In this document: positions 1 through 59,891 of the stretch, in pieces
Layout: each line of letters begins with the position of its first letter
Position numbering within the stretch: the first letter of the stretch is position 1
Source: a virus
Reading direction: 5' to 3' (one strand)
Length of the DNA: 59,891 nt
IMG/VR virus record: IMGVR_UViG_3300006111_000001
Notes under the pieces: model-generated
Seen by the model: only the letters and a program-made list of their open reading frames with translations
What the model was told of the DNA's origin: nothing
The model's database searches: none
Program-made: the position numbers and the translations under genes

Positions 1-120
1 TCAGATTGATATAGGTTGACGTGGAAACGGTCGGAGTCGCCGTCAACGTATCGCCGCTTTTCAAAAACAAATATGGATTTCCATAATTGTCCAATGGCAA
101 ACCCTGCCAAGTTGCAGAAT
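1..120. repeat. Terminal direct repeat, left copy (identical to 59772..59891)
   Basis: The first 120 nt of the window (tcagattgatataggttgacgtgg...gttgcagaat) recur exactly at the last 120 nt. The repeat lies inside the 3' end of a minus-strand ORF, so it is more likely circular-assembly overlap or terminal redundancy than an att site. Confidence 0.9.
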
Positions 121-450
121 TGAACATATTGACATTAAGCGCAGTCGAAACCGCACCGGCACCAGCCGGGATAGCAACCGTTGTTTGATAATAATTGACC
201 GCTGATCGGGTCACAAAAACCTGCACATTGTAAGCCGTGGACGTACAAGTATTTGCCGCTGTCAACGAAAAACACGCCGACCCATTGGCCCCAGCCGTGT
301 AAATCGTCACATTGTTAGCCGCATTGGATTGCACAAGGCCCAACGTAGGCGTTTGAACGGTTACAACGCTATTGGGCGTCGTTGCTGCATTGACCCCGCT
401 TGCAATGCCCACAAGTGATAATACAAGGGCCGAACTACAATAAAATTGAC
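1..450 (-). CDS. Fibre-module protein with signal-like N-terminus, T/N/G-rich (149 aa)
   Basis: Hand translation from ATG at 450..448 (MNARQFYCSSALVLSLVGIASGVNAATTPNS...STYINL) to TGA at 3..1. Not in the ORF track. Hydrophobic N-terminus followed by low-complexity T/A/N-rich sequence like the neighbouring fibre-module proteins. Confidence 0.45.
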
Positions 451-456
451 GCGCGT

Positions 457-1947
457 TCATTTTATGCCTCCAAAAGACCCCATAAGCACGGACACAGACG
501 CAGCTTGAATGTAAGCCGCCGTTGTTCCGCTAGATGATGTTCCGCAAGAAAAACCGGTGCCATTTGTGTAATTTAAATGATTGCCACCCGTATCCGTACA
601 TGATGGTAAGGTTGCAGCAGTTGGGCTTGCGGTTGAAGCGGTGACGTTTGCCACCACCGTATTTGCTGATTGTGTAGCGTGCATCGGTAAAGTGACCGTT
701 GCGGTATCCCCAGAAGTGATTACCGTGCCATTCACAGCTGGAATTGTTGTTGTAAAATTGGACGCTCCGGCGTTTGCCATGGTCAATGTATTAGCGCCCG
801 TCGATGACCCCAAAATCTTTATTGTTGAATTGTTATACGTTTGAACCGCCGTCCAAGTTTGCGCCAAATTCAATTCGGCAATGGTTCCGGTATTAGCTGG
901 TAAGGTTGCCGTGGTTGATCCGGCCACCGCTGTGGGAACAATCGTTGTGGCGCCACTTGTGGCACCTTGCATTATCAACGATCCGCCAACCGGCCCCGTT
1001 GATTGACCCAAAGTCAAAGCACCATTGGAAATCGTTGCATTGGCATTACCAGACACGGCATTTGTGGTTGAGGCGTAATAACTCAATTGCCCGGACGTAC
1101 CGGAATTGACCGTACCCGATCCGCCCGAAATAGTATTGCAGCCAAACCCCGTACTTGTGGTCCAAGTCAGCGCACTGGTCGCAGCCGAGCAAGATGGAAT
1201 GGCAAAAGACGCAATGTTAGCCGTTGACCCGGTGTTATTCCCCAAAATCGTGTTAGCCGTAATTTGCGGCAAATTTGCCAAAGTCAGACTATTTGACGGG
1301 AATGTAATCGTGGACGTTGCTTGCAGAGTGGTAAATTTGCCCGTGCTGGCCGTTGTGACGCCCACCGCCATGCTATTCAAACCGGTTGACGTTATGCTGC
1401 CAACGCTTGTTGGCGAAACAGTCCCCCCACCGGAATAAAAATTGATAACGCCCCCGGTTCCAAGCGCACCAATGTCAAATTCACCATCTGTAGTATAAGT
1501 ATAAGCCGCATGAGCAGCTGTAAACGGAGCTGCGGCCCCAGCACTATTATTTATGCCAAAATCCGCATAATGCGTTGAATCATTGCCATCGTCCGCCGTT
1601 ACAACAAAGTCAGATGAGGCACTTGATCCGCTATTGGTATTTTGAAGGCTCAATTGATAGAAATTATTGGCGTTTCCGGTAAATTGAAACGCCGTTGCGC
1701 CAGAACTTGTATATCCCGGCACACCCACATTGGTTCCCAGCGCAATTGATCCGCTTGTGGTGATCGGATTGGCCGTACAGGTTAAGCCGCCATTGGTCGA
1801 ACACGTCACAGACGTAACCGTACCCGATCCGCTGCCACCACTTGACGCCCCCGACGAAATCACAATTCCACTATTTCCCAATTGCTGAGCAATTGCGGGA
1901 ACGCAAACAATCAAGCCAAATAAAACAATAGCAAGCCGCTTCATCAT
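457..1947 (-). CDS. Putative tail fibre / receptor-binding protein, G/S/T-rich
   Basis: 496 aa; hydrophobic signal-like N-terminus (MMKRLAIVLFGLIVCVPAIAQQ); extreme Gly/Ser/Thr/Asn richness; sits in the distal tail module. Confidence 0.5.
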   Translation of the reverse strand: MMKRLAIVLFGLIVCVPAIAQQLGNSGIVISSGASSGGSGSGTVTSVTCSTNGGLTCTANPITTSGSIALGTNVGVPGYTSSGATAFQFTGNANNFYQLSLQNTNSGSSASSDFVVTADDGNDSTHYADFGINNSAGAAAPFTAAHAAYTYTTDGEFDIGALGTGGVINFYSGGGTVSPTSVGSITSTGLNSMAVGVTTASTGKFTTLQATSTITFPSNSLTLANLPQITANTILGNNTGSTANIASFAIPSCSAATSALTWTTSTGFGCNTISGGSGTVNSGTSGQLSYYASTTNAVSGNANATISNGALTLGQSTGPVGGSLIMQGATSGATTIVPTAVAGSTTATLPANTGTIAELNLAQTWTAVQTYNNSTIKILGSSTGANTLTMANAGASNFTTTIPAVNGTVITSGDTATVTLPMHATQSANTVVANVTASTASPTAATLPSCTDTGGNHLNYTNGTGFSCGTSSSGTTAAYIQAASVSVLMGSFGGIK

Positions 1948-2339
1948 TTGTAATAGCTCACGTTGATAGTGGCGCTTGCAGTCGTTTGAATAAACTGCAA
2001 CGAAGCCAGATTGCCCGTGTAAGACAAAGCAGAACCCGCCGCGACCAGCATGCCAACAGATGCAGTTGGTGCCACACCATCATCGCGCCACCGAACAGAT
2101 TGTGTTTCAACCACGATAACAGCCAATGTCGCCCCGGTCGGCACGGTCAAAAACGTTGCCCCAGACAATGAGGTGATTTGCTGATACCCCAATGGCGTTA
2201 CAAATGCCGTGGACACCGTGCAGCTTGGTTGACTGCCAGGGCATCCAACCGTTGAAATCTTACTTGGAACAACGCTTGCCGCAGTTTGGGCAAAAGCCGG
2301 TGATACCAAAAGCCAAAAAACGACAATTAACCATTTCAT
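1944..2339 (-). CDS. Small secreted/structural protein (signal-peptide-like N-terminus)
   Basis: 131 aa; MKWLIVVFWLLVSPAFAQ leader; start overlaps upstream stop (translational coupling). Confidence 0.45.
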   Translation of the reverse strand: MKWLIVVFWLLVSPAFAQTAASVVPSKISTVGCPGSQPSCTVSTAFVTPLGYQQITSLSGATFLTVPTGATLAVIVVETQSVRWRDDGVAPTASVGMLVAAGSALSYTGNLASLQFIQTTASATINVSYYK

Positions 2340-4747
2340 TTTTTGGCCTCCAATTCTTCAAGCCGGGCAGTGAGTTCACGCACCGCTTGCCACAACACCG
2401 GAATTAATTGATCCGGCCTCAAATGATGTGTGCCATCTTCGTCTTGCACATATCCGGCAAAATCTTTGCCCGTGGCGGCAAACGCATCGCGCACTTCGGT
2501 AGCCAAGAAACCCCAATGGGTCCGCTTGCCAGGACGATCCACAAATTTTTTAACTTTGACCTTTTTTGCGATCATGCGCGGGACAGGGTGCATTTTTTGC
2601 TGCAATTGTCCCGGCTCGCCTTTTTTGCCCGGCACAAATTCCATGACCGGATTGCCATCGGCATCAACCACCGGCATCAAGTCATAAACGCCAGTTTCCG
2701 TTTTAACGATCCGGTCAAACGCAACCGGCTTGCCGTCCACAATTTGAATATCGTGAACAACGCCCTCAGACACTTCGCTTTCGTGAACAAGTTGATCTTC
2801 TTCAACTTCAATTTCATCCCGTCCACCGGCAATCCACTTAAACGTCTTTGGTTCAAGGGATTTAATGATGGGCAACACATCCGAAACCGGCTCAATATCG
2901 GTTTTTAAACTTGGATCAGATGTTTGAATGGTGCCATTGACAGCCCACACCGCAGACCACCGGCCCGCCGCCGTGCCGCATGTGTAAGCATTGTCAGATA
3001 ACCCAGCCAAATGACCGCCAAACACAGCCGCATAACCACCGCCCCCGGTAAATGTGGCGCGTCCATTTAACGTCAAACCAGCCAGAACGCCCGTGCCGTC
3101 AATGTTAATATAAGCACTGGACGTTCCGCCGCTCAAAATGCCCACTTGACCAGACACGCATTGAATATAAGCCGTCCCCGGATTCATTGTGGAATCTGGA
3201 AACGCTTTACCCGCCCCATATGATCCGTTTAAATAAATGCGAGCGGAATCGGCCAAAACAATCGATGCACTGGTGCCAGGATTATATCGGTGCGCTTGGG
3301 TCAAGTCGATTGCCGCGCGATACCCGGACAGACCTTTAAACGAAATGCCCGCGTCCACCGGAAATTTTACAGTAGACCCGCCAATAACATTGGTTCCGCT
3401 GGAATCCATCAGCCAGCCAATCCACGTATTGCCGTAACCAACAGTCGTCGTGGTTCCGCTGTAGAAAGTGGATTGCGACGTGCTGGACCCGGCTCGCAGC
3501 ATGCTATGAAACCAACCGATACATGCCACGTCATAAGATGTGGTGCCAGAAAGATTGGTGTAATCAAATTCAAACGGGTTTAGATACGTGCCATCTTTGT
3601 AAGACGTGGCCCCGCCGTTCATGATTGAAACGGCAGGACACGTTGCAAACCCATAAGTCGCATCGCCGGACGTAATTGTGGGCTTGGCCAATGCCGAAAT
3701 GCCAACATTGACATTCAACGCGGCGCAATCGCCCTTATTGTCCTGATAGACATTTAATTGCATGCCAACGGCGCTTGTCCGTTGCGTCAACGGATTGCCA
3801 AAAACGGTATAATCCGTGCTGCTATTCCAGCCCGAATAGTTCCGCATAAACAAAGCAAAGGGAAAGGTTTGCGGCATGTAATAAATACCGGTTGAATACC
3901 CCCCCAGCGTGTTTAGGCCGGTGACATAATGTTCAATGGAAAAATTCTGGCGCGACCAATCCCCGTTAAAATATTTGGTATTATCGGCCAAAGCAAAATT
4001 AGTCAGGTCCGGTTGCATTGTGACCATTGAATAAAATTTGCCGCGCTTGGATTGCGAGCCATCCAACGCCAAAGACGCAACTTGCCCTTGACCATAGAAA
4101 TTTGCCGTTAATTTCGGCCAAGTCTGATATGTCGCACCACCCGTCGAGCTTCCGCCATCCGATGACGCGGTTATGGTTGTGGTATAAAGCCCAACGGGAA
4201 CATAAATGCTGCCATTTGTATTGGCGCCAATCGCCGTTGTGACCGCAACCGTATTGTCATACCCATAAGTCGAAATACCGCCATAATACGCAAGATTGCG
4301 CGGCAAATCCTGATCTTGAATGTTCCGAAATGTCGGAGACGCGGTGACACCCGTGGACGCATTCCCCGGCCCCGCCAAAAATGTTTGGCTGGACACCGAA
4401 ATAAACGACGCGCTTAAAGTGCCAAACGTGGTGACGGGCGATCCGGTAATACCAAATAAAGCCGTGGGCAAAAATAGGCCAACCGAATTGACCCCAGCCC
4501 CAGATACCGCGACCCAGCCCGCGCTTGTCGTGGTTCCCGTGGTGACACATGCATAATAAGCCCGATTGGTCACGTCATAGCAGAAATCGGGCGGTACACC
4601 CCCGGCAACACCTTGCTGCCCGGCAACATGCCCGTTTGGATTCCCGGCATAGACAAAGACATTAGGCGATTGAATATTTGAACTCATAAACCACCTATTG
4701 AACAAACCAATTGCCCGCGCCATCGCATTGCAGCGTTGCACTGGCAA
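2336..4747 (-). CDS. Tail fibre/tailspike with C-terminal intramolecular-chaperone (peptidase S74-like) domain
   Basis: 803 aa. C-terminal ~195 aa carry the hallmark pattern of the endosialidase/T5 L-shaped-fibre chaperone domain: ...TSDPSLKTDIEPV... and terminal ...HLRPDQLIPVLWQAVRELTARLEELE. N-terminal body is G/S/T-rich. Confidence 0.6.
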   Translation of the reverse strand: MPVQRCNAMARAIGLFNRWFMSSNIQSPNVFVYAGNPNGHVAGQQGVAGGVPPDFCYDVTNRAYYACVTTGTTTSAGWVAVSGAGVNSVGLFLPTALFGITGSPVTTFGTLSASFISVSSQTFLAGPGNASTGVTASPTFRNIQDQDLPRNLAYYGGISTYGYDNTVAVTTAIGANTNGSIYVPVGLYTTTITASSDGGSSTGGATYQTWPKLTANFYGQGQVASLALDGSQSKRGKFYSMVTMQPDLTNFALADNTKYFNGDWSRQNFSIEHYVTGLNTLGGYSTGIYYMPQTFPFALFMRNYSGWNSSTDYTVFGNPLTQRTSAVGMQLNVYQDNKGDCAALNVNVGISALAKPTITSGDATYGFATCPAVSIMNGGATSYKDGTYLNPFEFDYTNLSGTTSYDVACIGWFHSMLRAGSSTSQSTFYSGTTTTVGYGNTWIGWLMDSSGTNVIGGSTVKFPVDAGISFKGLSGYRAAIDLTQAHRYNPGTSASIVLADSARIYLNGSYGAGKAFPDSTMNPGTAYIQCVSGQVGILSGGTSSAYINIDGTGVLAGLTLNGRATFTGGGGYAAVFGGHLAGLSDNAYTCGTAAGRWSAVWAVNGTIQTSDPSLKTDIEPVSDVLPIIKSLEPKTFKWIAGGRDEIEVEEDQLVHESEVSEGVVHDIQIVDGKPVAFDRIVKTETGVYDLMPVVDADGNPVMEFVPGKKGEPGQLQQKMHPVPRMIAKKVKVKKFVDRPGKRTHWGFLATEVRDAFAATGKDFAGYVQDEDGTHHLRPDQLIPVLWQAVRELTARLEELEAKK

Positions 4748-5492
4748 AATTGGATCGAAGGTTAAAAGCGGACGTGGACCCTAAAATGGTGTCCCCGGAA
4801 TAAGGCGTCACAGCGATATTGTAGGTTTGAGCCGTGCCAATTTCGTCAGTAACGGTAATTTTGTTCCAGATATAAGTGGACGTGCATTGGTAAAGATTTT
4901 CGGTCTTGTTTGAAGCCGTGGCACTTTTCCAAGCAATCGTGCTTAGAGACGGAATTGCGGTATCCGTTGACCCAGATGTGATTTGGCGCCCCACATTGGC
5001 CGTTGACGTTGTGGTGGACACGGATAGTGAATTAATCTGGCTTTGAAGCTGTTGAGTGATATAGGTTAGGTAATCTAACCCGCCCTCAATCGCCTTAAAT
5101 GTCGGCCCCTGGTTGGAAATCGACACCGTTTGAACCAAAGGAACCACACGCGAAATCGTGATGTAATATCCCGCCGATAATGGCGATCCGGTTAAGGGAT
5201 AAGTGACCGTCCCGCCAATGCTTCCAACCCCTGTCAGGGTGTATTGGCTTGGCGTTAATGTGGTCAAAGTGTTGGGAGTGACATTGGTATTTAATACTGT
5301 GATGACCGCATCCCCAGCCGACACCATGGGGAAATTATAGGTGAACGAGGTTGTAACCCCATTTCCTTGCGCCGTGGTCGAACTTGACGTGGTTGAAACG
5401 GTCGAAAATACCGGGTCCGCAATCAGTCCCAGTACAACAAAGACCAGAATTTTAAACACGGCGGACAAGCGCATTTGCACCTTTTCCGCCAA
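4695..5492 (-). CDS. S/T-rich structural protein (fibre module)
   Basis: 265 aa; hydrophobic N-terminal segment then Ser/Thr-rich sequence; start may be the TTG at 5492 or the internal ATG (MRLSAVFK). Confidence 0.4.
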   Translation of the reverse strand: MAEKVQMRLSAVFKILVFVVLGLIADPVFSTVSTTSSSTTAQGNGVTTSFTYNFPMVSAGDAVITVLNTNVTPNTLTTLTPSQYTLTGVGSIGGTVTYPLTGSPLSAGYYITISRVVPLVQTVSISNQGPTFKAIEGGLDYLTYITQQLQSQINSLSVSTTTSTANVGRQITSGSTDTAIPSLSTIAWKSATASNKTENLYQCTSTYIWNKITVTDEIGTAQTYNIAVTPYSGDTILGSTSAFNLRSNFASATLQCDGAGNWFVQ

Positions 5493-5566
5493 GGGATGTT
5501 ATGGCCGACGCATCTTTGCGCTCTTGCCTAAGACTTCTTTAACCCGACGCAGCGGTTAAGGTCTAG

Positions 5567-8500
5567 CTATTCGCCATTCCTAGCCCGCATTTTATCTTCC
5601 ATTGCACCTTTGATAATGTCGTTTGGCCCCCCGACACTTTGAGCCGCAATCATATTTGCCGCAGCCGTCCGGCTGGATGAAATCGTTTTGGTGATGGTTT
5701 CCGCCCGGATATTCTTGGGGATTTGCTGCCAGCCCGGATTTTGAACCAAAGCGTTTAATCGCATTTTGGCTAACCGGCCCGCCGTCTGGGCATATTGGTC
5801 ATATTGCTCATCGGTCAAATCCTGCCCTCGGATTGACCGGCGCAATTTCCCAACCCCCAGACCCAAGGCGTTCATTTCCTTAACCACCGAATCATTGGCA
5901 TAACGATCCGCCGTGCCACTTTGCGGGATTGGTTCGCCAAACATATCTCGTTTGGGCAATAGGCCAATTGAGACAAACGGCACCTTGGCCTTGGCGGCAT
6001 CCAATAAGGTCCGCGCTTCGCGTTGATACGGATCGACCGCGTGAGCCACTTGACTCATGCCAACGCTAAACGGCATCCAATTGATGACCATCCCTCGAAT
6101 ATAGCTTTCGCCATATTCTTCCGGATGAAACACCGCATTCAGCATGTCAGACAATCCTTTCATAAAGGTTTCATCCAACACCGCTTTATTAAACCCTTCA
6201 AACGCCGCTTTGGCTAAAACCGTGCCATCTTCACCATCCCAGCCATGCGCGGCTTCGGTCATATTGGCCCCAAACCGCATAAGCATGGCAAACGGCCCCA
6301 GACGGTCATAGGCCACCGACACATCGCCAATGGTAATGTGATTGGGTTTATTGGCCATCAGCCACACACGGCGCTCATTGGGATCAGCAGGGCCATCCCC
6401 GGTCATCAACCCATTTAAGGTCATCATGACGGATGTACCGATTAAAGCCGTGCCGGTGGCGATTTTGCCAAATTGCATGTCTTGAGCAGACCCGCCGTTT
6501 TGCCCGGACAAATTGCCGCGCACGTCCCTATCCAATAAGCCAATGGGCGAGCGTTCAATAAATGCTTCGCGGGTTATTTGGGTGCCAATTTTCATAAACG
6601 GCACAATGATTTTTGCCGCTAGGTTTGAATTGGCCGCAGCTGTTAATTTCCCTGAAAACGAATTGTAATCCGCAGGCGCCATGAATAATTCTTTCATGGC
6701 ATCCGCACTTGCAGCAATCATCATTTCCGGTGTCGGCTTTTGAGTTAATTCCGCAACCCGTCCTTTGAACGCATCCCCGGTCAAACCATCATTCATGGCT
6801 TCCCGATAGGCCAAAGATTGAATGTTTTGCTCATATCGCAGGGATTTAAAAAACGAGTGAATGGCCGCAACCGATTTGGACGGCACATTGATAATTTCGC
6901 CAACCTTGCCCGGAATGGCCCGCGTGTTCATATCGGTAAAATGACCAGATACCTTTTCCCCAGGCAATGCAGGGGAAATGCCGGTTTTAAACGCTTGCGT
7001 TGCCGCCATTAAGCCATCGGATGATCCCTTCATCATGCCGTATAATTGCGCGCCCGCCTCACCTAAATAAACTCGATTTTTGACCTCATAGCCCAAAGCC
7101 TCGCGCGCCGCGCCGACCGCAGACGCCACCGGAATTTCGATCAAAGGACGCGCCAAGGCATTTAACGCATTGCCCACCGAATACCGGGCATGGGTTATCG
7201 GCCCCGAAATCAAAGCATTAACGTAATATTCCAATATGGCGTTTTTGATCGACCCACGGGCGGAATCATTAACAAACTTGGCCACTTGTCCCGGCGTTTG
7301 CAGGTTCATCCCAAATTGCGCTTCTTGCCTTAGTTGTTCCGGTGTCCGGCCAATGGTGCTTTGGAAGAATTGCGCCAACGCTTCGGCATCCGCCGACCCT
7401 TCCAGCTTACGGAATGCTCCCAACGCCCGGCCAGCTTCCGCCGTAATCCCCGCCACTTGCTCTTGAATCATCAAGTGACGTTGCCGCGCTTTGGCATAGG
7501 CCATCACATCGGCATCCGATCCATTGGCCGCTTTTGCCATCAAATCACGCACTTCCGTCGCAGATTGAATTAACAGCTTTCGAGCCGCAAGGATTTGTTC
7601 GGCGTTGAACGCTTCCCCGATCCGGCGCCAATTGAGTTTTGCCGCATTCATGCCCAAAGCATCGGCCAGGTCCAATTGTTCCCCGGCAGAAATCACGCCC
7701 CGCCGTGCGGCCATGAAATCTTCATTATCCGCCGCCGTTTGACGCAAAACTTCTTTTACATCTTCCGGTGTATTGAGATTATCTAACCGGATATTCCCGG
7801 CCTTATCTACAAGGTCTGATTCATCGGTTGCGAACCGCTCATTGGGTCCGGCTGGGTATTCTGTCTTGCTCCCATTAGACCTAGTGCTGCGTCCGCGTGA
7901 TCCGCTGCTTTCTTGAACATCGACCGCACCTCCTCCGGCAGGTCCTGATTGCCCGCCATCATCCGCGCTCTTGATCGGCCCTCTAGCAGATTCTTCCGCC
8001 CGGTATTCATTTTCCAAATCCTCCTCGGTGCGCGGATTGTCGTAATCCGGCACGTTATCACCTTCCCAAGCATCGCCTTTGGCTTCTAAATGAGACTTGG
8101 CCCATTCTTCCGCGTGGCGCAATTCGCGCTCAAAATCCGCTTCCTGAGAATGAATTTCCTTTAATTGTTCTTCGGTTGACATGCGGCTGGCAACTTCATT
8201 CCAGAACTCGCTATGCGACATGCCGTCCGCTTTAATGCCCAATTCCCCGGCAATTCGATCCACTTCGGAATTGTGGTTTAAAGCATCCTGATAGGCTTTA
8301 ACCTTGTCATAATCAAAATCGGAGAATTGATGGTCCCCGTTTACGTCACGGGTTAGCTTTTCCAAAAATTGATTAATCGTGGGACGTTCACCGCCCAATT
8401 CAGGGAAAAACCCGGCTTCTTCCGCCGCTTGCGCCACCCGGTCAATATCTTTGCCCGTTTTGCGCAGCACCCCGCCATTACGCTTGCCACCAAACAATGC

Positions 8501-11047
8501 CGCAATATCGCCCCGATCATTGCCAATTCCGCCATAAGATCGAACAAAATCGGTTAGCGTCGAAGGGCGCGCAGGAACCTTGGAATAAAGCTTTTGCTTT
8601 GAACTAGGGCCAAATTTTAGGTTTGACTCTTGTGGTGGTCCAATGCCTTCAACCTTAGCTTGACCTCCGCCCGCGCCGACCGTTCCAGATTTTTGTATAG
8701 CGCCATTTGTTCCGGTGTCAGGTCCGGACGCATTGACGCCACTGTCAGCACCTTCACTTCGTGCCGGGCTTTCGCCAGGTCCGTTTCCAATTCTTCCAGG
8801 CTGTAATTCATCCGAAATCTCCGAAGCATGTTCATCAGCTACCGCGTGACGCTCATCACGCACCCTATCGCCAACGACCTTTGCTTGGTTCCCCGGCGTG
8901 TGTTCCGCATCGCCTTCATGCAGCGTTGCAAAATCAGCCCCCAAAGCACGATCCGGCGCTATTGTAACCTTTTCCGGGTTGGTTGACAAAAGCCTATCGA
9001 ACACGTCCCGAATATCGTCATTGATAGGCGATTTCAGCCGGGTCACGGTTTCATAAATCTTGGTCAGCCATTGTTTAAATTGATCAAACACCCGCGCTAG
9101 GGTTTGGCTTGGCGCGCGGCCTTCCATCAAATAACGTTCAAACCCGCGCGCAAACTTTTCATGCGCCCGCGTCGGTATGGCCTCATCCTCGCTAACCCCA
9201 AGCCATTTACGCACCGTTGCAGCATCCGCCTTAATTTGATCCGGTGCAGCCTCATGAACGGCATCGGCCATCATTTCTTCTAGAAACTTATGGCCGGTTT
9301 CATGGATAAAAGTTGACGCATCGGCGCCCTTGAACAGTTTGATAATTGTCTTATTTTCCCGGAATTGAACAGAACCCCGCTTGGCTTGCTCATATTCCTT
9401 GGCCGTGATTTCCGGCGCTTGATCCTTTTTTTGCGCCATTTCCCGCACACGTTCGCGCGCGGCTTGGATGACGGCCCCATCCCGGTTAAACAATTCCAAC
9501 GGCGATCCCAGCTTGCCGCCCATGCGCGCCGCCCGTGTTTCATACCTTGCCGCGATTAATTGAGCAGCGGCTTCCGCTTCATCCCTTGGCCGTCCGGCAT
9601 CTTCCAATTGACGCGCGACCCTAGAGGCAATTTGCGCCTTTTGTTGTTCAATCGGCAATTCTGTTTTGGCCGGTGTCTCGTCAGGCTTTACACCCTCCGC
9701 CGCAGGTTCACCCGGTTTAGTCTCGACCGGCTTGGCCGTTTCAGTGACCGTTTCATTTTTCGGTTGCGCAGTTTCCGTTTCACCTTGCTCCCGGCCCTGA
9801 ACGCGCGCCTCATCAACGGCTTGCTCGACTTCCGGTGCGGCTTCTTGCGGCATACGCTCTTGCGCTTCCCGATATGCTTTTGTCACATCCGGCGCTAAAT
9901 CGCGCATTTTATAATCATTTTCTTGCAGCACGCGGCGGATGCGCGCCATGTCCGGCGAATCCAGCTTGGCCGTGCTTTCAATTTCGTCCAATTGATCCCG
10001 CAAATCAGATAACCGGCCCGCTTGACGTTTGGTCAAACGATCTTCGACACCATTAACCTTGGCTAAAATATCGTCAATTTCGCTATTGATTGATTTTACA
10101 TCTTCCCGGTTAGCGTGTGCTTCATCGCGCGTTTCCGACAGCTCATTGAGCCATTTGCGATAGGTATCGCGCCGCGCCACCAAAGCATCGTATTTTTCAA
10201 ACGTATCGGGATCAATTTGACGCGCAATAGAATGAATATCCGGCTGTGCTTCTTGCGTTGTGGCTTGAACCGGCGTTGCCTCCGGTGTCGCTTGAGCCTC
10301 CGCCCCAGCCGCCCCTTGTTCGGCAAGCTGATCTTCTAACGGTTTGACACTGGATTTTAAATCATCCGCCAATGCACCATCGGCCAATGGTTCAGGTTCT
10401 TTCAGTCCAAAATAAACCGCGTCATCCCCGCCAATGACTTTGTTCTTAATGGCATCATTCCAAAACTTTGCCGGTGCCGGATGAAACTTTGACCCAAATG
10501 GAAAGCCCATGGCTTCCATGTCCATAATGCCCGTTACGTCCCGTCCCAGCTTATTCAAGCCAAACACGCCACCCGTTGCATTATTGGCTTCTTCACCCGC
10601 CTGAACGATACCCGCTTGGACGCCGCTATACCCCGCCGCACCTACTCTTAAAGCTGCATTTGCCGCCATGACCGCAGGGCGCATGAACGTATCATTAAAC
10701 CCACCCATGAAACTGGGTTTTTTGGGATCGTTAAACCAACCCAGTTTTTTAAAGAAATCTTCGCTTTCCGGAGACAACGCCATTCCTTCCCAGCCGGTTT
10801 TTACGCCGCCCACAAAAGCATCAGTAATCCTGCCTTCCGGTGTCCCCTTGAACCATTGATTAAATTGGTCAGACGTATTGGCTAAAGGCTGAATAGGCGG
10901 CACTTTTGGCAGACGCGCATCAACACCCGGATAAAATGGCCCAGGTTGAGCAGGCGCATGCTGATCCAGCAATGAATCAACGTCCATTGACTGATTCGGC
11001 GCATGCGCATCCAATAAATCATCGACAGATGACGGCTGATCGGTCAT
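5567..11047 (-). CDS. Giant internal virion/ejection protein (T7 gp16-like position), polyvalent, with HExxH zincin-like motif
   Basis: 1826 aa; last gene of a gp11-gp16-like series. Contains a long acidic, probably coiled region (aa ~220-500) and the motif ...ASTFIHETGHKFLEEMM... (HExxH, codons ~9290..9304). Confidence 0.5.
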   Translation of the reverse strand: MTDQPSSVDDLLDAHAPNQSMDVDSLLDQHAPAQPGPFYPGVDARLPKVPPIQPLANTSDQFNQWFKGTPEGRITDAFVGGVKTGWEGMALSPESEDFFKKLGWFNDPKKPSFMGGFNDTFMRPAVMAANAALRVGAAGYSGVQAGIVQAGEEANNATGGVFGLNKLGRDVTGIMDMEAMGFPFGSKFHPAPAKFWNDAIKNKVIGGDDAVYFGLKEPEPLADGALADDLKSSVKPLEDQLAEQGAAGAEAQATPEATPVQATTQEAQPDIHSIARQIDPDTFEKYDALVARRDTYRKWLNELSETRDEAHANREDVKSINSEIDDILAKVNGVEDRLTKRQAGRLSDLRDQLDEIESTAKLDSPDMARIRRVLQENDYKMRDLAPDVTKAYREAQERMPQEAAPEVEQAVDEARVQGREQGETETAQPKNETVTETAKPVETKPGEPAAEGVKPDETPAKTELPIEQQKAQIASRVARQLEDAGRPRDEAEAAAQLIAARYETRAARMGGKLGSPLELFNRDGAVIQAARERVREMAQKKDQAPEITAKEYEQAKRGSVQFRENKTIIKLFKGADASTFIHETGHKFLEEMMADAVHEAAPDQIKADAATVRKWLGVSEDEAIPTRAHEKFARGFERYLMEGRAPSQTLARVFDQFKQWLTKIYETVTRLKSPINDDIRDVFDRLLSTNPEKVTIAPDRALGADFATLHEGDAEHTPGNQAKVVGDRVRDERHAVADEHASEISDELQPGRIGNGPGESPARSEGADSGVNASGPDTGTNGAIQKSGTVGAGGGQAKVEGIGPPQESNLKFGPSSKQKLYSKVPARPSTLTDFVRSYGGIGNDRGDIAALFGGKRNGGVLRKTGKDIDRVAQAAEEAGFFPELGGERPTINQFLEKLTRDVNGDHQFSDFDYDKVKAYQDALNHNSEVDRIAGELGIKADGMSHSEFWNEVASRMSTEEQLKEIHSQEADFERELRHAEEWAKSHLEAKGDAWEGDNVPDYDNPRTEEDLENEYRAEESARGPIKSADDGGQSGPAGGGAVDVQESSGSRGRSTRSNGSKTEYPAGPNERFATDESDLVDKAGNIRLDNLNTPEDVKEVLRQTAADNEDFMAARRGVISAGEQLDLADALGMNAAKLNWRRIGEAFNAEQILAARKLLIQSATEVRDLMAKAANGSDADVMAYAKARQRHLMIQEQVAGITAEAGRALGAFRKLEGSADAEALAQFFQSTIGRTPEQLRQEAQFGMNLQTPGQVAKFVNDSARGSIKNAILEYYVNALISGPITHARYSVGNALNALARPLIEIPVASAVGAAREALGYEVKNRVYLGEAGAQLYGMMKGSSDGLMAATQAFKTGISPALPGEKVSGHFTDMNTRAIPGKVGEIINVPSKSVAAIHSFFKSLRYEQNIQSLAYREAMNDGLTGDAFKGRVAELTQKPTPEMMIAASADAMKELFMAPADYNSFSGKLTAAANSNLAAKIIVPFMKIGTQITREAFIERSPIGLLDRDVRGNLSGQNGGSAQDMQFGKIATGTALIGTSVMMTLNGLMTGDGPADPNERRVWLMANKPNHITIGDVSVAYDRLGPFAMLMRFGANMTEAAHGWDGEDGTVLAKAAFEGFNKAVLDETFMKGLSDMLNAVFHPEEYGESYIRGMVINWMPFSVGMSQVAHAVDPYQREARTLLDAAKAKVPFVSIGLLPKRDMFGEPIPQSGTADRYANDSVVKEMNALGLGVGKLRRSIRGQDLTDEQYDQYAQTAGRLAKMRLNALVQNPGWQQIPKNIRAETITKTISSSRTAAANMIAAQSVGGPNDIIKGAMEDKMRARNGE

Positions 11048-13389
11048 TGCATTGGCACCGTGGGCTTATAGGCTTCGGTTGCCCATTTGTTATCTAGCAA
11101 AGCTTTTCGCGCTTGGTCGCGCGTGATTTTGCCTTGATTGAAAGCCGTTAGCACATTTTCCTTTGTGGACAAATCCACCGCAGCGGCTTTAACGGGCGCC
11201 GTCTGAGTTGGGACAACCGATTGCGGATTGCCCACCAATACGTCAGCTTGCCATTGATTAAACGGGCGCGCATACCCTTTAGTTAATTCGCCCAAAGATT
11301 CCGGGTTTCCAAAACTCAATAATTTGGCCGGTGGAATGCCTTTTGCCCGACCCTCTTTGTAAGCATCGACAAATGACCCCAAGAAATTTTGATAAAGTTG
11401 ATCCCCCTTGGGATCAACAAACCCCATGTGCTCATTCGAGCCTGTAATTTGACCCTTGGCGGCTTTTAAAAACTCTGTTTGCAATTGCTTTTCGGAATCA
11501 TTTTGCGCCATCAGGGTTTGAAGGTGCTTAAGCCCCTCAAAATTCAACCCGCCATCTTTGAAATGCTGCATTAATTGTGATGGATCGGTAATTTGTGGCC
11601 CATTAGGTGACGGCGCCAAAACTTGCGCGACCAAATCGGGAAAATCCTTGCCATACAACGCCGCGTCTTTGTTCACTCCATGCGCCGCTGCCGTCAAAAC
11701 ATGTGTTTGAATGCTCGTGGCAAATTGCGGAGAATGCGCCATTGACCGTTCCCACGCGGCTTTCACGTCAGGACTAATCGAGGTCAGTTGTTCAATAGAC
11801 GTGGGTTTTTGACCCGTCCGGTTTAATTCCCCGCTGACAGCCTGAACGACCAAATCATTGTCCGCCTTATAAGACATTTCCTGTTGGCGGATTTGGTCAC
11901 CCAATCTCTGCTCAACCCGCGACCGGGCCAAATCCCTGAATTGTTGATCCCCAGGCCGTTGCGCTTCCGCTTGATCTTCCGCTTGCTTGACAATCGCCGC
12001 ATAATTCTGCCGCAAATAATCCGTCGAGGTCAGCATGGGCCGGTTATCGTTCCCAGCCGCATTTGCAACTTTGGTCGGTTTTTGACCCGCGAAAGCTTGT
12101 TCGATTCCTTGCGTTACGGACGTATCGTCAAACGCCGCTCGATCCGCTTGACCCTTTTCAGCGGGAACAATTGCCTTGATTAAGGACGATACCGCCGTTT
12201 TGTCATCCATATTTGGCACCGCATTGGGCGCAAGCCCGGATGCCCTGGACACATTATTGACCCAATTATCCACTTCACTTTGTGGCTGATCCTTGCCCAC
12301 CCATTTGCGCCCGATTTCCGCAAGTGTCATTCCCCGGTAATTATTACGAAGATTGGATGCCGTCGCGTTCACCCCATCGGCAGGTGTCGCATAGTTTTCA
12401 AAATCCGGCACATTATTGGCAATGCCATAAGCAGATTTGATATTTCCAGGGTTATTAGACCCTTTATTCAGCCCATTGGTAAATGTCTGGGTCGCTGTTC
12501 CAATGACATTATCGGCAATGGACCGGGTTTGCGCGTCTTTAATCTTGGGCTGCAAAAACGCTTCAATCTGAACTTGAGCCGTGCCGGGAATGCGCGACCG
12601 ATTGTCTTGAAACAATTTTGCCGCCATATCGACATTGGAATTGGACAGCGTGCGCAGTCTTTCTTCCCATGCCTTACCCACGGCGGTATCTCGAACGGAT
12701 TGATAAACGGACGACGCCCGCTTGCCATTTTCGCTGTCGTCAAATGATAACAACCCATCATCTTGTTGGGTCATGCCCGTACCAGCATCCCATCCTTGGG
12801 TTTGCATTTGACGCGCCACGCCAAAATTCACGTCATGCAAAATATCTTCAAACCGCATGTCATTGGCGGCAATGGATGAATCCCCAGCCCTTGAGACAGC
12901 CGTTAAAACCGACGCATGGGCGGAATCCGCGTCCGCCTTTTTAACTTGGGTCGCGGAATAATTATTGGCATCCGAAAGCGCATAACCCTCATGCCTTAAT
13001 GCCAATGTGGTAAACGCTTTTTGAACCGCAGGATTGGGCAGCGTTTCTAACAATTGTTGACGTAAATCTTGAACGTCTTGACTATATTGAGGAAGGGCCG
13101 CAACCGCCGCCAAGCCCTCTTTTGACTTATACGCCGCGCTCAATTTGGACAATTGGTCCATATAAGTTGTTTCGGCATTTGTGGCCATTGTCTCGTTCAG
13201 CATGCCTTGTTGTTTCAGGGCAATATCACCAGCTTCTTGACCGGCATGCTGAACCGATTGACCCAATCCCGAAATAGCAGACGCAACCCCGGCGCCAAAC
13301 GCATCCGGAGACGCATTGACATTCAAAAACCCACCGGATGGTCCGTTAGGTTGAACGCTCGGTATGGCGTCGGGCGTTGCAATGGGCAT
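11044..13389 (-). CDS. Internal core protein (T7 gp15-like by position and size)
   Basis: 781 aa, helix-rich, between the gp14-like and gp16-like ORFs; start/stop overlaps (ATGA) with neighbours. Confidence 0.45.
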   Translation of the reverse strand: MPIATPDAIPSVQPNGPSGGFLNVNASPDAFGAGVASAISGLGQSVQHAGQEAGDIALKQQGMLNETMATNAETTYMDQLSKLSAAYKSKEGLAAVAALPQYSQDVQDLRQQLLETLPNPAVQKAFTTLALRHEGYALSDANNYSATQVKKADADSAHASVLTAVSRAGDSSIAANDMRFEDILHDVNFGVARQMQTQGWDAGTGMTQQDDGLLSFDDSENGKRASSVYQSVRDTAVGKAWEERLRTLSNSNVDMAAKLFQDNRSRIPGTAQVQIEAFLQPKIKDAQTRSIADNVIGTATQTFTNGLNKGSNNPGNIKSAYGIANNVPDFENYATPADGVNATASNLRNNYRGMTLAEIGRKWVGKDQPQSEVDNWVNNVSRASGLAPNAVPNMDDKTAVSSLIKAIVPAEKGQADRAAFDDTSVTQGIEQAFAGQKPTKVANAAGNDNRPMLTSTDYLRQNYAAIVKQAEDQAEAQRPGDQQFRDLARSRVEQRLGDQIRQQEMSYKADNDLVVQAVSGELNRTGQKPTSIEQLTSISPDVKAAWERSMAHSPQFATSIQTHVLTAAAHGVNKDAALYGKDFPDLVAQVLAPSPNGPQITDPSQLMQHFKDGGLNFEGLKHLQTLMAQNDSEKQLQTEFLKAAKGQITGSNEHMGFVDPKGDQLYQNFLGSFVDAYKEGRAKGIPPAKLLSFGNPESLGELTKGYARPFNQWQADVLVGNPQSVVPTQTAPVKAAAVDLSTKENVLTAFNQGKITRDQARKALLDNKWATEAYKPTVPMQ

Positions 13390-13925
13390 TAGATCACACC
13401 GGCCATTTTATACCCAGCCGCTTGACCGGATAGTGAAGATGCCCCGCTTAACAATGAACTAAACGCGCCAATCTGTCCCGCAGCCGCCGCATTCTCGCCT
13501 TTGAGCGTATCCAATTGAGAATCCGCCTGAAACCCAGCACCCTCAAGGTCATAGCCATAGGCTTGCTTGGCGGCATTGGATCGAACGGTTAAAGCGTTTA
13601 ATTGTCCGGTTTCCGCCGCCGATGACCGCACGTCCACAGATGACCCGGAATTAACATCGACTCCAGACGCAGCTTGAGCGGCCTTAATAGCCCCCAATTC
13701 TTGCCGATTTTTTTGCCCTTCATTGGCGGTTTGCTGTTCGCCCGCAACAGACGCCACCCGCGACTTTTCCCCGGCGATAATGGCGTTATTTTGCGCGACT
13801 TGAGCTTGATAATTTGCCGCCGCTCGCTGCGCTTCGCCTTGACGAATATTGCCAAGGATCGAAACGCCAGTCCCCACACCCGCCGTTGCCAATGCTGCAA
13901 TTGCTAATGTAGTTGGTTCACACAT
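13389..13925 (-). CDS. Internal virion protein (T7 gp14-like by position)
   Basis: 178 aa, Ala/Gln-rich with hydrophobic N-terminus; synteny only. Confidence 0.4.
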   Translation of the reverse strand: MCEPTTLAIAALATAGVGTGVSILGNIRQGEAQRAAANYQAQVAQNNAIIAGEKSRVASVAGEQQTANEGQKNRQELGAIKAAQAASGVDVNSGSSVDVRSSAAETGQLNALTVRSNAAKQAYGYDLEGAGFQADSQLDTLKGENAAAAGQIGAFSSLLSGASSLSGQAAGYKMAGVI

Positions 13926-14378
13926 TTACCGCCTCAATTCAAATCGCCGAAACAAGGCCCGCTTTGGTCCAAATTCAACGGGCGGACCAAGATCAAACCC
14001 CAGAATCAAAAGAAACCCACAGGCTTGCACGTAGGATGCCAGCACATAATTTTCCAATAAAGGAAACATTGCTTGCATCTTGGCCACTTCGCGCCGCCCT
14101 TCCCTTACAAAAGAAAATGGCACGCGCTCAATAGCCTCAGACGTTAAAAGCCATGGATAACCCACACCCGATAAGACCGATCCGCCAACCCCAAACATGC
14201 ACGCAATGTCGCCATCAACAAATGCCGTGCGTCGAATAATGCTACCACGAAACGCCTTAAACAGCGCCCGATTGGGCGACATGCCCACGGACGTTAATTC
14301 TAATTTATCACCCCGACGCAGCTTATCTGCCAACATCGAAACGTGATTTAATTGCGCGGGAACAATTTGATACCTCAC
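13926..14378 (-). CDS. Small virion protein (T7 gp13-like by position)
   Basis: 150 aa; directly downstream of the tail-tubular-B-like gene; synteny only. Confidence 0.35.
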   Translation of the reverse strand: MRYQIVPAQLNHVSMLADKLRRGDKLELTSVGMSPNRALFKAFRGSIIRRTAFVDGDIACMFGVGGSVLSGVGYPWLLTSEAIERVPFSFVREGRREVAKMQAMFPLLENYVLASYVQACGFLLILGFDLGPPVEFGPKRALFRRFELRR

Positions 14379-17300
14379 CCGGCACTATCCCCAACATCAA
14401 ACCATGGCACCATTGCCAAAACCGTCAAAGGTAAAGGTTGCGTTTGCTGGACCGCAATTTGCCCCTTAGTCCCACCCAGCCCATCATTGATATTGTTATA
14501 AATATCCCCGGTGAAAAGGGCATAGGGCTGCAAAGGATTATTTGTCCCGACCGGTGCTGCAAATTGCGTCATATTCAACCATGTAACCGTTGCATTCCCA
14601 GGCTGAACGGATTGATCCGGCTGATTGGTTCCCACTTCAAAAACAGACCCGGAATTTTCAACCCGAACCGTTGCATTATACGCGACTTTTCTGCGTCCCT
14701 GAACAGTCACTTGCGCTGGAAAATCCAAATACATGGTTTGCAATTGCGCCGTGAACCCAAGGCCCACCACAATATTTGATGCAGCGACCGATAATGTAAC
14801 CGTACCGCCAGACACCACTTGAGGCGCTTGAACCACGCCATCCGCCAAAATTGAAACGGTCATGCCTTCCAAATGGTTCAGCCCATAAACCGTTGTGATC
14901 GGAGTGGCGATTGACCACGTACCCGGCGATTGCGGAATGGGCAGATTATTGGGGTCATTTGGAAAAGTCTGCGTAATTGGCCGCACGACCTGAACAGATA
15001 AATGACTTGAATCAATATAGGATAAAACCGTCAGCAGACCCCCGCCGATCCGGATAACATCGCCCGCTTGGCCATAGCCCGCCGTATTCGACAGCACCGC
15101 CGCACTTGTGGAAAATGTGGTGACGTTGAGCGAAAAAATATTAACAACCGCGCCGCCGCCCTGATTGGTCGGATCGACTACAACAAATTTAGGGTTTGTG
15201 TATCCCGTCAAGGTCCCGATAACCCCCACGGCGGTAATAGCCCCAGCCGTCACTGTTACCGTGCCGATAGCCCCTGATCCGGTTGGATCGTCAATCCGAG
15301 CATAAGTCGTATCGGAATAATTCTGACCTCCATAAGCCAAAACAGGTTGTTGAAGTGTCGGTGTTCCCGTCGCGCTTAAAACGCTGGCATAGGTTTCCGG
15401 TTGATTTTGGGTATAAGACAGCCCGGCATCAACGCACCACGCATCATCTATGGTTTCCCATAGCCGGTCATTCATGCGTTCCAGATAATACGCATTAACC
15501 CCCGCCCCAGGAATATACCGTTGAACCACAAAATAAGCCGCGTCCACCGGAGGCTCAGAAATCGAACAGACCGATTTAAACAAGCCATTGGTGTCATGCC
15601 GTGACCACGCATAAACGTCTTGCTCTTTCAAATAAGTCAGATTGAGCAAAATGCCGTCATCGCGCACGGCCCATAAGAGCTTATTCGGCTCCTCGCACCA
15701 ATCCCACCGCACGATCGTATGGCCATCAAACAGATGGTTTGAAAGCACCGTCAAATCCGTGCCGGTATAGATATTCGTAAAAAAATTATAGCTCAGATCA
15801 CGGACAATAGAGCCTTTTTCCTGAACATAGAGAATGTCAAAATTGACCGGAATGGGCCGGATTGTCGGAGAGCATCCGGTATAGGCTTGCGGCGCGGCAA
15901 ATTGATTTGACGGCGTGATGGCCGTTCCCGATTGCCCCGATCCGGATAATTGCCACGCTCCGCGCCCGGTCAAAACCACCAAGCCCCCAGGCATGTTAAT
16001 CATCCATTGAATGCCATTGACTTGTTGCGACCATGGAGTCCCAACAATCGCATCATCGGCTTTGGTCGGAATAGACCGATCCATATTAGTGAACGCGCCA
16101 GGTTGAGACGCAAAATAAGTGTCCGGATTGTTATACGTGGACGCATAAAACCGGCGTTGCTGGAAATACGCACAAACTCCCGGATAAGTCCCAGTGGACG
16201 GGCCGACTTGAATTGTACCTTGTGCGCCCGATCCGGTTGAATCAATAAATGACAATGTGTCAGAGGTCGAATACCCATGACCCCCATTGTCAATCGTGAC
16301 CCATTGGATTTGACCATCAATAACAACCACTGTACCGGCAAAGCTAGACCCATTGGTCGATGAAATTGATACCGTCACCCCAGCCGTGGAATAACCAGAC
16401 CCCGGATTTGTCACATTAATAGACGTGACCGAGGACGTAGCAAACGGATTGGTATGGATGGGCGGCGATACGGTATAATCAGGCGTGATATTGGCATCCG
16501 TAAAACAGACACCCCGGCTGGTTCCGATATACCCGTAAATCTGGCCCCCCACGGGAGGGGACGCATAAGACACGGGCGCCCGATAAAAATTATAGGATTC
16601 CGCCGTGGTCACTGGATTGCAGTTAATCCGAATGGTCCCGGCTTGCGCGGAAATATTAACCGATGCCACCGTATAAGGTGGAGACGCTATGCTTTCCTGC
16701 CCCGTGACCGCATCAACCGCCGTGGCCACATATTGATAGTAGAAAGACGTTGTGGACGTGGTGACGCTGGATGCAGACGCAAATAAAGCCGTGGGCGCAG
16801 CAATCGCCACATCAAAGCTGGTTTGCGTCAATGTCCAATTGTTATAATTGATCCGGGTTAAATCATAGGGCGGATAGGACGGATGAGTAAGCGTCATCAC
16901 GTCCGCGCTTTGGGTCCATTTTAACAAAGGAAGATCAGACGCGGCGTAAGGCGTTGACACCTCGTAAATGCGCGCCAGCGTTCCCCCGCCGGTCCATAAC
17001 GGCCAATTGGTCGCATCGACATTTCCACCGGTTAAAGGATCAAGCAAAGTGACCCCAATTGGGGACCGCGTGCCAATCACAAATAACCGGCCATTAACTT
17101 CCGGAATACCCCCAATACCAGACGCATAAACCCAATCGCCCGGCGCCCAAAGGTTATTGACCGAAATTAACGCGGGCGAAACATTGTTAAACCCATAAAT
17201 GGGTATTGGTGTTTCGGTGACATAAGCCCCATCAATGGCAAATCTCAAATAATTATCGCCAAATTCAAGTGCTATGCCTTGAGTGACCGAGTATTGAAAC

Positions 17301-17524
17301 GGGATCAAAACAGGCGGCAATGCAGCATTATTGCCCAGCGACCCTTGTTTGCATTGACCCACAAAAGCCGTTCCCGCGCGCGATGCAGCGCCGCCGCGAT
17401 AGGACGCAAAGAAATTGCGCAGCGTCGAACAACCTTTGCGGTATTTATCAAGGTCTGTCCGGCCAAATAATGACGGCGATAATTCACCAGCATTTAGGGC
17501 ATTTTGTAAAATGGGCGCTGTCAT
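14375..17524 (-). CDS. Tail tubular protein B-like (nozzle)
   Basis: 1049 aa; follows the gp11-like ORF with 1-nt spacing. N-terminus (MTAPILQNALNAGELSPSLFGRTDLDKYRKG...) resembles podovirus tail tubular/nozzle N-termini; beta-rich. Confidence 0.5.
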   Translation of the reverse strand: MTAPILQNALNAGELSPSLFGRTDLDKYRKGCSTLRNFFASYRGGAASRAGTAFVGQCKQGSLGNNAALPPVLIPFQYSVTQGIALEFGDNYLRFAIDGAYVTETPIPIYGFNNVSPALISVNNLWAPGDWVYASGIGGIPEVNGRLFVIGTRSPIGVTLLDPLTGGNVDATNWPLWTGGGTLARIYEVSTPYAASDLPLLKWTQSADVMTLTHPSYPPYDLTRINYNNWTLTQTSFDVAIAAPTALFASASSVTTSTTSFYYQYVATAVDAVTGQESIASPPYTVASVNISAQAGTIRINCNPVTTAESYNFYRAPVSYASPPVGGQIYGYIGTSRGVCFTDANITPDYTVSPPIHTNPFATSSVTSINVTNPGSGYSTAGVTVSISSTNGSSFAGTVVVIDGQIQWVTIDNGGHGYSTSDTLSFIDSTGSGAQGTIQVGPSTGTYPGVCAYFQQRRFYASTYNNPDTYFASQPGAFTNMDRSIPTKADDAIVGTPWSQQVNGIQWMINMPGGLVVLTGRGAWQLSGSGQSGTAITPSNQFAAPQAYTGCSPTIRPIPVNFDILYVQEKGSIVRDLSYNFFTNIYTGTDLTVLSNHLFDGHTIVRWDWCEEPNKLLWAVRDDGILLNLTYLKEQDVYAWSRHDTNGLFKSVCSISEPPVDAAYFVVQRYIPGAGVNAYYLERMNDRLWETIDDAWCVDAGLSYTQNQPETYASVLSATGTPTLQQPVLAYGGQNYSDTTYARIDDPTGSGAIGTVTVTAGAITAVGVIGTLTGYTNPKFVVVDPTNQGGGAVVNIFSLNVTTFSTSAAVLSNTAGYGQAGDVIRIGGGLLTVLSYIDSSHLSVQVVRPITQTFPNDPNNLPIPQSPGTWSIATPITTVYGLNHLEGMTVSILADGVVQAPQVVSGGTVTLSVAASNIVVGLGFTAQLQTMYLDFPAQVTVQGRRKVAYNATVRVENSGSVFEVGTNQPDQSVQPGNATVTWLNMTQFAAPVGTNNPLQPYALFTGDIYNNINDGLGGTKGQIAVQQTQPLPLTVLAMVPWFDVGDSAG

Positions 17525-18292
17525 TTAATAACTCAGCCCATCAGCAAACACCACATTATCCCAATTCATTGGGAAGCCGCCCGCAGACCCAAAAGCCCAA
17601 GGCACAGATGACACCATACGAGCCTTGAACCAATCCGGTATGTGGTCTGTATCGTTAATGCCTTCATTGCCCGATCCAGATCGAGCATCCATAATCGCGT
17701 TCTTGGCAATGGCAATCTGATCTTTTAATTGCTGTTCATTCCGGGCCAGCGCATTAATAAAGTAAGACGCAAGATAAGCCGTTGCCGCCGTCAAAAACAA
17801 TGAATCCCACAAATCGGGCACTTGGGTTAAATCCCGCGTGTAAATCAATTGGGCTTGTTCCAAATTGGTCAGAATGACCTTAATCGGACTGCCATTGGTG
17901 TCGTAATCCGTACCCACCACAAAAGGCGTTGTGGTATCCACCGCTTGCGCGGGTTGCCATACCGTTTGACCCGTGGTCAAAGGCACCGTGCTGCCCGTGG
18001 TATTTGTTTGAGTTGGAATGATAAACCGGGCCTCCAAACAATCGGAGGGCCAAGCATATTCATATAAAAAAGGTTGCGGCGGCGGGTTTGAATCCGTGTA
18101 GGATTTCAATTGCGTTAAAGCAATTTGACCGCGCCAGCCGTTCCAAGGCGCCCCCCGCGCCAATGCTTGCATTTTGGGCGTATAAAACAGCTTGGCAATA
18201 TTGGCTTGCGGCGATCCATCATCAAACGATGAAATAGACGTGCGGTTGCCAATTTCAGCCAAGGCAAGATTGCACACATCAACCGCGTTCAT
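17525..18292 (-). CDS. Tail tubular protein A-like (T7 gp11-like)
   Basis: 255 aa. N-terminus MNAVDVCNLALAEIGNRTSISSF...GAPWNGW and C-terminal ...AATAYLASYFINAL follow the pattern of T7 gp11 (…[21 protein letters not shown]…SRGWTF…). Confidence 0.5.
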   Translation of the reverse strand: MNAVDVCNLALAEIGNRTSISSFDDGSPQANIAKLFYTPKMQALARGAPWNGWRGQIALTQLKSYTDSNPPPQPFLYEYAWPSDCLEARFIIPTQTNTTGSTVPLTTGQTVWQPAQAVDTTTPFVVGTDYDTNGSPIKVILTNLEQAQLIYTRDLTQVPDLWDSLFLTAATAYLASYFINALARNEQQLKDQIAIAKNAIMDARSGSGNEGINDTDHIPDWFKARMVSSVPWAFGSAGGFPMNWDNVVFADGLSY

Positions 18293-18325
18293 GCGACAAC
18301 CTCACCTTAACTTTGAACGTGGGGA

Positions 18326-18625
18326 CTATTCGTCCTCCTCGTCCCCTTCGTCATCTTCATCTTCGACAGTGCCATGAATTGCAGCCAATTCGATCCGGCA
18401 TCCGTTTTCAGTCTTGTGAACCGCCGTCACTTCGCACATCAAACGAAGATGCAGCAAATCACCCATATCAACGTCATCGGAAAGCCCCAGCTTTTCCAAT
18501 TCCGTTTCGGTCAAGCACAAACACAGACCCGGCGGCGTATCAGACGGCTCGTAAGCCATCGGCATCATATCTTCAACCTTTTCGCGCGGCGTGCGCTTAA
18601 GGTTCACCATGCCATAGGCGCTCAT
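18326..18625 (-). CDS. Hypothetical acidic protein
   Basis: 99 aa with poly-acidic C-terminus (EDEDDEGDEEDE). Confidence 0.4.
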   Translation of the reverse strand: MSAYGMVNLKRTPREKVEDMMPMAYEPSDTPPGLCLCLTETELEKLGLSDDVDMGDLLHLRLMCEVTAVHKTENGCRIELAAIHGTVEDEDDEGDEEDE

Positions 18626-19122
18626 TATTCGCGCCCTAATTCAGTGCCGCCCTTACCAATGTCGGTGCGGTCATAACGCTCCATGTGCTTCTTATCCATG
18701 GCCTTTTGTTCTTCTTCGTGGCGCGTATGCATGTCGCGGCGCTCTTTTTCATGCCGCGTGTGCATTTCCTTGCGTTCGGTCGCGTGCAATTCGGAAACAT
18801 GCACCATGTCGTCATTGCCACCCATGGTGCCTTCTTTGCCCACCATTTTCTTATCGCCAGCATGCGGCGTGGCTTCACGATCCGCCGTCTTTTCAGCAGC
18901 CGCAGCGGCCTTTTTCGGCGCCACGGCGCGATCCGTGTCACCCTCAGATTTCACGGTTTCAATATGCGGCGGTGTGCCATAACGCTTCTCGCCTTTGGAT
19001 TTTGCTTTGGGATATTCGCTCATCGTATCAGCCCTTCTTAACAGTGACCCGGCCATAACGACGCGCGGCCTTTGAATTATGCTGCAATCCAATGACCTTT
19101 TCGGCTTTGTTGGCCCGGTCAA
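18625..19122 (-). CDS. Hypothetical charged His/Lys/Glu-rich protein
   Basis: 165 aa track ORF (real start may be the internal MSEYPKAKSKGEK); repeated ERKEMHTRHEKERRDMHTRHEEE segments. Confidence 0.35.
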   Translation of the reverse strand: MTGPTKPKRSLDCSIIQRPRVVMAGSLLRRADTMSEYPKAKSKGEKRYGTPPHIETVKSEGDTDRAVAPKKAAAAAEKTADREATPHAGDKKMVGKEGTMGGNDDMVHVSELHATERKEMHTRHEKERRDMHTRHEEEQKAMDKKHMERYDRTDIGKGGTELGRE

Positions 19123-19231
19123 TGGAACTTACAGTTTCCACAGAATCATCGTCATCGGCAAAAACAGGTTCATCTTTGTAAGACGATCCGTCTTTTTCGA
19201 CTTTCTTGCCCTTTTTGATCCATTTGGCCAT
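19028..19231 (-). CDS. Small basic protein
   Basis: 67 aa, Lys-rich (MAKWIKKGKKVEKDG...). Confidence 0.35.
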   Translation of the reverse strand: MAKWIKKGKKVEKDGSSYKDEPVFADDDDSVETVSSIDRANKAEKVIGLQHNSKAARRYGRVTVKKG

Positions 19232-19521
19232 CAGCGCACCACTCCTTTCGGGGCATACCGTTTTGATACCTTATGGCTCATTCCCATTAAGGTTTCAGCC
19301 AATCGCGCTTCGCGGCCCAGCTTGCCCGGCGCATCGGCTTTTTCGGCGGCATATTCGCGCGTGGTTTTACCAGCCCGTTCCGCCTTTTTGCGAAACGTGC
19401 CTTTGTTGTTCCCAACCGCACCTTTGATCCAATTAGCCACCGTCAGACCCCTTAGACTTATACCGGCGATACGCCTTTGATTTGTGCTCAGGTAACTTTC
19501 CAGGCTTGTCAGCCGCCACAA
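19231..19521 (-). CDS. Small basic protein
   Basis: 96 aa, K/R-rich; partly overlaps the 61-aa ORF 19433..19618, so boundaries are uncertain. Confidence 0.35.
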   Translation of the reverse strand: MWRLTSLESYLSTNQRRIAGISLRGLTVANWIKGAVGNNKGTFRKKAERAGKTTREYAAEKADAPGKLGREARLAETLMGMSHKVSKRYAPKGVVR

Positions 19522-19842
19522 ACTCTTTAGCCACCTTTTGCGACACGCCCGCTAAACCGCCCTTTTTTGATGCAGCGGCATACATAAGAGCGCGTTGACT
19601 TTGCGAGACAGGCGGCATGGATCACCTATTTAAACGACGAAGCCAGCGTGTATTTGTGCCAATCAACATCTTGCCTTGCATCCACATGCGTGACCACCGG
19701 AGCGCCGCCCGCTTTGTTCGGCTGTTTCGGCGCACTCATGCGTAACTCGCAAAATACGTGTAATTCCACCACGTTGAAGCGGTATCCGCATCAATGCGCG
19801 TTTTGGTCAAAGCCGCAGCGCCAACATCACATGGATTAGCCA

Positions 19843-20457
19843 TTAGATTGCCTCACGTCCGATTTGAGCATAAGTTTTCGGCGTAGGCCGTTCATTGGCC
19901 GAGCTTTGCGGCGTGGTCGAAATAACCGGGCTTGCCTTGCGCGGACGCCCGCCACGATTACGTATCGCAGCAGCATCTTCCGTGTGCGGCATGGTCGGCA
20001 CTTCCGAGCGATCCACCGGCATGGCTACAACCACTTCATTGGCCGTCCGGCGCGCATGCTGCAAATTCTGCGCAATCAGCACGCCATTATCGGTCACAAG
20101 ACCTTCGAACGGGCGCCCGTGCAATTGAGCGGTTTGACGCGCCGCATCGGTCAGCATGCCGATAAATTCTTGCATCCGCTTTTCAGCGGCTTTGTTGAGC
20201 GGCACCATTTCCAGATTGGGCGTGCCGATATATTCAACAATGTCCCCTTCCATGCGAAGCGTATCATCTTCGAAATAGCACGGAGAGTTTAGCTTGTATT
20301 TCGGCACCTCACCGTTGAACACGGGACGCGAAATGGTATTGCCTTGCAATTCGGCAAGACGGGCGCGCAGCGCCTCATTCTCAGCCTTAATGCTGGCTAA
20401 ATCTGATCCGCCAAGAGCTTCGGTCGCGGTATTGCCGCCTTCATCATCGTAACGCAT
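19843..20457 (-). CDS. Hypothetical protein
   Basis: 204 aa ORF downstream of the capsid-region terminator-like hairpin. Confidence 0.45.
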   Translation of the reverse strand: MRYDDEGGNTATEALGGSDLASIKAENEALRARLAELQGNTISRPVFNGEVPKYKLNSPCYFEDDTLRMEGDIVEYIGTPNLEMVPLNKAAEKRMQEFIGMLTDAARQTAQLHGRPFEGLVTDNGVLIAQNLQHARRTANEVVVAMPVDRSEVPTMPHTEDAAAIRNRGGRPRKASPVISTTPQSSANERPTPKTYAQIGREAI

Positions 20458-20490
20458 TATAGCGCTCCAAAATTAGTTATAGGGTCAAAA

Positions 20491-20520
20491 CCCTCCCGGT
20501 TTTTAGGCCGGGAGGGCCAG
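20491..20520 (-). terminator. Putative intrinsic terminator after the capsid gene block
   Basis: Perfect 9-bp GC-rich inverted repeat CCCTCCCGG / CCGGGAGGG with an 8-nt loop, followed on the transcribed (minus) strand by UUUU; sits between the 169-aa ORF and the next gene. Confidence 0.4.
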
Positions 20521-20529
20521 AACTAAATG

Positions 20530-21039
20530 CTACGATACAGAATAGCCAGCAGCGTAGAGAGCTTGCGTGTCGTAGCTATCTTCGCGCTGAATAACGATGC
20601 CACCGATGACATTGCCAGACGAAATGGATTCCGTGTTGGCATTGCCAGCCACAACCATGTTAATCCGGTAATAGCGCGGCAAAGCGGCGCCAGCCGGACG
20701 ACGCGGCACGTCAATGGGCAGCACGAAATAACCGGCCTTGTAAGACGCGGTTGAAGCCGTGCCGCTTTCGGCATAGGTGGTCCAGGTGGTGGAATTGGTC
20801 GAACCTTGGAATTGGAAATTCAGGGTCAGCGACGTACAAGCGCAAGTGATGCCGGTGCTTAATTGCAAGGCAACCTTGGGAATGTACAGGCCATCGCCGA
20901 TGCCCAAATCTTCAAACACGCCCATGTCGATGACGGATGATGCCGTGGTTGCAGTCGTGACCAGCGAAACATATTCGCCACCCGTAAATGCAAACGCGGA
21001 ACCGGAGTGATAGAAAAGTGTATTAACGTCGAACAACAT
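20530..21039 (-). CDS. Hypothetical beta-rich protein immediately downstream of capsid gene
   Basis: 169 aa, T/S/G-rich; position suggests a capsid accessory/decoration role. Confidence 0.4.
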   Translation of the reverse strand: MLFDVNTLFYHSGSAFAFTGGEYVSLVTTATTASSVIDMGVFEDLGIGDGLYIPKVALQLSTGITCACTSLTLNFQFQGSTNSTTWTTYAESGTASTASYKAGYFVLPIDVPRRPAGAALPRYYRINMVVAGNANTESISSGNVIGGIVIQREDSYDTQALYAAGYSVS

Positions 21040-21051
21040 TGTTCCGGCTCC

Positions 21052-22092
21052 TCAGACTAGGGTGGCTTCGGTGTTTACGAGCGTGTCGCAAACACGAATG
21101 GGGATGCCACGGAACTCGACAACCGGCTCACCGGCATACTCCGTGGGTTTCAACAACACGTTCTTGTCGCGGATAGCCTGAATGTCCAGGTACTCGCGGA
21201 CGGTACGGTTGACATAGAATGCCGGGCTGATACCGGGCGCCGGTTCATCCGGAGCATCCGTTTCCGTAATGCCAGATGCGCGCTTGGTCAGCGTCGGTAA
21301 ACGCACAACCGCCTTGCTCATGTAATAGAACAGGTCAGGCGGCGTTGAACCTTGCAGACCGACCGTTGTGGTGTCAATATTGGCAATGCGGCAAATATAA
21401 CGCCAATCCTTGGTGACCAAACCCGCATTCCATTGGAAATACGAGGTATAGGCCGGGAAGGGATTGTTGGCGGCGTCATAACCCGGAACCACATCCCCAC
21501 GATCTTCAAACACCAGACCAGCCTTCGACCCTTGCGGGAAAATGCCAAAGCAAGTGTTGTCACCCCAGCCAACAAGCCAGATTGAAGCGTTTGACGACCC
21601 GGTGCCACCGGCGTCAATCACGTTCTGAGCATTGGCGGCAGTGGTGGCCGTCTTGGTATTAAAGCGCGGCGAGAAACCCGTGAACTGGGTCGGAGCCGTG
21701 GACACGTTGCCATAGAACAGCGTGGTTGCCATTTGCTGGCTCAAACCTTCCAAATGGGCGTTATCTTCCGACATGCGAACTTGTGCGACCTTGCCGCCCA
21801 ATTCCGCCACCATCTTGTCAACTTGGCTATAAGCAGCCAATTGGCCAATGGCATCGGTCACTTGCGCCGTGCGCGACTTGGTGTAAGGAACGCCACCATA
21901 AGCCGCGCGCCAGGTGCCTTGCGGCAGACCGGTGCGGATCGTGCTTTTGTGACCAGTCGGCAGGTTGGATTCAACCCACAGCATGTCCTTAAACACTTCG
22001 TTGCACTGAGACAACAATTCAGCAATTTCCGCCACCGACCCATCCGGGTCCATGCGACGGGTCACGTCCAGAAGGGAAAGGTAAGCCATCAA
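21052..22092 (-). CDS. Putative major capsid protein
   Basis: 346 aa (T7 gp10A is 345 aa), directly after a scaffold-like acidic protein and before a terminator-like hairpin; position and size only. Confidence 0.5.
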   Translation of the reverse strand: MMAYLSLLDVTRRMDPDGSVAEIAELLSQCNEVFKDMLWVESNLPTGHKSTIRTGLPQGTWRAAYGGVPYTKSRTAQVTDAIGQLAAYSQVDKMVAELGGKVAQVRMSEDNAHLEGLSQQMATTLFYGNVSTAPTQFTGFSPRFNTKTATTAANAQNVIDAGGTGSSNASIWLVGWGDNTCFGIFPQGSKAGLVFEDRGDVVPGYDAANNPFPAYTSYFQWNAGLVTKDWRYICRIANIDTTTVGLQGSTPPDLFYYMSKAVVRLPTLTKRASGITETDAPDEPAPGISPAFYVNRTVREYLDIQAIRDKNVLLKPTEYAGEPVVEFRGIPIRVCDTLVNTEATLV

Positions 22093-22946
22093 TTTGCTCC
22101 ACTAGAGGCGGAATAACGTCTATCCGCGCGAGATTTAAGAACTGGTGCTTTCGGAGTGTTGGCAGCGACGGGACGTGCAGTCTCGACGGTTTTGCCAGCG
22201 ACCCAATTGACAAAACGGATGACTTCGGGATGATCCCCGGCCCCCGTTACGCGAAGCGCATTGCGTAATGCCGCTTCCTTTTCCGGCCCAACGATGGAGC
22301 CGTAGCGTTCAATAACCGCCCCCGCCTTGCGGATCGTCGTTTCTTGACGATTGCCACCAATGTCAGGGTCTTTGCGGAATTCATCTTTCCAGCTATCGCG
22401 CACTTTGTTCCATGTCTCTAATTGGACATTTTGAACCCGCTCCGCGCTTGCCTTTTGCTCGCTAATGAAGAAATCGACCAACTGTTGACCAAGGGCTTGC
22501 GCCGCATCATGCGGCACATTGGCCTTTACTTCGAACTCACCAAGCAACTTATTAAAATCACCAACTAACTTTTCATCCAGCTTGATGCCTTCCGGCACCG
22601 CGAATGTTTCATAAGACGGCAGAACCACGGCATCGGTCGATTCGGGCGCCTTTGCCTCATCAGACTTTGCCTCAATTTCTTTGGCTTCCGGCTCTTTGGT
22701 CCGAGCCTCGCTTAACAGCGTTTCGCCGGTATCAGCGACCTTTGGGGTTTCAGCAGCCGCGATATCCGGCGTTTGTGCAACGTCTGGCGTTGTTGTGGGT
22801 GTCGCGTTATCGGGTGCTGAAAAAGTCGCCGGTGTCGCGCTCGCATCCGGCACAGACACCGGCGCAGTTACCGCGCCCGCCCCTTGGCTTGCAGGTGCGG
22901 GGATGGTTGCCGCAATGTCTTGAATTGGATCAGGCACGCTGGTCAT
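22089..22946 (-). CDS. Putative scaffolding protein
   Basis: 285 aa; Pro/Thr/Ala-rich acidic N-terminal half and helical C-terminal half; stop overlaps the capsid-candidate start. Confidence 0.45.
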   Translation of the reverse strand: MTSVPDPIQDIAATIPAPASQGAGAVTAPVSVPDASATPATFSAPDNATPTTTPDVAQTPDIAAAETPKVADTGETLLSEARTKEPEAKEIEAKSDEAKAPESTDAVVLPSYETFAVPEGIKLDEKLVGDFNKLLGEFEVKANVPHDAAQALGQQLVDFFISEQKASAERVQNVQLETWNKVRDSWKDEFRKDPDIGGNRQETTIRKAGAVIERYGSIVGPEKEAALRNALRVTGAGDHPEVIRFVNWVAGKTVETARPVAANTPKAPVLKSRADRRYSASSGAN

Positions 22947-23298
22947 TCTCCGAAATCATTAAGGCGGCATTGGCAGGATCGACAGCGCACAAGAAACGCA
23001 ACAGGTTTAGACCAACTTCACGTTGACCCTCGTAAAACCCGTTTTCGTGTTCCCCCGTCATACTTATGCGCTTTTCCCAAATGCCCGTATCTGAAAGGAT
23101 TTGCCACAGCCATTCACGGCCATAAAGCGACCCCAAAATAGTCGCAGCGACCTCCCGCCGTTTAACTTCCCTTACTTGCGACTCTTGCTCCGCCAGCTTT
23201 ATTGCTTTTGGATCAGAGGCATCAAAGGCCGGTTTTTTGGTACGTGGACGACGCGGCAAGTTCATAGCCTTAACCACTAACCCGACGCATAAGCGCAA
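22930..23298 (-). CDS. Hypothetical protein
   Basis: 122 aa; real start may be the internal ATG near 23264 because the recurrent TGCGTCGGGTT motif lies within the annotated N-terminus. Confidence 0.35.
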   Translation of the reverse strand: MRLCVGLVVKAMNLPRRPRTKKPAFDASDPKAIKLAEQESQVREVKRREVAATILGSLYGREWLWQILSDTGIWEKRISMTGEHENGFYEGQREVGLNLLRFLCAVDPANAALMISENDQRA

Positions 23299-23428
23299 AT
23301 GTTCAAATGGGTCACAGATGGGTGCTAAATGATGTAATGATGGGTGCTGATATGGGTAAAAAGCAGTCTTGAAAATTGCTGCGTCGGGTTATCATTAATT
23401 CATAAATCAACCATCATGAGGCCAAGGC

Positions 23429-23614
23429 ATGATGTCCACTAGCGCAGAGACAAACGCCCCCGTTGCGTACCCATTGGTGCGCGTCAATTTATATATGGCT
23501 GAACACGTCATTAGGCTGATCGACAATGAAGCAATCCGCCGTGGTGTCAGCCGGTCAGAAATGATCCGGCGCGGGCTTGATCCGATGTTGGAAAAATTAC
23601 GGGGTGCCAGGTGA
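23429..23614 (+). CDS. Ribbon-helix-helix (CopG/Arc-like) DNA-binding protein
   Basis: 61 aa; ...EHVIRLIDNEAIRRGVSRSEMIRRGLDPMLEK is a typical RHH pattern; the only plus-strand gene inside the minus-strand late operon. Confidence 0.55.
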   Translation: MMSTSAETNAPVAYPLVRVNLYMAEHVIRLIDNEAIRRGVSRSEMIRRGLDPMLEKLRGAR

Positions 23615-23742
23615 CAGACATTCAATTTGCAACACTTGTTGCTCTTATCGTGGCCATTGGTCCATTGTGGCTTTTGGGTATAATCCAATGGTCAATGTCT
23701 ATTTATGACGAATATCATCGCCGCAGGGGATATTGGAAATAA
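23611..23742 (+). CDS. Small hydrophobic peptide translationally coupled to the RHH gene
   Basis: 43 codons from GTG overlapping the RHH stop (GTGA): VTDIQFATLVALIVAIGPLWLLGIIQWSMSIYDEYHRRRGYWK; one predicted transmembrane helix. Not in the ORF track (<60 aa). Confidence 0.3.
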   Translation: MTDIQFATLVALIVAIGPLWLLGIIQWSMSIYDEYHRRRGYWK

Positions 23743-24147
23743 TACCAATTGTGACACGCGCAATCAGCGATGATAATTTAATTTGACCGCTTGAGCATAA
23801 AGCAGATTAAACGCGCGATCAGACAATTCAATGCGCACCGGCTGACCATTTGATCCAACGCCGGTAATCAAATATTGCTGGCCGTCATAACTTAAATTGG
23901 CTGTTTGAGCGGGCTTATAATCATCCATGGGGCGCTTCCAACCATGAATCGGGGAAACCTTCTCTGATTTCCATTGGCACAGGCCCGCTTGACGGTATCC
24001 GCCGCACATAACCGCTTGACGTGCATTTGTATGCCTCAAAGGCACAAGACGCCAACATTTGTTCGCGGCCCGTTGAATTTAGCTTTTTGCCGTTAATCCG
24101 GATAGATCGCACATAGTCAATTAATTCATTGGGCGTCTTAACCTGAA

Positions 24148-24474
24148 TCACTTTAGCGCCTTTCTCATATCCGCAATGACCTCCGGATGGTCATTGATAA
24201 ACTGCAATAGAAACGGGGATATTGCCCGAATAACCCGTTCCTCCTCTTTCATTGGCAATCCAACCATAGACGTGCGGAATATCGTGTGAAGTAATTCATG
24301 CAAGAATGTTTCAGCTCGCACTTGCTGTTCTAAATCTTGGTCAATCCTGATTGTGGATTTGTGATCCAGAAACACGCCTTGGGTGTCATCGTAAAAATCA
24401 TATAGCTCTACTTTGATTTTTCGATACCCAACGCGGATTTCTGTTGGAAGTTTCATGCCGCCCACCGTACCCAA
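24148..24474 (-). CDS. Small protein with HExxH motif (possible mini-zincin)
   Basis: 108 aa; ...ETFLHELLHTIF... motif. Confidence 0.4.
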   Translation of the reverse strand: MGTVGGMKLPTEIRVGYRKIKVELYDFYDDTQGVFLDHKSTIRIDQDLEQQVRAETFLHELLHTIFRTSMVGLPMKEEERVIRAISPFLLQFINDHPEVIADMRKALK

Positions 24475-25820
24475 TCAGATTGATTAACCGTCACTTGATC
24501 TTCGAGATAGACCGGCACTTGGAATGTCACCCCGCGCTTAGGATGGGTCCACCAAAGAGCTTGAATAGGCGACTGATACCGCGCGCGCAGGAATAGCCGC
24601 GCATATTCGTCATAACCTTTCAACGTTCCGTTTACGATCACGCCGGGCAGCGGCAAGTATTGATGCCAATGCCCCATAATGACGGTATCGAAATCCCGGC
24701 CAATTTGAGATTCGGAACCGTGCAGCTTCACGGTCCCGCGCAGGATCGGCCCTAATGCGCCAATGATTCCATCGCCGCCCTTAACCCCCAGCGCATCACC
24801 ATGGGTTAAAAGATACCGATGCCCCGCCACGCAATAATGGGCATCCGTTTCCCCAGGAATATAAAACCGTACCCGGTCATCGCCCGCAAACCGCTGTTCA
24901 AGCCACGTATAAAGCAGCCATTCATAAGACGTGTGAACCCGTTGCTTTGACCTTGGCTTTTTGCCCATACGCCCATGATTGCCCACGACGCAAGGCACAA
25001 ACACTTTGCCAAACCGCTCTGCCATGGTTTCAATGGCGCGAATCAATTGACCCATTAGCCAAACTAAAGTTGGCGCCGTCCGCATTTCATTGGTCTGGGT
25101 CAATTCATCGTGCAGGTCATCCCCGGAAATCATATCCCCGCCCAAATTGACTACAATACCGGGATATTCAGGGGATGATAAGTGATGGATGCACAAATCA
25201 ACAATGCGCTCGACCAGCGATTTTATGCGCCGTTCGGCAATTTCAAGATTGAATTCATTGACCCCCGCCACTTCAATCCGGTCAACCCGCTCGCCCACAT
25301 GCCAATCTGACCACATCGTACTAGGTACGCCAGGCGCCCCCGCCACACTGGTTGAATTAACAACCCAATCAGGAATAATGATCGGCAACCGGGACAGGTT
25401 GAATATTTCTTCCCTGATCCGTTCAGCGGATAGGCTTTCCCGGTGCGCCTCGGTCAATTGCTTTGTTAAAACATCAATCCGGTCTTTGAACTTGATCCGC
25501 TCGCGTTCGGCAAGTGGCGTTTGATCAAGCGCAATGCTAACCGGCTCTCCCGATATTTGTTCAAATGTGCCATCCGATTTTAACCGGAATCGCGGCTTTT
25601 CATTGGCAGCTTTCGGTATCTCTGACGCAACCAGACCTCGTTTAAACCCGGCATTACACCGCGTTTCGAATGTCCCGCGCGGGATTCCCTTGTCTCCCGT
25701 GGGCTGCATTTGCTTATCAAGAACCGACGCAAATTGCGACGCCATCAAATGCGTTTTATGCCGGGCATATAAATCCACAGCTTCTTGCAATGCCCATTGT
25801 GGAATTTTATGCCCGGCCAT
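24453..25820 (-). CDS. Calcineurin-like metallophosphoesterase
   Basis: 455 aa; ordered motifs GGDMISGDD, GNHG, THGD, GHWH typical of the metallophosphatase fold; N-terminal ~200 aa extension. Confidence 0.7.
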   Translation of the reverse strand: MAGHKIPQWALQEAVDLYARHKTHLMASQFASVLDKQMQPTGDKGIPRGTFETRCNAGFKRGLVASEIPKAANEKPRFRLKSDGTFEQISGEPVSIALDQTPLAERERIKFKDRIDVLTKQLTEAHRESLSAERIREEIFNLSRLPIIIPDWVVNSTSVAGAPGVPSTMWSDWHVGERVDRIEVAGVNEFNLEIAERRIKSLVERIVDLCIHHLSSPEYPGIVVNLGGDMISGDDLHDELTQTNEMRTAPTLVWLMGQLIRAIETMAERFGKVFVPCVVGNHGRMGKKPRSKQRVHTSYEWLLYTWLEQRFAGDDRVRFYIPGETDAHYCVAGHRYLLTHGDALGVKGGDGIIGALGPILRGTVKLHGSESQIGRDFDTVIMGHWHQYLPLPGVIVNGTLKGYDEYARLFLRARYQSPIQALWWTHPKRGVTFQVPVYLEDQVTVNQSDWVRWAA

Positions 25821-25827
25821 GGTTCAC

Positions 25828-27513
25828 CTATGCCGCAACTTGAACTTTAACCGTCTCAGGCGGCAAATACCTTGCTCGCTCCTCATCGGTTAAGGTTGCA
25901 GGGTTTTTGCACGTGACTTCCAACGTCCCCAAATGAACCACTTGGAATGTCAAATCAACATCGCACCAGATTTGATACCCAGCTTTGCGAACCTTGCGAC
26001 AGAAATTCAAATCTTCCGAAAAATACAAAAATTCTTTGCCGTCATGGCCCAAAGTGTAATTCTCGTTGATCCACTCCGCTAATGGCGTGCCATCCAAACT
26101 GTCCAAAACCTCTTGCGGCGGCACGTCCGTAAAATAATCTTTCAGCAAAGATTTGAACCCATCCAGCCGGGTTTCACCTTGCCAATGATAGGTTTCAAAA
26201 TATGACGGCCATTGCGTCTTGCGGTACACATCACATTTGACCAGCAACAACCCGCCAGGCAGCAACAAAGCTTCCTGTAACCCGCCTTCCATAACCGATT
26301 GCGGGTTTTTAAAGGTCCCCAATGTTTCATAGGGCGGCACGCGCTTATTATAAGTCGCGCCCACAATGTCTTTCTTGTGGTTCAACAACCGAATAAGCGT
26401 ATCCGGTGGAAACTTCATATCTGAATCCACCCACAGGATAAAATCGCATCCTGTATCCAAAGCTTTTTGAACCGTGGAGTTGCGGGAATGCGTAATCATC
26501 GAAGATTGAACATTGATAATGGCGGTATCAATCCCGGCCCGTGCCGAATAAGTCAGCAGCCCCGCCACATCAACCGCCGTTCCCGCTTCCCATGTCCGGC
26601 CAGATGGAATAGCAATACCCACCCGCAACGGACGCGGGATGGATTTTTTAATCTCAGCAATGTGCTTTTCAGCCGCCGCTTTGATTTGCAAATACTTGTC
26701 AGATGGCGCGTGATCCATCTTGGCCGACACTTGCTTGATCAATTCCGGATTGCGCAGGTGCTTAATCTTTTCATAGCAAAAGGCTTGGGCTTGCGGCAAA
26801 CGTTCAAGCATGGCCCGGAACGCAGCCGTTTCTTTGCCGCCAAACGCCACTTCACCCAGAATAAACGCGTCTCGGCACCGAACAGGATGCGTTGCCTCAA
26901 AATAGCCAAGCCAAAATTCAAACTCAACCAAACCGTGAGTAAGCCCCTTGCCTTCGGGCATTAACACATCAAGATCAACCTCGATCAATTGGCCAAACAC
27001 CGTGGCGATTTCATCCCACCACGTATCGCCAAACCAATTTGGAAACCCATTGGGCATGAAATACCCAAGTGTCTCATAGACCTTGCGAGGAATGACCGGC
27101 AGAGACGGAAACCCCTGATGCCCCGCATCCCGCAGGTGCATGACCCCAATCCCATTGACCAGTCCCTTGGCCGCATTAAAAATGCGATTGGGCCATTTGG
27201 CATCATCATCCAAAGTATAGTCATCGGCAAAAGCCATCAGATACTTACCTTGAGATTTTTCAGCCAAAGCATTGTAAACCGCTGCCAATGTCCCATGTCG
27301 CTCACCCAGCACGACGGACAATTGCCGACCGGGGATTTCAAGCGTGCCAAGCAATTCAACCGCTTCGGTATAAGTTGAATCGTCGTCGTCTAGTGCAATA
27401 AGCACTTCGACATTTGGCGGGATTTTGCGGTTAATCATCAAAGATGATACGGCGCGCAAAAGATTGCCGGGACGACCCCGCGACGGGATCAGGACAGAAA
27501 TTTCAATGGTCAT
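25828..27513 (-). CDS. Two-domain glycosyltransferase (GT-A fold, GT2-like N-domain plus second DxD domain)
   Basis: 561 aa; N-terminus ISVLIPSRGRP...ALDDDDS (GT2-like); second domain with WVDSDMKF (DxD) and C-terminal FSEDLNFCRKVRKAGYQIWCD. Confidence 0.65.
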   Translation of the reverse strand: MTIEISVLIPSRGRPGNLLRAVSSLMINRKIPPNVEVLIALDDDDSTYTEAVELLGTLEIPGRQLSVVLGERHGTLAAVYNALAEKSQGKYLMAFADDYTLDDDAKWPNRIFNAAKGLVNGIGVMHLRDAGHQGFPSLPVIPRKVYETLGYFMPNGFPNWFGDTWWDEIATVFGQLIEVDLDVLMPEGKGLTHGLVEFEFWLGYFEATHPVRCRDAFILGEVAFGGKETAAFRAMLERLPQAQAFCYEKIKHLRNPELIKQVSAKMDHAPSDKYLQIKAAAEKHIAEIKKSIPRPLRVGIAIPSGRTWEAGTAVDVAGLLTYSARAGIDTAIINVQSSMITHSRNSTVQKALDTGCDFILWVDSDMKFPPDTLIRLLNHKKDIVGATYNKRVPPYETLGTFKNPQSVMEGGLQEALLLPGGLLLVKCDVYRKTQWPSYFETYHWQGETRLDGFKSLLKDYFTDVPPQEVLDSLDGTPLAEWINENYTLGHDGKEFLYFSEDLNFCRKVRKAGYQIWCDVDLTFQVVHLGTLEVTCKNPATLTDEERARYLPPETVKVQVAA

Positions 27514-27526
27514 GCCAAAGCCCTTT

Positions 27527-27766
27527 TTAATTGCGATACGGAATAATCAAACCCGTCCCTTTGCGCATTAAGCGTTCTGTTTTTTCGCTCATTTCTTCAT
27601 AGATGCCCGCCATAGCAAGCCAGTGCATTGACTTGCGCGAATGAGCCATGCCGCGCGCCAATGTGTGCAATTGCGCCAAATGATCCTTCATGCGCAGGAA
27701 CAATTCGCGCTCGTTAATTTCAGAACCAATATGGTTCTGATATGCTTTCATCGTTGTTTCAGCCAT
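27527..27766 (-). CDS. Hypothetical protein
   Basis: 79 aa ORF. Confidence 0.35.
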   Translation of the reverse strand: MAETTMKAYQNHIGSEINERELFLRMKDHLAQLHTLARGMAHSRKSMHWLAMAGIYEEMSEKTERLMRKGTGLIIPYRN

Positions 27767-27904
27767 GATTCAATTCCCCTGTTAAATGTCGGCTTGCCAT
27801 CCTTATCCGTTTCAAAGCCCCTAAAGCCGGGCGCCCGGACACGCAGGACAGCTTGGTATGCTCGGACAGCCGACTTACCCGCCGGAAATGGCGCCCCACG
27901 AAAC

Positions 27905-28462
27905 TCAAGCAGACAACTCACGCAGCTTGGCCAGCCGCGCATTCAAATCACTCAGCTTGGCCGCAGCTTCGGCCTCGCGCGCCTCAATTTCAGCCTCGCG
28001 CTCATCCAATGCTTTATGCGCCGCCAATATCTGATCCCTGGCGGTTTCAATGTTTTCTTCGTGGTCCTCGACCGCCATTTGATGATCCGCCGCGACCTTG
28101 GCTGCTTGCGCATTGAAGGCTTCTTGCGCTGCATTCAAATCAGCCTCGCGCTGATTCAAATCATTCTCGCGCGCGTCTAGCGCCGTTTTGCGCTGATCCA
28201 AATGCGCCCGGATGCCTTCTTGAACATCCGACAATTGGTCAATTTCCACCTTGCGCTGATCCAAGGCTTTTTCCTTGGCCACCACGTCCGTTTGAGCCTC
28301 ATTGACTTCGGCCAGTAAAGCCGTGTTTTGCTCAATGGCATCTTTCAACGTGGCAATGACCTGCCCCGTGGTCGCGGAATCAGACAAAAGCACAATCAGA
28401 CCTTCAAGTGTGCCAAGCCCCTTTAAGGTGCTTTCCATTGGCATGTTTAATCCACCAAACAT
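27905..28462 (-). CDS. Coiled-coil protein
   Basis: 185 aa, strongly helical/charged (…AEIEAREAEAAAKLSDLNARLAKLRELSA). Confidence 0.4.
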   Translation of the reverse strand: MFGGLNMPMESTLKGLGTLEGLIVLLSDSATTGQVIATLKDAIEQNTALLAEVNEAQTDVVAKEKALDQRKVEIDQLSDVQEGIRAHLDQRKTALDARENDLNQREADLNAAQEAFNAQAAKVAADHQMAVEDHEENIETARDQILAAHKALDEREAEIEAREAEAAAKLSDLNARLAKLRELSA

Positions 28463-28473
28463 TGTCCCGATCC

Positions 28474-28773
28474 TTATGTGTTAGAAATCACAGATACGGA
28501 CGTTCCGCCGCCCGCTGGCACCGCAAAATATTCCGTTGAGTTTTGATACATCCGTGGAGACGTTGCCGCCGCAGCCACGTTGAAATCTACCGAGCAAGTG
28601 GCATCCGGATGCAGCCGCACCATGACCGTTTTGGGATTAAAGAACGCCGCGTAGGTCACGCCCGCCGTGATGGCCACCTTCTGCGTTGCCAAATACGGTT
28701 GATGACCAATCTGGCCAATCTGGTTTCCCACCATGCCCAATGACGAAAATTCAGTTACATAAAGATTGGCCAT
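28474..28773 (-). CDS. Hypothetical protein
   Basis: 99 aa ORF downstream of portal. Confidence 0.4.
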   Translation of the reverse strand: MANLYVTEFSSLGMVGNQIGQIGHQPYLATQKVAITAGVTYAAFFNPKTVMVRLHPDATCSVDFNVAAAATSPRMYQNSTEYFAVPAGGGTSVSVISNT

Positions 28774-28776
28774 GGC

Positions 28777-28938
28777 CTAACCCCCGCTCAATTTGGCAAA
28801 AATAACGCGCCAATGATTGGGCATCGGATCAGAACCAACCACCGCCCATCCGGCAGCACCATGCGCGTTTAATCGTTGAGCCAATTCTTCCGGTGTCATC
28901 CGTGGGAAATCGACCACGTTATACTCGTATGTGTTCAT
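28777..28938 (-). CDS. Small protein translationally coupled to portal
   Basis: 53 aa (MNTYEYNVVDFPRMTPEELAQRLNAHGAAGWAVVGSDPMPNHWRVIFAKLSGG); its ATG overlaps the portal TGA (ATGA). Not in ORF track. Confidence 0.3.
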   Translation of the reverse strand: MNTYEYNVVDFPRMTPEELAQRLNAHGAAGWAVVGSDPMPNHWRVIFAKLSGG

Positions 28939-30800
28939 TGACTGCCCCCGTTCCCAATGCCGTGCAGCATGGCTTGAACCGCGTTTTGCCCCCCGCCCAC
29001 GTCAATATCCGATAGTGTTTTGGCCCCTTGAACCGCCGCCAGGCTGGCTTGCCCTTGTTGCTGCGCTTGCATCTGCGCCGCGCGTTGCTGACGCAATGCC
29101 GCAACCTTCTCAGGCGAATTAAGGATATGTTTGGGAATAAATAAATCATCCGCGTATTCGCGCATCCAGGCATCCCGATCCCAAATATCAGCGATGGACG
29201 GATCACCCGCTTGCATGTTCCCAGCCGTACCAGCAAACCGCTCAAGCGCGGACGTGGACGAGGCTTTTTGCGCCAAGGCCAACATGCCCACAAACTCAAT
29301 TCCGATATTCACGCCCTGTAACGATTTGGGCAGCGGCGGCAGCAAACCCTTGCGTTGCATAATCGCAAACACCCGCTTAACCGCAGGTGCTAGGGCTTCA
29401 TTCTGTAACCGCTCAATCACCGGACCCAGCACTTGCAGCTTTTCTTGTTGCCGTTGTGCAACTTCATAAGCGGTCATGTTCTTGTTCGATGCCGTTTCCA
29501 GCATCATGAACAGGTCATTAAAGAACCCCTCTTTGATCCGCTGTTGAATTGCGGCCAAGTCTTGCATCATGTGATCAATGTTGGGCTGAACCGTATAAAT
29601 CGGTCGCATGCCCTTGCCATTGTCCAATTGATTCACATAAGTCACTTTGCCGGGCAGGATCGAGGAAGGCTCATTCTTCAAATCCATCGAAGCAAGCATT
29701 GGCGGACGCACCATTTTTTCAATGGCTTCCGCTTTGCGCATTGTCTCGACTTGCAACTGCATAATGTCCGGGAGCACGTCCATGCCCACCGAACGCCCAT
29801 AAGCATCATTGGACGTTGTGGCCCAGCGTGGAGCGTAATGCGGTTGGTCTAAGAAGCCCCGCATGGATAGGGGATAAGCCCCACCGGCACCCCAGACCCA
29901 ATAGACCTCGCGCCAGACAAAATCCCCATCCACGACGCCGACATTGCCGGAGCCATTAGGCGTCTTAATGGGAAAATTTGGCTCAATCGCATGCGCCACG
30001 GTCCGTTCGACTTCAAGCGAACCGCCCTTTTCCATCCACAGCTTTTGAATGTCAGACGGGCAATTCTCAATCCCAAACATTTCCACAATCGCGGAAACGG
30101 TCATAACAAATTGGCGATAAAGAGATTCAACCCGATTGGCCGATGACGAAGCCAAGAAATACTCACCGCAGCATGGCGTATAAGCACGGATCACATCTTC
30201 ATCATCCTCGTAAAGAATGACCGGACCCGTCCCAAAGGTCACCAAATCTTCAAACATTTGGGCGCCAGCGTCATAGAAGTTCGACCGGCCCATGACCTCG
30301 TAAACGCGGTTCTCGCATTCTTCAAACCAATCAACTGCGTCATCATCCATATCTGAACGATCAAGCAGCCCAGGCTTTAATTTGAACCACGGGCGAGATG
30401 GAGACATTAAACCGCTCATCATACCAGCCGCACACTTACGCATGGCCAGCGTGCCCGTAGGATCGACAATCGCGTCATTAATAGGCGAGCCGCGCACCAT
30501 GCTATTGGGTGTCGGCATTGCATTGTTAATAAAAATGCCCCGGCGCGGCAGGATATAGGTTTCAAGGATCGACCAATGCGACGCCCAGCTTTGCCGCCAG
30601 GATCGAAGCATGGCCAGCCGTGTCTCTAAATGCCCGCGCAGGATCAGCCAGTCATTGCCTTGCGTTACTTCGCGCACCGAAGCTTTGGCCGGTGTCATGG
30701 CTAATGCTTTTGGCCCGGCGCTTTCATACGCGACCTCGCGCGCCTTACGGCCCGGCTTGGAGCGTGTATCCGGACGGTCTGTAACCGCAGCGTCACTCAT
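28935..30800 (-). CDS. Portal protein
   Basis: 621 aa; position immediately after terminase; size and composition consistent with podovirus portal/connector proteins. Confidence 0.55.
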   Translation of the reverse strand: MSDAAVTDRPDTRSKPGRKAREVAYESAGPKALAMTPAKASVREVTQGNDWLILRGHLETRLAMLRSWRQSWASHWSILETYILPRRGIFINNAMPTPNSMVRGSPINDAIVDPTGTLAMRKCAAGMMSGLMSPSRPWFKLKPGLLDRSDMDDDAVDWFEECENRVYEVMGRSNFYDAGAQMFEDLVTFGTGPVILYEDDEDVIRAYTPCCGEYFLASSSANRVESLYRQFVMTVSAIVEMFGIENCPSDIQKLWMEKGGSLEVERTVAHAIEPNFPIKTPNGSGNVGVVDGDFVWREVYWVWGAGGAYPLSMRGFLDQPHYAPRWATTSNDAYGRSVGMDVLPDIMQLQVETMRKAEAIEKMVRPPMLASMDLKNEPSSILPGKVTYVNQLDNGKGMRPIYTVQPNIDHMMQDLAAIQQRIKEGFFNDLFMMLETASNKNMTAYEVAQRQQEKLQVLGPVIERLQNEALAPAVKRVFAIMQRKGLLPPLPKSLQGVNIGIEFVGMLALAQKASSTSALERFAGTAGNMQAGDPSIADIWDRDAWMREYADDLFIPKHILNSPEKVAALRQQRAAQMQAQQQGQASLAAVQGAKTLSDIDVGGGQNAVQAMLHGIGNGGSQ

Positions 30801-31157
30801 CCGAGCAGCGATGCCTTGGCCGTTGTCGCCGGTGTCGTTAAGCCACCAGCCCCGCCATCATTCTTGACAGTCCCGCTAAATCCCGCACCCGCCGCAGCAG
30901 CAGCTTTGCCCTTTTGTGAATTGCCAGCCTGATCGACATTTGCATTGGCCATAATTGGCGGCGCCGCAGCCGGTGGCACAGCAGGAATAACAGGAGCTTG
31001 AGGTGTCGGAGGTGACGAAAATAACGCGCCCAAAGGTCAATCCTCACGGTTAAGTGAGGCAAAATCTAAACCCGACGCATGGTCATTTGTGTTCTATGGG
31101 TGCGAATTGCACCCTATATGCCCCACGATTGGGGGCGGCAAAGCGGATATTTGGGTG

Positions 31158-31952
31158 CTATCGCTTGCCCCATGCAGAGGCGAGAGGATTGTAATCAACT
31201 TCATGTTTGTTTGGTCGCAACCCAGCGCGCACGCGGTAATCGTCAACCGGACGAAATGCGGCAATGTCAATCCCGCTCATAATCCCATACCGCATGCAGT
31301 CCATTAAATGGTCATTTTCTTTGACCACTTGCCCCTTATCGTCCCGGCGATAAATGCGATACTCGCTTAACGTATTTTGCAGCGTTTTAAATATTTTAAG
31401 CCGCCCCGTCGATAATCGCATCCAGGTCCGATATATGCCCGCTTCCCTCGCATTATTGGCCGTAATCAGCGTTAATCCTAATTGTTGATATTCCCATAAC
31501 AATTGCTCGCCATCCTTTTGTGCTCGACCGCGTGACGCCGGATCAATAACCCCCGGTATCCACTCTCCGCGCGCCTTAATGGCTTGAGCGTGAGTCGATG
31601 GTTCAGCCTGCCCGCGATAATGTTCAGAATAAGCGTAAACCACGTCCGATTCGGTATCATGCGCAAACCACAATCCCGCCGTTCTATTCCATCCCACGTC
31701 CATGGCGTAAAAATGTTTCCAATGAGCGGGTATTTCGAACGGATCACAGGTCACGTCATCTTCCGGCACCGGATAAATGGCGCCCGATCCAAGGGCCGGA
31801 ATGCCTTTGGTGCGCGCGTCCCGTTCATGCGGAGCATAAGACTTAATCATTTCCGCTTGCGCTTCCGCTGATATGTGCGGAACGTCTGCCCAGGAAACGA
31901 ATGTAATGTATTTCGCCATTTCCGTTAGCCGTTTTGCAAAGCAACGGCCCAA
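31158..31952 (-). CDS. terL: Terminase large subunit, C-terminal nuclease portion
   Basis: 264 aa; RNase-H-like terminase nuclease pattern (…HFYAMDVGWNRTAG…, …ENDHLMDCMRYG…). Probable true start is MAKYITF at ~31919, 5 nt after the HNH stop. Confidence 0.7.
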   Translation of the reverse strand: MGRCFAKRLTEMAKYITFVSWADVPHISAEAQAEMIKSYAPHERDARTKGIPALGSGAIYPVPEDDVTCDPFEIPAHWKHFYAMDVGWNRTAGLWFAHDTESDVVYAYSEHYRGQAEPSTHAQAIKARGEWIPGVIDPASRGRAQKDGEQLLWEYQQLGLTLITANNAREAGIYRTWMRLSTGRLKIFKTLQNTLSEYRIYRRDDKGQVVKENDHLMDCMRYGIMSGIDIAAFRPVDDYRVRAGLRPNKHEVDYNPLASAWGKR

Positions 31953-32449
31953 CGCTTGCCGCGAACAATGCGCCCAATTTGCGTTTGTTTTACCCCAAAC
32001 ATTTCACCTAATTGTCGTTGATAAAATTTGCCGCTTTTCCAAAGGCTTAATATCTTACGCACATCATCGACAGACAAGACGGCGTTATGATGCCGCTCAC
32101 CCATCAAACTTGTCCCATGCTTTCGCTTGTCCAAATGATTTGACGACCGAGTATCCCATCTTAGATTTGAATAATGGTTATTCGATGGATCGCCGTCGAT
32201 ATGGCAAATTTCCGCCCCGTCAAACGGCTTTAACCCTATAAAAGCATACGCAACCAATTGATGAGCTTTTTTGTGGATCGACTTACCATCCTTACGCAAA
32301 ATCACCATTGGATAGCCGTCAGATCGAATCCACATCTTCAATATTTTGCCAATGCGCGCGCCGGGAGCAGCCGTAACGCGACGAACAGCGCCCCATTCAC
32401 TAACTTCATAATCCTCAAAACCAGGCACAATCCGCCATTCAGCAATCAT
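31925..32449 (-). CDS. HNH homing endonuclease inserted within terL
   Basis: 174 aa; N-terminal NUMOD4-like (YEVSEWGAVRR) and HNH core (HQLVAYAFIG…ICHIDGDPSNNHYSNLRWDTRSSNH). Start overlaps the TerL-ATPase stop (ATGA). Confidence 0.8.
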   Translation of the reverse strand: MIAEWRIVPGFEDYEVSEWGAVRRVTAAPGARIGKILKMWIRSDGYPMVILRKDGKSIHKKAHQLVAYAFIGLKPFDGAEICHIDGDPSNNHYSNLRWDTRSSNHLDKRKHGTSLMGERHHNAVLSVDDVRKILSLWKSGKFYQRQLGEMFGVKQTQIGRIVRGKRWAVALQNG

Positions 32450-33219
32450 GACTTAACCTCCCCTTCCAAACGCGCACCACCCGGCATGAATGAAAGAACC
32501 ACAGCCGAAAGGCCGCGCAGCGGCGTGAACCCGCATATCACCAACCCGGACGGTTGACCGGGCACGGTCGAAAGCGTTCGAGTTAAGCCTTCCGAGTAAA
32601 TGTCCAATGGCGGTTCTTCATCAAATTGCATAATGTCGATTTTGGCCGCTTGGAACGATTCACGCCCCTGATCATAGGATTTAAACAGCATCCGCGACAC
32701 GCCGCCCGATAAATGCTTGACCGTCACGCTATCCACAGCATCCGGCACGCCCGGCCTTGGTGTCGCCTTGATGATATTGTCAGCCGGTATTAAACCCGTG
32801 CCATGGTCCCCGGTTGGCCCCAAATACGTCACTTGCAAGGATTCGCGGACGGCCTTGGTATCTTCGCCCGCCGCCCACATGGTCACAGGGCGATCAAACT
32901 TGCGCCCAACCCACCAATGGGGATACCAACCAGTTAAATGAAGGGCGCACTCATACGAACACCCAAACGTCTTTCCCGATCGGTTGCCGCCGACCAAAGC
33001 CCGCTCTTGATACGTGGCCCCAGCCGCAAAATGGGCCAAATGCTTAGGGTATAATTCGCGCCGCAATGGCCCGGTATCAGGATAAGCCCGGTAAAGCAGC
33101 GTCTTGCGGTAAATGTCATGCTCTAATTCGATAATGGCCTTAAGGCGCGCATAATCATCCACCGGCAGCGCTGCCAATTGTTCTGGCGTCAGCGCCGCAA
33201 CTTCATCGAACAAAGCCAC
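32446..33219 (-). CDS. terL: Terminase large subunit, N-terminal ATPase portion
   Basis: 257 aa; Walker A (GGNRSGKT), Walker B-like (IDIMQFDEEPP); ends where the HNH ORF begins. Confidence 0.75.
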   Translation of the reverse strand: MALFDEVAALTPEQLAALPVDDYARLKAIIELEHDIYRKTLLYRAYPDTGPLRRELYPKHLAHFAAGATYQERALVGGNRSGKTFGCSYECALHLTGWYPHWWVGRKFDRPVTMWAAGEDTKAVRESLQVTYLGPTGDHGTGLIPADNIIKATPRPGVPDAVDSVTVKHLSGGVSRMLFKSYDQGRESFQAAKIDIMQFDEEPPLDIYSEGLTRTLSTVPGQPSGLVICGFTPLRGLSAVVLSFMPGGARLEGEVKS

Positions 33220-33421
33220 ATTCGCCGCCTAACCGATGGTACAATGCTTTTACAGCCAGAAACGCCATAACCGGGCAATAGCCCGTTTCCCAATTCTGAA
33301 CCGTGCGCGCGGTCACGTCTAATACCAAAGCCAATTCAGCACGCGATAGGCCCAATAATTCCCGATATTCAGCCAATCGAGCGGCAAAATTGACCTGTTT
33401 GGAAATATTTTCAGTAACCAC
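33203..33421 (-). CDS. Small HTH (XRE-like) protein
   Basis: 72 aa; …LGLSRAELALVLDVTARTVQNWETG… helix-turn-helix pattern. Confidence 0.45.
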   Translation of the reverse strand: MVTENISKQVNFAARLAEYRELLGLSRAELALVLDVTARTVQNWETGYCPVMAFLAVKALYHRLGGECGFVR

Positions 33422-33456
33422 CGCGCAAACTCCTCATTTTTAAGAAATAATTTCCA

Positions 33457-33903
33457 TCAATGAACTTTTGACGGGGCAATCTCGCGCGCTTTCTTCATAA
33501 TCATCATAGCATCGGCAACGCGCTCGTTTGGCGCCATTTCCTTAACGGTATGCTCAATCGACCCTTTGTGCTCATGCTCGTGCTTTTGAACGAACAATTT
33601 GAGATACTCGCCCAGCTTTGCCCAAGCGGTCACACGCGCCCCGTGTGACGAACCTTCACCTGTACGCCGAGCCTCGGTCAAAAGCCCGTCCAGCACCAAA
33701 TCTGCCGTGATTTCAGCCGTTTTTATTTGCTTTGACACCAATTGAGCCACAGCCGCCTTCACCTGAGCATTCCCTAGCAAGCGCGGACCATTAACCTCTG
33801 CGCTTTTAGCCGAGTACCCAGCCCGGATAGCCGCTTGTGTCGCGTTTAAATCCTTAACGTATTCAAGAACAAAGCGTTGTTGCTTGGGGTTCAGGTCGCT
33901 CAT
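33457..33903 (-). CDS. terS: Terminase small subunit (Terminase_2/P27 family)
   Basis: 148 aa; N-terminal signature LNPKQQRFVLEYVKDLNATQAAIRAGYSAKSAEVNGPRLLGNAQVKAAV. Confidence 0.75.
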   Translation of the reverse strand: MSDLNPKQQRFVLEYVKDLNATQAAIRAGYSAKSAEVNGPRLLGNAQVKAAVAQLVSKQIKTAEITADLVLDGLLTEARRTGEGSSHGARVTAWAKLGEYLKLFVQKHEHEHKGSIEHTVKEMAPNERVADAMMIMKKAREIAPSKVH

Positions 33904-34027
33904 GCGTTTATCTTGCCAAACAATGACTTAGCCAAACACTCGACAAAGATTGCAATGCTGATCCTATTAAAAAAATCCAACATGACAGGCGGCATGAAAA
34001 CTTGGCCTTGGTGTTCAAAAGCGCGAT

Positions 34028-34261
34028 TCATGGCGTTTGGCCTTTCAACAATGATTTGGCCAGTCTCTCCACCATTTCCGCCGCAGCCACGCCGTGGAAA
34101 TACGCTTTGTTCCGACTATAGCCCGGCATAAACCGCGAATTGTAACGCCGGGATTCGTATTCAAATTGAGCGCGCAGGGCTTTTGAATACATTTCAACAA
34201 TGTGCGGAGGCAATAAAACGCCCGATTGGTCGGTTATGTCGCCAATTGCAATCATCGCCAC
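34028..34261 (-). CDS. Hypothetical protein
   Basis: 77 aa ORF. Confidence 0.3.
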   Translation of the reverse strand: MAMIAIGDITDQSGVLLPPHIVEMYSKALRAQFEYESRRYNSRFMPGYSRNKAYFHGVAAAEMVERLAKSLLKGQTP

Positions 34262-34488
34262 ATTCCAAAAAACTCGCGGGATACAAACGCATCCATACCG
34301 TTTGGCCCCAGAATGTCGCTGCCCGTAACGGGTTCAACAGGCTTTGACGCCAATCCCGCCATTTCCAATATCGCATCCACAAATTCTTCCGCCAGTATAT
34401 CAGACGGAGCAGCGGGTAATTCAACCACTCGTCCGTTATACGAGATGGTCACCGGCCCAATTTGCGGCATGTATTCCGGTTTGCTCAT
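34252..34488 (-). CDS. Hypothetical protein
   Basis: 78 aa ORF. Confidence 0.3.
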   Translation of the reverse strand: MSKPEYMPQIGPVTISYNGRVVELPAAPSDILAEEFVDAILEMAGLASKPVEPVTGSDILGPNGMDAFVSREFFGMWR

Positions 34489-34802
34489 TGGCCATCCATC
34501 AAATTAATGGCGGAAATAATCGTGCCAGTTAAAAAGCACAACCATCCAACGGCATAGAACATCAACGCTATCATGGTCCGCCTCGCGCTTTTAATTTCCA
34601 TCAATGACCGCAATTTCCAAGCCCAAACGCTCTCTTGAAAATTGATTTCAAAAAACAATCCAAGCATGCCCCCAAAAACAAATGGCACCCAAATCCGCCA
34701 GCCAGGCACATAACCGTTGACCACAGCCAGTATCGCGGGCGCAAAAAGCAAAAATTGCGCAAATCCAAATACTTTTAAAGCCGTTTGCCGTTTCATGGTC
34801 AT
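34485..34802 (-). CDS. Small membrane protein
   Basis: 105 aa with 3 hydrophobic helices. Confidence 0.4.
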   Translation of the reverse strand: MTMKRQTALKVFGFAQFLLFAPAILAVVNGYVPGWRIWVPFVFGGMLGLFFEINFQESVWAWKLRSLMEIKSARRTMIALMFYAVGWLCFLTGTIISAINLMDGQ

Positions 34803-34845
34803 GTATTTTCACCCGACGCAGCCAGCACCGACAAGCAAAAAACCA

Positions 34846-35406
34846 TTACCCAAACCTCCGCCCGACAAATTCCGCATGCCGCTTAAATGACCGCTCCCGC
34901 TTCTTATCCAAAGGAAAATAAGCAATGGCAGCGTGATCCGCGCAATATGGCTTATTCGATAACTTTGCGTCTTGGCAGTAACGCCAAACATTATCTTGCG
35001 GCCCCGGATTGCCATAGACCCAGCAGCACCCGCACGGTTCTTTAACACCCTCACCGGCCACAACATCACCCCACGCCGGATCAATCGGCAGTGATTTAGA
35101 TACCAAGCGCGGCTTCATTGGTTCAGTGACCAGCCTGGGCATCCGCAGCCCTTTAAACCCCATCACGCGCTTTGCATGTGCCTTGGCCTTTGGCTTTTGT
35201 TCGACCGGCTCCTGATCCGCCCCCTTGGCATTTGACAGCTTAAGCCCCAACCGCCGCAATTGCCCCATAACTGCATTGCGCGTGATATGCCATCCAGCCG
35301 CCTCCGAAGCAATTAAAGCAATCTGGCTGGACGATGCCCCAGGAGTTTTTTCCCAAGCCTCTCGAATGTATTTGCGCGAGTCCGAAATCTGAATGGCGTT
35401 TCTCAT
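34846..35406 (-). CDS. GcrA-like cell-cycle regulator homolog
   Basis: 186 aa; N-terminal …SSSQIALIASEAAGWHITRNAVMGQLRRLGLKL matches the GcrA N-terminal DNA-binding pattern; C-terminal …CGCCWVYGNPGPQDNVWRYCQDAKLSNKPYCADHAAIAY matches the GcrA C-terminal Cys/His pattern. Confidence 0.7.
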   Translation of the reverse strand: MRNAIQISDSRKYIREAWEKTPGASSSQIALIASEAAGWHITRNAVMGQLRRLGLKLSNAKGADQEPVEQKPKAKAHAKRVMGFKGLRMPRLVTEPMKPRLVSKSLPIDPAWGDVVAGEGVKEPCGCCWVYGNPGPQDNVWRYCQDAKLSNKPYCADHAAIAYFPLDKKRERSFKRHAEFVGRRFG

Positions 35407-35575
35407 TTTGTTTCCCCAAAAAATCCCGGTCGCGCCGGTTTTTCACCGCGATAATCCCGCAGAATGTCCAACCAATCCAAAACCGTAATCCATGCCGACG
35501 CGCCGATGATAAGCACCCCCATCAGCCAAAGCGGGCTTGTGACAAACACCCACCACCAAAATGATAGGGTTTCCA

Positions 35576-36130
35576 TCACGCCTCCGCCCTAAACATGGTC
35601 GCAACCTTGGCCCTGATGCGCTCGACCGATACCATGCGCTCGTCCCTACTCATTTCAACCGGCGCTGGATCACGCGGTGCCAAAAGCTTTTGAACCGCGC
35701 GCAATTCCGCTTGCTTGTCCTTCATTAGCTTCTCGCACCGGCTCCAAATGACCCCAACAACCGGAATAAACGTATCCGCCGACCGTATTTGCTCCCCGAT
35801 CACTTGACGCAAAATCCGCTCAGGAACAGGCGCCAAAATCTTGACGTACAATTCCCCGTCAAAATTGGTCAGTGCCTTTGATCGAACCAGCCAAGTCATC
35901 ATTTCGCCCGCAAAAGCCTTTCCGCAAGGTTGCAACGCATCAAACAAATCCCGGCTGTACCGGCTCAAGATCAAGTGTTGGTCCGCTGAAATGCCCACCG
36001 CTTGCCCCCGGCGCTCCACCATCCCCACCAACGGCGCTAGCGATGCTGGCAAGCGCGGCATCAAGGCTGGATTGCCGTTTTCCCTTTGATCCGCGCGCTC
36101 TAAAGCACCCTTCGATGAATGAGATTGCAT
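35576..36130 (-). CDS. Hypothetical protein
   Basis: 184 aa track ORF overlapping the upstream gene by ~190 nt; real start is probably an internal Met. Confidence 0.3.
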   Translation of the reverse strand: MQSHSSKGALERADQRENGNPALMPRLPASLAPLVGMVERRGQAVGISADQHLILSRYSRDLFDALQPCGKAFAGEMMTWLVRSKALTNFDGELYVKILAPVPERILRQVIGEQIRSADTFIPVVGVIWSRCEKLMKDKQAELRAVQKLLAPRDPAPVEMSRDERMVSVERIRAKVATMFRAEA

Positions 36131-36770
36131 CTATCGCCCCTTCCCGTTTTGCCGAACCCAAAACCTCAATCAAAGCCGCATCCCCATGAATGCCTCGCCA
36201 TCGGCCAAGCACTGACCGGGCTTGAGGCTCTTTGACGCCCTTGGAAATTAAAAATTTTAGACCATCAGTAAAAACCAAAGTGGCCAAATCGGGCGGCTTG
36301 CCGCCAGTTACGCTAGTAACTGAATCCTCTATATTGGATATAGGATTAGGATAGCTTTCGTGGGGGTTAGCCACTTGGTTATCTTTGGGTTTGCTTTGGG
36401 TTTCATCTAGCAAACCCACTGGGTTATTTTTGGGTTTAGCTTTAGGCCTGCCACCGCCCGCCCCATTGGTTCGCGCCCGCTCTTGCCGTAGGATAGCAGC
36501 GGCCCATTCTTTCTCTAATCTCTTTTGACGCCACTTGCCGTCAGTCAAATCAAAAAACCTGACCAACACAGGACGTAGCTTTGTAAATCGCGCCAATGGC
36601 ATCCGGCATATCCGCGCCATGGTTTCCGCGTCATCATCTAACGGCTCGCCATTGTTGCGCCATGTCGCATAAAGAATAAAATGATACGCTCCAAACAACT
36701 CAGCATCGCAATGCAGAGTATCGCCCAAAAGCGCATCCACAAACATTGGCATAACCGGCGCCTGGCTCAT
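35940..36770 (-). CDS. DUF1376 (YdaU-like) replication-associated protein
   Basis: 276 aa; N-terminus MPMFVDALLGDTLHCDAELFGAYHFILYATWRNNGEPLDDD… follows the DUF1376 pattern; Gly/Lys-rich linker and C-terminal domain. Confidence 0.55.
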   Translation of the reverse strand: MSQAPVMPMFVDALLGDTLHCDAELFGAYHFILYATWRNNGEPLDDDAETMARICRMPLARFTKLRPVLVRFFDLTDGKWRQKRLEKEWAAAILRQERARTNGAGGGRPKAKPKNNPVGLLDETQSKPKDNQVANPHESYPNPISNIEDSVTSVTGGKPPDLATLVFTDGLKFLISKGVKEPQARSVLGRWRGIHGDAALIEVLGSAKREGAIDAISFIEGCFRARGSKGKRQSSLDAALASIASAVGGDGGAPGASGGHFSGPTLDLEPVQPGFV

Positions 36771-36771
36771 A

Positions 36772-37032
36772 TCAACCCGCCTTCCGGTTACGCTTGCGCG
36801 TGCCGCGCAGGTGCATAATTGACGTGTGATCCCGATTTAATAATCGCCCCATTTGTGCGCACGACAACCCCAGCGGGGCCATCGCCATTACAGCAGCCCG
36901 ACGAGCCGCAACCAATTCACGAAACCGAGCCTCGCCTTTAATTTCATCAATGGTAAACCCATGGGATTTAGCCACTTCTGCAATGACATACCGGCCACGC
37001 TCAAAACTGTTAATGTGCTCAGGAATAATCAT
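36772..37032 (-). CDS. DnaA domain IV-like HTH protein
   Basis: 86 aa; …AARRAAVMAMAPLGLSCAQMGRLLNRDHTSIMHLRG… resembles the DnaA C-terminal DNA-binding signature (…RDHTTV…). Confidence 0.55.
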   Translation of the reverse strand: MIIPEHINSFERGRYVIAEVAKSHGFTIDEIKGEARFRELVAARRAAVMAMAPLGLSCAQMGRLLNRDHTSIMHLRGTRKRNRKAG

Positions 37033-37907
37033 GCGGCATCCCCAAATAAATTTGATTGCCGATCAACGGAATCCAAATACCGGCACGCCTGGCGCCAATA
37101 AGCCTCTTTCAGTTCCGTGCCAATAAACTTTCGGCCTAGCTTGAGAGACATATACCCCTCAGATCCAATCCCCATAAATGGGCTCAAAACCACATCCCCG
37201 GCATTGCTCCACATAATCAAGGCCCGCTCAATCACATCAAGCTGCAATGGACACAAATGGCGCTCATCATTATGTTCCCGCGCCATGTGGACGTTCAAAA
37301 CATTGGATTGGTTGACAGTCATCCATACCGGGCTGGCCCATTCCTGCCATTGTTCAACGGGGAAATCTTCCGGCGTATGAGTGATAGGATCAGCATTCTC
37401 GCCCGGTTTCACAAACGTCAAAAGGTAATCGGGCATCCCGCCGCGACTTTTGGCGCTGTCTTTTTTTAGCTGCTTATAAAGCAAGCCGACATGCTTTGTA
37501 CGGGTCATTTCCGTGACAGGGCATTTCCAGATCGTGCGCCGTGAATGCAAAATCCATCCTTCCGCCTCATGAGCACGAATAATTTGCCCGCTGAAATCCT
37601 TGATCCCAACCGCGCCATCTTTCCATTTAGTCATCGGGAGATCGGAGCAATGAACGGCAGTCAGCCGCCCAGGTTTGGTTACACGGAATTTTTCGCGCAC
37701 CAAAAATTGATAATGGGCTGCAAATTCTTCATCAGTAGAATTGCCCATATCGGCGGCACTGGTCGAATAAACAAACAGCGATCCGAAAGGCGGCGAATAG
37801 ACCGAAAAATCAATGCTTTCGCTCGGTAACTGGCTTATGACGCTAACGCAGTCTCCGTTGAACGCCGCAAACCGCTCGCCGTGGTATTCGTTGTCGCAGT
37901 CAACCAT
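37029..37907 (-). CDS. DNA methyltransferase, N4/N6 class (beta permutation; SPPF motif)
   Basis: 292 aa; catalytic motif IV as …DFSVYSPPFG… precedes an AdoMet motif I-like …DVVLSPFMGIGSEG…; SPPF/SPPY is commonest in N4-cytosine enzymes but does not fix specificity. Confidence 0.7.
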   Translation of the reverse strand: MVDCDNEYHGERFAAFNGDCVSVISQLPSESIDFSVYSPPFGSLFVYSTSAADMGNSTDEEFAAHYQFLVREKFRVTKPGRLTAVHCSDLPMTKWKDGAVGIKDFSGQIIRAHEAEGWILHSRRTIWKCPVTEMTRTKHVGLLYKQLKKDSAKSRGGMPDYLLTFVKPGENADPITHTPEDFPVEQWQEWASPVWMTVNQSNVLNVHMAREHNDERHLCPLQLDVIERALIMWSNAGDVVLSPFMGIGSEGYMSLKLGRKFIGTELKEAYWRQACRYLDSVDRQSNLFGDAA

Positions 37908-39313
37908 GATGGTAGTCTCCCTTTGTGTTTAGGTTCGTAAGCAATCTTTGTTTGTTGAGTAGTGGTAGCAGACCGAAGCATGGCGGCGCGCATGGCGGAT
38001 TTCATCTTGCTGTGATCCATCGCCTTGCGGTCAATCACGCGTCCGATCTCGGATTCACCCTCTGCAACGATCAAGTGAACATTGACAGGTTTAGTCTGTC
38101 CAAACCGCCAGCAACGGCGGACGGCCTGATACCATGTCTCATAGGAATAGCCGCGACCGACAAACGCCATATCAGCGCAATGCGACCAATCTAAGCCATA
38201 TCCAAGCATCGACGGCTTGCCGATCAGCACCTTGATATCGCCCGAAGCAAAAGCCTCTAGTCGGCTTTCCTTTTCATCAATGGATTGTGCCCCCCGAACC
38301 TCAACCGCAAAAGGCAAAGCCTTTTTAACGCTGTCGGCTTCATAATCGGTATCAACCCAAATGATCCACGGTTTATCTTGAGTGACGAAGCCGCCCAAAA
38401 CATCCGTTCTAGCGGCAGCGGTTTGACGTTTCACGTCATGCAGATTGGTCGCTGATAGGGCCAGATGGGCAAATAGATCATTGCCATCGGTTTTAATTTC
38501 GGTTTGGGCCGCCTGATGCCGGATAATTTCCATCGGCGGCAGATCAAACCGCGAGTCAGTTTCCATGTCCCCCAGATCAGCCGGACGTTCAGCCATCCGG
38601 CACCAAGATGCCATCCAATCCCAAAATGAAATCTCAGCATGACCCTTAAGCCGCCACTCTTGGGAAGCGGTTGAAGTGTCATTGATAAAGAACCGGGATA
38701 GCATTTCATTTGCGGCCATGATTTCAAGAAATTCAGCATAATTGCCAATTTCCATGTGATCATTCGGGGCCGGTGTCGCGGTCGCTGTCAGCTTAAACCG
38801 ATGACCCTTGAACGCATCAATCAACGCCCGCGTGGTTTTATTTGTAAATGATTTAAGAATTGACGCCTCATCAAGTGACACGGCACCAAAAGCATCAGGA
38901 TCAATCTTATCCAAGCGGTCATAATTGCAAATGTTAATTCCTGGTCCAACATCTGACATTTCGCGGATTACGCGGGCCTCATAACCATACTTATCCGCCC
39001 GGCGCTTGGTTTGTTGCGCGACAGCTAACGGCGTCAGCAATAAACCGCGCCCGTTAGTCGCCTTCATGGCGTGGTACAAATACTCAAGCTGGATCTCGGT
39101 TTTGCCCATGCCAGTGTCTAAAAACAACCCAGCCGCGCCGACGCGCAAATTATGGTCAACGCATTCGCGCTGAAACGGAAACAAATGATCCGCTAACAAC
39201 GCATCGCCCTTTAAGCCGCGCATAACCGCACGAGGCTGCTTGGACGCAAGAAAAGATTGATAATCACCGTTCATTTGGTGTCCCAGCATAAAATTTTGTG
39301 TCAACCGGCTCAC
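37835..39313 (-). CDS. SNF2-like superfamily-2 helicase/ATPase
   Basis: 492 aa; Walker A (LDTGMGKT), DEAH-like motif II (VSLDEAS), motif III (LTATATP), and C-terminal …QAVRRCWRFGQTKPVNVHLIVAEGESE typical of SNF2 motif VI. Confidence 0.7.
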   Translation of the reverse strand: MSRLTQNFMLGHQMNGDYQSFLASKQPRAVMRGLKGDALLADHLFPFQRECVDHNLRVGAAGLFLDTGMGKTEIQLEYLYHAMKATNGRGLLLTPLAVAQQTKRRADKYGYEARVIREMSDVGPGINICNYDRLDKIDPDAFGAVSLDEASILKSFTNKTTRALIDAFKGHRFKLTATATPAPNDHMEIGNYAEFLEIMAANEMLSRFFINDTSTASQEWRLKGHAEISFWDWMASWCRMAERPADLGDMETDSRFDLPPMEIIRHQAAQTEIKTDGNDLFAHLALSATNLHDVKRQTAAARTDVLGGFVTQDKPWIIWVDTDYEADSVKKALPFAVEVRGAQSIDEKESRLEAFASGDIKVLIGKPSMLGYGLDWSHCADMAFVGRGYSYETWYQAVRRCWRFGQTKPVNVHLIVAEGESEIGRVIDRKAMDHSKMKSAMRAAMLRSATTTQQTKIAYEPKHKGRLPSWLTATTNTTASGLRRSTETALAS

Positions 39314-39466
39314 CCTCGCCTATCCATTCCAGGCACTCGCTCCAATATTCATGGTGCGAAAGCCCATTGTTTCGACCCGTGCGCGCCCATTTGCCGGTGC
39401 CTATGGCCCAATCCACTTGAGACTTGGGAAAGTGGCGAAAATACCGGATTGCGGGCGCCGCACTCA

Positions 39467-40654
39467 TCATGCCGCCGCCCTCACATCCATATATGCACCT
39501 ATGAACTCTGCCGCTGCTTGCGGGACAATCGCGTTACCGAAGCCGCGCAACATACCCACTCGGTTGGGTAGCCCATCAACCAAGAGACAAATTCCGGGTT
39601 TAACTGGCCTGGCTTTTCCGTCGATCCCGACAATCCGTTCTGCATCGGCCCAATAATTGCCGCTTGAACGTTCAACGCTTGGCTGTTGCGTTCGAATTGT
39701 GACGGCCCCGCGTTGTTTTTGGCGTCGTTCGTTGTCGGCGTCGACCAATAAACCATAGACGGAAGCGTCATGCTCCCCGATCCGTATTTCTGGTTCGGTC
39801 CGCCCTTGTCGCCGTCTGTCGCTTTGGGCGTCGACCAAAGCGCCGGCACATGATCCTGCAAATTGACCTGGTGCCCCGATTGTATCCGGGCTGCCGCTTT
39901 GTCCGGGTCCGTATAGTCCCCGCCGCCCTTCTCGCGCACTTGCGGCGTCGCCCAAAGCGCCGTCGTCTGGCGCAACAACAAGCCCCCTTGTAAATTCGGT
40001 TGAAGCTGCGCGCCCGTCCCGTCGTTCGCCCGAGGCGTCGGCCAAAGTGCTTGGATCGTATTCTGTAGCGTCACTGTTGCTTTTGAGCCGTCCGGCCGGA
40101 CCCCTGTCGGCGTCGTACCGGGAGGATTGCTTTGCCCGCCGCTCGGAGTTGTGGGCGTGGGCCACAAAGAACAATCGGTCGCGGCGGTGCGGCGCGCCGA
40201 CGGCACAAGCCGGAATAATCGCCGCCCCAACGGCGTAATCAAGTCCTTCAAGATCATTGGCGACATTGTCGAGCCATGATTGACCAACCGCTGCCGCAAC
40301 CTGTTCGCCAAACAGGTTTGAAGGTCGACACTCGCCGACGAGCCGAAACAATTCCGGCCAGAGGTGACGCTTGTCGTCGACCCCTTGCCGCTTTCCCGCG
40401 ACACTGAAGGGCTGGCATGGTGGCGAGCCGGTCCAGACGGGACGGTCGACCGGCCATCCGGCAAGTCTAAGAGCCTCGGCCCATCCCCCGATTCCGGCGA
40501 AGAAATGGACTTGGTCGAATCCGACAAGGTCGGCGCCGGTGACGTCGCAAATAGATCGAATGTCGACGAATCCATCTGGAATCAATCCTTGTTTGATTAG
40601 CTCGCGCAACCAAGCAGCGGCAAACGGATCGTTTTCGTTGTAATAAGCCGTCAT
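39467..40654 (-). CDS. DNA (cytosine-5) methyltransferase; conserved motifs split between two reading frames
   Basis: 395-aa frame carries motif I (FFAGIGG), motif IV (GSPPCQPFSVAG), motif VI (FGEQV), motif VIII-like (RRDRLFFV) and C-terminal motif X-like (GNAIVPQAAAEFI). The overlapping frame 39499..40575 carries five LW(P/A/S)TP repeats and a motif IX-like LMGYPTEW. Confidence 0.65.
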   Translation of the reverse strand: MTAYYNENDPFAAAWLRELIKQGLIPDGFVDIRSICDVTGADLVGFDQVHFFAGIGGWAEALRLAGWPVDRPVWTGSPPCQPFSVAGKRQGVDDKRHLWPELFRLVGECRPSNLFGEQVAAAVGQSWLDNVANDLEGLDYAVGAAIIPACAVGAPHRRDRLFFVAHAHNSERRAKQSSRYDADRGPAGRLKSNSDATEYDPSTLADASGERRDGRAASTEFTRGLVVAPDDGALGDAASAREGRRGLYGPGQSGSPDTIGAPGQFAGSCAGALVDAQSDRRRQGRTEPEIRIGEHDASVYGLLVDADNERRQKQRGAVTIRTQQPSVERSSGNYWADAERIVGIDGKARPVKPGICLLVDGLPNRVGMLRGFGNAIVPQAAAEFIGAYMDVRAAA

Positions 40655-41082
40655 GCCGCCACCGCATCCAATTCAAATGCTTCGATGGTTACTTTGACCT
40701 TGGGCTTATCCGCCCAATGCCGCCGCACGGTCAGCCAAATGATTTGCTTGTCATCTTGGTACACAACGCCGTTAAGAGCATCGCAAACCGCCTTGGCGAC
40801 ATTATCCAGATCGACCCGATGAATCGGTGCAAACGTCCCTTTTAAAGCCGCATTGCGTTGACGTGCTGGCCAAGATTTAGGAGGCACGACAAACACATTG
40901 ATGGTCGCCGCTATGGCATTGCCAACCGGATCATCTTTGAACACGGCGCGCGCCGCCCATTGAACGGCTTGCTCATATTCAACCGTCTTGGCGGGAGTAT
41001 AAACATGACCCTGTTTGGTCATGCGCGGACGCTGTTTGCCGACCGGCTCCCCGCCAATTTCAAATGTCGCCAAGTGACGCAT
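40651..41082 (-). CDS. rusA: RusA-family Holliday junction resolvase
   Basis: 143 aa; …EIGGEPVGKQRPRMTKQGHVYTP… and overall RusA pattern. Confidence 0.8.
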   Translation of the reverse strand: MRHLATFEIGGEPVGKQRPRMTKQGHVYTPAKTVEYEQAVQWAARAVFKDDPVGNAIAATINVFVVPPKSWPARQRNAALKGTFAPIHRVDLDNVAKAVCDALNGVVYQDDKQIIWLTVRRHWADKPKVKVTIEAFELDAVAA

Positions 41083-41450
41083 CAGGCCGCAACACGCTTT
41101 AATGCGGCTTCACCCAACGGAGTGGTGGCAAGCATGCCCAAAGCGTTCAAATACAATTCCAGCTTTGCTTCTTCTTCATCGCGCTGCGCTTTGTCTTTTT
41201 TGCGAAGCGCAATGACCTTGCGGATGATTTTGGTTTCAAACCCGTGAGCAGCCGCCTCCGCGTACACATCCTTAATGTCCCCAGCCAGCTCTGCCTTCTC
41301 GGTTTCAAGGCGCTCAATCCGCTCCACTATTGACTGCAATTGTCCGTTTGAAATTGTCATTCTCAATCTCCAAAAAGGCCAGGGCCAAAGCCCCGGCAAG
41401 TTGAGGGAGGTACGCCCGTGTGGGCCTGTTGAGCAGGTAAAAACCCGCAA
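41082..41450 (-). CDS. gapR: GapR-like (DUF2312) nucleoid-associated protein
   Basis: 122 aa; …QLQSIVERIERLETEKAELAGDIKDVYAEAAAHGFETKIIRKVIALRKKDKAQRDEEEAKLELYLNALGM closely follows the Caulobacter GapR/DUF2312 sequence. Confidence 0.8.
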   Translation of the reverse strand: MRVFTCSTGPHGRTSLNLPGLWPWPFWRLRMTISNGQLQSIVERIERLETEKAELAGDIKDVYAEAAAHGFETKIIRKVIALRKKDKAQRDEEEAKLELYLNALGMLATTPLGEAALKRVAA

Positions 41451-41460
41451 TTCTTAAAAC

Positions 41461-42063
41461 TCAATCGCCAGTTAAATCGGAAAATACAGGTCCATCACTT
41501 TGTGACCCGTTCGAATGCACCAATGGCCGATCCGATTCAGCGCGGATGCCGTCAAAATCAGCCCGCGCTTGTAAAATGCGATCCGCCAATTGCGCATGTT
41601 CTTTCTGTAAATCATCCAATTCCCCTCGGATTCGTAGCATTGCCGTGTCGCCACAAGCTGGTTCAAACACAAACGCCACAAACCGATACCCAAATAAGCC
41701 GCTTAACCGCGAAATATGCTTTCCGCTTGGGTACTTGCCCTCAAGCCATTCCCGAACGGTGCGCTCATCACTATCAACCGCTCTCGCCACCTCTTTCACG
41801 GTATTGCGCGGATAGGCTTGGCGCAGCCAGAACGCCACGCGCGATCCCATTTCAGGAACGGCATCAACGCACGGCATTTTTTTGGTAACTTTCACTGTGT
41901 ATTTGCTCATCGTTCCCTCGCATTTTAATGATGCAAGGACGGGAGCCAGATTGATGATTGAACGGGAATTGGAGCGTGACGACCTTGGCCGGAATGACAC
42001 GCTCGACAATTGGGTAAAACTTGATATGGCGACAGGACTGGCCTTGATCGTCATTGGCTGCAA
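41461..42063 (-). CDS. Hypothetical early protein (possible regulator)
   Basis: 200-aa track ORF; likely starts at the internal MSKYTVKVTKKMPCVD…; contains a …DERTVREWLEG… HTH-like stretch. Confidence 0.35.
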   Translation of the reverse strand: MQPMTIKASPVAISSFTQLSSVSFRPRSSRSNSRSIINLAPVLASLKCEGTMSKYTVKVTKKMPCVDAVPEMGSRVAFWLRQAYPRNTVKEVARAVDSDERTVREWLEGKYPSGKHISRLSGLFGYRFVAFVFEPACGDTAMLRIRGELDDLQKEHAQLADRILQARADFDGIRAESDRPLVHSNGSQSDGPVFSDLTGD

Positions 42064-42125
42064 ACTTATTAACCGGTCGGATCATCCCCAACCGATTGGC
42101 GAACAAGTTGCGGCCAATGACTGAT

Positions 42126-42374
42126 CTAGCCAGCATTACGCACCTCATCATTTTGAGATTGCGGCAATGGCACCAAAAAAATGTCTGGCCTTAATTCGCA
42201 CCGGGAAATACCGGTTGCCCTTTCAATGGCCAACGCATTTTCGGCTGAAATCTTGGTTGAACGATTAACCCATGCCCAAATGGACGGCTGTTTGACCCCA
42301 ATGGCGCGGGCCAAGGCGTTTTGTCCACCGGCAATCTCTAATGCGCGTTGCAGCGCGGTTATAGGCGTGTTCAT
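42126..42374 (-). CDS. Cro-like HTH regulator
   Basis: Divergent from the CI-like gene. Track ORF begins at TTG 42410; the ATG at 42374 (MNTPITALQRALEIAGGQNALARAIGVKQPSIWAWVNRS…) is the more likely start. Confidence 0.55.
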   Translation of the reverse strand: MNTPITALQRALEIAGGQNALARAIGVKQPSIWAWVNRSTKISAENALAIERATGISRCELRPDIFLVPLPQSQNDEVRNAG

Positions 42375-42457
42375 AGGTTTGTCTATATAGGCAAACCAAA
42401 GCCGCGTCAATAGTGGATGCTATTGGAAAAATGAGTTTTTTTAATTAATGTGCGGAC
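42375..42457. promoter_or_regulatory. Divergent cI/cro-like switch region with operator-like palindromes
   Basis: Near-perfect palindrome GGTTTGtcTATATAggCAAACC (42375..42398) abutting the cro-like ATG; inverted repeat CAATAG-N6-CTATTG (42408..42425); candidate -35/-10 hexamers on both strands. Confidence 0.45.
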
Positions 42458-43120
42458 ATGGAAACTTTAGGTAAACGAGTGCGCGCCCGTCGCGCTGATT
42501 TAAAATTGTCTCAAGCGGAACTTGCCAGCCGCGTGGGCATATCTCAGCCGTCTTTATCAGCCATTGAAAATGACGAGACTCAAGGCACCACCAAAATATT
42601 AAAGCTGGCAGAAGTATTGGAATGTGACCCCAATTGGCTTTTGATGGGCAATAAACTAAAGTTTAGCGTCCCCAACAAACTTACAACTTATAAAAATAAT
42701 CCTGTTGCAAACGAATCAGTTTTTACTACCATCAATATGGGCAAAAGAGACTTACCTATTAGAGGTCTGGCTCAAGGGGGTGATGGGGTGCTAACATTTG
42801 ACCAAGACGCAATAGATTATACTTTTCGTCCATCTAATTTAGTCGGCATAGATGAAGCGTTTGCGCTTTATGTTACCGGCGACTCCATGGGCGAAGTCTT
42901 GATCCCAGGCACTTTGTTATTGGTTCACCCCAAACAAGAACCAAAAATTATGGATTTTGTCGTTATTGAAAAAATTGACCGATCCGTAATCGTTAAACGA
43001 TTGGTTCGCAGATCGGCCAATAGCGTCACCTTGCGCGAATACGACCCGCCCAATGATTTTGTGCTTTCTCGCAGCGAAATTCGAATGATGTTGCGGGTTT
43101 GCGGGACGGCCATGGAATGA
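42458..43120 (+). CDS. CI-like repressor (HTH_XRE plus S24 LexA-like peptidase domain)
   Basis: 220 aa; N-terminal …LKLSQAELASRVGISQPSLSAIENDET… HTH; C-terminal …FALYVTGDSMGEVLIPGTLLLVHP…VIVKRL… with Ser and Lys catalytic-dyad context. Confidence 0.8.
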   Translation: METLGKRVRARRADLKLSQAELASRVGISQPSLSAIENDETQGTTKILKLAEVLECDPNWLLMGNKLKFSVPNKLTTYKNNPVANESVFTTINMGKRDLPIRGLAQGGDGVLTFDQDAIDYTFRPSNLVGIDEAFALYVTGDSMGEVLIPGTLLLVHPKQEPKIMDFVVIEKIDRSVIVKRLVRRSANSVTLREYDPPNDFVLSRSEIRMMLRVCGTAME

Positions 43121-43443
43121 AACGGCTTGCCGCACTCTTTATACTAGGAGCATGCGCCAGCCCTCAGCTGGCCACACCCCAACAAAAAAACGAGGCAATC
43201 AAAACCTGGTTTGATTGCATGACTATAAAAGCCGTGCAATTCGACGACCACCAATCCGATGCCGGATCAATCGCTTTGGGCATTATGGGGCTTTGCCACA
43301 CGGATTTTATGGAAAGCGTGCGTTTACAATTAACCGGCACATCCCCAGCCCTTCAAACCAATCTTAAGGCCAAGCTTTTAAACGATGAACTGCCAATGGC
43401 AACCAGCGTCGTTTTAACGGTGCGATCCCCTCAAAAACGCTAA
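43117..43443 (+). CDS. Lipoprotein (possible superinfection-exclusion protein)
   Basis: MKRLAALFILGACASPQ lipobox-like signal (…LGAC); immediately downstream of the CI-like gene with ATGA overlap. The track ORF starts 18 nt upstream at 43099. Confidence 0.5.
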   Translation: MKRLAALFILGACASPQLATPQQKNEAIKTWFDCMTIKAVQFDDHQSDAGSIALGIMGLCHTDFMESVRLQLTGTSPALQTNLKAKLLNDELPMATSVVLTVRSPQKR

Positions 43444-43522
43444 TTTGACGCCGGGCAAATTTTTGCAAATTTTCTCCATGCCCAAAATTATCGGTATTTC
43501 TATATTGCAATAAATTTGCCTA

Positions 43523-43551
43523 TTGACCGTAAATATAGTTTGTCCTATAAA
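43523..43551 (+). promoter_or_regulatory. Candidate sigma70-type promoter of the rightward early operon
   Basis: TTGACC (43523..43528), 17-nt spacer, TATAAA (43546..43551); preceded by palindromic GCAAA..TTTGC sites and followed by paired GC-rich hairpins. Confidence 0.4.
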
Positions 43552-43650
43552 TATTTCCGTCACCGGATGCACCCCCGGTGAAGCAGCGGCCCCGGTACAA
43601 ACCCTCCTGCATCGAGCCGGGGCCGCTGACCACCACAAGGGAGATTTGAT

Positions 43651-43848
43651 ATGGCCCGCCTAACGTCAGAAATTGAGGTTAAATCTTGGGAAGTGTTCCA
43701 AACTAACTCCACCATTATGCTTACTGGTTACGACAACGCGGGCAGCGATGTTGTTACCGTCTACGCCACTGACAAAGAATTGGTTGCCTTGCGCGATGTG
43801 TTAATCGCTCGCTATCCGGTAATCACCGAAATTCGGGTTGCCGCATAA
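43651..43848 (+). CDS. Hypothetical protein
   Basis: 65 aa; strong RBS (AAGGGAG) upstream. Confidence 0.4.
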   Translation: MARLTSEIEVKSWEVFQTNSTIMLTGYDNAGSDVVTVYATDKELVALRDVLIARYPVITEIRVAA

Positions 43849-44174
43849 TGCGCTACGAAACCCTATTCACGCTTAAAAGCGATGACATTGAAATCGAATA
43901 CGAAATCAATGTTGATTACGAGCATAATGAAGCATACGGCGGCGGTTGGTCAGAACCCCGCGTGCCGGAGCATTGCGACATTATCAGAGTTACCGGCAGA
44001 GCATATCTGCAAGGCGGCAGAAACCCGATCATGGGCCAACCGTTTGATTTTATGCCCCTACTGTCAGCAAGCGCACTTCAAAGCCTAGCGGACGCTTGTT
44101 TAAACGATCACAACGGCATGATTGCGGACGCCATGGAAATGCGCGCTCTGGAACGCCGTGATGCAGCGGAGTAA
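43848..44174 (+). CDS. Hypothetical protein
   Basis: 108 aa; ATG overlaps upstream stop. Confidence 0.4.
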
Positions 44175-44179
44175 TTACT

Positions 44180-44740
44180 ATGCTATTCACAATCCCTTTC
44201 CGTTCATGGACTGGCAAAGCCGCATTTGAGGTCGAGATCGCCGACGATGTTGAACCGCGCTTTCAAATGCGCGCTGCCTTGTCGGTTGTGATCGGCAAAG
44301 CCAAAGAAAAGGGCGAACGTGCCAATCTCAGCCGTGCCGATCTCAGCGGTGCCGATCTCAGCGGTGCCTATCTCAGCGGTGCCGATCTCAGCGGTGCCTA
44401 TCTCAGCGGTGCCAATCTCAGCGGTGCCGATCTCAGCGGTGCCGATCTCAGCGGTGCCTATCTCAGCGGTGCCGATCTCAGCGGTGCCTATCTCAGCCGT
44501 GCTAAAGGTGCATTTTCGCTTGGAACGCCGGATGGTTGGTCGGCTGTTGCTTGGCTGCGCGACGGTTTCTTATCGATCCGCGTCGGTTGCCGAGATAAGC
44601 GGTTAGATGAAGCCCGCGCATATTGGGCCAATAAAAATGACCGGTGCGAAGTTATGGCGGCGCTGGATTACGCTGAAATAATTGCGCGCCTTCGTGGTTG
44701 GGCCATTGAAGCACCGGCTGAACAAGTGGCAGCGGAGTAA
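44180..44740 (+). CDS. Pentapeptide-repeat protein
   Basis: 186 aa; central run of ~12 consecutive pentapeptides A(D/N/Y)LSG ([25 protein letters not shown]…) flanked by unique N- and C-terminal segments. Confidence 0.75.
44327..44503 (+). repeat. Tandem 15-bp repeat (~11.8 copies) encoding the pentapeptide repeats
   Basis: Near-identical units ctcagcggtgccgat / ctcagcggtgcctat / ctcagcggtgccaat in head-to-tail array. Confidence 0.9.
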
Positions 44741-44746
44741 TTTACC

Positions 44747-44896
44747 ATGGAAATCGAACACCTTTGCGAAATATGCGACGAGCGGATTGGAAAACAAGAC
44801 ACCGAGTCAGGCTTTTGGCTTGGCGACCGCGCGCCGTTTATTTGCGACGTGTGCAATATTGATTTGGCCGAACGCCAAATGGCAGGTGAACAATGA
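44747..44896 (+). CDS. Small CxxC…CxxC zinc-ribbon-like protein
   Basis: 49 aa (MEIEHLCEICDERIGKQDTESGFWLGDRAPFICDVCNIDLAERQMAGEQ); stop overlaps next start (ATGA). Not in ORF track. Confidence 0.35.
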   Translation: MEIEHLCEICDERIGKQDTESGFWLGDRAPFICDVCNIDLAERQMAGEQ

Positions 44897-45174
44897 TTGC
44901 CACACCCGATCAGCCGCGCGTTATTGTGCGCCCACATACACGCCGCAAATCAATAAATTTTATAAACGCCGAACTCGAACGCCGCGCGCAACGGGATTTA
45001 ACCGTTCAATTGTTGCGCGAATATGTCGATGAAAAAAAGACGTTCGATATTCCCTTTAAAAGCCGTGTGGTTGTCAAAGACGTGACCAACGATTTTTTAC
45101 TGGCATTTTCGGTTTTAACTTTTTTTGTTGGTTTTATCGCATGCGCCGCAACCATCGTCTTGGTGACGCTATGA
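44893..45174 (+). CDS. Hypothetical membrane-anchored protein
   Basis: 93 aa with C-terminal hydrophobic helix. Confidence 0.4.
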   Translation: MIATPDQPRVIVRPHTRRKSINFINAELERRAQRDLTVQLLREYVDEKKTFDIPFKSRVVVKDVTNDFLLAFSVLTFFVGFIACAATIVLVTL

Positions 45175-45238
45175 AACTGATTTTTAATTGGTTCAAGCGT
45201 CCAACGCTTGCTGACTTACCCCTAGAAACCCGGCTGAT

Positions 45239-46375
45239 TTGCGCAGCCATTATGGGAGCAAAGAAATGAACGCGCCCACCAAACTTCACGCTTTGCCCAA
45301 AGCGGGATTCGCGCCAGGTATTTATTTTAACCTGCCCGAAAATGAATACCGTGCGGACCCCAGCCTATCCGCGTCAGGCATTAAAAGCTTGATCCGATCA
45401 CCTTTTGATTATTGGTGCGATTGTCTGGACCCCACGCGGGAAGATGACCAAACCGAAGCCAAAGACAAAGGCAAAGCATATCACAAAATGCTTTTGGAAG
45501 GCATTGCGGCTTTCGATGCGACCTACGTGGTAGCGCCAACCATTGAAAATTATCCGGACGCATTGCCGGATGGATCAGCGTTAAAAGCTTGGTTGAAAGA
45601 TCAGGGCGCAAAACAGACGGGCACTAATGCCGAACTGTATCAGCTCGCCCTTGAAATCAACCCTGCCCTAGAATTTTGGCCAGATATTCGCGCCAAATGG
45701 AAAGCCGATCACATGGATTGTGAAGCGGTATCCCGCGAGACTTGGACAGAGCTGCAACGCGCCCGCATGGTTTTATCCCGCATGGACAGCGCCAAACGTG
45801 CATTTACGGGCGGCATGTCGGAGGTTTCAATTTTTTGGGTGCATGAATCCGGCGTCCCGATGAAGGCCCGGATCGACTATTTAAAACCCAGCGCCATAGT
45901 GGACCTAAAGACCTTTGCCAACAAAATGGGCAAAGACTTGCGGTCAGCCGTGGTTAGCGAGATTTCAAACAACCGCTATGAAATCCAAGCCGCTGTCTAT
46001 CTGGACGGCATTAAAACCATCAAGGCTCTATTCAAAGCCGGGAAGCTGGCAATTGTTGGGGATCATGACCCCGAATGGCTTGAAAAGGTCATGGCGACCG
46101 ACCGGCATAGGTTCTTTTTTGCTTTTCTGCAAACTGGTCGCTGTCCCAATTTTATTATTCGTGAATTTGCCGAATTTGACACCTTTGCTGGATTGGGTGC
46201 CCAGGCTAACGAATATTTTTCAATCGGTCGCATGGCCTACAAGCACGGCATCGAGCAATGGGCGCGATATATGCGGACTTTTGGCCCCGATGAACCATGG
46301 GTGACTGACTACGAAATCCAACCTTTCCGCGATGACGAGTTTCCAGTGTGGGTGCTCCAAAGAGGTGTCCAATGA
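45239..46375 (+). CDS. PD-(D/E)XK-family nuclease (recombination exonuclease candidate)
   Basis: 378 aa; …MKARIDYLKPSAIVDLKTFANK… fits the D…(D/E)xK catalytic arrangement; sits upstream of the ATPase and SSB. Confidence 0.55.
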   Translation: MRSHYGSKEMNAPTKLHALPKAGFAPGIYFNLPENEYRADPSLSASGIKSLIRSPFDYWCDCLDPTREDDQTEAKDKGKAYHKMLLEGIAAFDATYVVAPTIENYPDALPDGSALKAWLKDQGAKQTGTNAELYQLALEINPALEFWPDIRAKWKADHMDCEAVSRETWTELQRARMVLSRMDSAKRAFTGGMSEVSIFWVHESGVPMKARIDYLKPSAIVDLKTFANKMGKDLRSAVVSEISNNRYEIQAAVYLDGIKTIKALFKAGKLAIVGDHDPEWLEKVMATDRHRFFFAFLQTGRCPNFIIREFAEFDTFAGLGAQANEYFSIGRMAYKHGIEQWARYMRTFGPDEPWVTDYEIQPFRDDEFPVWVLQRGVQ

Positions 46376-47316
46376 CCGTGATGAAATTTACCCAAGCGAT
46401 CCGCAAAGCCACCCGCCCGCTCATTGCCATTGGTGGACCATCAGGCAGCGGAAAAACTTATGGTGCTCTTTTAATGGCGCGAGGCATTGCCGGACCCAAA
46501 GGCAAGATTATTGTCTTGGACACCGAGAACGGTCGAAGCCAAATGTATGCCGATGATCCGACAATTGGCGGGTTTATCGTGGGAGATATGTATCCGCCGT
46601 TTACCAGTGCATCATTTATTGACGCCATCGACGCCGCTGAAAATGCCGGAGCTGACTGCATTGTGATCGACAGTATGACCATGGAGTGGTCCGGCACAGG
46701 CGGATGTATCGAGCAAGCCGAGGAAATGGCAAAGCCCGGCCCCCAAGCATGGATTAAACCAAAGCGCAACCACGCTCGAATGATGAATCGCATTCTCCGT
46801 TGTCAAGTGCCGGTCATTTTTACCCTTCGCGCAAAGCCAGAATTGCTAACGGTCAAAAACGCCCAAGGCAAAGACACGTTCATTAAGGGCGAAATGATTT
46901 GCGAACAGGAATCCCGTTTCATTTATGAAATGACCCTTGCTTGCCTTTGTGATTACCAGACCAACAAAGCATATTATTCCAAGCTGAAAAACCTACCAAA
47001 GCCCTTAACCGGCGTTTTAAAAGACGGCGATCTAATCACCGTTGATACAGGACGGATCATTAAAGAATGGGTATCCACTGGACAGGCAGTCGATACCGCC
47101 CTTGAACGGTCCAAGGCTTTAATGATTGAAGCCGCCCAGCAAGGTTTAATTGCCTTTGCGGATTGCTGGAAACATACCCCCAAAGAACACCAGCGGCTTT
47201 TGGCCGATGAAAAAGACCGGCTCAAAATTGTGGCGCAAACCGTTGACGCGCTACACGCTGAAAATGAACCAGAGCCAACCGAACCGAAAGATGACGGTTT
47301 AGGGGAGGCCGCATAA
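46348..47316 (+). CDS. RecA-like/AAA ATPase (AAA_24 / Sak4-like recombination ATPase candidate)
   Basis: 322 aa; Walker A (GGPSGSGKT), Walker B-like (DCIVIDSMT); real start may be the ATG near 46373. Confidence 0.6.
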   Translation: MGAPKRCPMTVMKFTQAIRKATRPLIAIGGPSGSGKTYGALLMARGIAGPKGKIIVLDTENGRSQMYADDPTIGGFIVGDMYPPFTSASFIDAIDAAENAGADCIVIDSMTMEWSGTGGCIEQAEEMAKPGPQAWIKPKRNHARMMNRILRCQVPVIFTLRAKPELLTVKNAQGKDTFIKGEMICEQESRFIYEMTLACLCDYQTNKAYYSKLKNLPKPLTGVLKDGDLITVDTGRIIKEWVSTGQAVDTALERSKALMIEAAQQGLIAFADCWKHTPKEHQRLLADEKDRLKIVAQTVDALHAENEPEPTEPKDDGLGEAA

Positions 47317-47777
47317 TGGCCGGATCAGTCAATAAATGCATCATCCTTGGTCATTTGGGCGCAGACCCCGAATGCCGCCACACGCAATCAGGTGACTTGA
47401 TTGTAAACTTGCGGGTTGCCACATCGGAATCATGGCGGGATAAAAATTCAGGTGAACGCCGCGAGAAAACCGAGTGGCATCGTGTTGTAATTTTTAACGA
47501 TGCCTTGGGCAAGGTCGCGCAGCAATACCTCAAGAAAGGCGCGAAAGTCTATCTTGAAGGCCAATTGCAGACCCGCAAATGGGTCGATCAAGGCGGCACT
47601 GAACGATATTCAACCGAGATCGTTTTGGCACGGTTTAAAGGCGAATTGACCATGCTGGATGGTGCTAGAGCATCAAATCGAGAACCAGGCGAGGATGATT
47701 ACAATCAGGACGAACGCCCAGCCTCATCATATCGTGCGCCACAAAACAGCGATATGGATGATGAAATCCCATTTTGA
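47316..47777 (+). CDS. ssb: Single-stranded DNA-binding protein
   Basis: 153 aa; OB-fold SSB pattern (…NKCIILGHLGADPECRHTQSGDLIVNLRVATSESWRDK…EWHRVVIF…) and acidic C-terminal tail …DMDDEIPF. Confidence 0.85.
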   Translation: MAGSVNKCIILGHLGADPECRHTQSGDLIVNLRVATSESWRDKNSGERREKTEWHRVVIFNDALGKVAQQYLKKGAKVYLEGQLQTRKWVDQGGTERYSTEIVLARFKGELTMLDGARASNREPGEDDYNQDERPASSYRAPQNSDMDDEIPF

Positions 47778-48145
47778 GGTCTGCCATGCTCCAACGCCGC
47801 AAACACACCCGCTCAGGTATTCGAGACAATGACGGGCCGATCCGTAACGCATCACACCGTCAATGGGTGCGCGGTCACGTCTGTGCTGCACCAGGATGCG
47901 TCAATACACCGATAGAATGTGCTCACGTTGACTATGACGTGCCATTGGCTGATCGGGGCGGTATGGGGCTTAAAAATGGCGACAACTGGACGTGGCCGCT
48001 ATGTGGTGGACCTAACGGGCATCACGCGGAAAGCCATCGGATCGGGGCAAAGACATTCGCGGCTAAGTATCGGTTAGACCCCCACACCATTGCCGCCGAT
48101 CTATGGCGCAGATCACCACATAAGATGAAACAGGAGAGACAGTGA
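47774..48145 (+). CDS. Cys/His-rich zinc-binding protein (possible HNH-like)
   Basis: 123 aa; …CAAPGCVNTPIECAHVDYD…WPLCGGPNGHHAESH… pattern. Confidence 0.35.
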   Translation: MRSAMLQRRKHTRSGIRDNDGPIRNASHRQWVRGHVCAAPGCVNTPIECAHVDYDVPLADRGGMGLKNGDNWTWPLCGGPNGHHAESHRIGAKTFAAKYRLDPHTIAADLWRRSPHKMKQERQ

Positions 48146-48510
48146 TAACCCTAGACACAACACAAATCCGCGCATTGCTGCATGGTATAAAGCCAAATGA
48201 TTGGTTTCCAGGTAATATATTTCTTGCTGCTGAAATTGCCTACGAGCACATACCCGCCCTCTGCGATGAAATAGATGCACTACGTAAGAAGGTGGCGGAG
48301 TTGGAAGCTGAGCGGAAATGGCGACCGATTGAAAATGCGCCAAAATATCAATCTGTAATTTTGGCAACAAAGAACAACAAAGTCGGAGAAGCAATTTTTG
48401 CAAGATCAAATGATGGTCAAATGGAATGGTGGTGGATCAATACTCACGACCCGGTTGAATTTATGCCCACCCACTGGATGCCCCTACCAACCCCACCAAT
48501 TGAGGACTGA
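48142..48510 (+). CDS. Hypothetical protein (DUF551-like C-terminus)
   Basis: 122 aa; C-terminal …EWWWINTHDPVEFMPTHWMPLPTPP… resembles DUF551 phage proteins. Confidence 0.4.
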   Translation: MITLDTTQIRALLHGIKPNDWFPGNIFLAAEIAYEHIPALCDEIDALRKKVAELEAERKWRPIENAPKYQSVILATKNNKVGEAIFARSNDGQMEWWWINTHDPVEFMPTHWMPLPTPPIED

Positions 48511-48513
48511 CCG

Positions 48514-48882
48514 ATGGATGACAAAAACCCAATGCGTCAAATATTGACTGACAACATAAGGCAATCTGCCCGCATTAGGGAGCTTGAGGCGGCTTTGCGT
48601 TTGATTATTGACGCCGCCAAAAGTGGTTCAGATACCAGTGTTCTTCAAAACTTTGCAGCCGACGCGCTGCACTCAAAAAAGGCCCGCCCAATGATCGCTG
48701 GACACCCGGAAGTCACCAAGAAAACCTATGCCCAAGAACGCGATAAGGTTGAGCGGGCCGTAAGGTTCGCCATTGGTGCAGTCCATAACGGCTTGGGGGC
48801 CGATCATCAGGTTCCCGCCGAAACGGTTGCAAAACTGACCGCGCAAATTGAGCGCGATTTCCTTGTCGAAATTATGGAATAG
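48514..48882 (+). CDS. Hypothetical protein
   Basis: 122 aa ORF. Confidence 0.4.
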   Translation: MDDKNPMRQILTDNIRQSARIRELEAALRLIIDAAKSGSDTSVLQNFAADALHSKKARPMIAGHPEVTKKTYAQERDKVERAVRFAIGAVHNGLGADHQVPAETVAKLTAQIERDFLVEIME

Positions 48883-49216
48883 AGGCCCCAACCATGAATG
48901 CCTTGGACACTCACACGATCACAATTAACGTGACGCCACTCGACCTAGCCGCGCTGCATCAATTGTTGGTCGTAAATCACGCTTTGGCCGGTAGCATGGG
49001 TCACGCGGCCCAAAAAGACCTTAAAGCGTTAATTGGCGTCCTTGATGGGCTGATTGTTCAAATCTCAATTGGAATTAATCGATAAGAAAGGCCACTCGCG
49101 TCGATGCCGCCCTTAACCCCGAAACCACCAACGCATAGGGCGGCGAACCGTCGGCGCTTCCAGCACCGAGCCGGGGCGGTGGCCCTATGCACCCCGGCGA
49201 TTAACAAAAGGAGACA

Positions 49217-49579
49217 ATGATGGACTTTCAAGATTTCAGTGTTTTCAACCGCCGCCGTTGCGAAGCGGCCAATGGTTTCAACCACGCCCTTTCGAGATGG
49301 ACCCTTTCGGACTGGTTTACTGCGGTTGTTGGTGAACTTGGCGAAGCTGCCAATGTCGCAAAAAAGCTGAATCGTGTGCGCGATGGAATTCCCGGCAACA
49401 GCGAAACGCCGGAACAATTGCAAGCAGCTTTGGCGGATGAAATTGCAGATACGTTTATTTATCTCGATTTGCTCGCTCAAAGCGCCGGGATCAATTTGGA
49501 AGTGGCTGTGATTGATAAATTCAATCGCACATCGGCCAAGATCGGCTACAACGACAAGCTATTTCGCAGAAGCTTATAG
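49217..49579 (+). CDS. MazG-like nucleotide pyrophosphohydrolase
   Basis: 120 aa; …VVGELGEAANVAKKL… and …ADEIADTFIYLDLLAQSAGINLEVAVIDKFNR… follow the MazG/NTP-PPase helix pattern. Confidence 0.7.
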   Translation: MMDFQDFSVFNRRRCEAANGFNHALSRWTLSDWFTAVVGELGEAANVAKKLNRVRDGIPGNSETPEQLQAALADEIADTFIYLDLLAQSAGINLEVAVIDKFNRTSAKIGYNDKLFRRSL

Positions 49580-49595
49580 GCATCCAGGCGATTGA

Positions 49596-49796
49596 ATGGA
49601 GGGAATGATGGAAAAAGCAGATGCAAAAACGGCAATTATTGTCGGATGTTTTTTAATTTGGTTTGGAATTTTCTTTTGCACAATGATGATATTTGGCGCT
49701 GAAAGTTTTGTGCCTAAAGCATTTTTTGTTTTATCGGTTATAGGCGGGGGTTGGCGACTGGTTCAATGGGGTTTGTCGCATGATGGGAGGGAATGA
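49596..49796 (+). CDS. Small membrane protein
   Basis: 66 aa, two hydrophobic helices. Confidence 0.35.
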   Translation: MEGMMEKADAKTAIIVGCFLIWFGIFFCTMMIFGAESFVPKAFFVLSVIGGGWRLVQWGLSHDGRE

Positions 49797-49981
49797 TGCC
49801 AATATCAACATGGATTTTTGTTTTGGCGATTTTTTATTGCACTGTCGAAACAGCTTACTTTGGATGGAATTTTACACCTGCATCTGAGGCCGAACTTATT
49901 GCAGACGGGATTTCAACAATTATTGCCTCAATTGGATTTTTGGCTCGCATCATCGAGCGCCAAACGCTGGCAATTAAATAA
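49793..49981 (+). CDS. Small membrane protein
   Basis: 62 aa, two hydrophobic helices; ATGA coupling to upstream ORF. Confidence 0.35.
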   Translation: MMPISTWIFVLAIFYCTVETAYFGWNFTPASEAELIADGISTIIASIGFLARIIERQTLAIK

Positions 49982-50023
49982 CCCATGACCCCCCGCTTCC
50001 TATCCCGTCAGGCCGGATAACCC

Positions 50024-50341
50024 ATGAACTTCCCGCGCCCAATCCCAGCCAACAGGCAAGATGAAATTGAAATTCATCGGCCTTGGGCACGGCTGCCAAA
50101 TTGGCCGCGATTGCTACCAGAACTTTTGGCGGCTGCCTATGTCGGCGGTGTCTCGATCGGTACTTTCCGAACGGAGGTCGAACAAGGCATTTGGCCCCCG
50201 CCAATCCGGCGCGGACGGCGCATATTTTGGGATTTGGGCGACCTTGATAGGGCAGTTGACCGGCTAAAGGGCATTGTATCTGATACTCTTCCTGATCAAC
50301 CTTCGGGCCTCGGGGACATAAATTGGGACAAATCCGCTTGA
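50024..50341 (+). CDS. Excisionase / AlpA-like HTH protein
   Basis: 105 aa; …LLAAAYVGGVSIGTFRTEVEQGIWPPPIRRGRRIFWDLGDLDRAVD… resembles Xis/AlpA DNA-binding domains; immediately upstream of integrase. Confidence 0.5.
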   Translation: MNFPRPIPANRQDEIEIHRPWARLPNWPRLLPELLAAAYVGGVSIGTFRTEVEQGIWPPPIRRGRRIFWDLGDLDRAVDRLKGIVSDTLPDQPSGLGDINWDKSA

Positions 50342-51375
50342 GCCTCAGCGTGCCACGGCTCCATATCGTCGGGGACCGCTTTTATTGGCGCCCCACGGCC
50401 CCTATCCGTGCTTTGGGGTTTTCTTACGAGGCTTTGGGCAAAGACCCCATGAAAGCCGCTGCAAGGGCCAGGGAGCTTAATGAACAGGTCGAGCGGGCCA
50501 AACTAGGGTTGGATGCCAGGACCAAGCGCGGCGACACGGTGGCAGCCCTGATCGACGCCTATCAGTCCTGCCCCCGGTATAAGAGCCGGGCGGAAACCAC
50601 CCGAAAGGGCTATGACCATTTCCTAAAACACATCCGCGCGCTTGCCGGGCATGTCATTGTGGCGACCATTGACCGGCCCGGCATGTTGCAGACCTATGAG
50701 AAGCTAATCGCCGCCAGGGGCCTTTATACCGCCAATGCGTATATGAAGGTCTGGCAGATATTGCTTAAGCACGCCTATGACCTCGGATGGCGCAAAGATA
50801 ACCCCGCCGCCGGGCTTGGGCTTCAAACGCCGCCGCCGCGAGAGCAAGTCTGGACGGTCGATCAAATCCTTGCATTTTGTGATGCCGCCGTGGAAATGGG
50901 CAGGCCGTCCATGCGTCTGGCGATGCTATTGGCCTATGACCTTGGGCAACGCCCTGGCGACTATATCAAGCTGACTTGGACCACTTACACCGGGTCCGGG
51001 TTTATGATTAAGCAGTCCAAGACCAAAACCCGCGTCAATGCGCCGTTCGAAAACCCGTTTCTTTGGGCTGAAATCGACGCCATGCCGCGCAAACACTCGC
51101 ATGTCTTGATTTGTGAGGGGACCAAAGCCCCCTATAAGGCTGATTATTTCCGGCACCTATGCACCAAGATCAGGCGCGCGGCCAAACTGCCGGAACAGCT
51201 TCAATTCCGCGATCTGCGCCGGACAGCCGCCACGGAAATTGGCAATGCCGGGGCAACAGATGATCAGTTACGGGCGCTCCAAGGCTGGAAAACCCGGAAT
51301 CAGGCGGCGACTTATGTGGTGGTATCGTCAGCCGGTGCCGAAGGCGCTCAAGCGAAACGGAGGGCGAACAGGTAA
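50323..51375 (+). CDS. int: Tyrosine integrase
   Basis: 350 aa; N-terminal SAM-like and C-terminal catalytic patterns (…GQRPGDYIKLTW…, …FRDLRRTAATEIGNAG…LQGWKTRNQAATYV…). Confidence 0.8.
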   Translation: MGQIRLSLSVPRLHIVGDRFYWRPTAPIRALGFSYEALGKDPMKAAARARELNEQVERAKLGLDARTKRGDTVAALIDAYQSCPRYKSRAETTRKGYDHFLKHIRALAGHVIVATIDRPGMLQTYEKLIAARGLYTANAYMKVWQILLKHAYDLGWRKDNPAAGLGLQTPPPREQVWTVDQILAFCDAAVEMGRPSMRLAMLLAYDLGQRPGDYIKLTWTTYTGSGFMIKQSKTKTRVNAPFENPFLWAEIDAMPRKHSHVLICEGTKAPYKADYFRHLCTKIRRAAKLPEQLQFRDLRRTAATEIGNAGATDDQLRALQGWKTRNQAATYVVVSSAGAEGAQAKRRANR

Positions 51376-51453
51376 AGGATCAGGTGTAATTTTCGTTACA
51401 CTTTGGGGGTTTTTCAGGGGCTAAGGATTTTCCCTAACCCCTTGAAAAATCTT

Positions 51454-51500
51454 GGTGAGCGCGATGGGATTCGAACCCATGACCCTTTGATTAAAAGTAT
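51454..51500 (-). other. tRNA 3'-end fragment (T-arm, acceptor 3' strand and CCA): probable attP core
   Basis: Minus-strand reading …ATGGG-TTCGAAT-CCCAT-CGCGCTC-A-CCA gives a canonical T stem-loop, a 7-nt acceptor 3' strand, discriminator and CCA; no matching 5' acceptor strand (GAGCGCG) upstream, so not a complete tRNA gene. Confidence 0.55.
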
Positions 51501-51614
51501 CATGCACCCCTAGCAAATCCGCCATTTTTTACACTTGTTCTGCGTCTGTTCATGTATGATATATCAATGACTTACGGGCTAAGTGTAACGGCAGTTTGAT
51601 GGAAAAGTGATAAA

Positions 51615-51983
51615 ATGGCAGGAGATGTTTCAGTCAATTTGGCGCCACAAACATCAAAACTGGAAAATTCAACCAAAACCAGTTTTGTTTATTTGGTCCG
51701 CAGCGGGCAACATTTAAAAATTGGCAGAACGAAAAATGTTCAAGCCAGATTTTTGGCTTTGCAAAATGCCACACCCGCCAAATTACGTTTAATCCGGTAT
51801 TTTGAAGTGCCCGCCGAAGAAGTGATCGGGATAGAATATGAAGCCATGGTAACTTTAAAATCCCAGGGCTATCACGTTCGAGGCGAGTGGTTTTCGGCGC
51901 CCACCGATTTAGCTTTAAGGGCTATCTATCAAGCAATTGAAGCCGCAAAGCCTAATGGCAAGCCAATTGTGACTCCGGCCTAG
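51615..51983 (+). CDS. T5orf172 (GIY-YIG-like) domain protein
   Basis: 122 aa; …SFVYLVRSGQHLKIGRTKNVQARFLALQNATPAKLRLI…GEWFSAP… follows the T5orf172 pattern. Confidence 0.6.
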   Translation: MAGDVSVNLAPQTSKLENSTKTSFVYLVRSGQHLKIGRTKNVQARFLALQNATPAKLRLIRYFEVPAEEVIGIEYEAMVTLKSQGYHVRGEWFSAPTDLALRAIYQAIEAAKPNGKPIVTPA

Positions 51984-52107
51984 CGCGAACAATATCGGTT
52001 TAGGCTGACACAGAATCGGACACATCATTTGTCAGGGGTGTTCTGGTTTTGCCCCATATATTATTCATTATTGGGTTTATTGAACATTATATGGGTCATC
52101 CCGGCTC

Positions 52108-52362
52108 CTATTTTGCTTCTCGCGCTAATTTGCGCGCTGGAATGGTTTTACAAAAATCAATTATTTGGATACAAGATTTACAAGTGACTTTGCCGCGCTC
52201 AGATTTGACAAAGAAATCATTACCTTCTTCGCCATCAAGCGAAAACCCACAAAGCGTATAATCTTCACCAGTCACAGAACCAGAATGAGCGATACCATTA
52301 TTTTCTATCCAAATCGCAATCATCGGTCGCTCCTTAATAATAAATGGACAAATCGCCTGCAC
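52108..52362 (-). CDS. Hypothetical small Cys-containing protein
   Basis: 84 aa; AT-richer accessory region. Confidence 0.3.
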   Translation of the reverse strand: MQAICPFIIKERPMIAIWIENNGIAHSGSVTGEDYTLCGFSLDGEEGNDFFVKSERGKVTCKSCIQIIDFCKTIPARKLAREAK

Positions 52363-52612
52363 ACGCTTGTCCCATGTCTTTCGTGGTGCAGTACGGATGG
52401 GTCATAGCAGCTCCTTATTTCATGTAACTGGTCACGCCGGATATTTTTTCCATATCGGCTTTAATAACTTCATTGACCACATGATAATGCCATCGCCAAA
52501 GCAATGAAATGACTTCATCTCTAGCGCGTCCGCGAGGCATAACCCACAAACCAAAATGGATTATATGTCGCGTCAAAGAATATCGAAAATTTTTCACGGC
52601 GACTCGCTCCTT

Positions 52613-52825
52613 TTATGCCGCTTTGATCATTGCCGTATAGCAAATGGCAGTTGTTTGTTTAGGCGGCGGGTAATCTTCGAACGGCGACAATGCGTCTATT
52701 TTGTTTTGATCCATGAGTTCTAACGCAGCTTGTAACCCAGCCGATATTTGTTTGTCAGTTGGTTCTTTGGGAACAATGACAAACCCTTGGGGGCATAGAT
52801 AAGTTAAAAGTTTAATCCACATCAT
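52613..52825 (-). CDS. Hypothetical small protein
   Basis: 70 aa. Confidence 0.3.
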   Translation of the reverse strand: MMWIKLLTYLCPQGFVIVPKEPTDKQISAGLQAALELMDQNKIDALSPFEDYPPPKQTTAICYTAMIKAA

Positions 52826-53010
52826 CGGCTCCTTAATAATTGGCGCGGGCTATCGCAGTCCACCATCCGGTAGCTGGATTATCTCTTACCGTACCCCCGC
52901 GCAGCACAGTCGTATTCTGTCGGAAATGTCCCCTATGGGCGTCATCAGCGGTCATCCGGCTCTGAATGACTTGAGATTGACCAAGACAGAAATCAGTCAA
53001 TTCGATGCTC

Positions 53011-53235
53011 CTATTGTGCAGTTTGTTTAAACCCAAAATATTCTGGATCGTCTGAAATTAAGTCAAATACTTTTCCATATTTCAAATCTAGCTTTTCATG
53101 GACAAGTGCCCAATGTGCTCCATCTGACAGGTCAAGCGTTTCGACCTCATCCATTATTTCTTTGATGCGCTTTTTAGACGGGTTCATGGTCGCTCCTTTA
53201 TTCCCAATTTTCATTATTAGCGCGGTCAACCGCAT
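53011..53235 (-). CDS. Hypothetical small protein
   Basis: 74 aa. Confidence 0.3.
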   Translation of the reverse strand: MRLTALIMKIGNKGATMNPSKKRIKEIMDEVETLDLSDGAHWALVHEKLDLKYGKVFDLISDDPEYFGFKQTAQ

Positions 53236-53395
53236 CTACGCCAATCGCCAATTTCTGCGCCTCGGTGAAAGTGTCCCATATTTCTCTTGTTTTGTAACCA
53301 ACGTGATTGCGCCAATTATGCACTCGACCGCCTTTCCCCCAAGATTGGGGAACTTCGAGGATTTCTTTGATAAGATATTCATCAAGCTCGTCCAT
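53198..53395 (-). CDS. Hypothetical small protein
   Basis: 65 aa. Confidence 0.3.
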   Translation of the reverse strand: MDELDEYLIKEILEVPQSWGKGGRVHNWRNHVGYKTREIWDTFTEAQKLAIGVDAVDRANNENWE

Positions 53396-53404
53396 TACCG
53401 GCTC

Positions 53405-54031
53405 CTAATTTGCTTTGCGCTTTTTGCAATCGCGCAATCGTGTGTAAATAATGCTTTCGCTGACTTTCAGCTTGGCCGCGATTTGCTTGATCGTCAGCCC
53501 TTCCTTGCGGAGGGCTTTAATCTGTTTCAGCTTTTCAGCGGTTAGTTTCTTGGGCGCACCTTGCCAGCCGCCCTCACGTTCTTTAAACGCCTGAATACCG
53601 GCTTTAGTCCGTTCAATGGTTAGCTGGCGTTCAAATTCCGCGACAATGGCGAATAGGCCAAGGATTAGCTTGCCGGTTGCTGTGCTGAAATCGAATTGCT
53701 CTGTCAGGGATTTAAAAGACGCGCCCGCATCGGAAATCTGGTCTAGCCGTGCGTATAGTTCACGCATATTGCGGGCCAGCCGATCTAGACGCCAGACCAC
53801 AAGGGTATCGCCCTCGCGCAAATCTTTCATGGCGTGTTCAAGTGCCGGTCTGGACTTAGACGCCGCCGATTTTTTTTCGATGTGGAGATTGTCGGGCAAC
53901 ACCCCGGCACGCTTAAGCGCGTCCACTTGAAGGTCAAGTTTCTGATCTTCTGTGAACACGCGGGCATACCCGATTAATCGGGTCGCGGGCAGGTCTGGCA
54001 ATTTTGTGCGTCGTTTCAAAACCATGACCAC
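53405..54031 (-). CDS. Serine recombinase (Hin/Gin invertase-resolvase family) with Phe in place of the catalytic Ser
   Basis: 208 aa; strong family match (…DTLVVWRLDRLARNMRELYARLDQISDAGASFKSLTEQFDFSTATGKLILGLFAIVAEFERQLTIERTKAG… plus C-terminal HTH), but the nucleophile motif reads GYARVFTEDQ (codon ttc) instead of GYARVSTxxQ. Confidence 0.75.
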   Translation of the reverse strand: MVMVLKRRTKLPDLPATRLIGYARVFTEDQKLDLQVDALKRAGVLPDNLHIEKKSAASKSRPALEHAMKDLREGDTLVVWRLDRLARNMRELYARLDQISDAGASFKSLTEQFDFSTATGKLILGLFAIVAEFERQLTIERTKAGIQAFKEREGGWQGAPKKLTAEKLKQIKALRKEGLTIKQIAAKLKVSESIIYTRLRDCKKRKAN

Positions 54032-54119
54032 ATTTTACATGAAACGGCCAGATAGTCAACAAATAGCGTATGATTTTTACACTGGAATTAGCGAATGGCT
54101 ATTGCAGTCTAATTTGATC

Positions 54120-54140
54120 CGTGTATAATGGGGACACCAA
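54120..54140 (+). promoter_or_regulatory. Candidate extended -10 promoter for the plus-strand accessory operon
   Basis: …tgTATAATggggaca… (TGnTATAAT) ~25 nt upstream of the 54156 ATG, followed by GGAG RBS. Confidence 0.35.
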
Positions 54141-54155
54141 CACGGAGACACGACA

Positions 54156-54374
54156 ATGACCATCGAAAAGAATATTTCAATTTTTGACGGAAACGACCAG
54201 GAACACGCCGAATTTATTCGCGGCTGCGTCAAAAGCCTTGGCGGTGAAATCCCCGCTCATTGGTCAGACGAAGCGGTAATCGAGTTTTTTAATACCCTGT
54301 CTAACGATGCCCCGCGCATTTATACGGACATGGAAAAAGCAGATATGAAATATCAAGCCCAAATGGCTGAATAA
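54156..54374 (+). CDS. Hypothetical protein
   Basis: 72 aa; first gene of the plus-strand accessory operon. Confidence 0.4.
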   Translation: MTIEKNISIFDGNDQEHAEFIRGCVKSLGGEIPAHWSDEAVIEFFNTLSNDAPRIYTDMEKADMKYQAQMAE

Positions 54375-54388
54375 GAAAGGCCCGACTA

Positions 54389-54652
54389 ATGCGTTATGTT
54401 CTTGAGGGTGAATGGAGCGGATACGTAAGCGCCCAACAAAAGGTGCATCATCGGGAAATTGTGCCCGCATCTTTGGTTAAGGATATGCGACTGCACACAA
54501 TCCAATTTACCGATGGAACTTATTTGAGGATTAAGTGTTGGGAAGCCAAGCCGCGTGAACGCATTGAAACCAAAGACCAGTATGGCCGGTTGATACGTGA
54601 CGCAATTCGGATTGGCAAACCTTTTGTCACCGTCAGCGAACTCAAGCAATAA
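54389..54652 (+). CDS. Hypothetical protein
   Basis: 87 aa; preceded by the conserved TAA-AAAGGCCC-N5-ATG junction. Confidence 0.4.
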   Translation: MRYVLEGEWSGYVSAQQKVHHREIVPASLVKDMRLHTIQFTDGTYLRIKCWEAKPRERIETKDQYGRLIRDAIRIGKPFVTVSELKQ

Positions 54653-54663
54653 AGGCCCGCTCC

Positions 54664-55182
54664 ATGCGCGACATTCACAAAGACATTGGCGAAAAGCTAA
54701 AAGCAACGCTTGATGCTGCAATAGGCGAGACTGCGCTTAAAGCCGTCAAAGAAAAGACAAAAGAAATTATCCAAGAAATTGAAGATGATCTTGAATACCG
54801 CGTCAAAGATGATCTGGCTTACAATTTGGTCGAATATGTGGCCGATATGGCAAACAAAACAATTGACGCTTTATTGCGCGGCAATGAAAACGAAATGCGC
54901 CGGTATCTTGGTTGCGAACGTGGCGCTTGGACAGGTCGAAGCGATGCCGATGTATGTGGTGCCAAGCGTCCAGACGATCAATGGCACCAAGTCATAAACG
55001 GCACCTTGTCCGAATATGGCGGCTTAGATTTACGGCGCAAAATCGCAGATGCTTACGCCGATCTTATCAAAAATGAGCGCATTCTTGATTTGGAAAATCA
55101 GGTGAAATGCCTTGTTGCCCAGGTTAATAAATTGGAAGCCCAAAAACGTGACATTTGGGAACGCCGTGGCGAATACGCTTAA
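54664..55182 (+). CDS. Hypothetical coiled-coil protein
   Basis: 172 aa; preceded by the conserved AAAGGCCC junction. Confidence 0.4.
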   Translation: MRDIHKDIGEKLKATLDAAIGETALKAVKEKTKEIIQEIEDDLEYRVKDDLAYNLVEYVADMANKTIDALLRGNENEMRRYLGCERGAWTGRSDADVCGAKRPDDQWHQVINGTLSEYGGLDLRRKIADAYADLIKNERILDLENQVKCLVAQVNKLEAQKRDIWERRGEYA

Positions 55183-55204
55183 CCCTAGAATAAAGGCCCC
55201 GACT

Positions 55205-55456
55205 ATGACCTTATCAGATTTAGTTGACCAAGCATCCGATCTTGCCGCAGACCTGCACAACAAGGCCGCATTGATTGAGCGCGGTAAAGCCAATCTTAAC
55301 CTAAGCGGCGATGCGGATCATTCCGTGATCCAAGCGTTTACATCACTGGCAACGGCGGCGGCTGCAATGGCAAACGCTTTGATAATGCAAAGCGCATTGA
55401 CCAAGCAAAAAGCCGACAATGACGCAATCCGCGCCACCCTCAAAGCTAAACAATAA
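55205..55456 (+). CDS. Hypothetical protein
   Basis: 84 aa from ATG at 55205 (in frame within track ORF 55112..55456); preceded by AAAGGCCCCGACT. Confidence 0.35.
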   Translation: MTLSDLVDQASDLAADLHNKAALIERGKANLNLSGDADHSVIQAFTSLATAAAAMANALIMQSALTKQKADNDAIRATLKAKQ

Positions 55457-55467
55457 AGGCCCAGACC

Positions 55468-55650
55468 ATGATCCGCAGACGCGCCAAAATCACCATTACG
55501 GTATCCGTTGATTTGGATGATGTGCCGGGTGCTTACTACCAGCCCGAAGATTGGGTGCAAATGATGACAGGTGAAATTTTGTCTCGCGCCAATCACTATA
55601 ACCCAAAACTTGAAGCCACTGACATTGAAGTCAGTCGCATCACTCAATAA
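55468..55650 (+). CDS. Hypothetical protein
   Basis: 60 aa; preceded by AAAGGCCCAGACC. Confidence 0.35.
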   Translation: MIRRRAKITITVSVDLDDVPGAYYQPEDWVQMMTGEILSRANHYNPKLEATDIEVSRITQ

Positions 55651-55661
55651 GGCCCCGCGCT

Positions 55662-56834
55662 TTGATTCGCTCATTCAACTACATCCCAGCGCGTGCAGCC
55701 GGTCAAATTTTGTTTGACGGATTCCCATATCAATCCGCGATTGAGTGGCCCAATTTCATTCATGGCCAATGTCAAAACATTCAAGCCAATGGTCAGCCCG
55801 ATCAATTTGGATGGCGATACAAAACCATTGACGGCACCCCTTACCTTTTGGCCGATGACCCATTTGTGGTCAAATTAAAAAACGCAATGGTTCAGCGCGT
55901 CAATTTTGGTCAAGACCGCTGGCACGTTGCCGTCAGCCCAGGGGTTTGTATTGAAGAAACCTATTATTCGGGCGAATGGTTTAACCGTTTTTGCGGTCAA
56001 ACCATGAGAATCCCCACCAATGCCGGATCGTTTGACGTGCATGTCATGGAAGATATTGCGCCAGAGTCGGTGTCATCCGTCCCCAGCGTATTATTGGCTC
56101 ATCAATGGGACACGAATTATGCGCATTGCCTAATGGAAACCGTGGGAAAATTGTTTTTAGCAGAACATTGGGACGATCATTTGCCGCAGCTAATCTGGAA
56201 CCCGACAACCCCATATCAGCGCGAGATTGCGGATTTGCTATCAATCAAATACGTTCCGCAAACCCAAAAAGCCGTTCAATACGATGAATTATATGTCATT
56301 TCCCAATTTGCCCATAACGGGATTTGCGCGGAACAGTTCAAACAAATCCGCGCGCTGTTTCAACAAAGGCTTTGCGACAAAATCCCTTATTTCTCAAATC
56401 CCCCAGTTACATCAGGCAACAAGCGCATTCTGATTTCCAGAAACGACGCCACCAGCCGCCGTATTGCTAATGAATCAAACATAATGACCGCCCTGGCTCC
56501 CATGGGCTTTGAGCGTGTCACGTTGAGCAATTTAAGCGTGCTCGACCAGGCCAAGCTATTTCATTCAGCATCAATCATTGTGGCGCCACACGGCGCCGGA
56601 TTAATGAATATGCTGTTTGCCAGCCCCAGCACCGCCTTGATTGAAATTGCCCCCGAATCCTACCAGCACCCTTTGTTCTGGTACGTCGCCAAGTGGTTGG
56701 GCCATTGGTACGGGCGAATCATCACCCCGGATCACGGTTCCGAAAAAGACATGATTGTTGACATTGCGGCGGTTAAAAACGCCATTGACGCCGCCATATC
56801 GTCTAAAAGTGTACGGTCATCACTTGTTGCATAG
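55662..56834 (+). CDS. Glycosyltransferase, GT61/DUF563-like
   Basis: 390 aa; C-terminal …RILISRNDATSRRIANESNIMTALAPMGFERVTL…LFHSASIIVAPHGAGLMNMLFASP… resembles the DUF563/GT61 core. Confidence 0.55.
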   Translation: MIRSFNYIPARAAGQILFDGFPYQSAIEWPNFIHGQCQNIQANGQPDQFGWRYKTIDGTPYLLADDPFVVKLKNAMVQRVNFGQDRWHVAVSPGVCIEETYYSGEWFNRFCGQTMRIPTNAGSFDVHVMEDIAPESVSSVPSVLLAHQWDTNYAHCLMETVGKLFLAEHWDDHLPQLIWNPTTPYQREIADLLSIKYVPQTQKAVQYDELYVISQFAHNGICAEQFKQIRALFQQRLCDKIPYFSNPPVTSGNKRILISRNDATSRRIANESNIMTALAPMGFERVTLSNLSVLDQAKLFHSASIIVAPHGAGLMNMLFASPSTALIEIAPESYQHPLFWYVAKWLGHWYGRIITPDHGSEKDMIVDIAAVKNAIDAAISSKSVRSSLVA

Positions 56835-56889
56835 CTAAAAAGGCATCAAGGTAAATAAAAACGCCTTTTAACCCCTTGGAGTAACGACA

Positions 56890-57378
56890 ATGAAAAACGC
56901 CCTATTAGCTTTATTGGCCCTAATGTTTATTGCACCCCCAGCCATGGCCGGAGGAACGCCGTGTCAAATGTTCGCCGGGTATTTTCGCTGTAACGGCGGC
57001 AATCAGGCTTTATGGGTGCCAAATTCCGGCCTGTATTGGAACCCCAGCGAAGGCGGTACAAGCTGGACCATCCAACAATCCACCAATGGCCACACAATCC
57101 TGATTTCTGGCCTTGGATGGAGCGATACCGGCAACGGCAATGCAGATTGGTATTTGGCCAGACTAGAGCCGGTTGACACCGAAACGGCGCCTAACGTTTA
57201 TACGTCAACGTCAACAATTCAGTGCATCGGCGGTCAAGGTCTGTCATCGCCCAATTATCTTGCGCCCAATTGCGTTTTGACCGGCAAATCCATTTCGCTA
57301 ACGCTGGAAAGCACAACGGCTGGCACTTTGGTTTACGGCACCAGAACCAGCCACGTTGAAAATTACGTCAATTTTTAG
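56890..57378 (+). CDS. Secreted protein (signal peptide)
   Basis: 162 aa; MKNALLALLALMFIAPPAMAGG leader; last gene of the plus-strand accessory operon. Confidence 0.45.
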   Translation: MKNALLALLALMFIAPPAMAGGTPCQMFAGYFRCNGGNQALWVPNSGLYWNPSEGGTSWTIQQSTNGHTILISGLGWSDTGNGNADWYLARLEPVDTETAPNVYTSTSTIQCIGGQGLSSPNYLAPNCVLTGKSISLTLESTTAGTLVYGTRTSHVENYVNF

Positions 57379-57640
57379 TCCGGCAATTGGCTTCGACATT
57401 ACGATTGTGAATAACCGCCCATTGCTTTTCCGAACGCGTCCATCTTGATTCAAAATCTGAATCAGGATGGACTTCGGAAAGCCACCCGCACGCAGTTGGA
57501 TTAGGCGCCGGATTTTCCGCGCAACTCGCTGTCAAGATCAGCGTCAGACATGCGCCGCACATCATCATGAATGATTTGAGCATTTCGATCCTCCGCAACA
57601 GCGGATTGCAAATCAACCGCTTGTTGTTCAATTCGGCCAT
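57368..57640 (-). CDS. Lipoprotein, o-spanin-like (overlapping the i-spanin-like gene)
   Basis: Lipobox-like …LILTASC…, Pro-rich; overlaps 57501..57734 in another frame as in Rz/Rz1 pairs; likely starts at an internal Met. Confidence 0.4.
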   Translation of the reverse strand: MAELNNKRLICNPLLRRIEMLKSFMMMCGACLTLILTASCAENPAPNPTACGWLSEVHPDSDFESRWTRSEKQWAVIHNRNVEANCRTKN

Positions 57641-57734
57641 GATCCCTTAATCCCTTGTCTCGAACCATATCAACAATCTTCGCCCCTATGGACGACACGA
57701 TGGTCGAGACAAGGGATAAAAGGGCTTCAATCAT
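57501..57734 (-). CDS. i-spanin-like protein (N-terminal TM plus charged helical segment)
   Basis: 77 aa; MIEALLSLVSTIVSSIGAKIV hydrophobic N-terminus then charged helix. Confidence 0.4.
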   Translation of the reverse strand: MIEALLSLVSTIVSSIGAKIVDMVRDKGLRDHGRIEQQAVDLQSAVAEDRNAQIIHDDVRRMSDADLDSELRGKSGA

Positions 57735-58084
57735 TGACCAGCCGTTTGTTGCGCGCCATGGGCTTGAGCAATGGCCGTTGACAGAGCAACCGCCAGTGAC
57801 GCCGCCCCAGCCTTTACACCCGCCGCAACCGCCGCTTTAGCCGTGCTGGACGCCGCATCGCCAATGGCTTGAGCCGCAGCATGCAAATCAGTCGGATTGC
57901 TGGCAACCGCTTGAATGGCCGAAGTGGCAAATTGTTCCGCAAACGGAATCAATGTGGCCACTTCGGCGTGTTCAATTTGAGAAACAGCATCGGTCACAAA
58001 CGGCTCGACAGCCTTGTGAAACCATTGTGAAAACCAAGACATATTAAACCCCGTTTGTTTGAAGGGATTGAGGATCAATTTCAC
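57731..58084 (-). CDS. Hypothetical Ala-rich protein in lysis cassette
   Basis: 117 aa. Confidence 0.35.
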   Translation of the reverse strand: MKLILNPFKQTGFNMSWFSQWFHKAVEPFVTDAVSQIEHAEVATLIPFAEQFATSAIQAVASNPTDLHAAAQAIGDAASSTAKAAVAAGVKAGAASLAVALSTAIAQAHGAQQTAGQ

Positions 58085-58355
58085 GGATTAACTTGCGCCG
58101 GATGGCATCCACCAACGGCACCAAAGACGCCCCCACAATCAGCGCCACTTCATCGCCAGGCACAACCAATTGACCGGCGCTCAGGCAATGAATGACCCAT
58201 TGCAACACAAGCCCAGCGCCAGCCGTGGACATGGCAACAGCGGACGTGGAAGTATTTTGACTGGTGTTCATAACATTACCCTGATAAAGCCGACGCAGCC
58301 GCTTGAGCAAGCTGATTATCGGTATATGGATCAGACCCGTTTTCGTGATGGACAA
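58044..58355 (-). CDS. Hypothetical membrane protein
   Basis: 103-aa track ORF with hydrophobic helices; overlaps neighbours, start uncertain. Confidence 0.3.
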   Translation of the reverse strand: MSITKTGLIHIPIISLLKRLRRLYQGNVMNTSQNTSTSAVAMSTAGAGLVLQWVIHCLSAGQLVVPGDEVALIVGASLVPLVDAIRRKLIREIDPQSLQTNGV

Positions 58356-58710
58356 TGGCGCGCGTCAACGGGATCAAAACCAATTGAGACGACAAATTCA
58401 CATATTCATCCGGTCCGCATCCGGTCAAATTGCACACATCGCTTTTATATGCCTCAGTGTCATTTTCCGATGGGGGCGCCCATCGATCAATTGCGCCAGA
58501 AATCGTATTAATGCCGTGCAGCACTTGATAATTTTTCAACGTAATCATCAGCGCCCGCAAACCATCTTCCGGCGTATCAAATTCGCAAAATTGATCGTCG
58601 GAACCCGGCACCACTTGCCCTTTCCAAATGGTTTTGGAAAGTTTGATATTGCCAGGATTGTTTAATCGAATGCCGCGCGCGGTCATTTTTTGATCCATCG
58701 TTTTTCGCAA
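58276..58710 (-). CDS. Lysis-cassette protein, candidate endolysin/cell-wall hydrolase
   Basis: 144 aa; conserved-looking N-terminal …RGIRLNNPGNIK… motif; flanked by holin-like and spanin-like genes. Enzymatic class not recognised with confidence. Confidence 0.35.
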   Translation of the reverse strand: MRKTMDQKMTARGIRLNNPGNIKLSKTIWKGQVVPGSDDQFCEFDTPEDGLRALMITLKNYQVLHGINTISGAIDRWAPPSENDTEAYKSDVCNLTGCGPDEYVNLSSQLVLIPLTRAIVHHENGSDPYTDNQLAQAAASALSG

Positions 58711-58901
58711 ATACGATAAACCCCGTGAACCGCAATAATCGCGCCACCAATGGCGCCAATTCCGTGCGCAACCCCCAACGTGCTTTCGACAAAATCATGC
58801 CATGTCGGCAACGTCATTAGAATGAATCCTAACGCGGCCTCAAGCGCACCGTGCAGCTCAGTCTTATGGTCCATTTCCCCATTACTCCAATACCGTGACA
58901 T
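58683..58901 (-). CDS. Holin-like small membrane protein
   Basis: 72 aa with two hydrophobic helices (…ALGFILMTLPTW… and …GIGAIGGAIIAVHGV…) and basic C-terminus. Confidence 0.4.
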   Translation of the reverse strand: MSRYWSNGEMDHKTELHGALEAALGFILMTLPTWHDFVESTLGVAHGIGAIGGAIIAVHGVYRICEKRWIKK

Positions 58902-58907
58902 GATTTT

Positions 58908-59759
58908 TTACCAAAAGATTGCCGCGTAACCCGCTGTTGCGTTACCACCTGATTGCGCGCTTGTACCAGCAGCGGCACCACCGCCACCACCACCATATCC
59001 AGAAGCATTACCGCCCGCTGCACCAGCGGCAGTAGCGTTGGCTCCATCGCCACCTTTGCCTAAGTACCCACCACCACCACCACCACCAGCCGTGCCGGAA
59101 GCTGCGCCCGATCCCCCCAAAGATGAACTTGAAAATAATGAGGCTGCACCATAGCCGCCTTGATAGACTGTACCTGAGTTGCGTTGACCAGCACCACCAC
59201 CACCTGGATAACCGCCGTCAGTAGAAGTGGTTGATCCAGAATAAATACCGCCCGGACCGCCACCACCAGACATGCCCCCTGGATAAACAAGCGCTTTATT
59301 AAGGCCACCACCGGCTGAGTAAGTAACACCACCAACAACTAACGTGGTAGCTGTGCCATTACCGCCAATTGCACCACTTGCAGCAGCGCCAGCAGCGCCA
59401 ATTGTTATGGTTGCACTAGACCCAATGTAGACGGGGAAAAATTCAACGCCACCAGCACCACCGCCGCCGCCGCCCTCTGTTCCACTTGCAGGGGTGCCAT
59501 TGCCAGCAGCACCCCCGCCAACAAGTAAAACGTAATAAACGCCATACCCTTTGCCTTGCGTGACCGGATTAAATGTCCCGCTTGCCGTGTAGGCAACTTG
59601 ATAATTAAGACCGCTTAGGCCAATAAATGCTTTGCCAGCAGCGGGACCCGCCCCAGGCGCAACATTCAACGGCGTTGCAACCGCAAAGCCTAACTGACCA
59701 ATTGCGAATAAAAGCGCAATTAATCCAAAGCGAAGATTCTTAAGCATTTTAGAAATCAC
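58908..59759 (-). CDS. Glycine-rich fibre-module protein with signal-peptide-like N-terminus
   Basis: 283 aa; MISKMLKNLRFGLIALLFAIGQLGFAVA leader; long poly-Gly/Ala/Ser tracts; precedes the lysis cassette. Confidence 0.5.
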   Translation of the reverse strand: MISKMLKNLRFGLIALLFAIGQLGFAVATPLNVAPGAGPAAGKAFIGLSGLNYQVAYTASGTFNPVTQGKGYGVYYVLLVGGGAAGNGTPASGTEGGGGGGAGGVEFFPVYIGSSATITIGAAGAAASGAIGGNGTATTLVVGGVTYSAGGGLNKALVYPGGMSGGGGPGGIYSGSTTSTDGGYPGGGGAGQRNSGTVYQGGYGAASLFSSSSLGGSGAASGTAGGGGGGGYLGKGGDGANATAAGAAGGNASGYGGGGGGAAAGTSAQSGGNATAGYAAIFW

Positions 59760-59771
59760 CGCAAACAGAGG

Positions 59772-59891
59772 TCAGATTGATATAGGTTGACGTGGAAACG
59801 GTCGGAGTCGCCGTCAACGTATCGCCGCTTTTCAAAAACAAATATGGATTTCCATAATTGTCCAATGGCAAACCCTGCCAAGTTGCAGAAT
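59772..59891. repeat. Terminal direct repeat, right copy (identical to 1..120)
   Basis: Exact 120-nt match to window start; implies a unit genome of ~59771 bp. Confidence 0.9.

Follow-up and report, generated by a model that had tools for sequence, protein, structure and literature searches.

Signal-peptide-like leaders on five of six fibre-cluster genes of a temperate freshwater phage suggest export of its host-recognition apparatus

Introduction

The N-terminal anchor domain of podovirus tail fibres is known from the N-domain of T7 gp17, from epsilon15 gp20, Carin-1 Dpo31 and LME-1 orf22, and from the hub-type relative CBA120 TSP4. Members with solved structures, and most of those sequenced, begin with Met-Thr without a leader, and their assembly is cytoplasmic. 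Here we describe a phage protein, F, that differs from these known anchors – as do some 22 close relatives – in carrying what looks like a cleavable signal peptide, joined precisely at the canonical N-terminus; some of these relatives have also gained a Cys pair within the domain, unlike leaderless members.

Exported fibres of phage type are known from Bdellovibrio bacteriovorus, whose MAT (mosaic adhesive trimer) proteins begin with a signal peptide; a conserved, beta-rich N-domain of ~130 aa comes next, and a long trimeric fibre resembling those of phages completes the chain (PMC10769870). MAT fibres have swappable tips, some with an S74 chaperone, and are exported to work outside the cytoplasm; their N-domain has, according to the authors, no PDB homologue (PMC10769870). 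The likeness extends to a leader-bearing S74 fibre of 880 aa among the phage relatives (contig L176). Unlike F, MAT genes are chromosomal in the predator and lie outside any virion operon, and whereas the MAT N-domain is reportedly without PDB homologue, that of F is a phage tail anchor.

Among cultured phages, leaders are found on gp19 of the Burkholderia phage BcepC6B, annotated 'tail fiber protein' (MKKLIAILLAVPALALG, followed by ATLAPIQLLNP...), and on orf035 of the Xanthomonas phage PBR31, annotated 'putative structural protein' (MKKLIALFSLFCTSAFG, followed by ATLNPIQLLNP...). Each gene lies between a tail fibre/spike gene and a holin gene, and both products have a PSCS...GxGC Cys-pair module in common with our protein C; they are, however, single exported proteins following a leaderless anchor fibre, whereas here a five-gene set includes the anchor. 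The BcepC6B type, with the protein after the anchor fibre alone exported, speaks against virion loading and is just as compatible with an accessory role outside the virion. The literature searched makes no mention of either leader, the PBR31 paper noting a signal peptide only for the esterase gp40. The layout of the leader-bearing fibre set recurs in phage contigs unrelated to this one as well as in these two cultured phages; we found no paper that describes it.

Other phage proteins invite comparison. T5 Llp and the Cor proteins of phi80 and N15 are exported, are encoded beside receptor-binding protein genes, and guard against adsorption to the producing cell or to debris; they are small lipoproteins unrelated to fibres, whereas A to D and F derive from fibres, F with a domain for docking to the tail. 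T-even tips of the gp38 type adopt a polyglycine-II structure. A resembles gp38 and the Gly_rich_2 adhesins in being small, glycine-rich and encoded as a protein of its own behind a fibre shaft; gp38 is not known to carry a signal peptide, whereas A has a leader. Genes for SAR endolysins and spanins resemble our cluster in being late, in or beside the lysis cassette and dependent on host Sec. Spanins are small and have either a lipobox or a membrane anchor at the N-terminus, whereas the proteins described here are large and fibre-like, with AxA motifs and – in A to D and F alike – no lipobox. SAR domains have no cleavage region and are Gly/Ala-rich (PMC3765740).

Results

The window (the whole stretch analysed, 59,891 nucleotides) is a circular contig whose ends overlap by 120 bp, positions 1..120 being identical to 59772..59891. 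It represents a ~60-kb freshwater phage that is temperate, encoding a tyrosine integrase and a serine recombinase. Genes F, E, D, C, B and A, all on the minus strand, lie between the internal virion protein genes and the lysis genes (Table 1). Upstream are tail tube A and B, internal virion proteins, capsid and portal, and the 1826-aa internal virion protein places the fibre genes at the canonical podovirus position. Downstream, the lysis cassette also contains small membrane ORFs. The genome encodes one GT61 and one GT2-type gene, and a convergent cassette of GT61 and a secreted-protein gene is situated near the cluster.

A first-pass annotation had made B an ORF at 1..450, extended F to 5492 and A over 58908..59759, and thought it striking that the genes span the genome junction. 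Since the contig is circular with a 120-bp overlap, that junction is an assembly artefact; the sequence of B was rebuilt after removal of the overlap, and the genes have the limits given in Table 1. B starts in an ATGA overlap with C, with GGAGG 8 nt upstream, and ATGA overlaps couple E to D, D to C and C to B. The start of E is an ATG after TAGGTGG, 10 nt past the stop of F. We looked for enrichment of promoters or terminators among the cluster genes and found none. Because the leaderless E sits between F and D, the leaders mark five of six consecutive genes and not the unbroken row of five first described; likewise, the set does run up to the lysis cassette, but it does not lie wholly beyond the large fibre gene, F being upstream of E.

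Table 1. Coordinates of the fibre cluster, its leaders and its neighbours
Feature	Position	Strand	Description
Internal virion protein, 1826 aa	5567..11047	-	directly upstream; PHROG internal virion protein
F	4695..5474	-	259-aa precursor; ATG after AAGGTG
F leader	5403..5474	-	24 aa; MRLSAVFKILVFVVLGLIADPVFS, predicted cut before TV
E	2336..4687	-	783-aa leaderless tail fibre/spike; C-terminal Peptidase_S74 intramolecular chaperone (SDPSLK motif)
D	1944..2339	-	131-aa precursor; ATGA overlap with E, GGAGG 8 nt upstream
D leader	2289..2339	-	17 aa; MKWLIVVFWLLVSPAFA, predicted cut before QT
C	457..1947	-	496-aa precursor; ATGA overlap with D
C leader	1888..1947	-	20 aa; MMKRLAIVLFGLIVCVPAIA, predicted cut before QQ
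B	460..1 then 59771..59749	-	160-aa precursor; crosses circular junction; starts at 460, not 450
B leader	386..460	-	25 aa; MNARQFYCSSALVLSLVGIASGVNA, predicted cut before AT
B 3' end	59749..59891	-	stop codon 59749..59751; 59772..59891 repeats 1..120
A	58908..59747	-	279-aa precursor; ATG 2 nt after B stop
A leader	59676..59747	-	24 aa; MLKNLRFGLIALLFAIGQLGFAVA, predicted cut before TP
Lysis cassette	57368..58901	-	directly downstream of A
Holin-like ORF	58683..58901	-	lysis cassette
Endolysin	58276..58710	-	PHROG endolysin, E 1e-48
i-spanin-like ORF	57501..57734	-	lysis cassette
o-spanin candidate	57368..57640	-	lipobox LTASC; overlaps i-spanin-like ORF

The hydrophobic, Sec-like leaders noted at first pass are borne out: F, D, C, B and A each begin with an n-region containing K/R, followed by a hydrophobic core and a motif of the small-x-small type, with cleavage predicted after VFS, AFA, AIA, VNA and AVA, respectively. 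These calls come from a crude n/h/c-region heuristic scan combined with comparative evidence. The scan flags eight of 90 genome ORFs, five of them in this cluster (simulated probability of at least five of eight within six consecutive genes, ~5e-4); of the other three, two are lipobox proteins (the o-spanin candidate among them) and the third is a 162-aa ORF. The leader of F is the least canonical: a Lys lies within its N-terminal part, its c-region contains Asp-Pro, and position -1 is Ser. Composition also sets the five apart: G+S+T+N+A amounts to 0.45-0.67, against 0.33-0.44 in a comparison set of capsid, portal, internal virion protein, tail tube B and E, and D+E+K+R to 0.03-0.07 against 0.11-0.27. 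Leaders and compositional bias are real, non-random features, although the G/S/T-rich low complexity attributed to all five is a true description of A only (31% Gly).

Residues ~25-115 of F constitute the podovirus tail-fibre N-terminal anchor domain, as seen in podovirus tail cryo-EM maps; a long helix (residues 124-152) comes next, and at the C-terminus is a small beta domain (172-258). This hub protein has no receptor-binding part, and the genome ORFs scanned contain no second anchor-domain protein. Residue 25 of F aligns with residue 2 of ~125 leaderless relatives (which start MT[IV][SG]T...), the -1 residue of the leader standing in place of their Met, and alignment with the epsilon15 tailspike gives the identical offset. 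Among 147 anchor-domain matches within the 150 best representatives, 22-23 carry a leader; these are the closest to F and include full-length spikes of 550-990 aa. A C-xQGxTx-C pair within the domain occurs in 9/22 leader-bearing and 0/125 leaderless members (Fisher p 7e-9), and the mature Cys count is even in 19/21 leader-bearing relatives. The domain itself has not drifted: the 34 columns at least 80% conserved in leaderless relatives show a conservation of 0.92 there and 0.92 in leader-bearing ones. Contig L074 has five leader-bearing ORFs in succession, the anchor fibre first and four more after it, and no leaderless fibre occurs within the 20-kb region examined.

E, on which the heuristic scan finds no leader, matches Peptidase_S74 (PF13884, E 5e-9), and PHROG tail fibre/tail spike families cover its residues 305-802. 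In D the leader is followed by a linker with a Cys pair (GCPGSQPSC) and a conserved core of ~80 aa (LGYQQITSLS...VRWRDDG..PTASVGM...SYYK). The family numbers 1292 homologues, with a leader in 15 of the best 120; leaderless forms, which are abundant, have 91 aa and one Cys, whereas leader-bearing forms have 131-136 aa and two or four. A fibre-like gene nearly always follows the D-like gene and has the same leader status: leaderless follows leaderless in 41/41 cases, and leader-bearing follows leader-bearing in this window, L094 and L176.

Beyond its leader C is a fibre shaft rich in G, S and T, in which Cys residues lie as local pairs at three places (49/57, 253/270 and 450/468). It has 237 homologues, and 91 of the best 120 bear a leader. 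Across homologues of the cluster proteins the leader is conserved as a feature rather than as a sequence: AxA motifs followed by Q or T recur while the leaders diverge. The mature Cys number is even in 88/90 leader-bearing C homologues (binomial p 7e-24) versus 14/21 leaderless ones. Residues ~220-440 form a widely shared fibre module, and modules of C recur in leaderless tail fibres and in proteins that contain S74 or Collar. In the AF2 model of the monomer each Cys pair brackets a predicted beta-hairpin; the model is poor (pLDDT 55) and gives no confirmation of a fibre fold, a point against the virion model set out below. B has a Cys pair at 63/72 and no homologue in Pfam, PHROGs, NCBIfam, PADLOC, PDB or INPHARED. 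The glycine-rich A has no Cys; BLASTP returned nothing, and its match to Pfam Gly_rich_2 (PF21722; E 0.007), though spanning profile positions 2-223 of 226, scores 16.8 bits, below the cut-off of 24.3. In another protein, P0119, an N-part that is C-like and bears a leader is fused to a Gly_rich_2 domain, here a significant match (E 5e-9).

Discussion

With secretion-like signals on five genes, the anchor among them, the host-recognition apparatus of this phage seems to be exported to the periplasm. We consider it highly probable, judging from the sequences, that the leaders are genuine Sec (signal peptidase I) signals and that export is real. The early suggestion of secretion has gained strong support from the retention of leaders in homologues, the exact fusion at the canonical N-terminus, the co-variation of partners, and the even Cys counts and leader-specific Cys pairs, which are indirect signatures of an oxidising compartment. 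The companion suggestion of fibre- or adhesin-like proteins holds for F (by its anchor fold) and for C (by modules common to fibres), and weakly for A.

A central issue is where the exported proteins go. Since the docking domain of F is fully conserved and cleavage would recreate the N-terminus of its relatives, the virion is the most likely destination. In the late phase of infection, a single long operon of structural and lysis genes would yield six products in order: F as hub, E as leaderless spike, D as small fibre partner, C as shaft, B as an orphan and A as putative glycine-rich tip. F, D, C, B and A would cross unfolded into the periplasm, lose their leaders there, fold, trimerise and gain disulfide bonds, while fibre-less particles form in the cytoplasm. 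The adjacent holin, endolysin and spanin would then breach the envelope, particles would meet periplasm-matured fibres, and the adsorption apparatus would be mounted at or after lysis. We advance this full model, export plus virion loading, tentatively and at slightly less than an even chance.

The main rival, to which we give a smaller though substantial weight, is that the proteins are exported and never enter the virion. Fibre-derived proteins might instead mask or destroy receptors on the envelope of the producing cell: from the periplasm they could bind or cleave surface polysaccharide or receptors while these are nascent, or they could be set free as fibres when the cell lyses. In that case progeny would be spared loss on debris or released more easily through capsule or EPS, or superinfection would be blocked. 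The genes adjoin the lysis cassette not only here but in L007, L008, L022, L024, L176, BcepC6B and PBR31; the receptor-masking genes llp of T5 and cor of phi80 and N15 likewise lie beside receptor-binding genes. BcepC6B-type virions already have a leaderless anchor fibre, the exported protein being an extra, and weak matches of glycoside-hydrolase or pectate-lyase-like type occur in some neighbours or relatives that bear leaders. Pantoea WceF is reported to be an exported, tailspike-like, EPS-modifying enzyme (PMC7949094). But an envelope role leaves unexplained why a hub without a receptor-binding part is exported, why its tail-docking domain is conserved as in virion proteins and why cleavage restores the canonical N-terminus; L074 would have no fibre at all in the region examined, and Sec reaches the periplasm only, so that outer-surface receptors would demand a further secretion step.

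It is improbable that the genes serve lysogenic conversion as prophage-expressed surface adhesins that alter adhesion or cell-cell interactions. The phage is temperate, the GT61 and secreted-protein cassette is nearby, and MATs show that a signal peptide, an N-domain and a phage-like trimeric fibre can be exported and displayed (PMC10769870); yet these genes are translationally coupled within the late operon for structure and lysis, nothing points to a promoter or terminator of their own, no outer-membrane translocation device is encoded nearby, and the N-domain of F matches phage tail anchors, whereas that of the MATs reportedly has no PDB homologue. Least probable of all is that the leaders are not export signals but helices of cytoplasmic virion proteins (for trimerisation, or for tethering to or penetrating membranes) or artefacts of wrong starts: the calls are heuristic, AF2 models the F leader as a helix and the long ORF of F opens at a TTG without ribosome-binding site, but independent gene calls give the same starts, ATGA coupling and GGAGG fix those of D, C and B, no canonical start was found past the hydrophobic segment of F, and the recurrent AxA-type motifs, the cysteine evidence and the partner co-variation – unexpected for cytoplasmic proteins – also disfavour the uncleaved anchoring helices contemplated at first pass.

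By analogy with branched receptor-binding systems E would dock on F, yet E is leaderless, so the virion-loading model needs parts from two compartments. We know of no precedent in tailed phages for fibre assembly after lysis, which should cost efficiency. Periplasmic export of fibres, if it takes place as the leaders suggest, would depart from the accepted way in which tailed phages are built.

Results

Genome and setting of the fibre module

The first 120 positions of the window are repeated exactly at its end (59772..59891), and the stretch is accordingly an assembly that closes into a circle of 59,771 bp, gene B having been cut by an arbitrary linearisation point. The 'genome junction' that the first-pass annotation saw the fibre module spanning is therefore artificial. 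An identical sequence exists as JGI metagenome contig 3300025838, Ga0208872_1000169, and the genes recur in several further samples. The phage is a temperate podovirus with T7 architecture: its identified components include a small and a split large terminase, a T7-type portal, protease and major capsid protein, tail tube proteins A and B, and four internal virion proteins, one of 1826 aa. A nucleotide search of INPHARED (50,697 deposited phage records) returned no relative of the phage or of its fibre module, and a tRNA scan of the window found none and so offered no clue to attachment site or host. The nearest genomic relatives of the anchor gene F come from Stellaceae, 'delta-proteobacterial', beta-proteobacterial and Paraburkholderia MAGs, and the only hint of a host is that nearest relatives occur in MAGs of Stellaceae and of Burkholderiales type.

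Other features of the window are collected in the table below. The two glycosyltransferase genes reported earlier are both present; that of the GT61 family and the adjoining gene for a 162-aa protein may form a lysogenic-conversion or moron cassette. The small ORF with a lipoprotein-type leader, for which NCBIfam and PADLOC gave no match, is a candidate exclusion lipoprotein. The serine recombinase (208 aa) is of the resolvase/invertase type (Resolvase plus HTH_7); an invertible segment around it was considered and is unsupported, the inverted repeat there being weak (25 nt, 72%; 52076..52100 and 55854..55878).

Features of the window outside the fibre module
Feature	Position	Strand	Remarks
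GT2-domain protein, 561 aa	25828..27513	minus	N-terminal GT2 glycosyltransferase domain and Anp1-like segment; structural/replication region
Terminase_6C nuclease-domain ORF	31158..31952	minus	part of split large terminase
HNH_3/NUMOD4 homing-endonuclease ORF	31925..32449	minus	between the terminase halves, overlapping both
Terminase_6N ORF	32446..33219	minus	part of split large terminase
Small ORF with lipoprotein-type leader MKRLAALFILGAC|ASPQ	43099..43443	plus	early or regulatory region
Tyrosine integrase	50323..51375		
Serine recombinase	53405..54031		
GT61-family glycosyltransferase	55662..56834	plus	in cassette 55662..57378, convergent with lysis genes
162-aa protein with two Cys pairs and classic signal peptide MKNALLALLALMFIAPPAMA|GG	56890..57378	plus	follows GT61 gene

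The module itself lies on the minus strand in the order 1826-aa internal virion protein, F (precursor of a tail-fibre anchor), E (a fibre), D (a small precursor), C (precursor of a putative fibre shaft), B (an orphan), A (a glycine-rich precursor), holin-like ORF, endolysin and spanin candidates. ATGA overlaps join E to D, D to C and C to B; GGAGG stands upstream of D and of B; and two bases separate the stop of B from the ATG of A. The start of F is most plausibly the ATG following AAGGTG, and whichever start is used there is no canonical start codon 3′ of its hydrophobic segment. Independent gene calls on public contigs gave the same lengths from F to A (259, 783, 131, 496, 160 and 279 aa). 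Promoter and terminator scans of the module yielded nothing enriched over shuffles.

Leaders of the module proteins

Sec-like leaders had been claimed for five consecutive proteins, and all five – F, D, C, B and A – pass a heuristic scan that demands a basic n-region, an uncharged h-region of 7-18 residues and small residues at -3 and -1. What does not hold is that the five are consecutive: E, which has no leader by the same scan, sits between F and D. The leaders of D, C and B are of the textbook AxA/VxA type, and the weakest is that of F (V-F-S, preceded by Asp-Pro). Across the genome 8 of 90 ORFs are positive, the three outside the cluster being a 162-aa ORF and two lipobox proteins; the simulated probability that five of eight positives fall within six consecutive genes is ~5e-4. 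Other classes of leader were ruled out: lipoprotein leaders because none of the five has an L-x-x-C lipobox, Tat signals because the RR motif is absent from all of them, and SAR domains because the hydrophobicity is strong (Leu/Ile/Val/Phe) and an AxA-type motif closes each leader. As to the bodies, described earlier as G/S/T-rich and of low complexity, the composition is as stated (G+S+T+N+A 0.45-0.67, charged residues 3-7%), but strictly low-complexity sequence is confined to A.

A tail-fibre anchor with an added leader

By sequence and fold F is a podovirus tail-fibre anchor. It matches PHROG tail and tailspike N-domain families (E 4e-23) and is homologous to the T7 gp17-N type anchor family (tblastn 4e-10; 1328 HMMER matches at E<=1e-10), tblastn finding the epsilon15 tailspike and the fibres of Pelagibacter podophages. 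The AF2 model – a beta-sandwich (pLDDT ~96) followed by a long helix and, at the C-terminus, a small beta domain – has the fold of the anchor domain as seen on tails. F departs from its family in a 24-residue hydrophobic extension before that domain, and its 235 mature residues, with no receptor-binding body, make it look like an adaptor or hub.

Among relatives of F, taken as the 147 anchor-domain matches in the best 150 representatives of an exhaustive HMMER search (6443 matches), about 125 are leaderless and begin MT[IV][SG]T…QGNG at the domain start; some 22 of the closest are leader-bearing like F, their leaders ending AxA|T[VI][SG]TT. Residue 2 of the leaderless proteins aligns with residue 25 of F, the first after the predicted cleavage VFS|TVSTT, and the initiator Met is expected to be removed before Thr; cleavage of F would thus restore the N-terminus of its leaderless relatives. 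The alignment marks the leader of F as an add-on joined precisely at the canonical N-terminus. In leaderless relatives 34 positions reach a conservation of at least 80%, and the leader-bearing ones conserve these to the same degree (0.92 versus 0.92); the docking function of the latter is apparently not relaxed.

Comparative signatures of export

In homologues of C the leader is kept as a feature and not as a sequence: 91 of the best 120 have one, typically ending AxA|Q. Cysteines, too, behave as in exported proteins, to judge from comparisons among relatives. Of 90 leader-bearing homologues of C, 88 have an even number of cysteines in the mature protein (binomial p 7e-24), versus 14 of 21 leaderless ones, and so have 19 of 21 leader-bearing relatives of F; a C-xQGxTx-C pair within the anchor domain occurs in 9 of the 22 leader-bearing anchors and in none of the 125 leaderless ones (Fisher p 7e-9). 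The mature proteins of the window hold three local pairs (C), one pair (D) and one pair plus a single cysteine (B).

The D family (1292 matches) exists in two forms. The abundant one is leaderless, 91 aa long, and has a single cysteine in 90 of 105 cases; the other, of 131-136 aa, joins a signal peptide and a GCPG…PC linker to the same core of ~80 residues and has two or four cysteines in 13 of 15. A D-like gene nearly always precedes a fibre-like gene, and the leaders of the two co-vary. On all 41 viral contigs with a callable partner a leaderless D-like gene is followed by a leaderless fibre; leader-bearing D-like genes, one orphan aside, are followed by a leader-bearing fibre, as in D and C of the window, in contig L094 (135 and 392 aa) and in contig L176 (136 and 880 aa, the latter carrying S74 and followed by a 773-aa protein). 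The difference (3/3 versus 0/41) gives a hand-calculated Fisher value of ~8e-5.

The D-like gene and the fibre gene after it also form a mobile two-gene cassette (L092 7627..10136, L094 7150..8732, L176 8001..13368) whose position varies: it occupies the portal/scaffold gap in a P22-like phage and lies between terminase or lysis genes and portal in BPP-1-like podophages. The leader-bearing 392-aa fibre of L094 (7554..8732) closes with an apparent S74-like motif and then a hydrophobic C-terminal segment, …WWIAGLTLWNLGLTFGLWRLARNKRNA, a hint that the cleaved chaperone part may be membrane-anchored.

The remaining proteins

Judged by its domains, E is an ordinary fibre or spike without a leader. 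It carries an S74 intramolecular chaperone (PF13884, scoring 36.7 bits where the cut-off is 22), with SDPSLK as its SDxxxK motif close to the C-terminus; the first 300 aa of E gave just a marginal match in homology searches. The central module of C is common to many fibres, some with Collar or S74 domains; its AF2 monomer is poor (pLDDT 55), each Cys pair nonetheless bracketing a predicted hairpin. B is an orphan, and neither it nor C found a match by tblastn against phages. The match of A to Gly_rich_2 (PF21722) is near full length and scores 16.8 bits, under the cut-off of 24.3; a homology search with A came back empty, probably on account of its low complexity, and BLASTP against Gly-rich relatives was not significant. 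A related protein, P0119, combines in one chain a leader-bearing N-part resembling C and a significant Gly_rich_2 domain (37 bits), a fusion which suggests that C and A act together as shaft and tip. Against PDB sequences none of A, B, C and D had a meaningful match, and NCBIfam and PADLOC gave none for the module proteins.

The arrangement in other phages

The arrangement is not peculiar to one contig and is wider than a reading of the window could reveal. In L007, an unrelated 60-kb contig, five consecutive leader-bearing ORFs stand directly ahead of lysis genes; in the myovirus-like L008 two follow directly on the baseplate wedge gene. In L074, a podophage contig of 34 kb, the internal virion proteins are followed by a leader-bearing anchor fibre, by four more leader-bearing ORFs and then by small ORFs that are possible lysis genes; the 20 kb examined contain no leaderless fibre. 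In a large SU10-like contig a leader-bearing homologue of C comes after a 1503-aa spike that lacks a leader. Burkholderiales-type podophages have a leaderless anchor fibre and, between it and the holin that follows, a single leader-bearing protein whose mature N-terminus is conserved (TLNPIQLLNPTGSTSGQ…); cultured examples of the protein are gp19 of Burkholderia phage BcepC6B, annotated as 'tail fiber protein', and orf035 of Xanthomonas phage PBR31, annotated as 'putative structural protein'. The paper on PBR31 names a signal peptide only for the esterase gp40.

Discussion

Our analysis shows a late, translationally coupled module that is predicted to encode a tail-docking hub and several fibre-like proteins with export signals, and whose proteins bear comparative signatures of an oxidising compartment. 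Leader conservation, the exact fusion at the N-terminus of F, the cysteines, the two forms of D and the co-variation between neighbours together lead us to regard the leaders, with good confidence, as real Sec export signals.

A critical issue is what the exported proteins do. The reading that we prefer, albeit tentatively, is that they remain components of the virion, matured in the periplasm and mounted at lysis. Sec would translocate the leader-bearing proteins unfolded; signal peptidase would trim them, and trimerisation and disulfide bonding would follow in the periplasm; the adjacent holin, endolysin and spanins would then merge the compartments, allowing the fibre set to mount on fibre-less particles. 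Only this reading would account at once for a hub that is exported although it lacks a binding domain, for a docking domain conserved without loss, for a cleavage that restores the canonical N-terminus exactly, for cassette partners that are exported together, and for phages like L074 in which each fibre candidate has a leader. Mounting at lysis is biochemically plausible, since P22 heads without tailspikes can acquire them in vitro, and we know of no precedent for the mounting of exported fibres on tailed phages at that stage.

The main rival, itself rather unlikely, is that the exported proteins never enter the virion and act instead on the envelope, by masking or destroying receptors, trimming nascent polysaccharide or aiding release; in its favour, the genes adjoin lysis genes, and phages like BcepC6B already possess a leaderless fibre. 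Exported fibres destined for the virion could additionally act on the envelope before lysis. Because the cultured phages BcepC6B and PBR31 share the arrangement, the question is directly testable. That the proteins are surface adhesins of the lysogen, displayed as the MAT fibres of Bdellovibrio are, seems improbable given that the genes are embedded in a late operon and that an outer-membrane export route is not evident. Least credible is that the leaders are non-functional or the starts mis-called: given the well-defined gene starts, we reject the leaders as artefacts of a wrong start codon.

The MAT family nonetheless appears to be the closest functional analogue of exported phage-like fibres. 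Its architecture of signal peptide, conserved N-domain of ~130 aa and trimeric fibre is analogous. MATs are chromosomal, with an N-domain reported to have no PDB homologues (PMC10769870); unlike these surface-displayed proteins, the genes of the window sit in a phage late operon between internal virion proteins and lysis genes. SAR endolysins and spanins, which are recognised Sec-dependent late proteins, differ from the module proteins in every structural respect: the N-terminal segment of the SAR type is weakly hydrophobic, Gly/Ala-rich and without a cleavage region, unlike the leaders described here. With Cor/Llp-type lipoproteins the common ground is limited to the genomic setting and the notion that receptors are masked; those are small lipobox lipoproteins, whereas A-D and F have no lipobox, range from 131 to 496 aa and find no match in PADLOC. 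A full-text search of the literature, covering one collection and hence no proof of novelty, turned up no account of a phage-encoded fibre with a signal peptide; its matches dealt instead with SAR endolysins and spanins, an esterase, WceF and the MATs of Bdellovibrio.

Virions of tailed phages are held to assemble wholly in the cytoplasm and, to our knowledge, the Sec-dependent late proteins so far recognised in these phages are lysis proteins and exclusion factors only. The surprise is a virion-docking domain behind a secretion signal, and the finding itself is real. A docking domain that follows a cleavable-looking export signal challenges cytoplasm-only assembly, as do fibre cassettes whose members gain or lose export signals jointly. 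We raise as a possibility, with due caution, that a widespread set of podophages and some other tailed phages do not build their receptor-binding apparatus in the cytoplasm: hub and fibres would pass through Sec, be trimmed by signal peptidase and fold oxidatively in the periplasm, joining fibre-less particles only once lysis merges the compartments. Tailed-phage morphogenesis would then include an extracytoplasmic maturation step. If true, it would be new for part of an adsorption apparatus to mature in the periplasm, acquiring disulfides and perhaps further modifications there, and to be mounted at lysis; so, if true, would be the alternative, that phages have repeatedly converted their own fibres into exported proteins that act on the envelope. 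Host-range prediction and the annotation of receptor-binding proteins would be affected, since such proteins bear the label 'tail fiber' or 'structural'. Periplasmic expression and DsbA may be required to make recombinant phage fibres and depolymerases, and the engineering of phage host range would be likewise affected.

Follow-up and report, generated by a model that had tools for sequence, protein, structure and literature searches.

Gene content of the circular genome

The window (the whole stretch of DNA analysed, 59,891 nt) was taken from a metagenome assembly and belongs to an uncultured phage. A 120-nt overlap joins its two ends, making it a closed circular contig, and the true genome is a complete circle of 59,771 bp. 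The open reading frames (ORFs) examined cover 94.7% of the window, with a largest gap of 239 bp, and genes lie on both strands. The small and large terminase genes (TerS and TerL), portal, scaffold, capsid, adaptor, nozzle, internal proteins, fibres, and lysis genes form a single long operon (Table 1).

Table 1. Features of the window, by position (eps15, epsilon15)
Feature	Position	Strand	Evidence
Receptor-binding protein genes	457-5492	-	Tail fibre and tailspike PHROGs
496-aa fibre/spike protein	457-1947	-	
803-aa spike/fibre with S74 chaperone	2336-4747	-	Pfam Peptidase_S74
265-aa protein with eps15 tailspike N-terminal domain	4695-5492	-	eps15 gp20 N-terminus 8e-19
131-aa protein	within 457-5492	-	
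1826-aa putative ejection protein, internal virion protein D position, HExxH domain	5567-11047	-	phrog_6651 internal virion protein 1.2e-24, residues 1520-1689
781-aa internal protein, muralytic domain (eps15 gp15 counterpart)	11044-13389	-	
Internal virion protein B	13389-13925	-	phrog_418; eps15 gp14 6e-15; Pfam T7_gp14 29.5 bits (cutoff 27)
Internal virion protein A	13926-14378	-	phrog_308; eps15 gp13 9e-24
Tail nozzle (tubular tail B, gp12-like)	14375-17524	-	phrog_376 7e-172; eps15 gp12 2e-102
Tail adaptor (tubular tail A, gp11-like)	17525-18292	-	phrog_394 1.4e-28; eps15 gp11 4e-17
gp10-like capsid staple	18326-18625	-	Precomputed Pfam PF21628 match on identical gene in contig L001
Terminator-like hairpin after capsid gene pair	20492-20518	-	9-bp GC stem, then UUUU
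Bbp16/eps15 gp8-like capsid accessory	20530-21039	-	Pfam Bbp16 26.8 bits (cutoff 27.1); eps15 gp8 1e-6
Major capsid protein, 346 aa, eps15 gp7 family	21052-22092	-	Pfam GP7 PF20911 1.5e-121
Scaffold-like, eps15 gp6 counterpart	22089-22946	-	phrog_458 9.5e-24; eps15 gp6 9e-8
5.6-kb insert	23298-28935	-	Small ORFs, glycosyltransferase, phosphoesterase-like
Metallophosphoesterase-like protein (insert)	24453-25820	-	
Double glycosyltransferase (insert)	25828-27513	-	Pfam Glycos_transf_2, Anp1
Portal, T7 gp8 family	28935-30800	-	Pfam Head-tail_con (PF12236) 6.3e-137; eps15 gp4 1e-108; T7 gp8 3e-4
TerL, two pieces	31158-33219 (31158-31919 and 32446-33219)	-	Pfam Terminase_6N, Terminase_6C
Homing-endonuclease ORF	31925-32449	-	Pfam HNH_3; NUMOD4
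TerS	33457-33903	-	Pfam Terminase_2 3e-24; eps15 TerS 5e-8
GcrA-like regulator, end of early block	34846-35406	-	Pfam GcrA 2e-11, above cutoff
Early/replication block	35940-41450	-	Pfam and PHROGs
DUF1376 initiator-type protein	35940-36770	-	
DnaA-HTH-like	36772-37032	-	
N6 methylase	37029-37907	-	
SF2 helicase	37835-39313	-	
C5 methylase	39467-40654	-	eps15 C5 methylase 1e-76
RusA	40651-41082	-	
GapR-like	41082-41450	-	
Cro-like regulator	42126-42410	-	Pfam YdaS_toxin 8e-21, HTH_3 2e-6, P22_Cro sub-threshold; phrog_35
22-bp perfect palindrome	42376-42397	.	Single copy in window; 0 expected by chance
CI-like repressor (HTH and S24 autopeptidase)	42458-43120	+	Pfam HTH_3 1.2e-12, Peptidase_S24 1.1e-10; phrog_4 transcriptional repressor 2.4e-40
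Recombination module: PD-(D/E)XK exonuclease, Sak4-like annealing ATPase, SSB	45239-47777	+	phrog_412, phrog_1366/phrog_124, phrog_44; Pfam DUF3799/PDDEXK_1, AAA_24, SSB
Tyrosine integrase	50323-51375	+	Pfam Phage_integrase 1.4e-13; phrog_1 8.6e-29
attP core: 3' 46 nt of tRNA-Lys(UUU) and 19 nt downstream	51434-51498	-	
Late operon end, across circle junction	57368-59759	-	Lysis region
Spanin-like protein	57368-57640	-	phrog_1275 Rz-like spanin
Endolysin	58276-58710	-	phrog_873 1e-47
Glycine-rich 283-aa protein	within 57368-59759	-	
Small membrane protein, possible holin	within 57368-59759		Position and hydrophobic stretch

The first-pass annotation had read the late genes as following a T7-like order. 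The components from portal to fibres are all present, but a 5.6-kb insert, with PHROGs matches to phrog_284 and phrog_14945, parts portal from scaffold. In a relative (contig L007) the glycosyltransferase is present at the equivalent position, alongside a gene homologous to the 122-aa ORF at 22930-23298; no phosphoesterase homologue was found there. Likewise, the terminator placed after the capsid gene exists as a hairpin (dG -23.7 kcal/mol, z -3.9), but it sits after the second gene of the capsid gene pair, and a generic terminator scan of this region was at chance level.

The terminase gene is split by a homing endonuclease. The two TerL halves align end to end with the uninterrupted TerL of EBPR podovirus 1 (52% identity over both halves, in one collinear alignment), and the HNH ORF of the window falls between the residues matching about 231 and 242 of that intact protein. 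EBPR podovirus 1 provides the closest TerL; relatives with portals of 45% identity gave no match to the TerL of the window.

Upstream, Pfam and PHROGs detected no polymerase, primase, or DnaB in the early/replication block. The GcrA-like protein at the end of this block is a candidate late-gene activator that may act with the host RNA polymerase.

Particle genes

Proteins of the window match epsilon15 gp3, 4, 5, 6, 7, 8, 11, 12, 13, and 14 collinearly in phmmer searches, with further matches to the epsilon15 tailspike N-terminus, TerS, and C5 methylase. Pfam support for the epsilon15 group comes from PF12236, PF20911, and T7_gp14, and three metagenome-assembled relatives keep equal structural synteny. 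These homologies show that the late operon encodes a predicted epsilon15-type particle: a T7-family portal, a gp7-type capsid with its accessories, an adaptor and nozzle, and ejection proteins packaged in the capsid.

The epsilon15 group has been tied to T7 through tubular tail proteins A and B and internal proteins A, B, and D (Hardies et al. 2016, PMC4819975), and the particle genes described here belong to this T7-related ("ejectosomal") podovirus lineage. The adaptor matches the "Connector Protein" of PDB 8ck1_E (2.4e-7 as a single sequence, 3e-39 as a profile) and the nozzle matches the "Tail Nozzle" of 8ck1_A (1.3e-90); this solved entry, 8CK1, is a homologue of epsilon15 gp12 (2e-208). 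Direct similarity to T7 is thin. The structural kinship proposed earlier holds for the portal, the gp14 family, and the central domain of the nozzle, which hhalign aligns to T7 gp12 residues 351-602 (P = 0.0014), the region reported by Hardies (2016; PMC4819975). For the adaptor, a relation to T7 gp11 was undetectable in the comparison run.

Residues 311-486 of the 781-aa protein align to residues 253-432 of epsilon15 gp15 (3e-4), and residues 312-413 align to the window's own endolysin (1e-5). For the 1826-aa protein, one PHROG match and its position suggest the role of internal virion protein D; neither phmmer against epsilon15 gp17 or T7 gp16 nor a fold search confirmed this role. Structure modelling gives an all-alpha protein for which the PDB offers no fold match at E <= 1e-3, and Pfam assigns it no domain. 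ART-PolyVal and LPD domains (LPD3, LPD22) occur in its homologues, and an HExxH motif at residues 582-586 is nearly invariant.

Lysogeny genes and the absence of polymerases

By gene content, the genome is temperate. The CI/Cro-like switch noted in the first-pass annotation is confirmed by HTH_3 and Peptidase_S24 domains in CI and by phrog_35 for the Cro-like gene, which is divergent from CI and leads the long minus-strand operon. The 22-bp palindrome, a candidate operator, lies within the 5' end of the Cro-like ORF as called from a TTG start and is intergenic only if Cro starts at an internal Met. The integrase and the attP-like tRNA fragment were also recovered: the 65-nt attP core recurs with 100% identity on bacterial contig L071, where it forms the 3' end of a complete tRNA-Lys(ttt) gene whose neighbours are queA and a gene for metal efflux. 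This attP matches a real bacterial attB. The recombination set had been called lambdoid in style; the set (exonuclease, Sak4, SSB, and RusA) is present, but it is Sak4-type and not lambda Red. Pfam also identifies a serine recombinase in the window.

These genes might instead be relics, the window being a virulent derivative or a plasmid-like or defective element that has kept them without functioning as a temperate phage. The JGI metagenome contigs contain the free circular phage and an empty attB, with no attL/attR junction, the terminase gene is interrupted, and a serine recombinase is also encoded, all of which would fit. However, neither the HTH nor the S24 domain of CI has been lost, the integrase is full length, PHROGs finds no partition or plasmid replication genes, and the two terminase halves are complete when combined. 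A perfect 65-nt attP/attB match with a co-occurring bacterium is, moreover, unlikely to last unused. We therefore regard a loss of temperate function as unlikely.

Neither PHROGs, run over all 92 ORFs, nor Pfam, run over all those of 100 aa or longer, found a polymerase family, and tblastn with the T7 RNA polymerase, DNA polymerase, and primase-helicase gave a best E of 0.49 against the window. By these searches the genome is shown to have no RNA or DNA polymerase gene, in agreement with the earlier reading. The sole large unassigned proteins are the 781-aa (muralytic) and 1826-aa (all-alpha, polyvalent-related) proteins, neither with a polymerase fold.

A true T7-type (Autographiviridae-like) phage could nevertheless hold its polymerases in diverged or fragmented form, or inside a large virion protein, the arrangement of N4 gp50. 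The 1826-aa protein exceeds epsilon15 gp17 by about 900 aa, lacks a Pfam domain, and shares the metallopeptidase-plus-ejection-protein chassis on which the N4 virion RNA polymerase is carried (Iyer et al. 2017, PMC5512222; Hardies 2016, PMC4819975). Yet no ORF has a polymerase family in PHROGs or Pfam, and phmmer of this protein against a PDB library that includes the T7 and N4 polymerases returned only coiled-coil noise. All of its sequence blocks are common to polyvalent-protein homologues, the variable region being only about 250 aa, and the two-strand gene layout and CI/Cro switch are unlike Autographiviridae. A hidden polymerase is largely refuted and, in our estimate, very improbable.

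Slighter still is the chance that the window is an assembly chimera of a podovirus structural module and a lambdoid prophage regulatory module: its source is a metagenome assembly and GC shifts from 46 to 55% along it, but the contig circularises, its capsid gene recurs in other assemblies on a 26-kb Logan piece and on independent contigs of nearly equal size (59,867 bp, JGI; 59,912 bp, ENA), stretches of 14-21 kb retrieved from these (about 20 kb for the JGI and ENA contigs) match the window at 99.995-100% identity, dozens of capsid relatives (71-86% identity) lie on contigs of 58-68 kb, and cultured epsilon15 has equal module order.

The best explanation of the whole, which we hold with considerable confidence, is an uncultured temperate podovirus of the epsilon15 structural group that relies on host polymerases. 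As the phage has neither RNA nor DNA polymerase, those of the host must serve, and the reliance on host transcription and replication suggested earlier is thereby supported. The host is probably a freshwater alphaproteobacterium. After infection, host sigma-70 RNA polymerase would transcribe divergently from the CI/Cro region, and CI, through its S24 domain, would silence the prophage until RecA-stimulated self-cleavage. Of the proteins acting on DNA, the phage would contribute just initiator-type and accessory ones (DUF1376, DnaA-HTH-like, SF2 helicase, SSB, Sak4/exonuclease, and RusA), using a replisome recruited from the host. The roughly 45-kb late operon would be switched on by a phage-encoded regulator located where the early block ends, the GcrA-like protein being the likeliest. 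By analogy with T7, internal proteins A and B may be ejected together with the 781-aa muralytic and 1826-aa proteins to form a trans-envelope channel.

Comparison with known phages

Every element listed in the first-pass annotation, from T7-like virion order to a temperate genome lacking polymerases, is found in the window, but its view of an unusual hybrid of T7-like virion and lambdoid lifestyle does not stand. The structural module is specifically epsilon15-type, and epsilon15 is itself a temperate phage whose record annotates no polymerase gene. "Hybrid" is the wrong word because both the gp3-gp14 module and the genome layout match epsilon15. The combination is real but ordinary, the epsilon15 group normally being without phage polymerases.

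Like T7, the window has a PF12236 portal, a gp14-family protein, the central nozzle domain, and the order portal, scaffold, capsid, adaptor, nozzle, internal proteins, and fibre. Unlike T7 (Autographiviridae), it lacks RNA polymerase, DNA polymerase, and primase-helicase, has genes on both strands and a lysogeny module, and draws its capsid from another Pfam family.

The 1826-aa protein invites comparison with the polyvalent proteins of phages and plasmids (Iyer et al. 2017), which include the N4 gp50 chassis. Besides the domains of its homologues, its near-invariant HExxH fits the metallopeptidase module typical of injected proteins; the difference is that neither an effector domain nor a polymerase module can be recognised in this copy.

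The closest systems are Salmonella phage epsilon15 and Escherichia phage phiV10 (Uetakevirus), within the wider "epsilon15 homology group" of BPP-1, BcepC6B, and Ab31-like phages. These, too, are podoviruses with a temperate lifestyle and no genes for RNA or DNA polymerase, and the window shares their gp7-type capsid, Bbp16/gp8-like and gp10-like accessories, adaptor, nozzle, internal proteins A and B, muralytic large internal protein, tailspike N-terminal domain, and C5 methylase. Genome order is that of epsilon15: repressor/cro, C5 methylase, replication initiator, resolvase, TerS, TerL, portal to fibres, lysis, attP-int, and recombination genes, leading back to repressor/cro.

Judged from its sequence, the phage is a new, larger, and deeply diverged member of this group, its capsid at most 47% identical to that of any isolate. 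At 59.8 kb it is about 50% larger than epsilon15-like isolates (39-45 kb), to which its capsid is 46-47% and its nozzle 34-37% identical, with no nucleotide-level similarity. Its terminase is T4-type and split, whereas that of epsilon15 is P22/Sf6-type; Sak4 stands in place of RecT and RusA in place of RuvC. Also unlike the group, it is predicted to integrate at tRNA-Lys, has regulators of alphaproteobacterial type (GcrA, GapR, DnaA-HTH), and carries the insert inside its head module, and a single 1826-aa protein takes the place of epsilon15 gp16 and gp17.

The virion operon and its epsilon15 counterparts

A megablast search with 44 kb of the window returned no match among 50,697 phage records, so the identification was made through proteins: all 92 ORFs were scanned against PHROGs and every ORF of at least 100 aa against Pfam. 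The two scans yield one coherent gene map, and they bear out the gene inventory of the first-pass annotation, which had listed virion genes in T7-like order together with lysogeny and recombination genes. A single transcription unit on the minus strand extends from 42410, at the Cro-like gene, to 457 and then over the circle junction to 57368. In order, it carries TerS, a two-piece TerL, the portal, a 5.6-kb insert, a scaffold-like gene, the 346-aa capsid, a Bbp16-like gene, and a hairpin; then small ORFs including a Gp10-like staple, the adjacent adaptor and nozzle genes, two small internal proteins, the 781-aa and 1826-aa proteins, fibre or spike genes, and lysis genes. The late-operon order proposed in the first pass (portal, scaffold, capsid, terminator, tail, internal proteins, fibres) therefore holds overall, except that the insert splits portal from scaffold and that the hairpin lies two genes past the capsid gene. 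This hairpin, which is followed by only four U residues, was missed by a generic promoter and terminator scan of the head-tail region that performed at chance level.

Features of the window, with positions and the matches behind each assignment (blank, no entry)
Feature	Position	Strand	Assignment
1826-aa protein, IVP-D candidate	5567-11047	minus	phrog_6651 (1.2e-24) and position only
781-aa internal protein, muralytic	11044-13389	minus	epsilon15 gp15 domain 3e-4
Nozzle (tubular tail B)	14375-17524	minus	phrog_376 7e-172; epsilon15 gp12 2e-102 (phmmer)
Adaptor (tubular tail A)	17525-18292	minus	phrog_394; epsilon15 gp11 4e-17 (phmmer)
Two small internal virion proteins			phrog_308, phrog_418; Pfam T7_gp14 above cutoff; epsilon15 gp13 9e-24, gp14 6e-15
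Gp10-like staple			PF21628 on an identical gene of another contig
Hairpin followed by UUUU	20492-20518		dG -23.7, z -3.9
Bbp16/gp8-like accessory protein			Pfam Bbp16 0.3 bits below cutoff; epsilon15 gp8 match 1e-6
Capsid, 346 aa			epsilon15 gp7 family, PF20911 1.5e-121
Insert between portal and scaffold	23298-28935	minus	
Portal			Head-tail_con (T7 gp8) family, PF12236 6.3e-137; epsilon15 gp4 1e-108
TerL, nuclease part	31158-31919	minus	
HNH_3/NUMOD4 homing-endonuclease ORF between TerL halves	31925-32449	minus	
TerL, ATPase part	32446-33219	minus	
GcrA-like	34846-35406		
CcrM-type N6-methylase	37029-37907		
GapR-like	41082-41450		
Pentapeptide-repeat protein	44180-44740	plus	Pfam 3e-29
attP core	51434-51498		
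Accessory region	51615-57378	mixed	
Hin/Gin-type serine invertase	53405-54031		
GT61 glycosyltransferase	55662-56834		
Lysis endolysin, 144 aa	58276-58710		epsilon15 gp15 muralytic domain 3e-34

A phmmer search of the proteins annotated in the epsilon15 record finds collinear matches to gp3, gp4, gp5, gp6, gp7, gp8, gp11, gp12, gp13, and gp14, and further matches to the N-terminal domain of the tailspike, TerS, and the C5 methylase. The capsid accessory proteins belong to the Bbp16 type of BPP-1 and the gp10 type of epsilon15. Downstream of the nozzle come internal virion proteins A and B, the large muralytic protein, and the IVP-D candidate. Adaptor and nozzle match the connector and nozzle of PDB entry 8CK1, whose nozzle is itself a homologue of epsilon15 gp12 (2e-208). 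By tblastn against the same 50,697 phage records, the best capsid matches are Uetakevirus and related temperate podoviruses (46-47% identity), and for the nozzle the matches are to Ab31-like, epsilon15-like, and Caulobacter phages (34-37%). The ICTV genus convention is ~70% genome-wide nucleotide similarity; to the Uetakevirus phages epsilon15 and phiV10 megablast detects none, and capsid identity to any phage record is at most 47% at the amino acid level.

Among the products of the insert in the head-assembly module are a metallophosphoesterase-like protein of 455 aa, a coiled-coil protein, and a 561-aa protein in which two regions resemble glycosyltransferases; the insert also has a small HExxH-like ORF. 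A metagenomic relative (L007) has the glycosyltransferase at the same position, and the putative target of this protein could be the virion or the cell surface.

The large terminase gene (31158-33219) is in pieces, as three abutting minus-strand ORFs in three different frames. Aligned with the intact TerL of EBPR podovirus 1, the two halves correspond end to end to residues 3-231 and 242-466, with nothing missing. A search of the whole window with Rfam at the gathering threshold matched no family, so no group I intron accounts for the split. PHROGs contains families shaped like the TerL halves (phrog_31467 and phrog_5653), and a second phage record, MW202785.1, has a two-piece terminase, which suggests that the split recurs.

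The endolysin is homologous not only to epsilon15 gp15 but also to residues 312-413 of the phage's own 781-aa internal protein. From this paralogy, one muralytic enzyme type appears to serve both entry and exit.

Lysogeny genes, attachment site, and probable host

Opposite the long minus-strand unit lie a CI-type repressor (HTH and S24 domains), a PD-(D/E)XK exonuclease, a Sak4-like annealing ATPase, an SSB, and a tyrosine integrase. The lambdoid-style recombination set reported in the first pass is thus present, but it is of the Sak4 type and not the Red type. A pentapeptide-repeat protein, which may be a DNA mimic or an anti-defence protein, is encoded in the early leftward operon adjoining the recombination genes.

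The minus strand directly downstream of the integrase has the sequence of the 3′ half of a tRNA, with an anticodon loop (CUUUUAA), the T arm, the acceptor strand, and CCA. ARAGORN finds no full tRNA gene in the window, and a permissive Rfam search near the integrase gives only a weak tmRNA-model match over this fragment. An exact 42-nt search of JGI metagenome contigs recovered the phage itself and one other, a bacterial contig of 3.3 kb (Ga0007854_10023176). The latter carries a complete tRNA-Lys(UUU) gene at 1352-1446, an empty attB, between queA and an RcnA-like metal-efflux gene. The attP-like tRNA fragment pointed out in the first pass matches the end of this gene perfectly over 65 nt, made up of the last 46 nt of the tRNA and 19 nt beyond it. 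Judged from sequence, the two sites form a classical attP/attB pair. The alternative, that the phage is a non-integrating or otherwise defective element, is improbable, given that the repressor and the integrase are both intact and the 65-nt core is perfect.

The bacterial contig has a GC content of 56%, against 51% for the phage. The closest named relatives of its QueA fragment are Phenylobacterium and Caulobacteraceae at 66-69%, a rough placement only. The early genes of the phage have an alphaproteobacterial flavour (GcrA, GapR, DnaA-HTH, DUF1376, and a CcrM-type methylase), and GANTC is twofold depleted genome-wide, with 96 sites where 188 are expected. Taken together, the attB, the types of early genes, and the GANTC depletion indicate that the host of this temperate phage is probably an uncultured freshwater alphaproteobacterium. 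A match to a Stellaceae MAG was not relied on as a host clue, since it is to a 19-kb binned contig with a GC content of 63%, compared with 51% in the phage.

The accessory region downstream of attP encodes a T5orf172/MUG113 nuclease-like protein, the serine invertase, the GT61 glycosyltransferase, and secreted or lipoprotein-like ORFs. A search for an invertible segment on which the invertase might act gave only poor inverted repeats (72-77% complementary) and no clear target.

Genome completeness and the search for polymerases

The first 120 bases of the window are identical to the last 120, so that the assembly closes into a circle of 59,771 bp. ORFs cover 94.7% of the sequence, and the biggest uncovered stretch, 239 bp, is the attP region. 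The exact capsid gene is also found on contigs of 59,867 bp (JGI 3300025435) and 59,912 bp (ENA ERZ27271987), as well as on shorter pieces from other runs; over the stretches fetched from these contigs (14-21 kb in the three longest), identity to the window is 99.995-100%. That the combination of gene modules was produced by a chimeric assembly is very unlikely, since independent assemblies yielded contigs of nearly the same length with the same capsid gene, the contig closes into a circle, and dozens of relatives are found on contigs of 58-68 kb.

The first-pass annotation had recognized no phage RNA or DNA polymerase, and profile searches of the ORFs together with tblastn agree. The PHROGs and Pfam scans contain no match to an RNA polymerase, DNA polymerase, primase, or DnaB-type helicase family, and no ORF matches the single-subunit RNA polymerase of the Autographiviridae. 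In all six frames, the best tblastn E values are 0.49 for T7 RNA polymerase, 0.96 for the family-A DNA polymerase, and 1.7 for the primase-helicase. Examined ORFs account for 94.7% of the genome, and only two proteins are unassigned and also of a size to be a polymerase. The first, of 781 aa, is the gp15 counterpart, because its residues 311-486 align with the part of epsilon15 gp15 that is muralytic, and it aligns with the endolysin of the phage as well.

The second, of 1826 aa, was the serious candidate; in N4-like phages a homologous ejection-protein chassis bears the virion RNA polymerase (Hardies et al. 2016, PMC4819975; Iyer et al. 2017, PMC5512222). It has 83 detectable homologues, which are large polyvalent proteins; ART-PolyVal, LPD3, LPD22, SLT, or acetyltransferase domains occur in some of them. 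In these relatives the domains are inserted near residue 550; the copy in this phage has none there, and no domain recognizable by Pfam anywhere. Conserved blocks occupy residues 50-550, 550-800, and 1050-1826, leaving a variable stretch of only ~250 aa, and a small domain at ~820-990 is modelled confidently. An HExxH motif at residues 582-586 is nearly invariant. Polyvalent proteins combine, within a single injected polypeptide, several unrelated enzymatic domains, commonly with a metallopeptidase module; the HExxH is kept in this copy, and ART and LPD domains occur in its homologues. AlphaFold models built from homologue alignments are nearly all helical (residues 1-1100, pLDDT 68; residues 1001-1826, pLDDT 80 and pTM 0.71). 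From the homologues, the conserved blocks, the HExxH motif, and the predicted helical fold, we conclude that no polymerase is concealed in this protein. The null scans, the null tblastn searches, the ORF coverage, and the findings on both large proteins essentially exclude a cryptic polymerase.

Late-gene control and comparison with known phages

Our working model takes as observed the gene content and order, the att site pair, and the absence of polymerases, together with a unique 22-bp palindrome in the divergent CI/Cro region; its remaining steps draw on what is established about the biology of these families. Host sigma-70 RNA polymerase would start at the divergent CI/Cro region, the S24 domain would link induction to RecA, and initiator-type proteins would recruit the host replisome for replication. 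The long late operon would be switched on by a phage regulator, for which the GcrA-like protein, which occupies the usual position of a late activator, is a conjectural candidate. The internal proteins would be packaged, ejected, and span the envelope.

The GcrA-like, CcrM-type methylase, and GapR-like genes occur together in this one phage. All three are alphaproteobacterial cell-cycle or nucleoid factors, the GcrA-like protein being a sigma-70 co-factor, and the set possibly steers the host RNA polymerase. The more specific idea, that dependence on the host polymerase is managed actively, with methylation-dependent GcrA activation gating the ~45-kb virion operon, seems to us rather unlikely. 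If true, an alphaproteobacterial cell-cycle circuit would do the job that a phage RNA polymerase does in T7. Inspected by eye only, GANTC sites show no obvious intergenic concentration. A tblastn search of phage records with the GcrA-like protein gave no match.

The first-pass annotation had read the genome as a hybrid of T7-like virion and temperate phage. This reading adds nothing new, as the architecture is of the known epsilon15 kind, and the question carries little weight: temperate podoviruses that combine T7-related particles with a lack of polymerases are familiar from epsilon15 and BPP-1 onwards, and a connection of their tail and ejection proteins with those of T7 was made in 2016 (PMC4819975). 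In that study the epsilon15 homology group comprised epsilon15, BPP-1, BcepC6B, VP5, and Liberibacter SC1, and HMM-HMM comparison found its tubular tail proteins A and B and internal proteins A, B, and D to be homologous to, and syntenic with, those of T7 (Hardies et al. 2016, PMC4819975).

In this phage, direct links to T7 are found in the portal family and the gp14 family (Pfam). Aligned by hhalign with the single T7 gp12 sequence, the nozzle profile gives P = 0.0014 over 233 columns (residues 351-602), at a probability of only 17%; the matched region is the central domain reported by Hardies et al. (2016, PMC4819975). The adaptor gave no match to the single T7 gp11 sequence (E = 0.3), and profile searches of the PDB with adaptor and nozzle reached no T7 gp11 or gp12 chain. 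These profile comparisons are weaker than, but consistent with, the published link. In the Autographiviridae all genes lie on one strand, whereas the window uses both. Lambdoid phages share the divergent CI (S24)/Cro switch, but the virion here is of the epsilon15 type instead, and PHROGs and Pfam detect no N or Q antiterminator, no O/P-type replication gene, and no lambda-type siphovirus or P22-type virion family.

What is new is the phage itself, which on sequence grounds resembles no isolate at the nucleotide level. Its capsid has more than 100 relatives at 71-86% identity, all of them metagenomic and many on contigs of 58-68 kb, and this phage thus appears to head a sizeable uncultured clade. 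More distant relatives (portal ~45% identical) are on viral contigs of 40-48 kb, the usual epsilon15 size. The value of the genome is descriptive: it is a complete reference for an uncultured clade of ~58-68 kb freshwater phages, and brings a defined tRNA-Lys attP/attB pair and a probable alphaproteobacterial host. The two items perhaps worth experiment are the split terminase and the GcrA/methylase pair.

The circular order of modules is that of epsilon15: repressor and cro-side genes, C5 methylase, replication initiator, junction resolvase, terminases, portal through tailspike, conversion and lysis genes, attP and integrase, recombination genes, and the repressor again. The lysogeny trait of the epsilon15 group (repressor, integrase, and attP, with no phage RNA or DNA polymerase) is likewise present, and the annotated epsilon15 record also lists no polymerase. 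Compared with epsilon15, the genome is half as large again, has a different terminase type, and contains host-type regulators; the epsilon15 chassis is here enlarged by glycosyltransferases, methylases, these regulators, and a very large ejection protein.

Follow-up and report, generated by a model that had tools for sequence, protein, structure and literature searches.

A 120-bp terminal identity as the very probable assembly overlap of a circularly mapped, temperate podovirus-like phage genome

The window analysed here, a stretch of viral DNA of 59,891 nt taken at its full length, carries the same 120 bp at its start and at its end. This identity is almost certainly the overlap left by an assembler that circled a 59,771-bp map once, the second copy being no part of the phage genome. 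The phage in the window is temperate and podovirus-like, and its genome, which is complete at 59,771 bp, has a circular map. In the course of events that would account for the repeat, the assembly graph of the phage was a simple cycle of 59,771 bp, which the program would have walked once before appending the initial 120 bases a second time; the point at which the circle was opened would be arbitrary and would have fallen by accident within a late gene. The physical source of the circular map could be linear virion DNA that circularises after injection or is cut from concatemers.

The terminal identity and permuted assemblies of the same phage

Both ends of the window were read and also compared by script, and positions 1-120 matched positions 59772-59891 base for base, just as a preliminary description of this DNA had claimed. 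The longest prefix of the window that is also its suffix measured exactly 120, with no extension, and the starting 30-mer was found at positions 1 and 59772 only, with no occurrence on the reverse strand. In a repeat search, this pair (family D2, spacing 59,771) was the sole long exact repeat of the window, the next longest being a 15-nt tandem array in a pentapeptide-repeat gene and imperfect matches of 20-40 nt. Chance or low complexity was rejected as the origin of the identity, given one exact 120-mer in 60 kb at 51% GC. The tandem array is made of about 13 copies of its 15-nt unit (44289-44528) and lies in the early region, within a plus-strand ORF (44180-44740) that encodes a pentapeptide-repeat protein (PF00805, E=3e-29). 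The features referred to throughout the text are collected in Table 1.

Table 1. Positions of the main features in the 59,891-nt window; lengths in aa refer to predicted products.
Feature	Position	Strand	Remarks
Left copy of the 120-bp identity	1-120	.	Very probably the only real copy on the circle; single-copy and interior in independent contigs
Right copy of the 120-bp identity	59772-59891	.	Very probably redundant, from assembly overlap; its removal gives the 59,771-bp unit
ORF-J, 5' part (codons 1-154)	1-460	-	ATG at 460-458; signal-peptide-like N-terminus; TAGANG at 281-298
ORF-J, 3' end (rest of codon 154, codons 155-160 and stop)	59749-59771	-	TAA at 59751-59749; outside the repeat; C-terminal GDF
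Fibre-like protein, 496 aa	457-1947	-	Directly upstream of ORF-J in the late operon
Glycine-rich gene, 279 aa	58908-59747	-	Signal-peptide-like N-terminus; two-allele cassette at 59154-59262
Putative lysis cassette	57501-58874	-	Downstream of the junction; genes of 63 aa, 136 aa (endolysin), 75 aa, 88 aa and 77 aa
Endolysin, 136 aa	58276-58686	-	phrog_873, E=1e-47
Portal protein	28935-30800	-	PF12236, T7-type head-tail connector, E=6e-137
Terminase large subunit (TerL), three parts	31158-33219	-	P22 family, 34.7% identity to P22 gp2
TerL nuclease half	31158-31919	-	ATG at 31919; ORF open to 31952
HNH_3 + NUMOD4 homing endonuclease, 174 aa	31925-32449	-	Inserted within TerL
TerL ATPase half	32446-33219	-	
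Terminase small subunit (TerS)	33457-33903	-	PF03592 (Terminase_2); like SF6 small terminase structures
CI/LexA-like repressor	42458-43120	+	HTH_3 + Peptidase_S24; temperate marker
Tyrosine integrase	50350-51375	+	PF00589; temperate marker; 8.4 kb from the junction
Serine recombinase, 206-208 aa	53405-54031	-	Resolvase + HTH_7; invertase-sized

Exact-protein look-ups in JGI, ENA/MGnify (MEGAHIT k141) and Logan assemblies yielded many further contigs of this phage, derived from other samples and other pipelines. In at least 12 independent contigs from JGI, ENA/MEGAHIT and Logan, the junction between the two ends of the window was contiguous and interior, at 100% identity and with a single copy of the 120-mer. 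A 720-bp junction probe (300 nt before and 420 nt after the junction) was recovered at eleven loci corresponding to nine independent contigs of JGI, ENA and Logan origin, again with 100% identity and one 120-mer copy, three of these eleven loci crossing the junction but ending too near to it to contain the whole 720 bp. When aligned to a doubled circle, all the fetched contigs gave a straight run through the junction, and none of about 35 ended at window position 1, 120, 59771 or 59891. Host DNA beyond the repeat, which the preliminary description had named as an observation that would speak against a circle, was looked for and was absent from every contig, the other end of the phage following instead. 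No match was found in IMG/VR for a 40-nt junction sequence, nor in the JGI metagenome collection for a 40-mer taken near the end of a sister contig.

In five further near-complete assemblies, at least 99.99% identical to the window, the circle is opened elsewhere. Two come from JGI: Ga0208872_1000169 of 3300025838 (59,897 bp), which starts at window position 56749, and Ga0208618_1000037 of 3300025435 (59,867 bp), which starts at 56758. The other three are ENA assemblies: k141_313729 of ERZ27271987 (59,912 bp, in reverse orientation, with computed ends at 31190 and 31050), k141_281405 of ERZ27271974 (60,180 bp, starting at 59058) and k141_325587 of ERZ27272006 (59,576 bp, ending at 59153). The junction is passed unbroken by three MEGAHIT k141 assemblies, for which k is greater than 120. 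The terminal overlaps of these sister assemblies were inferred from length arithmetic and not read: subtraction of 141 from the 59,912 bp of k141_313729 gives 59,771, the same unit as 59,891 - 120 for the window, and subtraction of 99 from the 59,867 bp of Ga0208618_1000037 gives 59,768, the unit expected with a 3-nt-shorter allele described below. For Ga0208872_1000169 the remainder is 126, and would become 127 only with a 1-nt indel in its unseen part. Thus, the preliminary proposal of a closed circle, on whose 59771 bp the genes should be read, agrees with both the junction contigs and the permuted assemblies.

The points at which the sister assemblies are opened were also compared with the variation in the population. 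A common G/A polymorphism (Val/Ile) was detected among 12 fetched loci at 56757, in the GT61-like glycosyltransferase gene (55662-56834), and both full-length JGI contigs start at this SNP or within 8 nt of it. Two short contigs likewise end or start beside it, this position serving as a break point for assemblies. Breaks in the two-allele cassette of the glycine-rich gene are seen in those MEGAHIT contigs that do not form a clean circle. Since the breaks sit at SNP 56757 or in this cassette, break points follow features of the graph and not genome ends. No population SNP was found beside the break point of the window itself, near either 59771 or 121.

The cassette (59154-59262) exists as two population alleles with 28 differences in about 110 bp, many of them spaced 3 nt apart, and with a net change of -3 nt (279 vs. 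278 aa), the rest of the genome being 100% identical. It looks like a recombined patch rather than a product of hypermutation, and many contigs break exactly at 59153, 59198 or 59263. A second variable patch lies at about 57.9-58.3 kb within the putative lysis cassette (contigs L091, L126 and L137), where genes of 62 and 103 aa replace those of 75 and 88 aa downstream of the endolysin gene and the alignment stops at about 57924. In addition, the 5' end of the serine recombinase gene contains the starting point of five independent contigs (53955 or 54018), which suggests a variable or rearranging site at 53955-54018.

The window can be compared in this respect with the contigs described in the CheckV paper. 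The complete-genome class of that program is defined by a direct terminal repeat (DTR) of at least 20 bp, the lengths of such repeats cluster at the k of the assembler, the circle is opened at random, and comparison of related DTR contigs reveals their permutation (Nayfach et al., 2021; PMC8116208). Like those contigs, the window has an exact identity of start and end, no further copy of the repeat and an arbitrary break point; its sister contigs are circular permutations, and their overlaps, as judged by length, equal k (141 in the case of the k141 contig and 99 in that of one JGI contig). Unlike the typical case, the overlap of the window is 120, an even number that matches no common odd k and lies outside the usual values (55, 77, 99, 127, 141).

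The gene that spans the junction

The preliminary description had placed the repeat in the 3' end of an ORF at 1..450. Its coding location was correct, but the start of the ORF is at 460 and the frame runs past position 1. On the circle, this gene (ORF-J) encodes 160 aa on the minus strand from positions 59749-59771 joined to 1-460; codons 114-154 correspond to the extent of the 120-bp repeat, and the ORF continues for 23 nt beyond it. An intact ORF-J is present at neither end of the linear window and the gene is whole only on the circle. Its ATG overlaps the stop codon (TGA) of the upstream 496-aa gene as ATGA, and a single nucleotide separates its own stop from the next minus-strand ATG (59747-59745), that of the 279-aa gene. 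As read from these gene boundaries, ORF-J is translationally coupled to both of its neighbours in the late operon.

It had also been proposed that the late operon crosses position 1, and the minus-strand block does go on into the glycine-rich gene and the lysis cassette. This late block extends from terS at 33.9 kb through terL, portal, capsid, tail and fibre genes, and then past position 1 to about 57.5 kb. The 77-aa gene of the putative lysis cassette gave a weak Rz-like match. The fibre-like repeat of the 496-aa protein is common to many IMG/VR contigs. A scan for promoter and terminator signals around the junction, carried out on one contig with the junction in its interior, detected them at background frequency only.

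Gene calling on independent contigs placed ORF-J, at 160 aa, between the genes of 496 aa and 279/278 aa, and a scan of JGI metagenome contigs revealed 12 distant homologues with 28-39% identity. In a family alignment with four of these homologues that extend to the C-terminus, an invariant TAGANG motif was present at residues 55-60 (window 281-298), and the C-terminal GDF/GDY (residues 158-160, window 59752-59760) was conserved, with D159 invariant and F or Y at position 160. As conserved parts of one protein flank the junction on both sides, the contiguous ORF-J is the functional arrangement. This conservation marks ORF-J as a genuine gene.

ORF-J belongs to an undescribed family of small proteins encoded in other environmental contigs, some of which carry two family members in tandem (213-1020 in L142 and 908-1628 in L143). 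Hydrophobic N-termini resembling signal peptides, of which MMKRLAIVLFGLIVCVPAIAQQ is an example, were observed in four consecutive minus-strand genes that end the tail-fibre region (1944-2339, 457-1947, ORF-J and 58908-59747), none of which had a match in Pfam or PHROG. As such N-termini are unusual for virion proteins, the products of these four genes may be secreted or envelope proteins.

Phage identity, terminase and packaging

The virion is of podovirus type, as indicated by tail tube proteins (phrog_376, phrog_394), a T7 gp14-like protein and an internal virion protein of 1826 aa. The closest isolates for the portal protein are BPP-1/epsilon15-like and related podophages, at 35-37% identity, and the capsid protein matches PF20911 'GP7' (E=1.5e-121). 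The presence of a tyrosine integrase, a serine recombinase and a CI/LexA-like repressor indicates, at the level of gene content, that the phage is temperate. No nucleotide-level match to isolated phages was obtained by megablast with 24 kb of sequence. When GTDB genomes were searched for prophages with the 1826-aa virion protein as query, only a 2.6-kb MAG fragment at 30% identity was detected, and neither a host nor an integrated copy was revealed. Scans of the window against Rfam and for tRNA genes gave no hit.

The portal proteins of the relatives found in IMG/VR (L021-L075) are 43-63% identical to that of the window, and these contigs have a different terminase, no match to the TerL of the window being detected within at most 10 kb on either side of their portal genes. 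Their use as a guide to the termini was rejected, as they are too distant and carry this different terminase. The packaging and head region (28935-33903) is a mosaic in which portal and capsid are BPP-1/epsilon15-like and TerL is of the P22 family, closest to that of EBPR podovirus 1.

Two glycosyltransferase-like genes were also observed. One, on the minus strand between the packaging and the head genes, encodes a GT2 + Anp1-like protein of 561 aa (25828-27513), and the other, on the plus strand near the integrase/recombinase region, a Glyco_transf_61 protein of 390 aa (55662-56834). By analogy with epsilon15-like phages, it is possible that they are genes for conversion of the surface polysaccharide (serotype).

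A terS gene, already mentioned in the preliminary description, was found upstream of terL, its product matching the SF6 structures 3ZQP/2CMP with E of about 1e-7. The terL gene is split: the stop of the ATPase half overlaps the start of the HNH endonuclease gene (ATGA), and the stop of the latter lies 5 nt before the ATG of the nuclease half. When the two halves were joined and compared with the intact TerL of EBPR podovirus 1 (52-54% identity), no residue was missing or duplicated at the split, and no intron was detected by Rfam, which argues that TerL is probably made as two polypeptides. The same split arrangement was observed in two IMG/VR contigs (L019 and L020). Interrupted terL genes are on record in other phages, so that this split is not new in kind.

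The joined TerL shares 34.7% identity with P22 gp2 over 85% of the protein (E=2e-66), and its nuclease half matches the structure of the P22 large terminase (4DKW, E=3e-23), but it is equally similar to the TerLs of short-DTR phages (phiEco32-like and LUZ24/PaP3-like). An NJ tree of 12 taxa placed the TerL of the window beside that of EBPR podovirus 1 with 76% bootstrap support; this pair belonged neither to the P22 clade (77%) nor to the phiEco32/LUZ24/KIT05 clade (81%).

With respect to the virion ends, headful (pac) packaging with circular permutation is a tentative guess to which we would give somewhat less than an even chance. It is suggested by the P22-family TerL, the SF6-like TerS and the temperate lifestyle, and is weakened by the similar identity of TerL to short-DTR packagers and by its position outside both clades in the tree; fixed ends elsewhere, either cos or a short DTR at another site, would share most of the remaining probability. 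Both terminase subunits are homologous to those of known pac phages, a homology that by itself does not fix the packaging mode. The window resembles P22 in its TerL family, in the order terS-terL-portal, and in being a temperate podovirus with a circular map. It differs from P22 in a TerL that branches outside the P22 clade with EBPR podovirus 1 and is split by an HNH endonuclease gene, in an SF6/SPP1-like TerS that is not a homologue of P22 gp3, and in a BPP-1/epsilon15-like portal and capsid. The likeness to P22-type pac packaging is one of genes and map.

Weighing the origins of the repeat

The short DTRs of T7, SP6, phiEco32 and LUZ24 are stretches of non-coding DNA between the late and the early region, with lengths of 160 bp in T7, 193 bp in phiEco32 and 184 bp in LUZ24. 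The 120 bp of the window could be a genuine DTR of this kind, generated by fixed terminase cuts in concatemers and duplicated on packaging of a linear virion DNA. Its length is of a similar order and, being even, matches no standard assembler k, a repeat shorter than k would be faithfully reproduced at both ends, and short-DTR packagers (KBNP1711/phiEco32-like and PaP3/LUZ24-like) are found, at 33-36% identity, in the TerL family that the phage has in common with phiEco32 and LUZ24. Junction-spanning contigs are also expected from the concatemers that a DTR phage would supply in infected cells sampled by cellular metagenomes, and so are no formal exclusion of a DTR. However, the whole repeat falls inside the conserved 160-aa gene, amid a late operon of tightly coupled genes (fibres, ORF-J, glycine-rich and lysis genes), and not in non-coding DNA at an early/late boundary; the phage encodes both an integrase and a CI-like repressor, whereas the short-DTR phages of the same TerL family are virulent; and its TerL falls outside the DTR clade in the NJ tree. 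Moreover, the three k141 assemblies cross the junction, no contig ends at the proposed termini, and the repeat is the break point in none of the other assemblies. A DTR here is very improbable. The preliminary description had also considered a T7-type repeat less likely, and its two grounds, the coding location and the presence of terS, hold. Were it true, each virion would carry the gene in two parts, one at either end of its DNA, and the gene would become whole only once the DNA had circularised or formed concatemers; fixed termini at such a site would be unusual for a phage, and the TerL lineage concerned is an uncharacterised one.

A pair of direct repeats that bounds an element is also the usual signature of att sites, and the phage has both a tyrosine integrase and a serine recombinase, so the repeat might be an attL/attR core duplication and the window an integrated prophage cut from a host contig. 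We give this reading hardly any credence, and an att duplication was rejected on the phage-to-phage junction contigs, the distance to the integrase and the absence of host flanks. The preliminary statement that the repeat is not at an integrase/att boundary is borne out: the integrase is 8.4 kb from the junction, which argues against an att duplication next to it, the repeat is inside an ORF of the phage structural region, phage DNA follows it in every independent contig, the tRNA scan found no tRNA gene in the window, and other assemblies close the circle at unrelated positions. That the 120 bp are the real terminal redundancy of one headful-packaged molecule, as captured for example by a single-molecule long read, is hardly more than negligible in probability, in spite of packaging genes similar to those found in headful phages. 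The redundancy of a headful phage typically amounts to 2-10% of its genome, or 1-6 kb at this size, far above 120 bp (0.2% of the genome), and the error-free identity and the k-like overlaps of the sister assemblies (141 and 99) point to a short-read graph artefact. Of the two origins offered earlier, circular assembly overlap or terminal redundancy, the overlap therefore stands, whereas 120 bp as a headful redundancy does not, as kilobases would be needed.

With assembly overlap as the preferred reading, the repeat would be a routine sign of a complete assembly, without biological function, and the ends of the window would carry no information on virion termini or packaging mode. Annotations that make it a DTR, an att site or a packaging feature should be avoided, and one of the 120-bp copies should be trimmed to leave the complete genome of 59,771 bp. 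On the coordinates of the linear map, the 160-aa junction gene is either lost or found in two fragments, and the late operon seems to stop at the edge.

Follow-up and report, generated by a model that had tools for sequence, protein, structure and literature searches.

A peptidase S74 chaperone domain at the end of a phage fibre, with an apparently undescribed cassette as its putative tentacle

The 783-aa product of a minus-strand gene in the window (the whole 59,891-nt stretch of viral DNA analysed here, IMG/VR record IMGVR_UViG_3300006111_000001) ends in 194 residues that constitute a genuine peptidase S74 chaperone domain, predicted from its sequence to be self-cleaving. We put at roughly three in four the probability that an uncultured podovirus with T7-like gene order uses this protein as its distal receptor-binding fibre or spike, and that its last 194 residues act as an S74 intramolecular chaperone. 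The fibre is otherwise an ordinary S74 fibre, and what is new is an insert at residues 623-718, which appears to be a tentacle made from a conserved, shuffled and apparently undescribed cassette, grafted into a number of different chaperone scaffolds.

The minus-strand ORF at 2336-4747 encodes 803 aa from a TTG at 4747, 20 codons before the ATG at 4687. This ATG is almost certainly the true start of the fibre gene; it lies 8 nt past the stop of the upstream ORF, carries AGGTGG 3 nt upstream, and gene calls on 12 public contigs contain the identical 783-aa product. The ORF ends exactly with the strings quoted in a first-pass annotation of this DNA, ...NGTIQTSDPSLKTDIEP... and ...LIPVLWQAVRELTARLEELEAKK. 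The range given there for the chaperone-type C-terminus, 2336-2925 on the minus strand, takes in the stop codon and ends slightly upstream of the Thr589 codon (2921-2923), and the serine of its motif is Ser590 in the 783-aa numbering (codon 2918-2920). The S74 domain runs to the stop codon of the gene, which belongs to the tail module and follows the genes for the internal virion proteins and the adaptor. The product, described earlier as a large tail fibre, has PHROG tail fibre and spike matches; it carries no tail-attachment domain, which sits instead on the separate upstream 259-aa gene. Residues 31-158 of the 259-aa protein match positions 2-125 of many PHROG tail fibre/spike families (best E 3.8e-23). 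The 783-aa protein probably docks onto this adaptor. Podovirus fibres and spikes typically carry an N-terminal adaptor domain of this kind. No match was returned when 13 kb of the structural module was compared with phages by megablast, and the virus therefore has no close cultured relative; full-length homologues of the 783-aa protein numbered only three, and full-length AlphaFold on the shallow alignment gave pLDDT < 50 for the fibre body (residues 1-597).

Coordinates of the fibre gene, the parts of its S74 domain and the adjoining adaptor gene in the window
Feature	Coordinates	Strand	Evidence
Distal tail-fibre or spike gene, 783 aa	2339..4687, stop codon 2336-2338	minus	ORF list; ATG context; PHROG tail fibre and tail spike matches
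Last turn of pre-cleavage stalk, D565-N-A-Y-x-x-G-x4-R576-W ... N-G-T-I-Q-T589	2921..2995	minus	Alignment A1; profile alignment to 4UW8, 4UW7, 4HIZ
Catalytic motif S590-D-P-S-L-K595 (Ser-Lys dyad), predicted scissile bond Thr589/Ser590	2903..2920	minus	Pfam S74 position 1 = Ser590; conservation
First S74 part, residues 590-622: dyad, short helix, strand K-T-F-K-W	2822..2920	minus	Pfam stretch; AlphaFold secondary structure
96-aa putative tentacle module, residues 623-718, between FKW strand and R-x-H-x-G strand	2534..2821	minus	pLDDT ~90; charge; module profile; family consensus
Second S74 part, residues 719-757: P-G-K-R-T-H-W-G-F strand, ATEVRDAF helix, short hairpin D-F-A-G-Y-V-Q...H-H-L-R-P-D	2417..2533	minus	Second Pfam stretch; conserved columns; alignment to 3GUD, MyRF 7DC3
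C-terminal amphipathic helix, residues 758-783	2339..2416	minus	AlphaFold pLDDT > 90; heptad pattern; MyRF coiled-coil helix alignment
259-aa upstream gene, tail-attachment (adaptor) N-terminal domain	4695..5474	minus	PHROG matches; gene call

A profile search for the peptidase S74 domain had been set beforehand as the check on the chaperone-type C-terminus, and it was positive. Pfam Peptidase_S74 (PF13884) matched the whole protein at E 5.3e-9 and 36.7 bits, above the curated cut-off of 22, and the 196-aa C-terminus alone at E 1.2e-10 and 41.9 bits. The match consists of two stretches separated by the insert, the best of them covering profile positions 1-35 of 58, and public precomputed annotation records S74 as a faint match because the insert splits this short model. 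The entire C-terminus is spanned by phrog_28871 (E 4.9e-29), with additional PHROG matches to fibre and spike C-termini, and its profile matches include the solved S74 proteins 4UW8, 4UW7, 7Y5S, 4HIZ, 6EU4, 3GW6, 3GUD, 7DC3 and 6F45. These structures were reached by profiles only, phmmer with the 196-aa C-terminus having matched no chain among the PDB sequences. Foldseek with the monomer model returned S74 and ICA proteins from BFVD, ZQ2 being the best structural match, and a weak best match to 3GW6 from the PDB; the other PDB matches were to proteins with long hairpins of a generic kind, pore-forming toxins among them, and were treated as non-specific.

The S74 catalytic motif, S-D-x-x-x-K, contains a Ser-x4-Lys dyad (PMC10769870, PMC8326128), and the Asp and Arg in the last turn of the upstream trimeric β-structure complete the active site only once that structure is correctly folded; mutation of such residues stops cleavage in endoNF, T5 or MyRF (PMC4690869, PMC8326128). 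All five catalytic-site residues of T5 and K1F are present in the 783-aa protein, with Asp, Arg, Thr, Ser and Lys at the T5 offsets (1239, 1250, 1263, 1264, 1269). Both the dyad and the upstream Asp/Arg pair align with T5 pb1 and endoNF numbering: Ser590/Lys595 with T5 Ser1264/Lys1269, and Asp565 and Arg576 with T5 Asp1239 and Arg1250 (4UW8). Asp565 is located 25 residues before Ser590, and Arg576 14 residues before it, an offset equal to that of Arg897 to Ser911 in endoNF. The dyad serine is invariant and the lysine is kept in at least 90% of the sequences in alignments A1 and A5, and columns D2, N3, G8, R13, W14 and N21-T26 of alignment A1 are invariant or nearly so.

By analogy with K1F endoNF, T5 pb1 and MyRF, we infer autoproteolysis of the 783-aa protein at Thr589/Ser590, together with trimerisation and a contact between the tentacle and the fibre tip. 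Three nascent chains would join through the C-terminal heptad helix (758-783), and association of the helices would template the intertwined β-structure just upstream. The last stalk turn, once placed, would set Asp565 and Arg576 beside the Ser590/Lys595 dyad, upon which the Thr589/Ser590 bond would be cut in each chain. The predicted cut yields computed masses of 61.1 kDa for the mature fibre and 21.7 kDa for the released fragment, so that the chaperone would depart and the virion would retain the larger protein with its tip unmasked. The insert is most likely the tentacle of the domain, an arm that would reach back along the fibre tip during folding and be discarded together with the chaperone. 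In T5 and K1F the tentacles clasp the fibre tip, and T5 protein that is still uncleaved fails to compete for the receptor (PMC4690869, PMC8326128); the receptor-binding surface of the 783-aa protein is probably masked until cleavage. The virion fibre would be expected at ~61 kDa, ending at Thr589, and not at 83 kDa, and residues 590-783 would be needed for folding whenever the 783-aa protein is expressed. The published S74 cleavage positions are themselves one residue apart, the cut being placed before the serine in T5 (Thr1263/Ser1264; PMC4690869) and MyRF (Pro586/Ser587; PMC8326128) and reported one residue later, after the serine, in EP335 gp13 (PMC8217332).

An S74 fold that does not cut itself could instead stay attached to the mature particle for good, as a cap or knob at the C-terminus, the insert then being part of the exposed tip. 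Such divergence is conceivable with a 58-position Pfam model that is split and a public precomputed annotation of "faint" only, and an insert of 10.8 kDa is big enough to provide a functional surface. We nevertheless regard a permanent cap as improbable, since Ser590, Lys595, Arg576, Asp565 and Thr589 are all kept, invariant or nearly so among relatives, and the cassette is also found in two other chaperone types that lie outside mature fibres.

The ~100-aa insertion previously noticed between the cleavage motif and the helical core proved real, at 96 aa. AlphaFold monomer prediction modelled the C-terminal helix with high confidence as 25 residues (758-782) with pLDDT > 90, and its hydrophobics have the 3-4-3-4 spacing that a trimerising coiled coil would show. 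The insert is flanked by FKWIAGG and PGKRTHWGF, and the loop that holds it varies from 3 to ~100 aa among relatives; in 3GUD, the solved GA-1 domain, it has ~6 aa. The insert (10.8 kDa) has 19 D/E, 14 K/R and 17 V in its 96 residues. The charged linker implied by the earlier label "acidic/Lys-rich" does not fit the model, which gives an ordered β-ribbon. Two independent AlphaFold monomer models assigned the insert pLDDT ~90 and long antiparallel strands of 14 residues (622-635, 637-650, 653-666 and 705-718). Its N-terminal 40 residues are acidic and its C-terminal 40 basic, the first strand carrying a net charge of -5 and the last +5. The insert is modelled as an ordered, charge-zippered β-ribbon, its strand pairing being read from the secondary-structure string of the monomer models.

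The biased composition, the variable loop length and the failure of tblastn with the insert alone to match any cultured phage speak for a flexible, charged, low-complexity linker or for recently inserted junk that lacks any defined structure or role. We consider this highly improbable in view of the confident long strands in both AlphaFold runs, the 83-100% conservation of the motif positions over 146 representatives, the 47 clusters matched at E 1e-10 or better and a similarity far beyond shuffled controls. The absence of a marked anomaly in GC and GC3 likewise argues against it; base composition, searched for a sign of recent acquisition of the insert, gave none. An intein was rejected, the 96 aa being too small, all-β and devoid of splicing-type motifs on reading the sequence, and a mobile element was also considered and rejected.

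The tentacle reading of this ribbon draws on its distribution. A profile of the insert alone matched 349 protein clusters, 47 of them at E 1e-10 or better, and the cassette occurred in four contexts: S74 domains holding it in the loop used in the 783-aa protein, S74 domains holding it in the loop from which the known K1F/T5 tentacle is built, auto-chaperones of the Peptidase_G2 type, and short stand-alone proteins adjoining receptor-binding genes. The insertion had been called "unusual", which is true relative to solved and canonical S74 domains only and does not hold for a conserved module that recurs in 349 clusters and, in divergent forms, in the cultured phages vB_EcoP-ZQ2 and Pantoea ROV85. 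Neither Pfam nor NCBIfam has a model for it. The insert in the window contains the family motifs I-x-I-V-D-G-K-P-V, Y-D-x-x-P-V-V-D-x-D-G-N-P-V-M and H-P-V-P-R-M, and the cassette consensus reads (E-rich strand)...I-E-I-V-D-G-K-A-V...P-V-F-D-E-x-P-V-x-D-E-x-G-x-P-V-M...H-x-V-P-R-M. Conservation in the family consensus of 146 representatives reached 100% for G30, 97% for G56, 89% for D47, 83% for H78 and ~85% for P-R-M. Similarity to the insert in the window exceeded that expected from composition in every context (z 8-25), and none of 500 shuffles reached the observed score. Searches by other means were negative within their scope: tblastn of the insert alone, and of the stand-alone protein P0079, found no match in 50,697 phage records, the insert profile gave chance-level matches only against PDB sequences, and a word-indexed search with that profile gave none. 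Multi-copy matches in giant cadherin/Ig proteins (P0027, P0050, P0060), weak in each stretch, were set aside as compositional; they show that the cassette profile also draws β-rich composition.

The cassette appears at the canonical tentacle site in relatives such as P0022, P0098 and P0173. In P0022 it follows a complete S74 Pfam match and is 41% identical to the cassette in the window (E 6e-12), and BLASTP with the cassettes removed gave no alignment between the S74 cores of P0022 and the 783-aa protein. Where the module occupies this later hairpin, only 65-90 aa separate its end from the C-terminus. Seven metagenomic G2 domains, including P0048 and P0070, contain the cassette, which splits their Pfam match; the four of these that were tested against the insert in the window gave z 8-12. 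A 191-aa stand-alone protein with the cassette is encoded directly after an Mtd_N-like receptor-binding gene, and the short stand-alone cassette proteins also carry a terminal helix. The presence of the cassette in two S74 loops, in Peptidase_G2 and in stand-alone proteins suggests that fibre chaperones are built from interchangeable parts. We propose tentatively, at somewhat below even odds, that the 90-100-residue cassette represents a domain family in its own right, which has spread by horizontal movement among four or more chaperone scaffolds (two S74 loops, Peptidase_G2 and small trans-acting proteins) as a portable client-gripping element, placed solely by the loops that face the fibre tip. 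A cassette profile would recover S74 cases that are recorded as faint, and the cassette would make it possible to test how the tentacle helps trimeric β-structure to fold.

In the 783-aa protein the ribbon precedes the R-x-H-x-G strand, lying in the β1-β2 connection of the MyRF nomenclature and not at the canonical tentacle site, the hairpin after the G-x-I-A-Q-E-V helix (β3-β4 in MyRF/endoNF). The latter corresponds here to the D-F-A-G-Y-V-Q...H-H-L-R-P-D hairpin, which is at the K1F tentacle position and vestigial. As the loop differs from that in the solved K1F structure, functional equivalence with the K1F tentacle is an argument from distribution and size. The cassette might then be ordered without embracing the tip, serving in chaperone-chaperone packing (for example in dimers of trimers), in the timing or gating of cleavage, or in binding another assembly partner. 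Besides the different insertion site, AlphaFold-Multimer of the Alteromonas chaperones places long hairpins perpendicular to the fibre, too distant for contact (PMC10579305), and the strongly conserved H-x-V-P-R-M and D-x-G motifs resemble a self-contained fold more than a surface adaptable to many tips. We judge such a role unlikely all the same: the cassette occupies either of the two S74 loops while the other stays short, the predicted released fragment remains at ~203 aa with the cassette at either site, and in K1F-like domains it sits at the tentacle-bearing hairpin. Placement in either loop at constant fragment size is the pattern predicted by functional replacement of the tentacle, and a tentacle remains our preferred assignment of the insert.

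The S74 domains of K1F endosialidase (3GW6), T5 pb1 (4UW8) and the GA-1 neck appendage (3GUD) resemble that of the 783-aa protein in lying at the very end of a phage fibre or spike protein, in the S-D-x3-K dyad, in the Asp and Arg of the D-N-x-Y-x-x-G-x4-R-W...N-G-T-I-x-T turn, and in the R-x-H-x-G-phi-x-A strand with its helix and the terminal helix, a candidate coiled coil in the 783-aa protein. They differ in that the predicted released fragment is 194 aa in the 783-aa protein compared to 133 aa in T5 pb1 (PMC4690869), the extra length being the 96-aa cassette after the FKW strand, where GA-1 3GUD has ~6 aa, and in that the hairpin forming the K1F tentacle is short. The phi29 gp12-type auto-chaperone has short tentacles and forms the self-cleaving C-terminal part of a phage appendage (PMC4690869). 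This Peptidase_G2 type (PF11962; 3SUC) shares the cassette but not the host domain with the 783-aa protein, which gave no Peptidase_G2 match at E up to 1. The stand-alone fibre chaperones of Alteromonas phages A5 (gp9) and V22 (gp27) vary the length of their β-hairpin tentacles by insertion (PMC10579305). They are alike in that an insertion lengthens a hairpin tentacle on a helical chaperone body capping the fibre tip, and unlike in acting in trans without cleavage, the likeness to the cassette being one of principle.

A similar architecture was found in vB_EcoP-ZQ2 gp27 (YP_010659964.1, Gamaleyavirus) and Pantoea phage ROV85 gp13, whose S74 C-termini carry an 85-90-aa insert at the same site with the same order of motifs. 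The literature searched contained no description of the insert or the processing of either protein, nor any statement on processing of the ZQ2 gp27 counterpart. Identity to the 783-aa protein is 34-37% over residues 565-762 (585-782 in the 803-aa numbering), whereas the inserts have diverged from that in the window (z 1.3 for ZQ2 and 7.5 for ROV85), and the fibre bodies and phage families are unlike those of the 783-aa protein.

The Peptidase_S74 profile search on the 783-aa tail fibre/spike protein, suggested by the first-pass annotation for its proposed self-cleaving chaperone C-terminus, was positive (Pfam 36.7 bits versus a curated cut-off of 22, E 5.3e-9); the last 196 residues alone scored 41.9 bits, the match falling in two stretches. 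phrog_28871 spanned the C-terminus in full (E 4.9e-29), and the cleavage-site region also gave matches to several tail fibre/spike PHROGs. As a single-sequence query the C-terminus matched no PDB chain. A profile of 21 relatives matched T5 pb1 (4UW8, E 2.5e-12) as well as 7Y5S, the phi92 endosialidase 4HIZ, 6EU4, K1F 3GW6 and GA-1 3GUD, and a domain-restricted profile matched GA-1, MyRF (7DC3) and S16 (6F45). Foldseek searches with the predicted model returned S74 and ICA proteins from BFVD and, as the best but weak PDB match, 3GW6. The Pfam, PHROG, PDB-profile and Foldseek matches confirmed the observation of a chaperone domain and supported its interpretation; by all testable criteria, the C-terminal domain is an ordinary S74 member.

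Residues are numbered on the 783-aa product (add 20 for the ORF starting at TTG). Public gene calls begin it at ATG 4687, 8 nt past the stop of an upstream 265-aa ORF (TAG, 4695-4697, followed by GTGG-TTT-ATG) and with AGGTGG 3 nt upstream. The TTG start at 4747, which yields 803 aa, would overlap the upstream gene by 53 nt. Twelve contigs, including a 59,867-nt JGI metagenome contig, carry the identical 783-aa product in public gene calls. Both strings quoted in the first-pass annotation were found in the translated ORF, and the range assigned there to the chaperone (2336-2925), whose ends are the stop codon and a point slightly upstream of the Thr589 codon, is thus essentially the segment starting at Ser590.

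Coordinates of the fibre gene, its insert and associated genes
Feature	Location	Strand	Description
783-aa fibre/spike gene	window 2339-4687	-	ATG start
803-codon ORF	window 2336-4747	-	TTG start (ORF list)
Thr589 codon	window 2921-2923	-	
Ser590 codon	window 2918-2920	-	
Insert	window 2534-2821	-	residues 623-718, between strand K-T-F-K-W and P-G-K-R-T-H-W-G-F
Adaptor gene	window 4695-5474	-	259 aa, hydrophobic N-terminus
Gene near fibre	window 1944-2339	-	hydrophobic N-terminus
Gene near fibre	window 457-1947	-	hydrophobic N-terminus
Gene on contig L003	7228-7710		hydrophobic N-terminus
Gene on contig L003	7712-8352		hydrophobic N-terminus
T7-like ejectosome block	window 5567-11047, 11044-13389, 13389-13925, 13926-14378	-	four genes
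P0086	L011:6001-6576 (also contigs L012, L013)		191-aa stand-alone cassette protein

Alignment to 4UW8 paired Asp565, Arg576, Thr589, Ser590 and Lys595 with T5 pb1 Asp1239, Arg1250, Thr1263, Ser1264 and Lys1269, respectively, the same five residues drawn in the description of the T5 catalytic site (PMC4690869), and alignments showed these positions to be invariant or nearly invariant in the relatives. Arg576 lies 14 residues ahead of Ser590, the same offset as that of endoNF Arg897 from Ser911; because the folded stalk supplies that Arg, cleavage depends on correct folding (PMC8326128). Cleavage at the predicted Thr589-Ser590 bond, positioned as in T5 (PMC4690869) and MyRF (PMC8326128), would give a mature protein of 61.1 kDa and free a 21.7 kDa fragment; EP335 gp13 was reported to be cut one residue later (PMC8217332). 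The last 25 residues form a helix, confidently predicted in two AlphaFold runs with hydrophobics spaced 3-4-3-4, that aligns with the MyRF helix forming the trimerising coiled coil (PMC8326128).

The connection occupied by the insert measured 3 aa in one relative (P0008), 16-37 aa in many, 77 aa in P0004 and 96-100 aa in P0001 and P0002, and profile alignment gave ~6 aa in GA-1 3GUD and ~17 aa in S16. Compared with canonical domains, residues 623-718 are thus a genuine insertion. A disordered charged linker is very unlikely, given the pLDDT of ~90 across the insert in two AlphaFold runs and the predicted strands (622-635, 637-650, 653-666, 668-672, 682-685, 694-697, 699-703 and 705-718). Net charge is -5 in the first insert strand (GRDEIEVEEDQLVH) and +5 in the last (MIAKKVKVKKFVDR), which explains the "acidic/Lys-rich" impression; judged from the strand string only, these end strands would fit an antiparallel stem pair. 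In precomputed public Pfam data the Peptidase_S74 hit to this exact protein is marked no more than "faint", probably because the 96-aa insert interrupts the 58-position model and leaves two separate stretches, and S74 domains bearing inserts are probably under-annotated in general.

A cassette profile built from the window insert and those of three relatives was run against 1.84 billion representatives. At E 1e-3 or better it matched 349 clusters, 47 of them at E 1e-10 or better, and the matches lay mostly close to the C-terminus of proteins 450-900 aa long. The insertion of ~100 aa described in the first-pass annotation is real, at 96 aa with oppositely charged end strands; given this recurrence it counts as "unusual" only beside solved and canonical S74 domains. 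Inspecting the top 150 matches, classifying them by motif and scanning them with Pfam placed the cassette in four contexts. About 70 proteins (type I) carry it in an S74 domain at the site used by the window protein. In type II S74 domains it follows a G-x-I-A-Q-E-V helix, at the hairpin forming the "extremely long tentacle" of endoNF (PMC8326128), as in the K1F-like arrangement GLDPxxYGFICxDxW-[cassette]-PAGDRYxFRxDEL, and some type II domains have two or three copies in tandem. In seven proteins of the phi29 gp12 type it splits the Pfam match to Peptidase_G2, and in short proteins (140-280 aa) with no known domain it is followed by a short helix. Motif order was fixed across 146 representatives, with G30 conserved in 100%, G56 in 97%, D47 in 89%, P58 in 84%, H78 in 83% and P81-R82-M83 in about 85%. 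In Smith-Waterman comparisons with cassettes of each context, the window insert outscored all 500 composition-preserving shuffles throughout (z 18-25 for type I, 8-14 for type II, 8-12 for G2 domains and 8-13 for stand-alone proteins). The cassette is widespread in metagenomes and common to S74 and other chaperone scaffolds. Two or three tandem copies occupy one loop of some S74 domains (P0035, P0036, P0091, P0149 and P0153), which would imply much longer or branched arms. Three giants of 1,683 to 5,826 aa (P0027, P0050 and P0060; P0027 is rich in cadherin and Ig repeats by Pfam) gave 17-21 weak partial matches to the profile middle, judged probably compositional.

The cassette region matched no Pfam or NCBIfam family and no PDB sequence, and the sole PHROG containing it, phrog_28871, is unannotated. 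The literature searched treats tentacles and their variable length; it describes no conserved cassette common to S74, G2 and stand-alone chaperones, which does not by itself prove novelty.

In the cluster protein P0022, a complete, unsplit S74 match (profile 1-57 of 58) precedes a cassette 41% identical to that of the window over 101 residues (E 6e-12). Once the cassettes were removed, BLASTP gave no alignment between the two S74 cores with E up to 100, indicating much stronger conservation of the cassette than of the domain that hosts it. In both type I and type II, one arm is long and the other loop stays short. The module ends 65-90 aa before the C-terminus in type I; type II medians are 76 aa from the Ser to the module and 38.5 aa from its end to the C-terminus, and the predicted released fragment is about 203 aa in both. 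One long arm and a constant fragment size are expected if the cassette serves the same function from either loop. In published structures three tentacles occupy grooves at the fibre tip, and receptor competition was absent with uncleaved T5 protein (PMC4690869); two hairpins per subunit were predicted for S16, and tentacle length varies by insertion among Alteromonas phage chaperones (PMC10579305). We infer that the window insert would be the tentacle of the chaperone, so that this S74 domain would be set apart by a non-canonical loop that carries a conserved tentacle cassette.

The gene for P0086 comes directly after a 292-aa Mtd_N-like receptor-binding gene, whose end it overlaps, in a siphovirus-like tail module on 30-kb contigs, with a 246-aa gene and then a 762-aa GP38-domain gene downstream. 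A trans-acting fibre chaperone would occupy this position, and P0086 is a candidate for one.

The window genome (~60 kb) is podovirus-like with T7-like gene order: portal, major head protein, tail tube A and B, internal virion proteins, the adaptor gene, which carries a fibre/spike N-terminal adaptor domain, and the 783-aa gene. Its structural module had no close match to cultured phages at the DNA level. The 783-aa protein has no attachment domain and is therefore probably a distal subunit docked on the adaptor. Homologues of its body are few (P0174 and P0175, the latter carrying Pectate_lyase_3 and S74). The ejectosome block encodes a 178-aa T7 gp14-family protein (PF24072), 150-aa and 781-aa proteins and an internal virion protein of unusual size (1826 aa) with phrog_9880 mid-protein and phrog_6651 at its C-terminus.

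Around the fibre gene, the products of five consecutive genes (the adaptor, then 131, 496, 160 and 278 aa) have signal-peptide-like hydrophobic N-termini (for example, MKWLIVVFWLLVSPAFAQ and MMKRLAIVLFGLIVCVPAIAQQ), and several are Gly/Ser/Thr-rich. No significant Pfam or PHROG match was obtained for the 131-aa or the 496-aa protein. A 4-nt overlap with the stop of the preceding gene occurs at each of the 131-aa, 496-aa and 160-aa genes. The five products may be secreted or membrane-anchored proteins coupled to the fibre gene.
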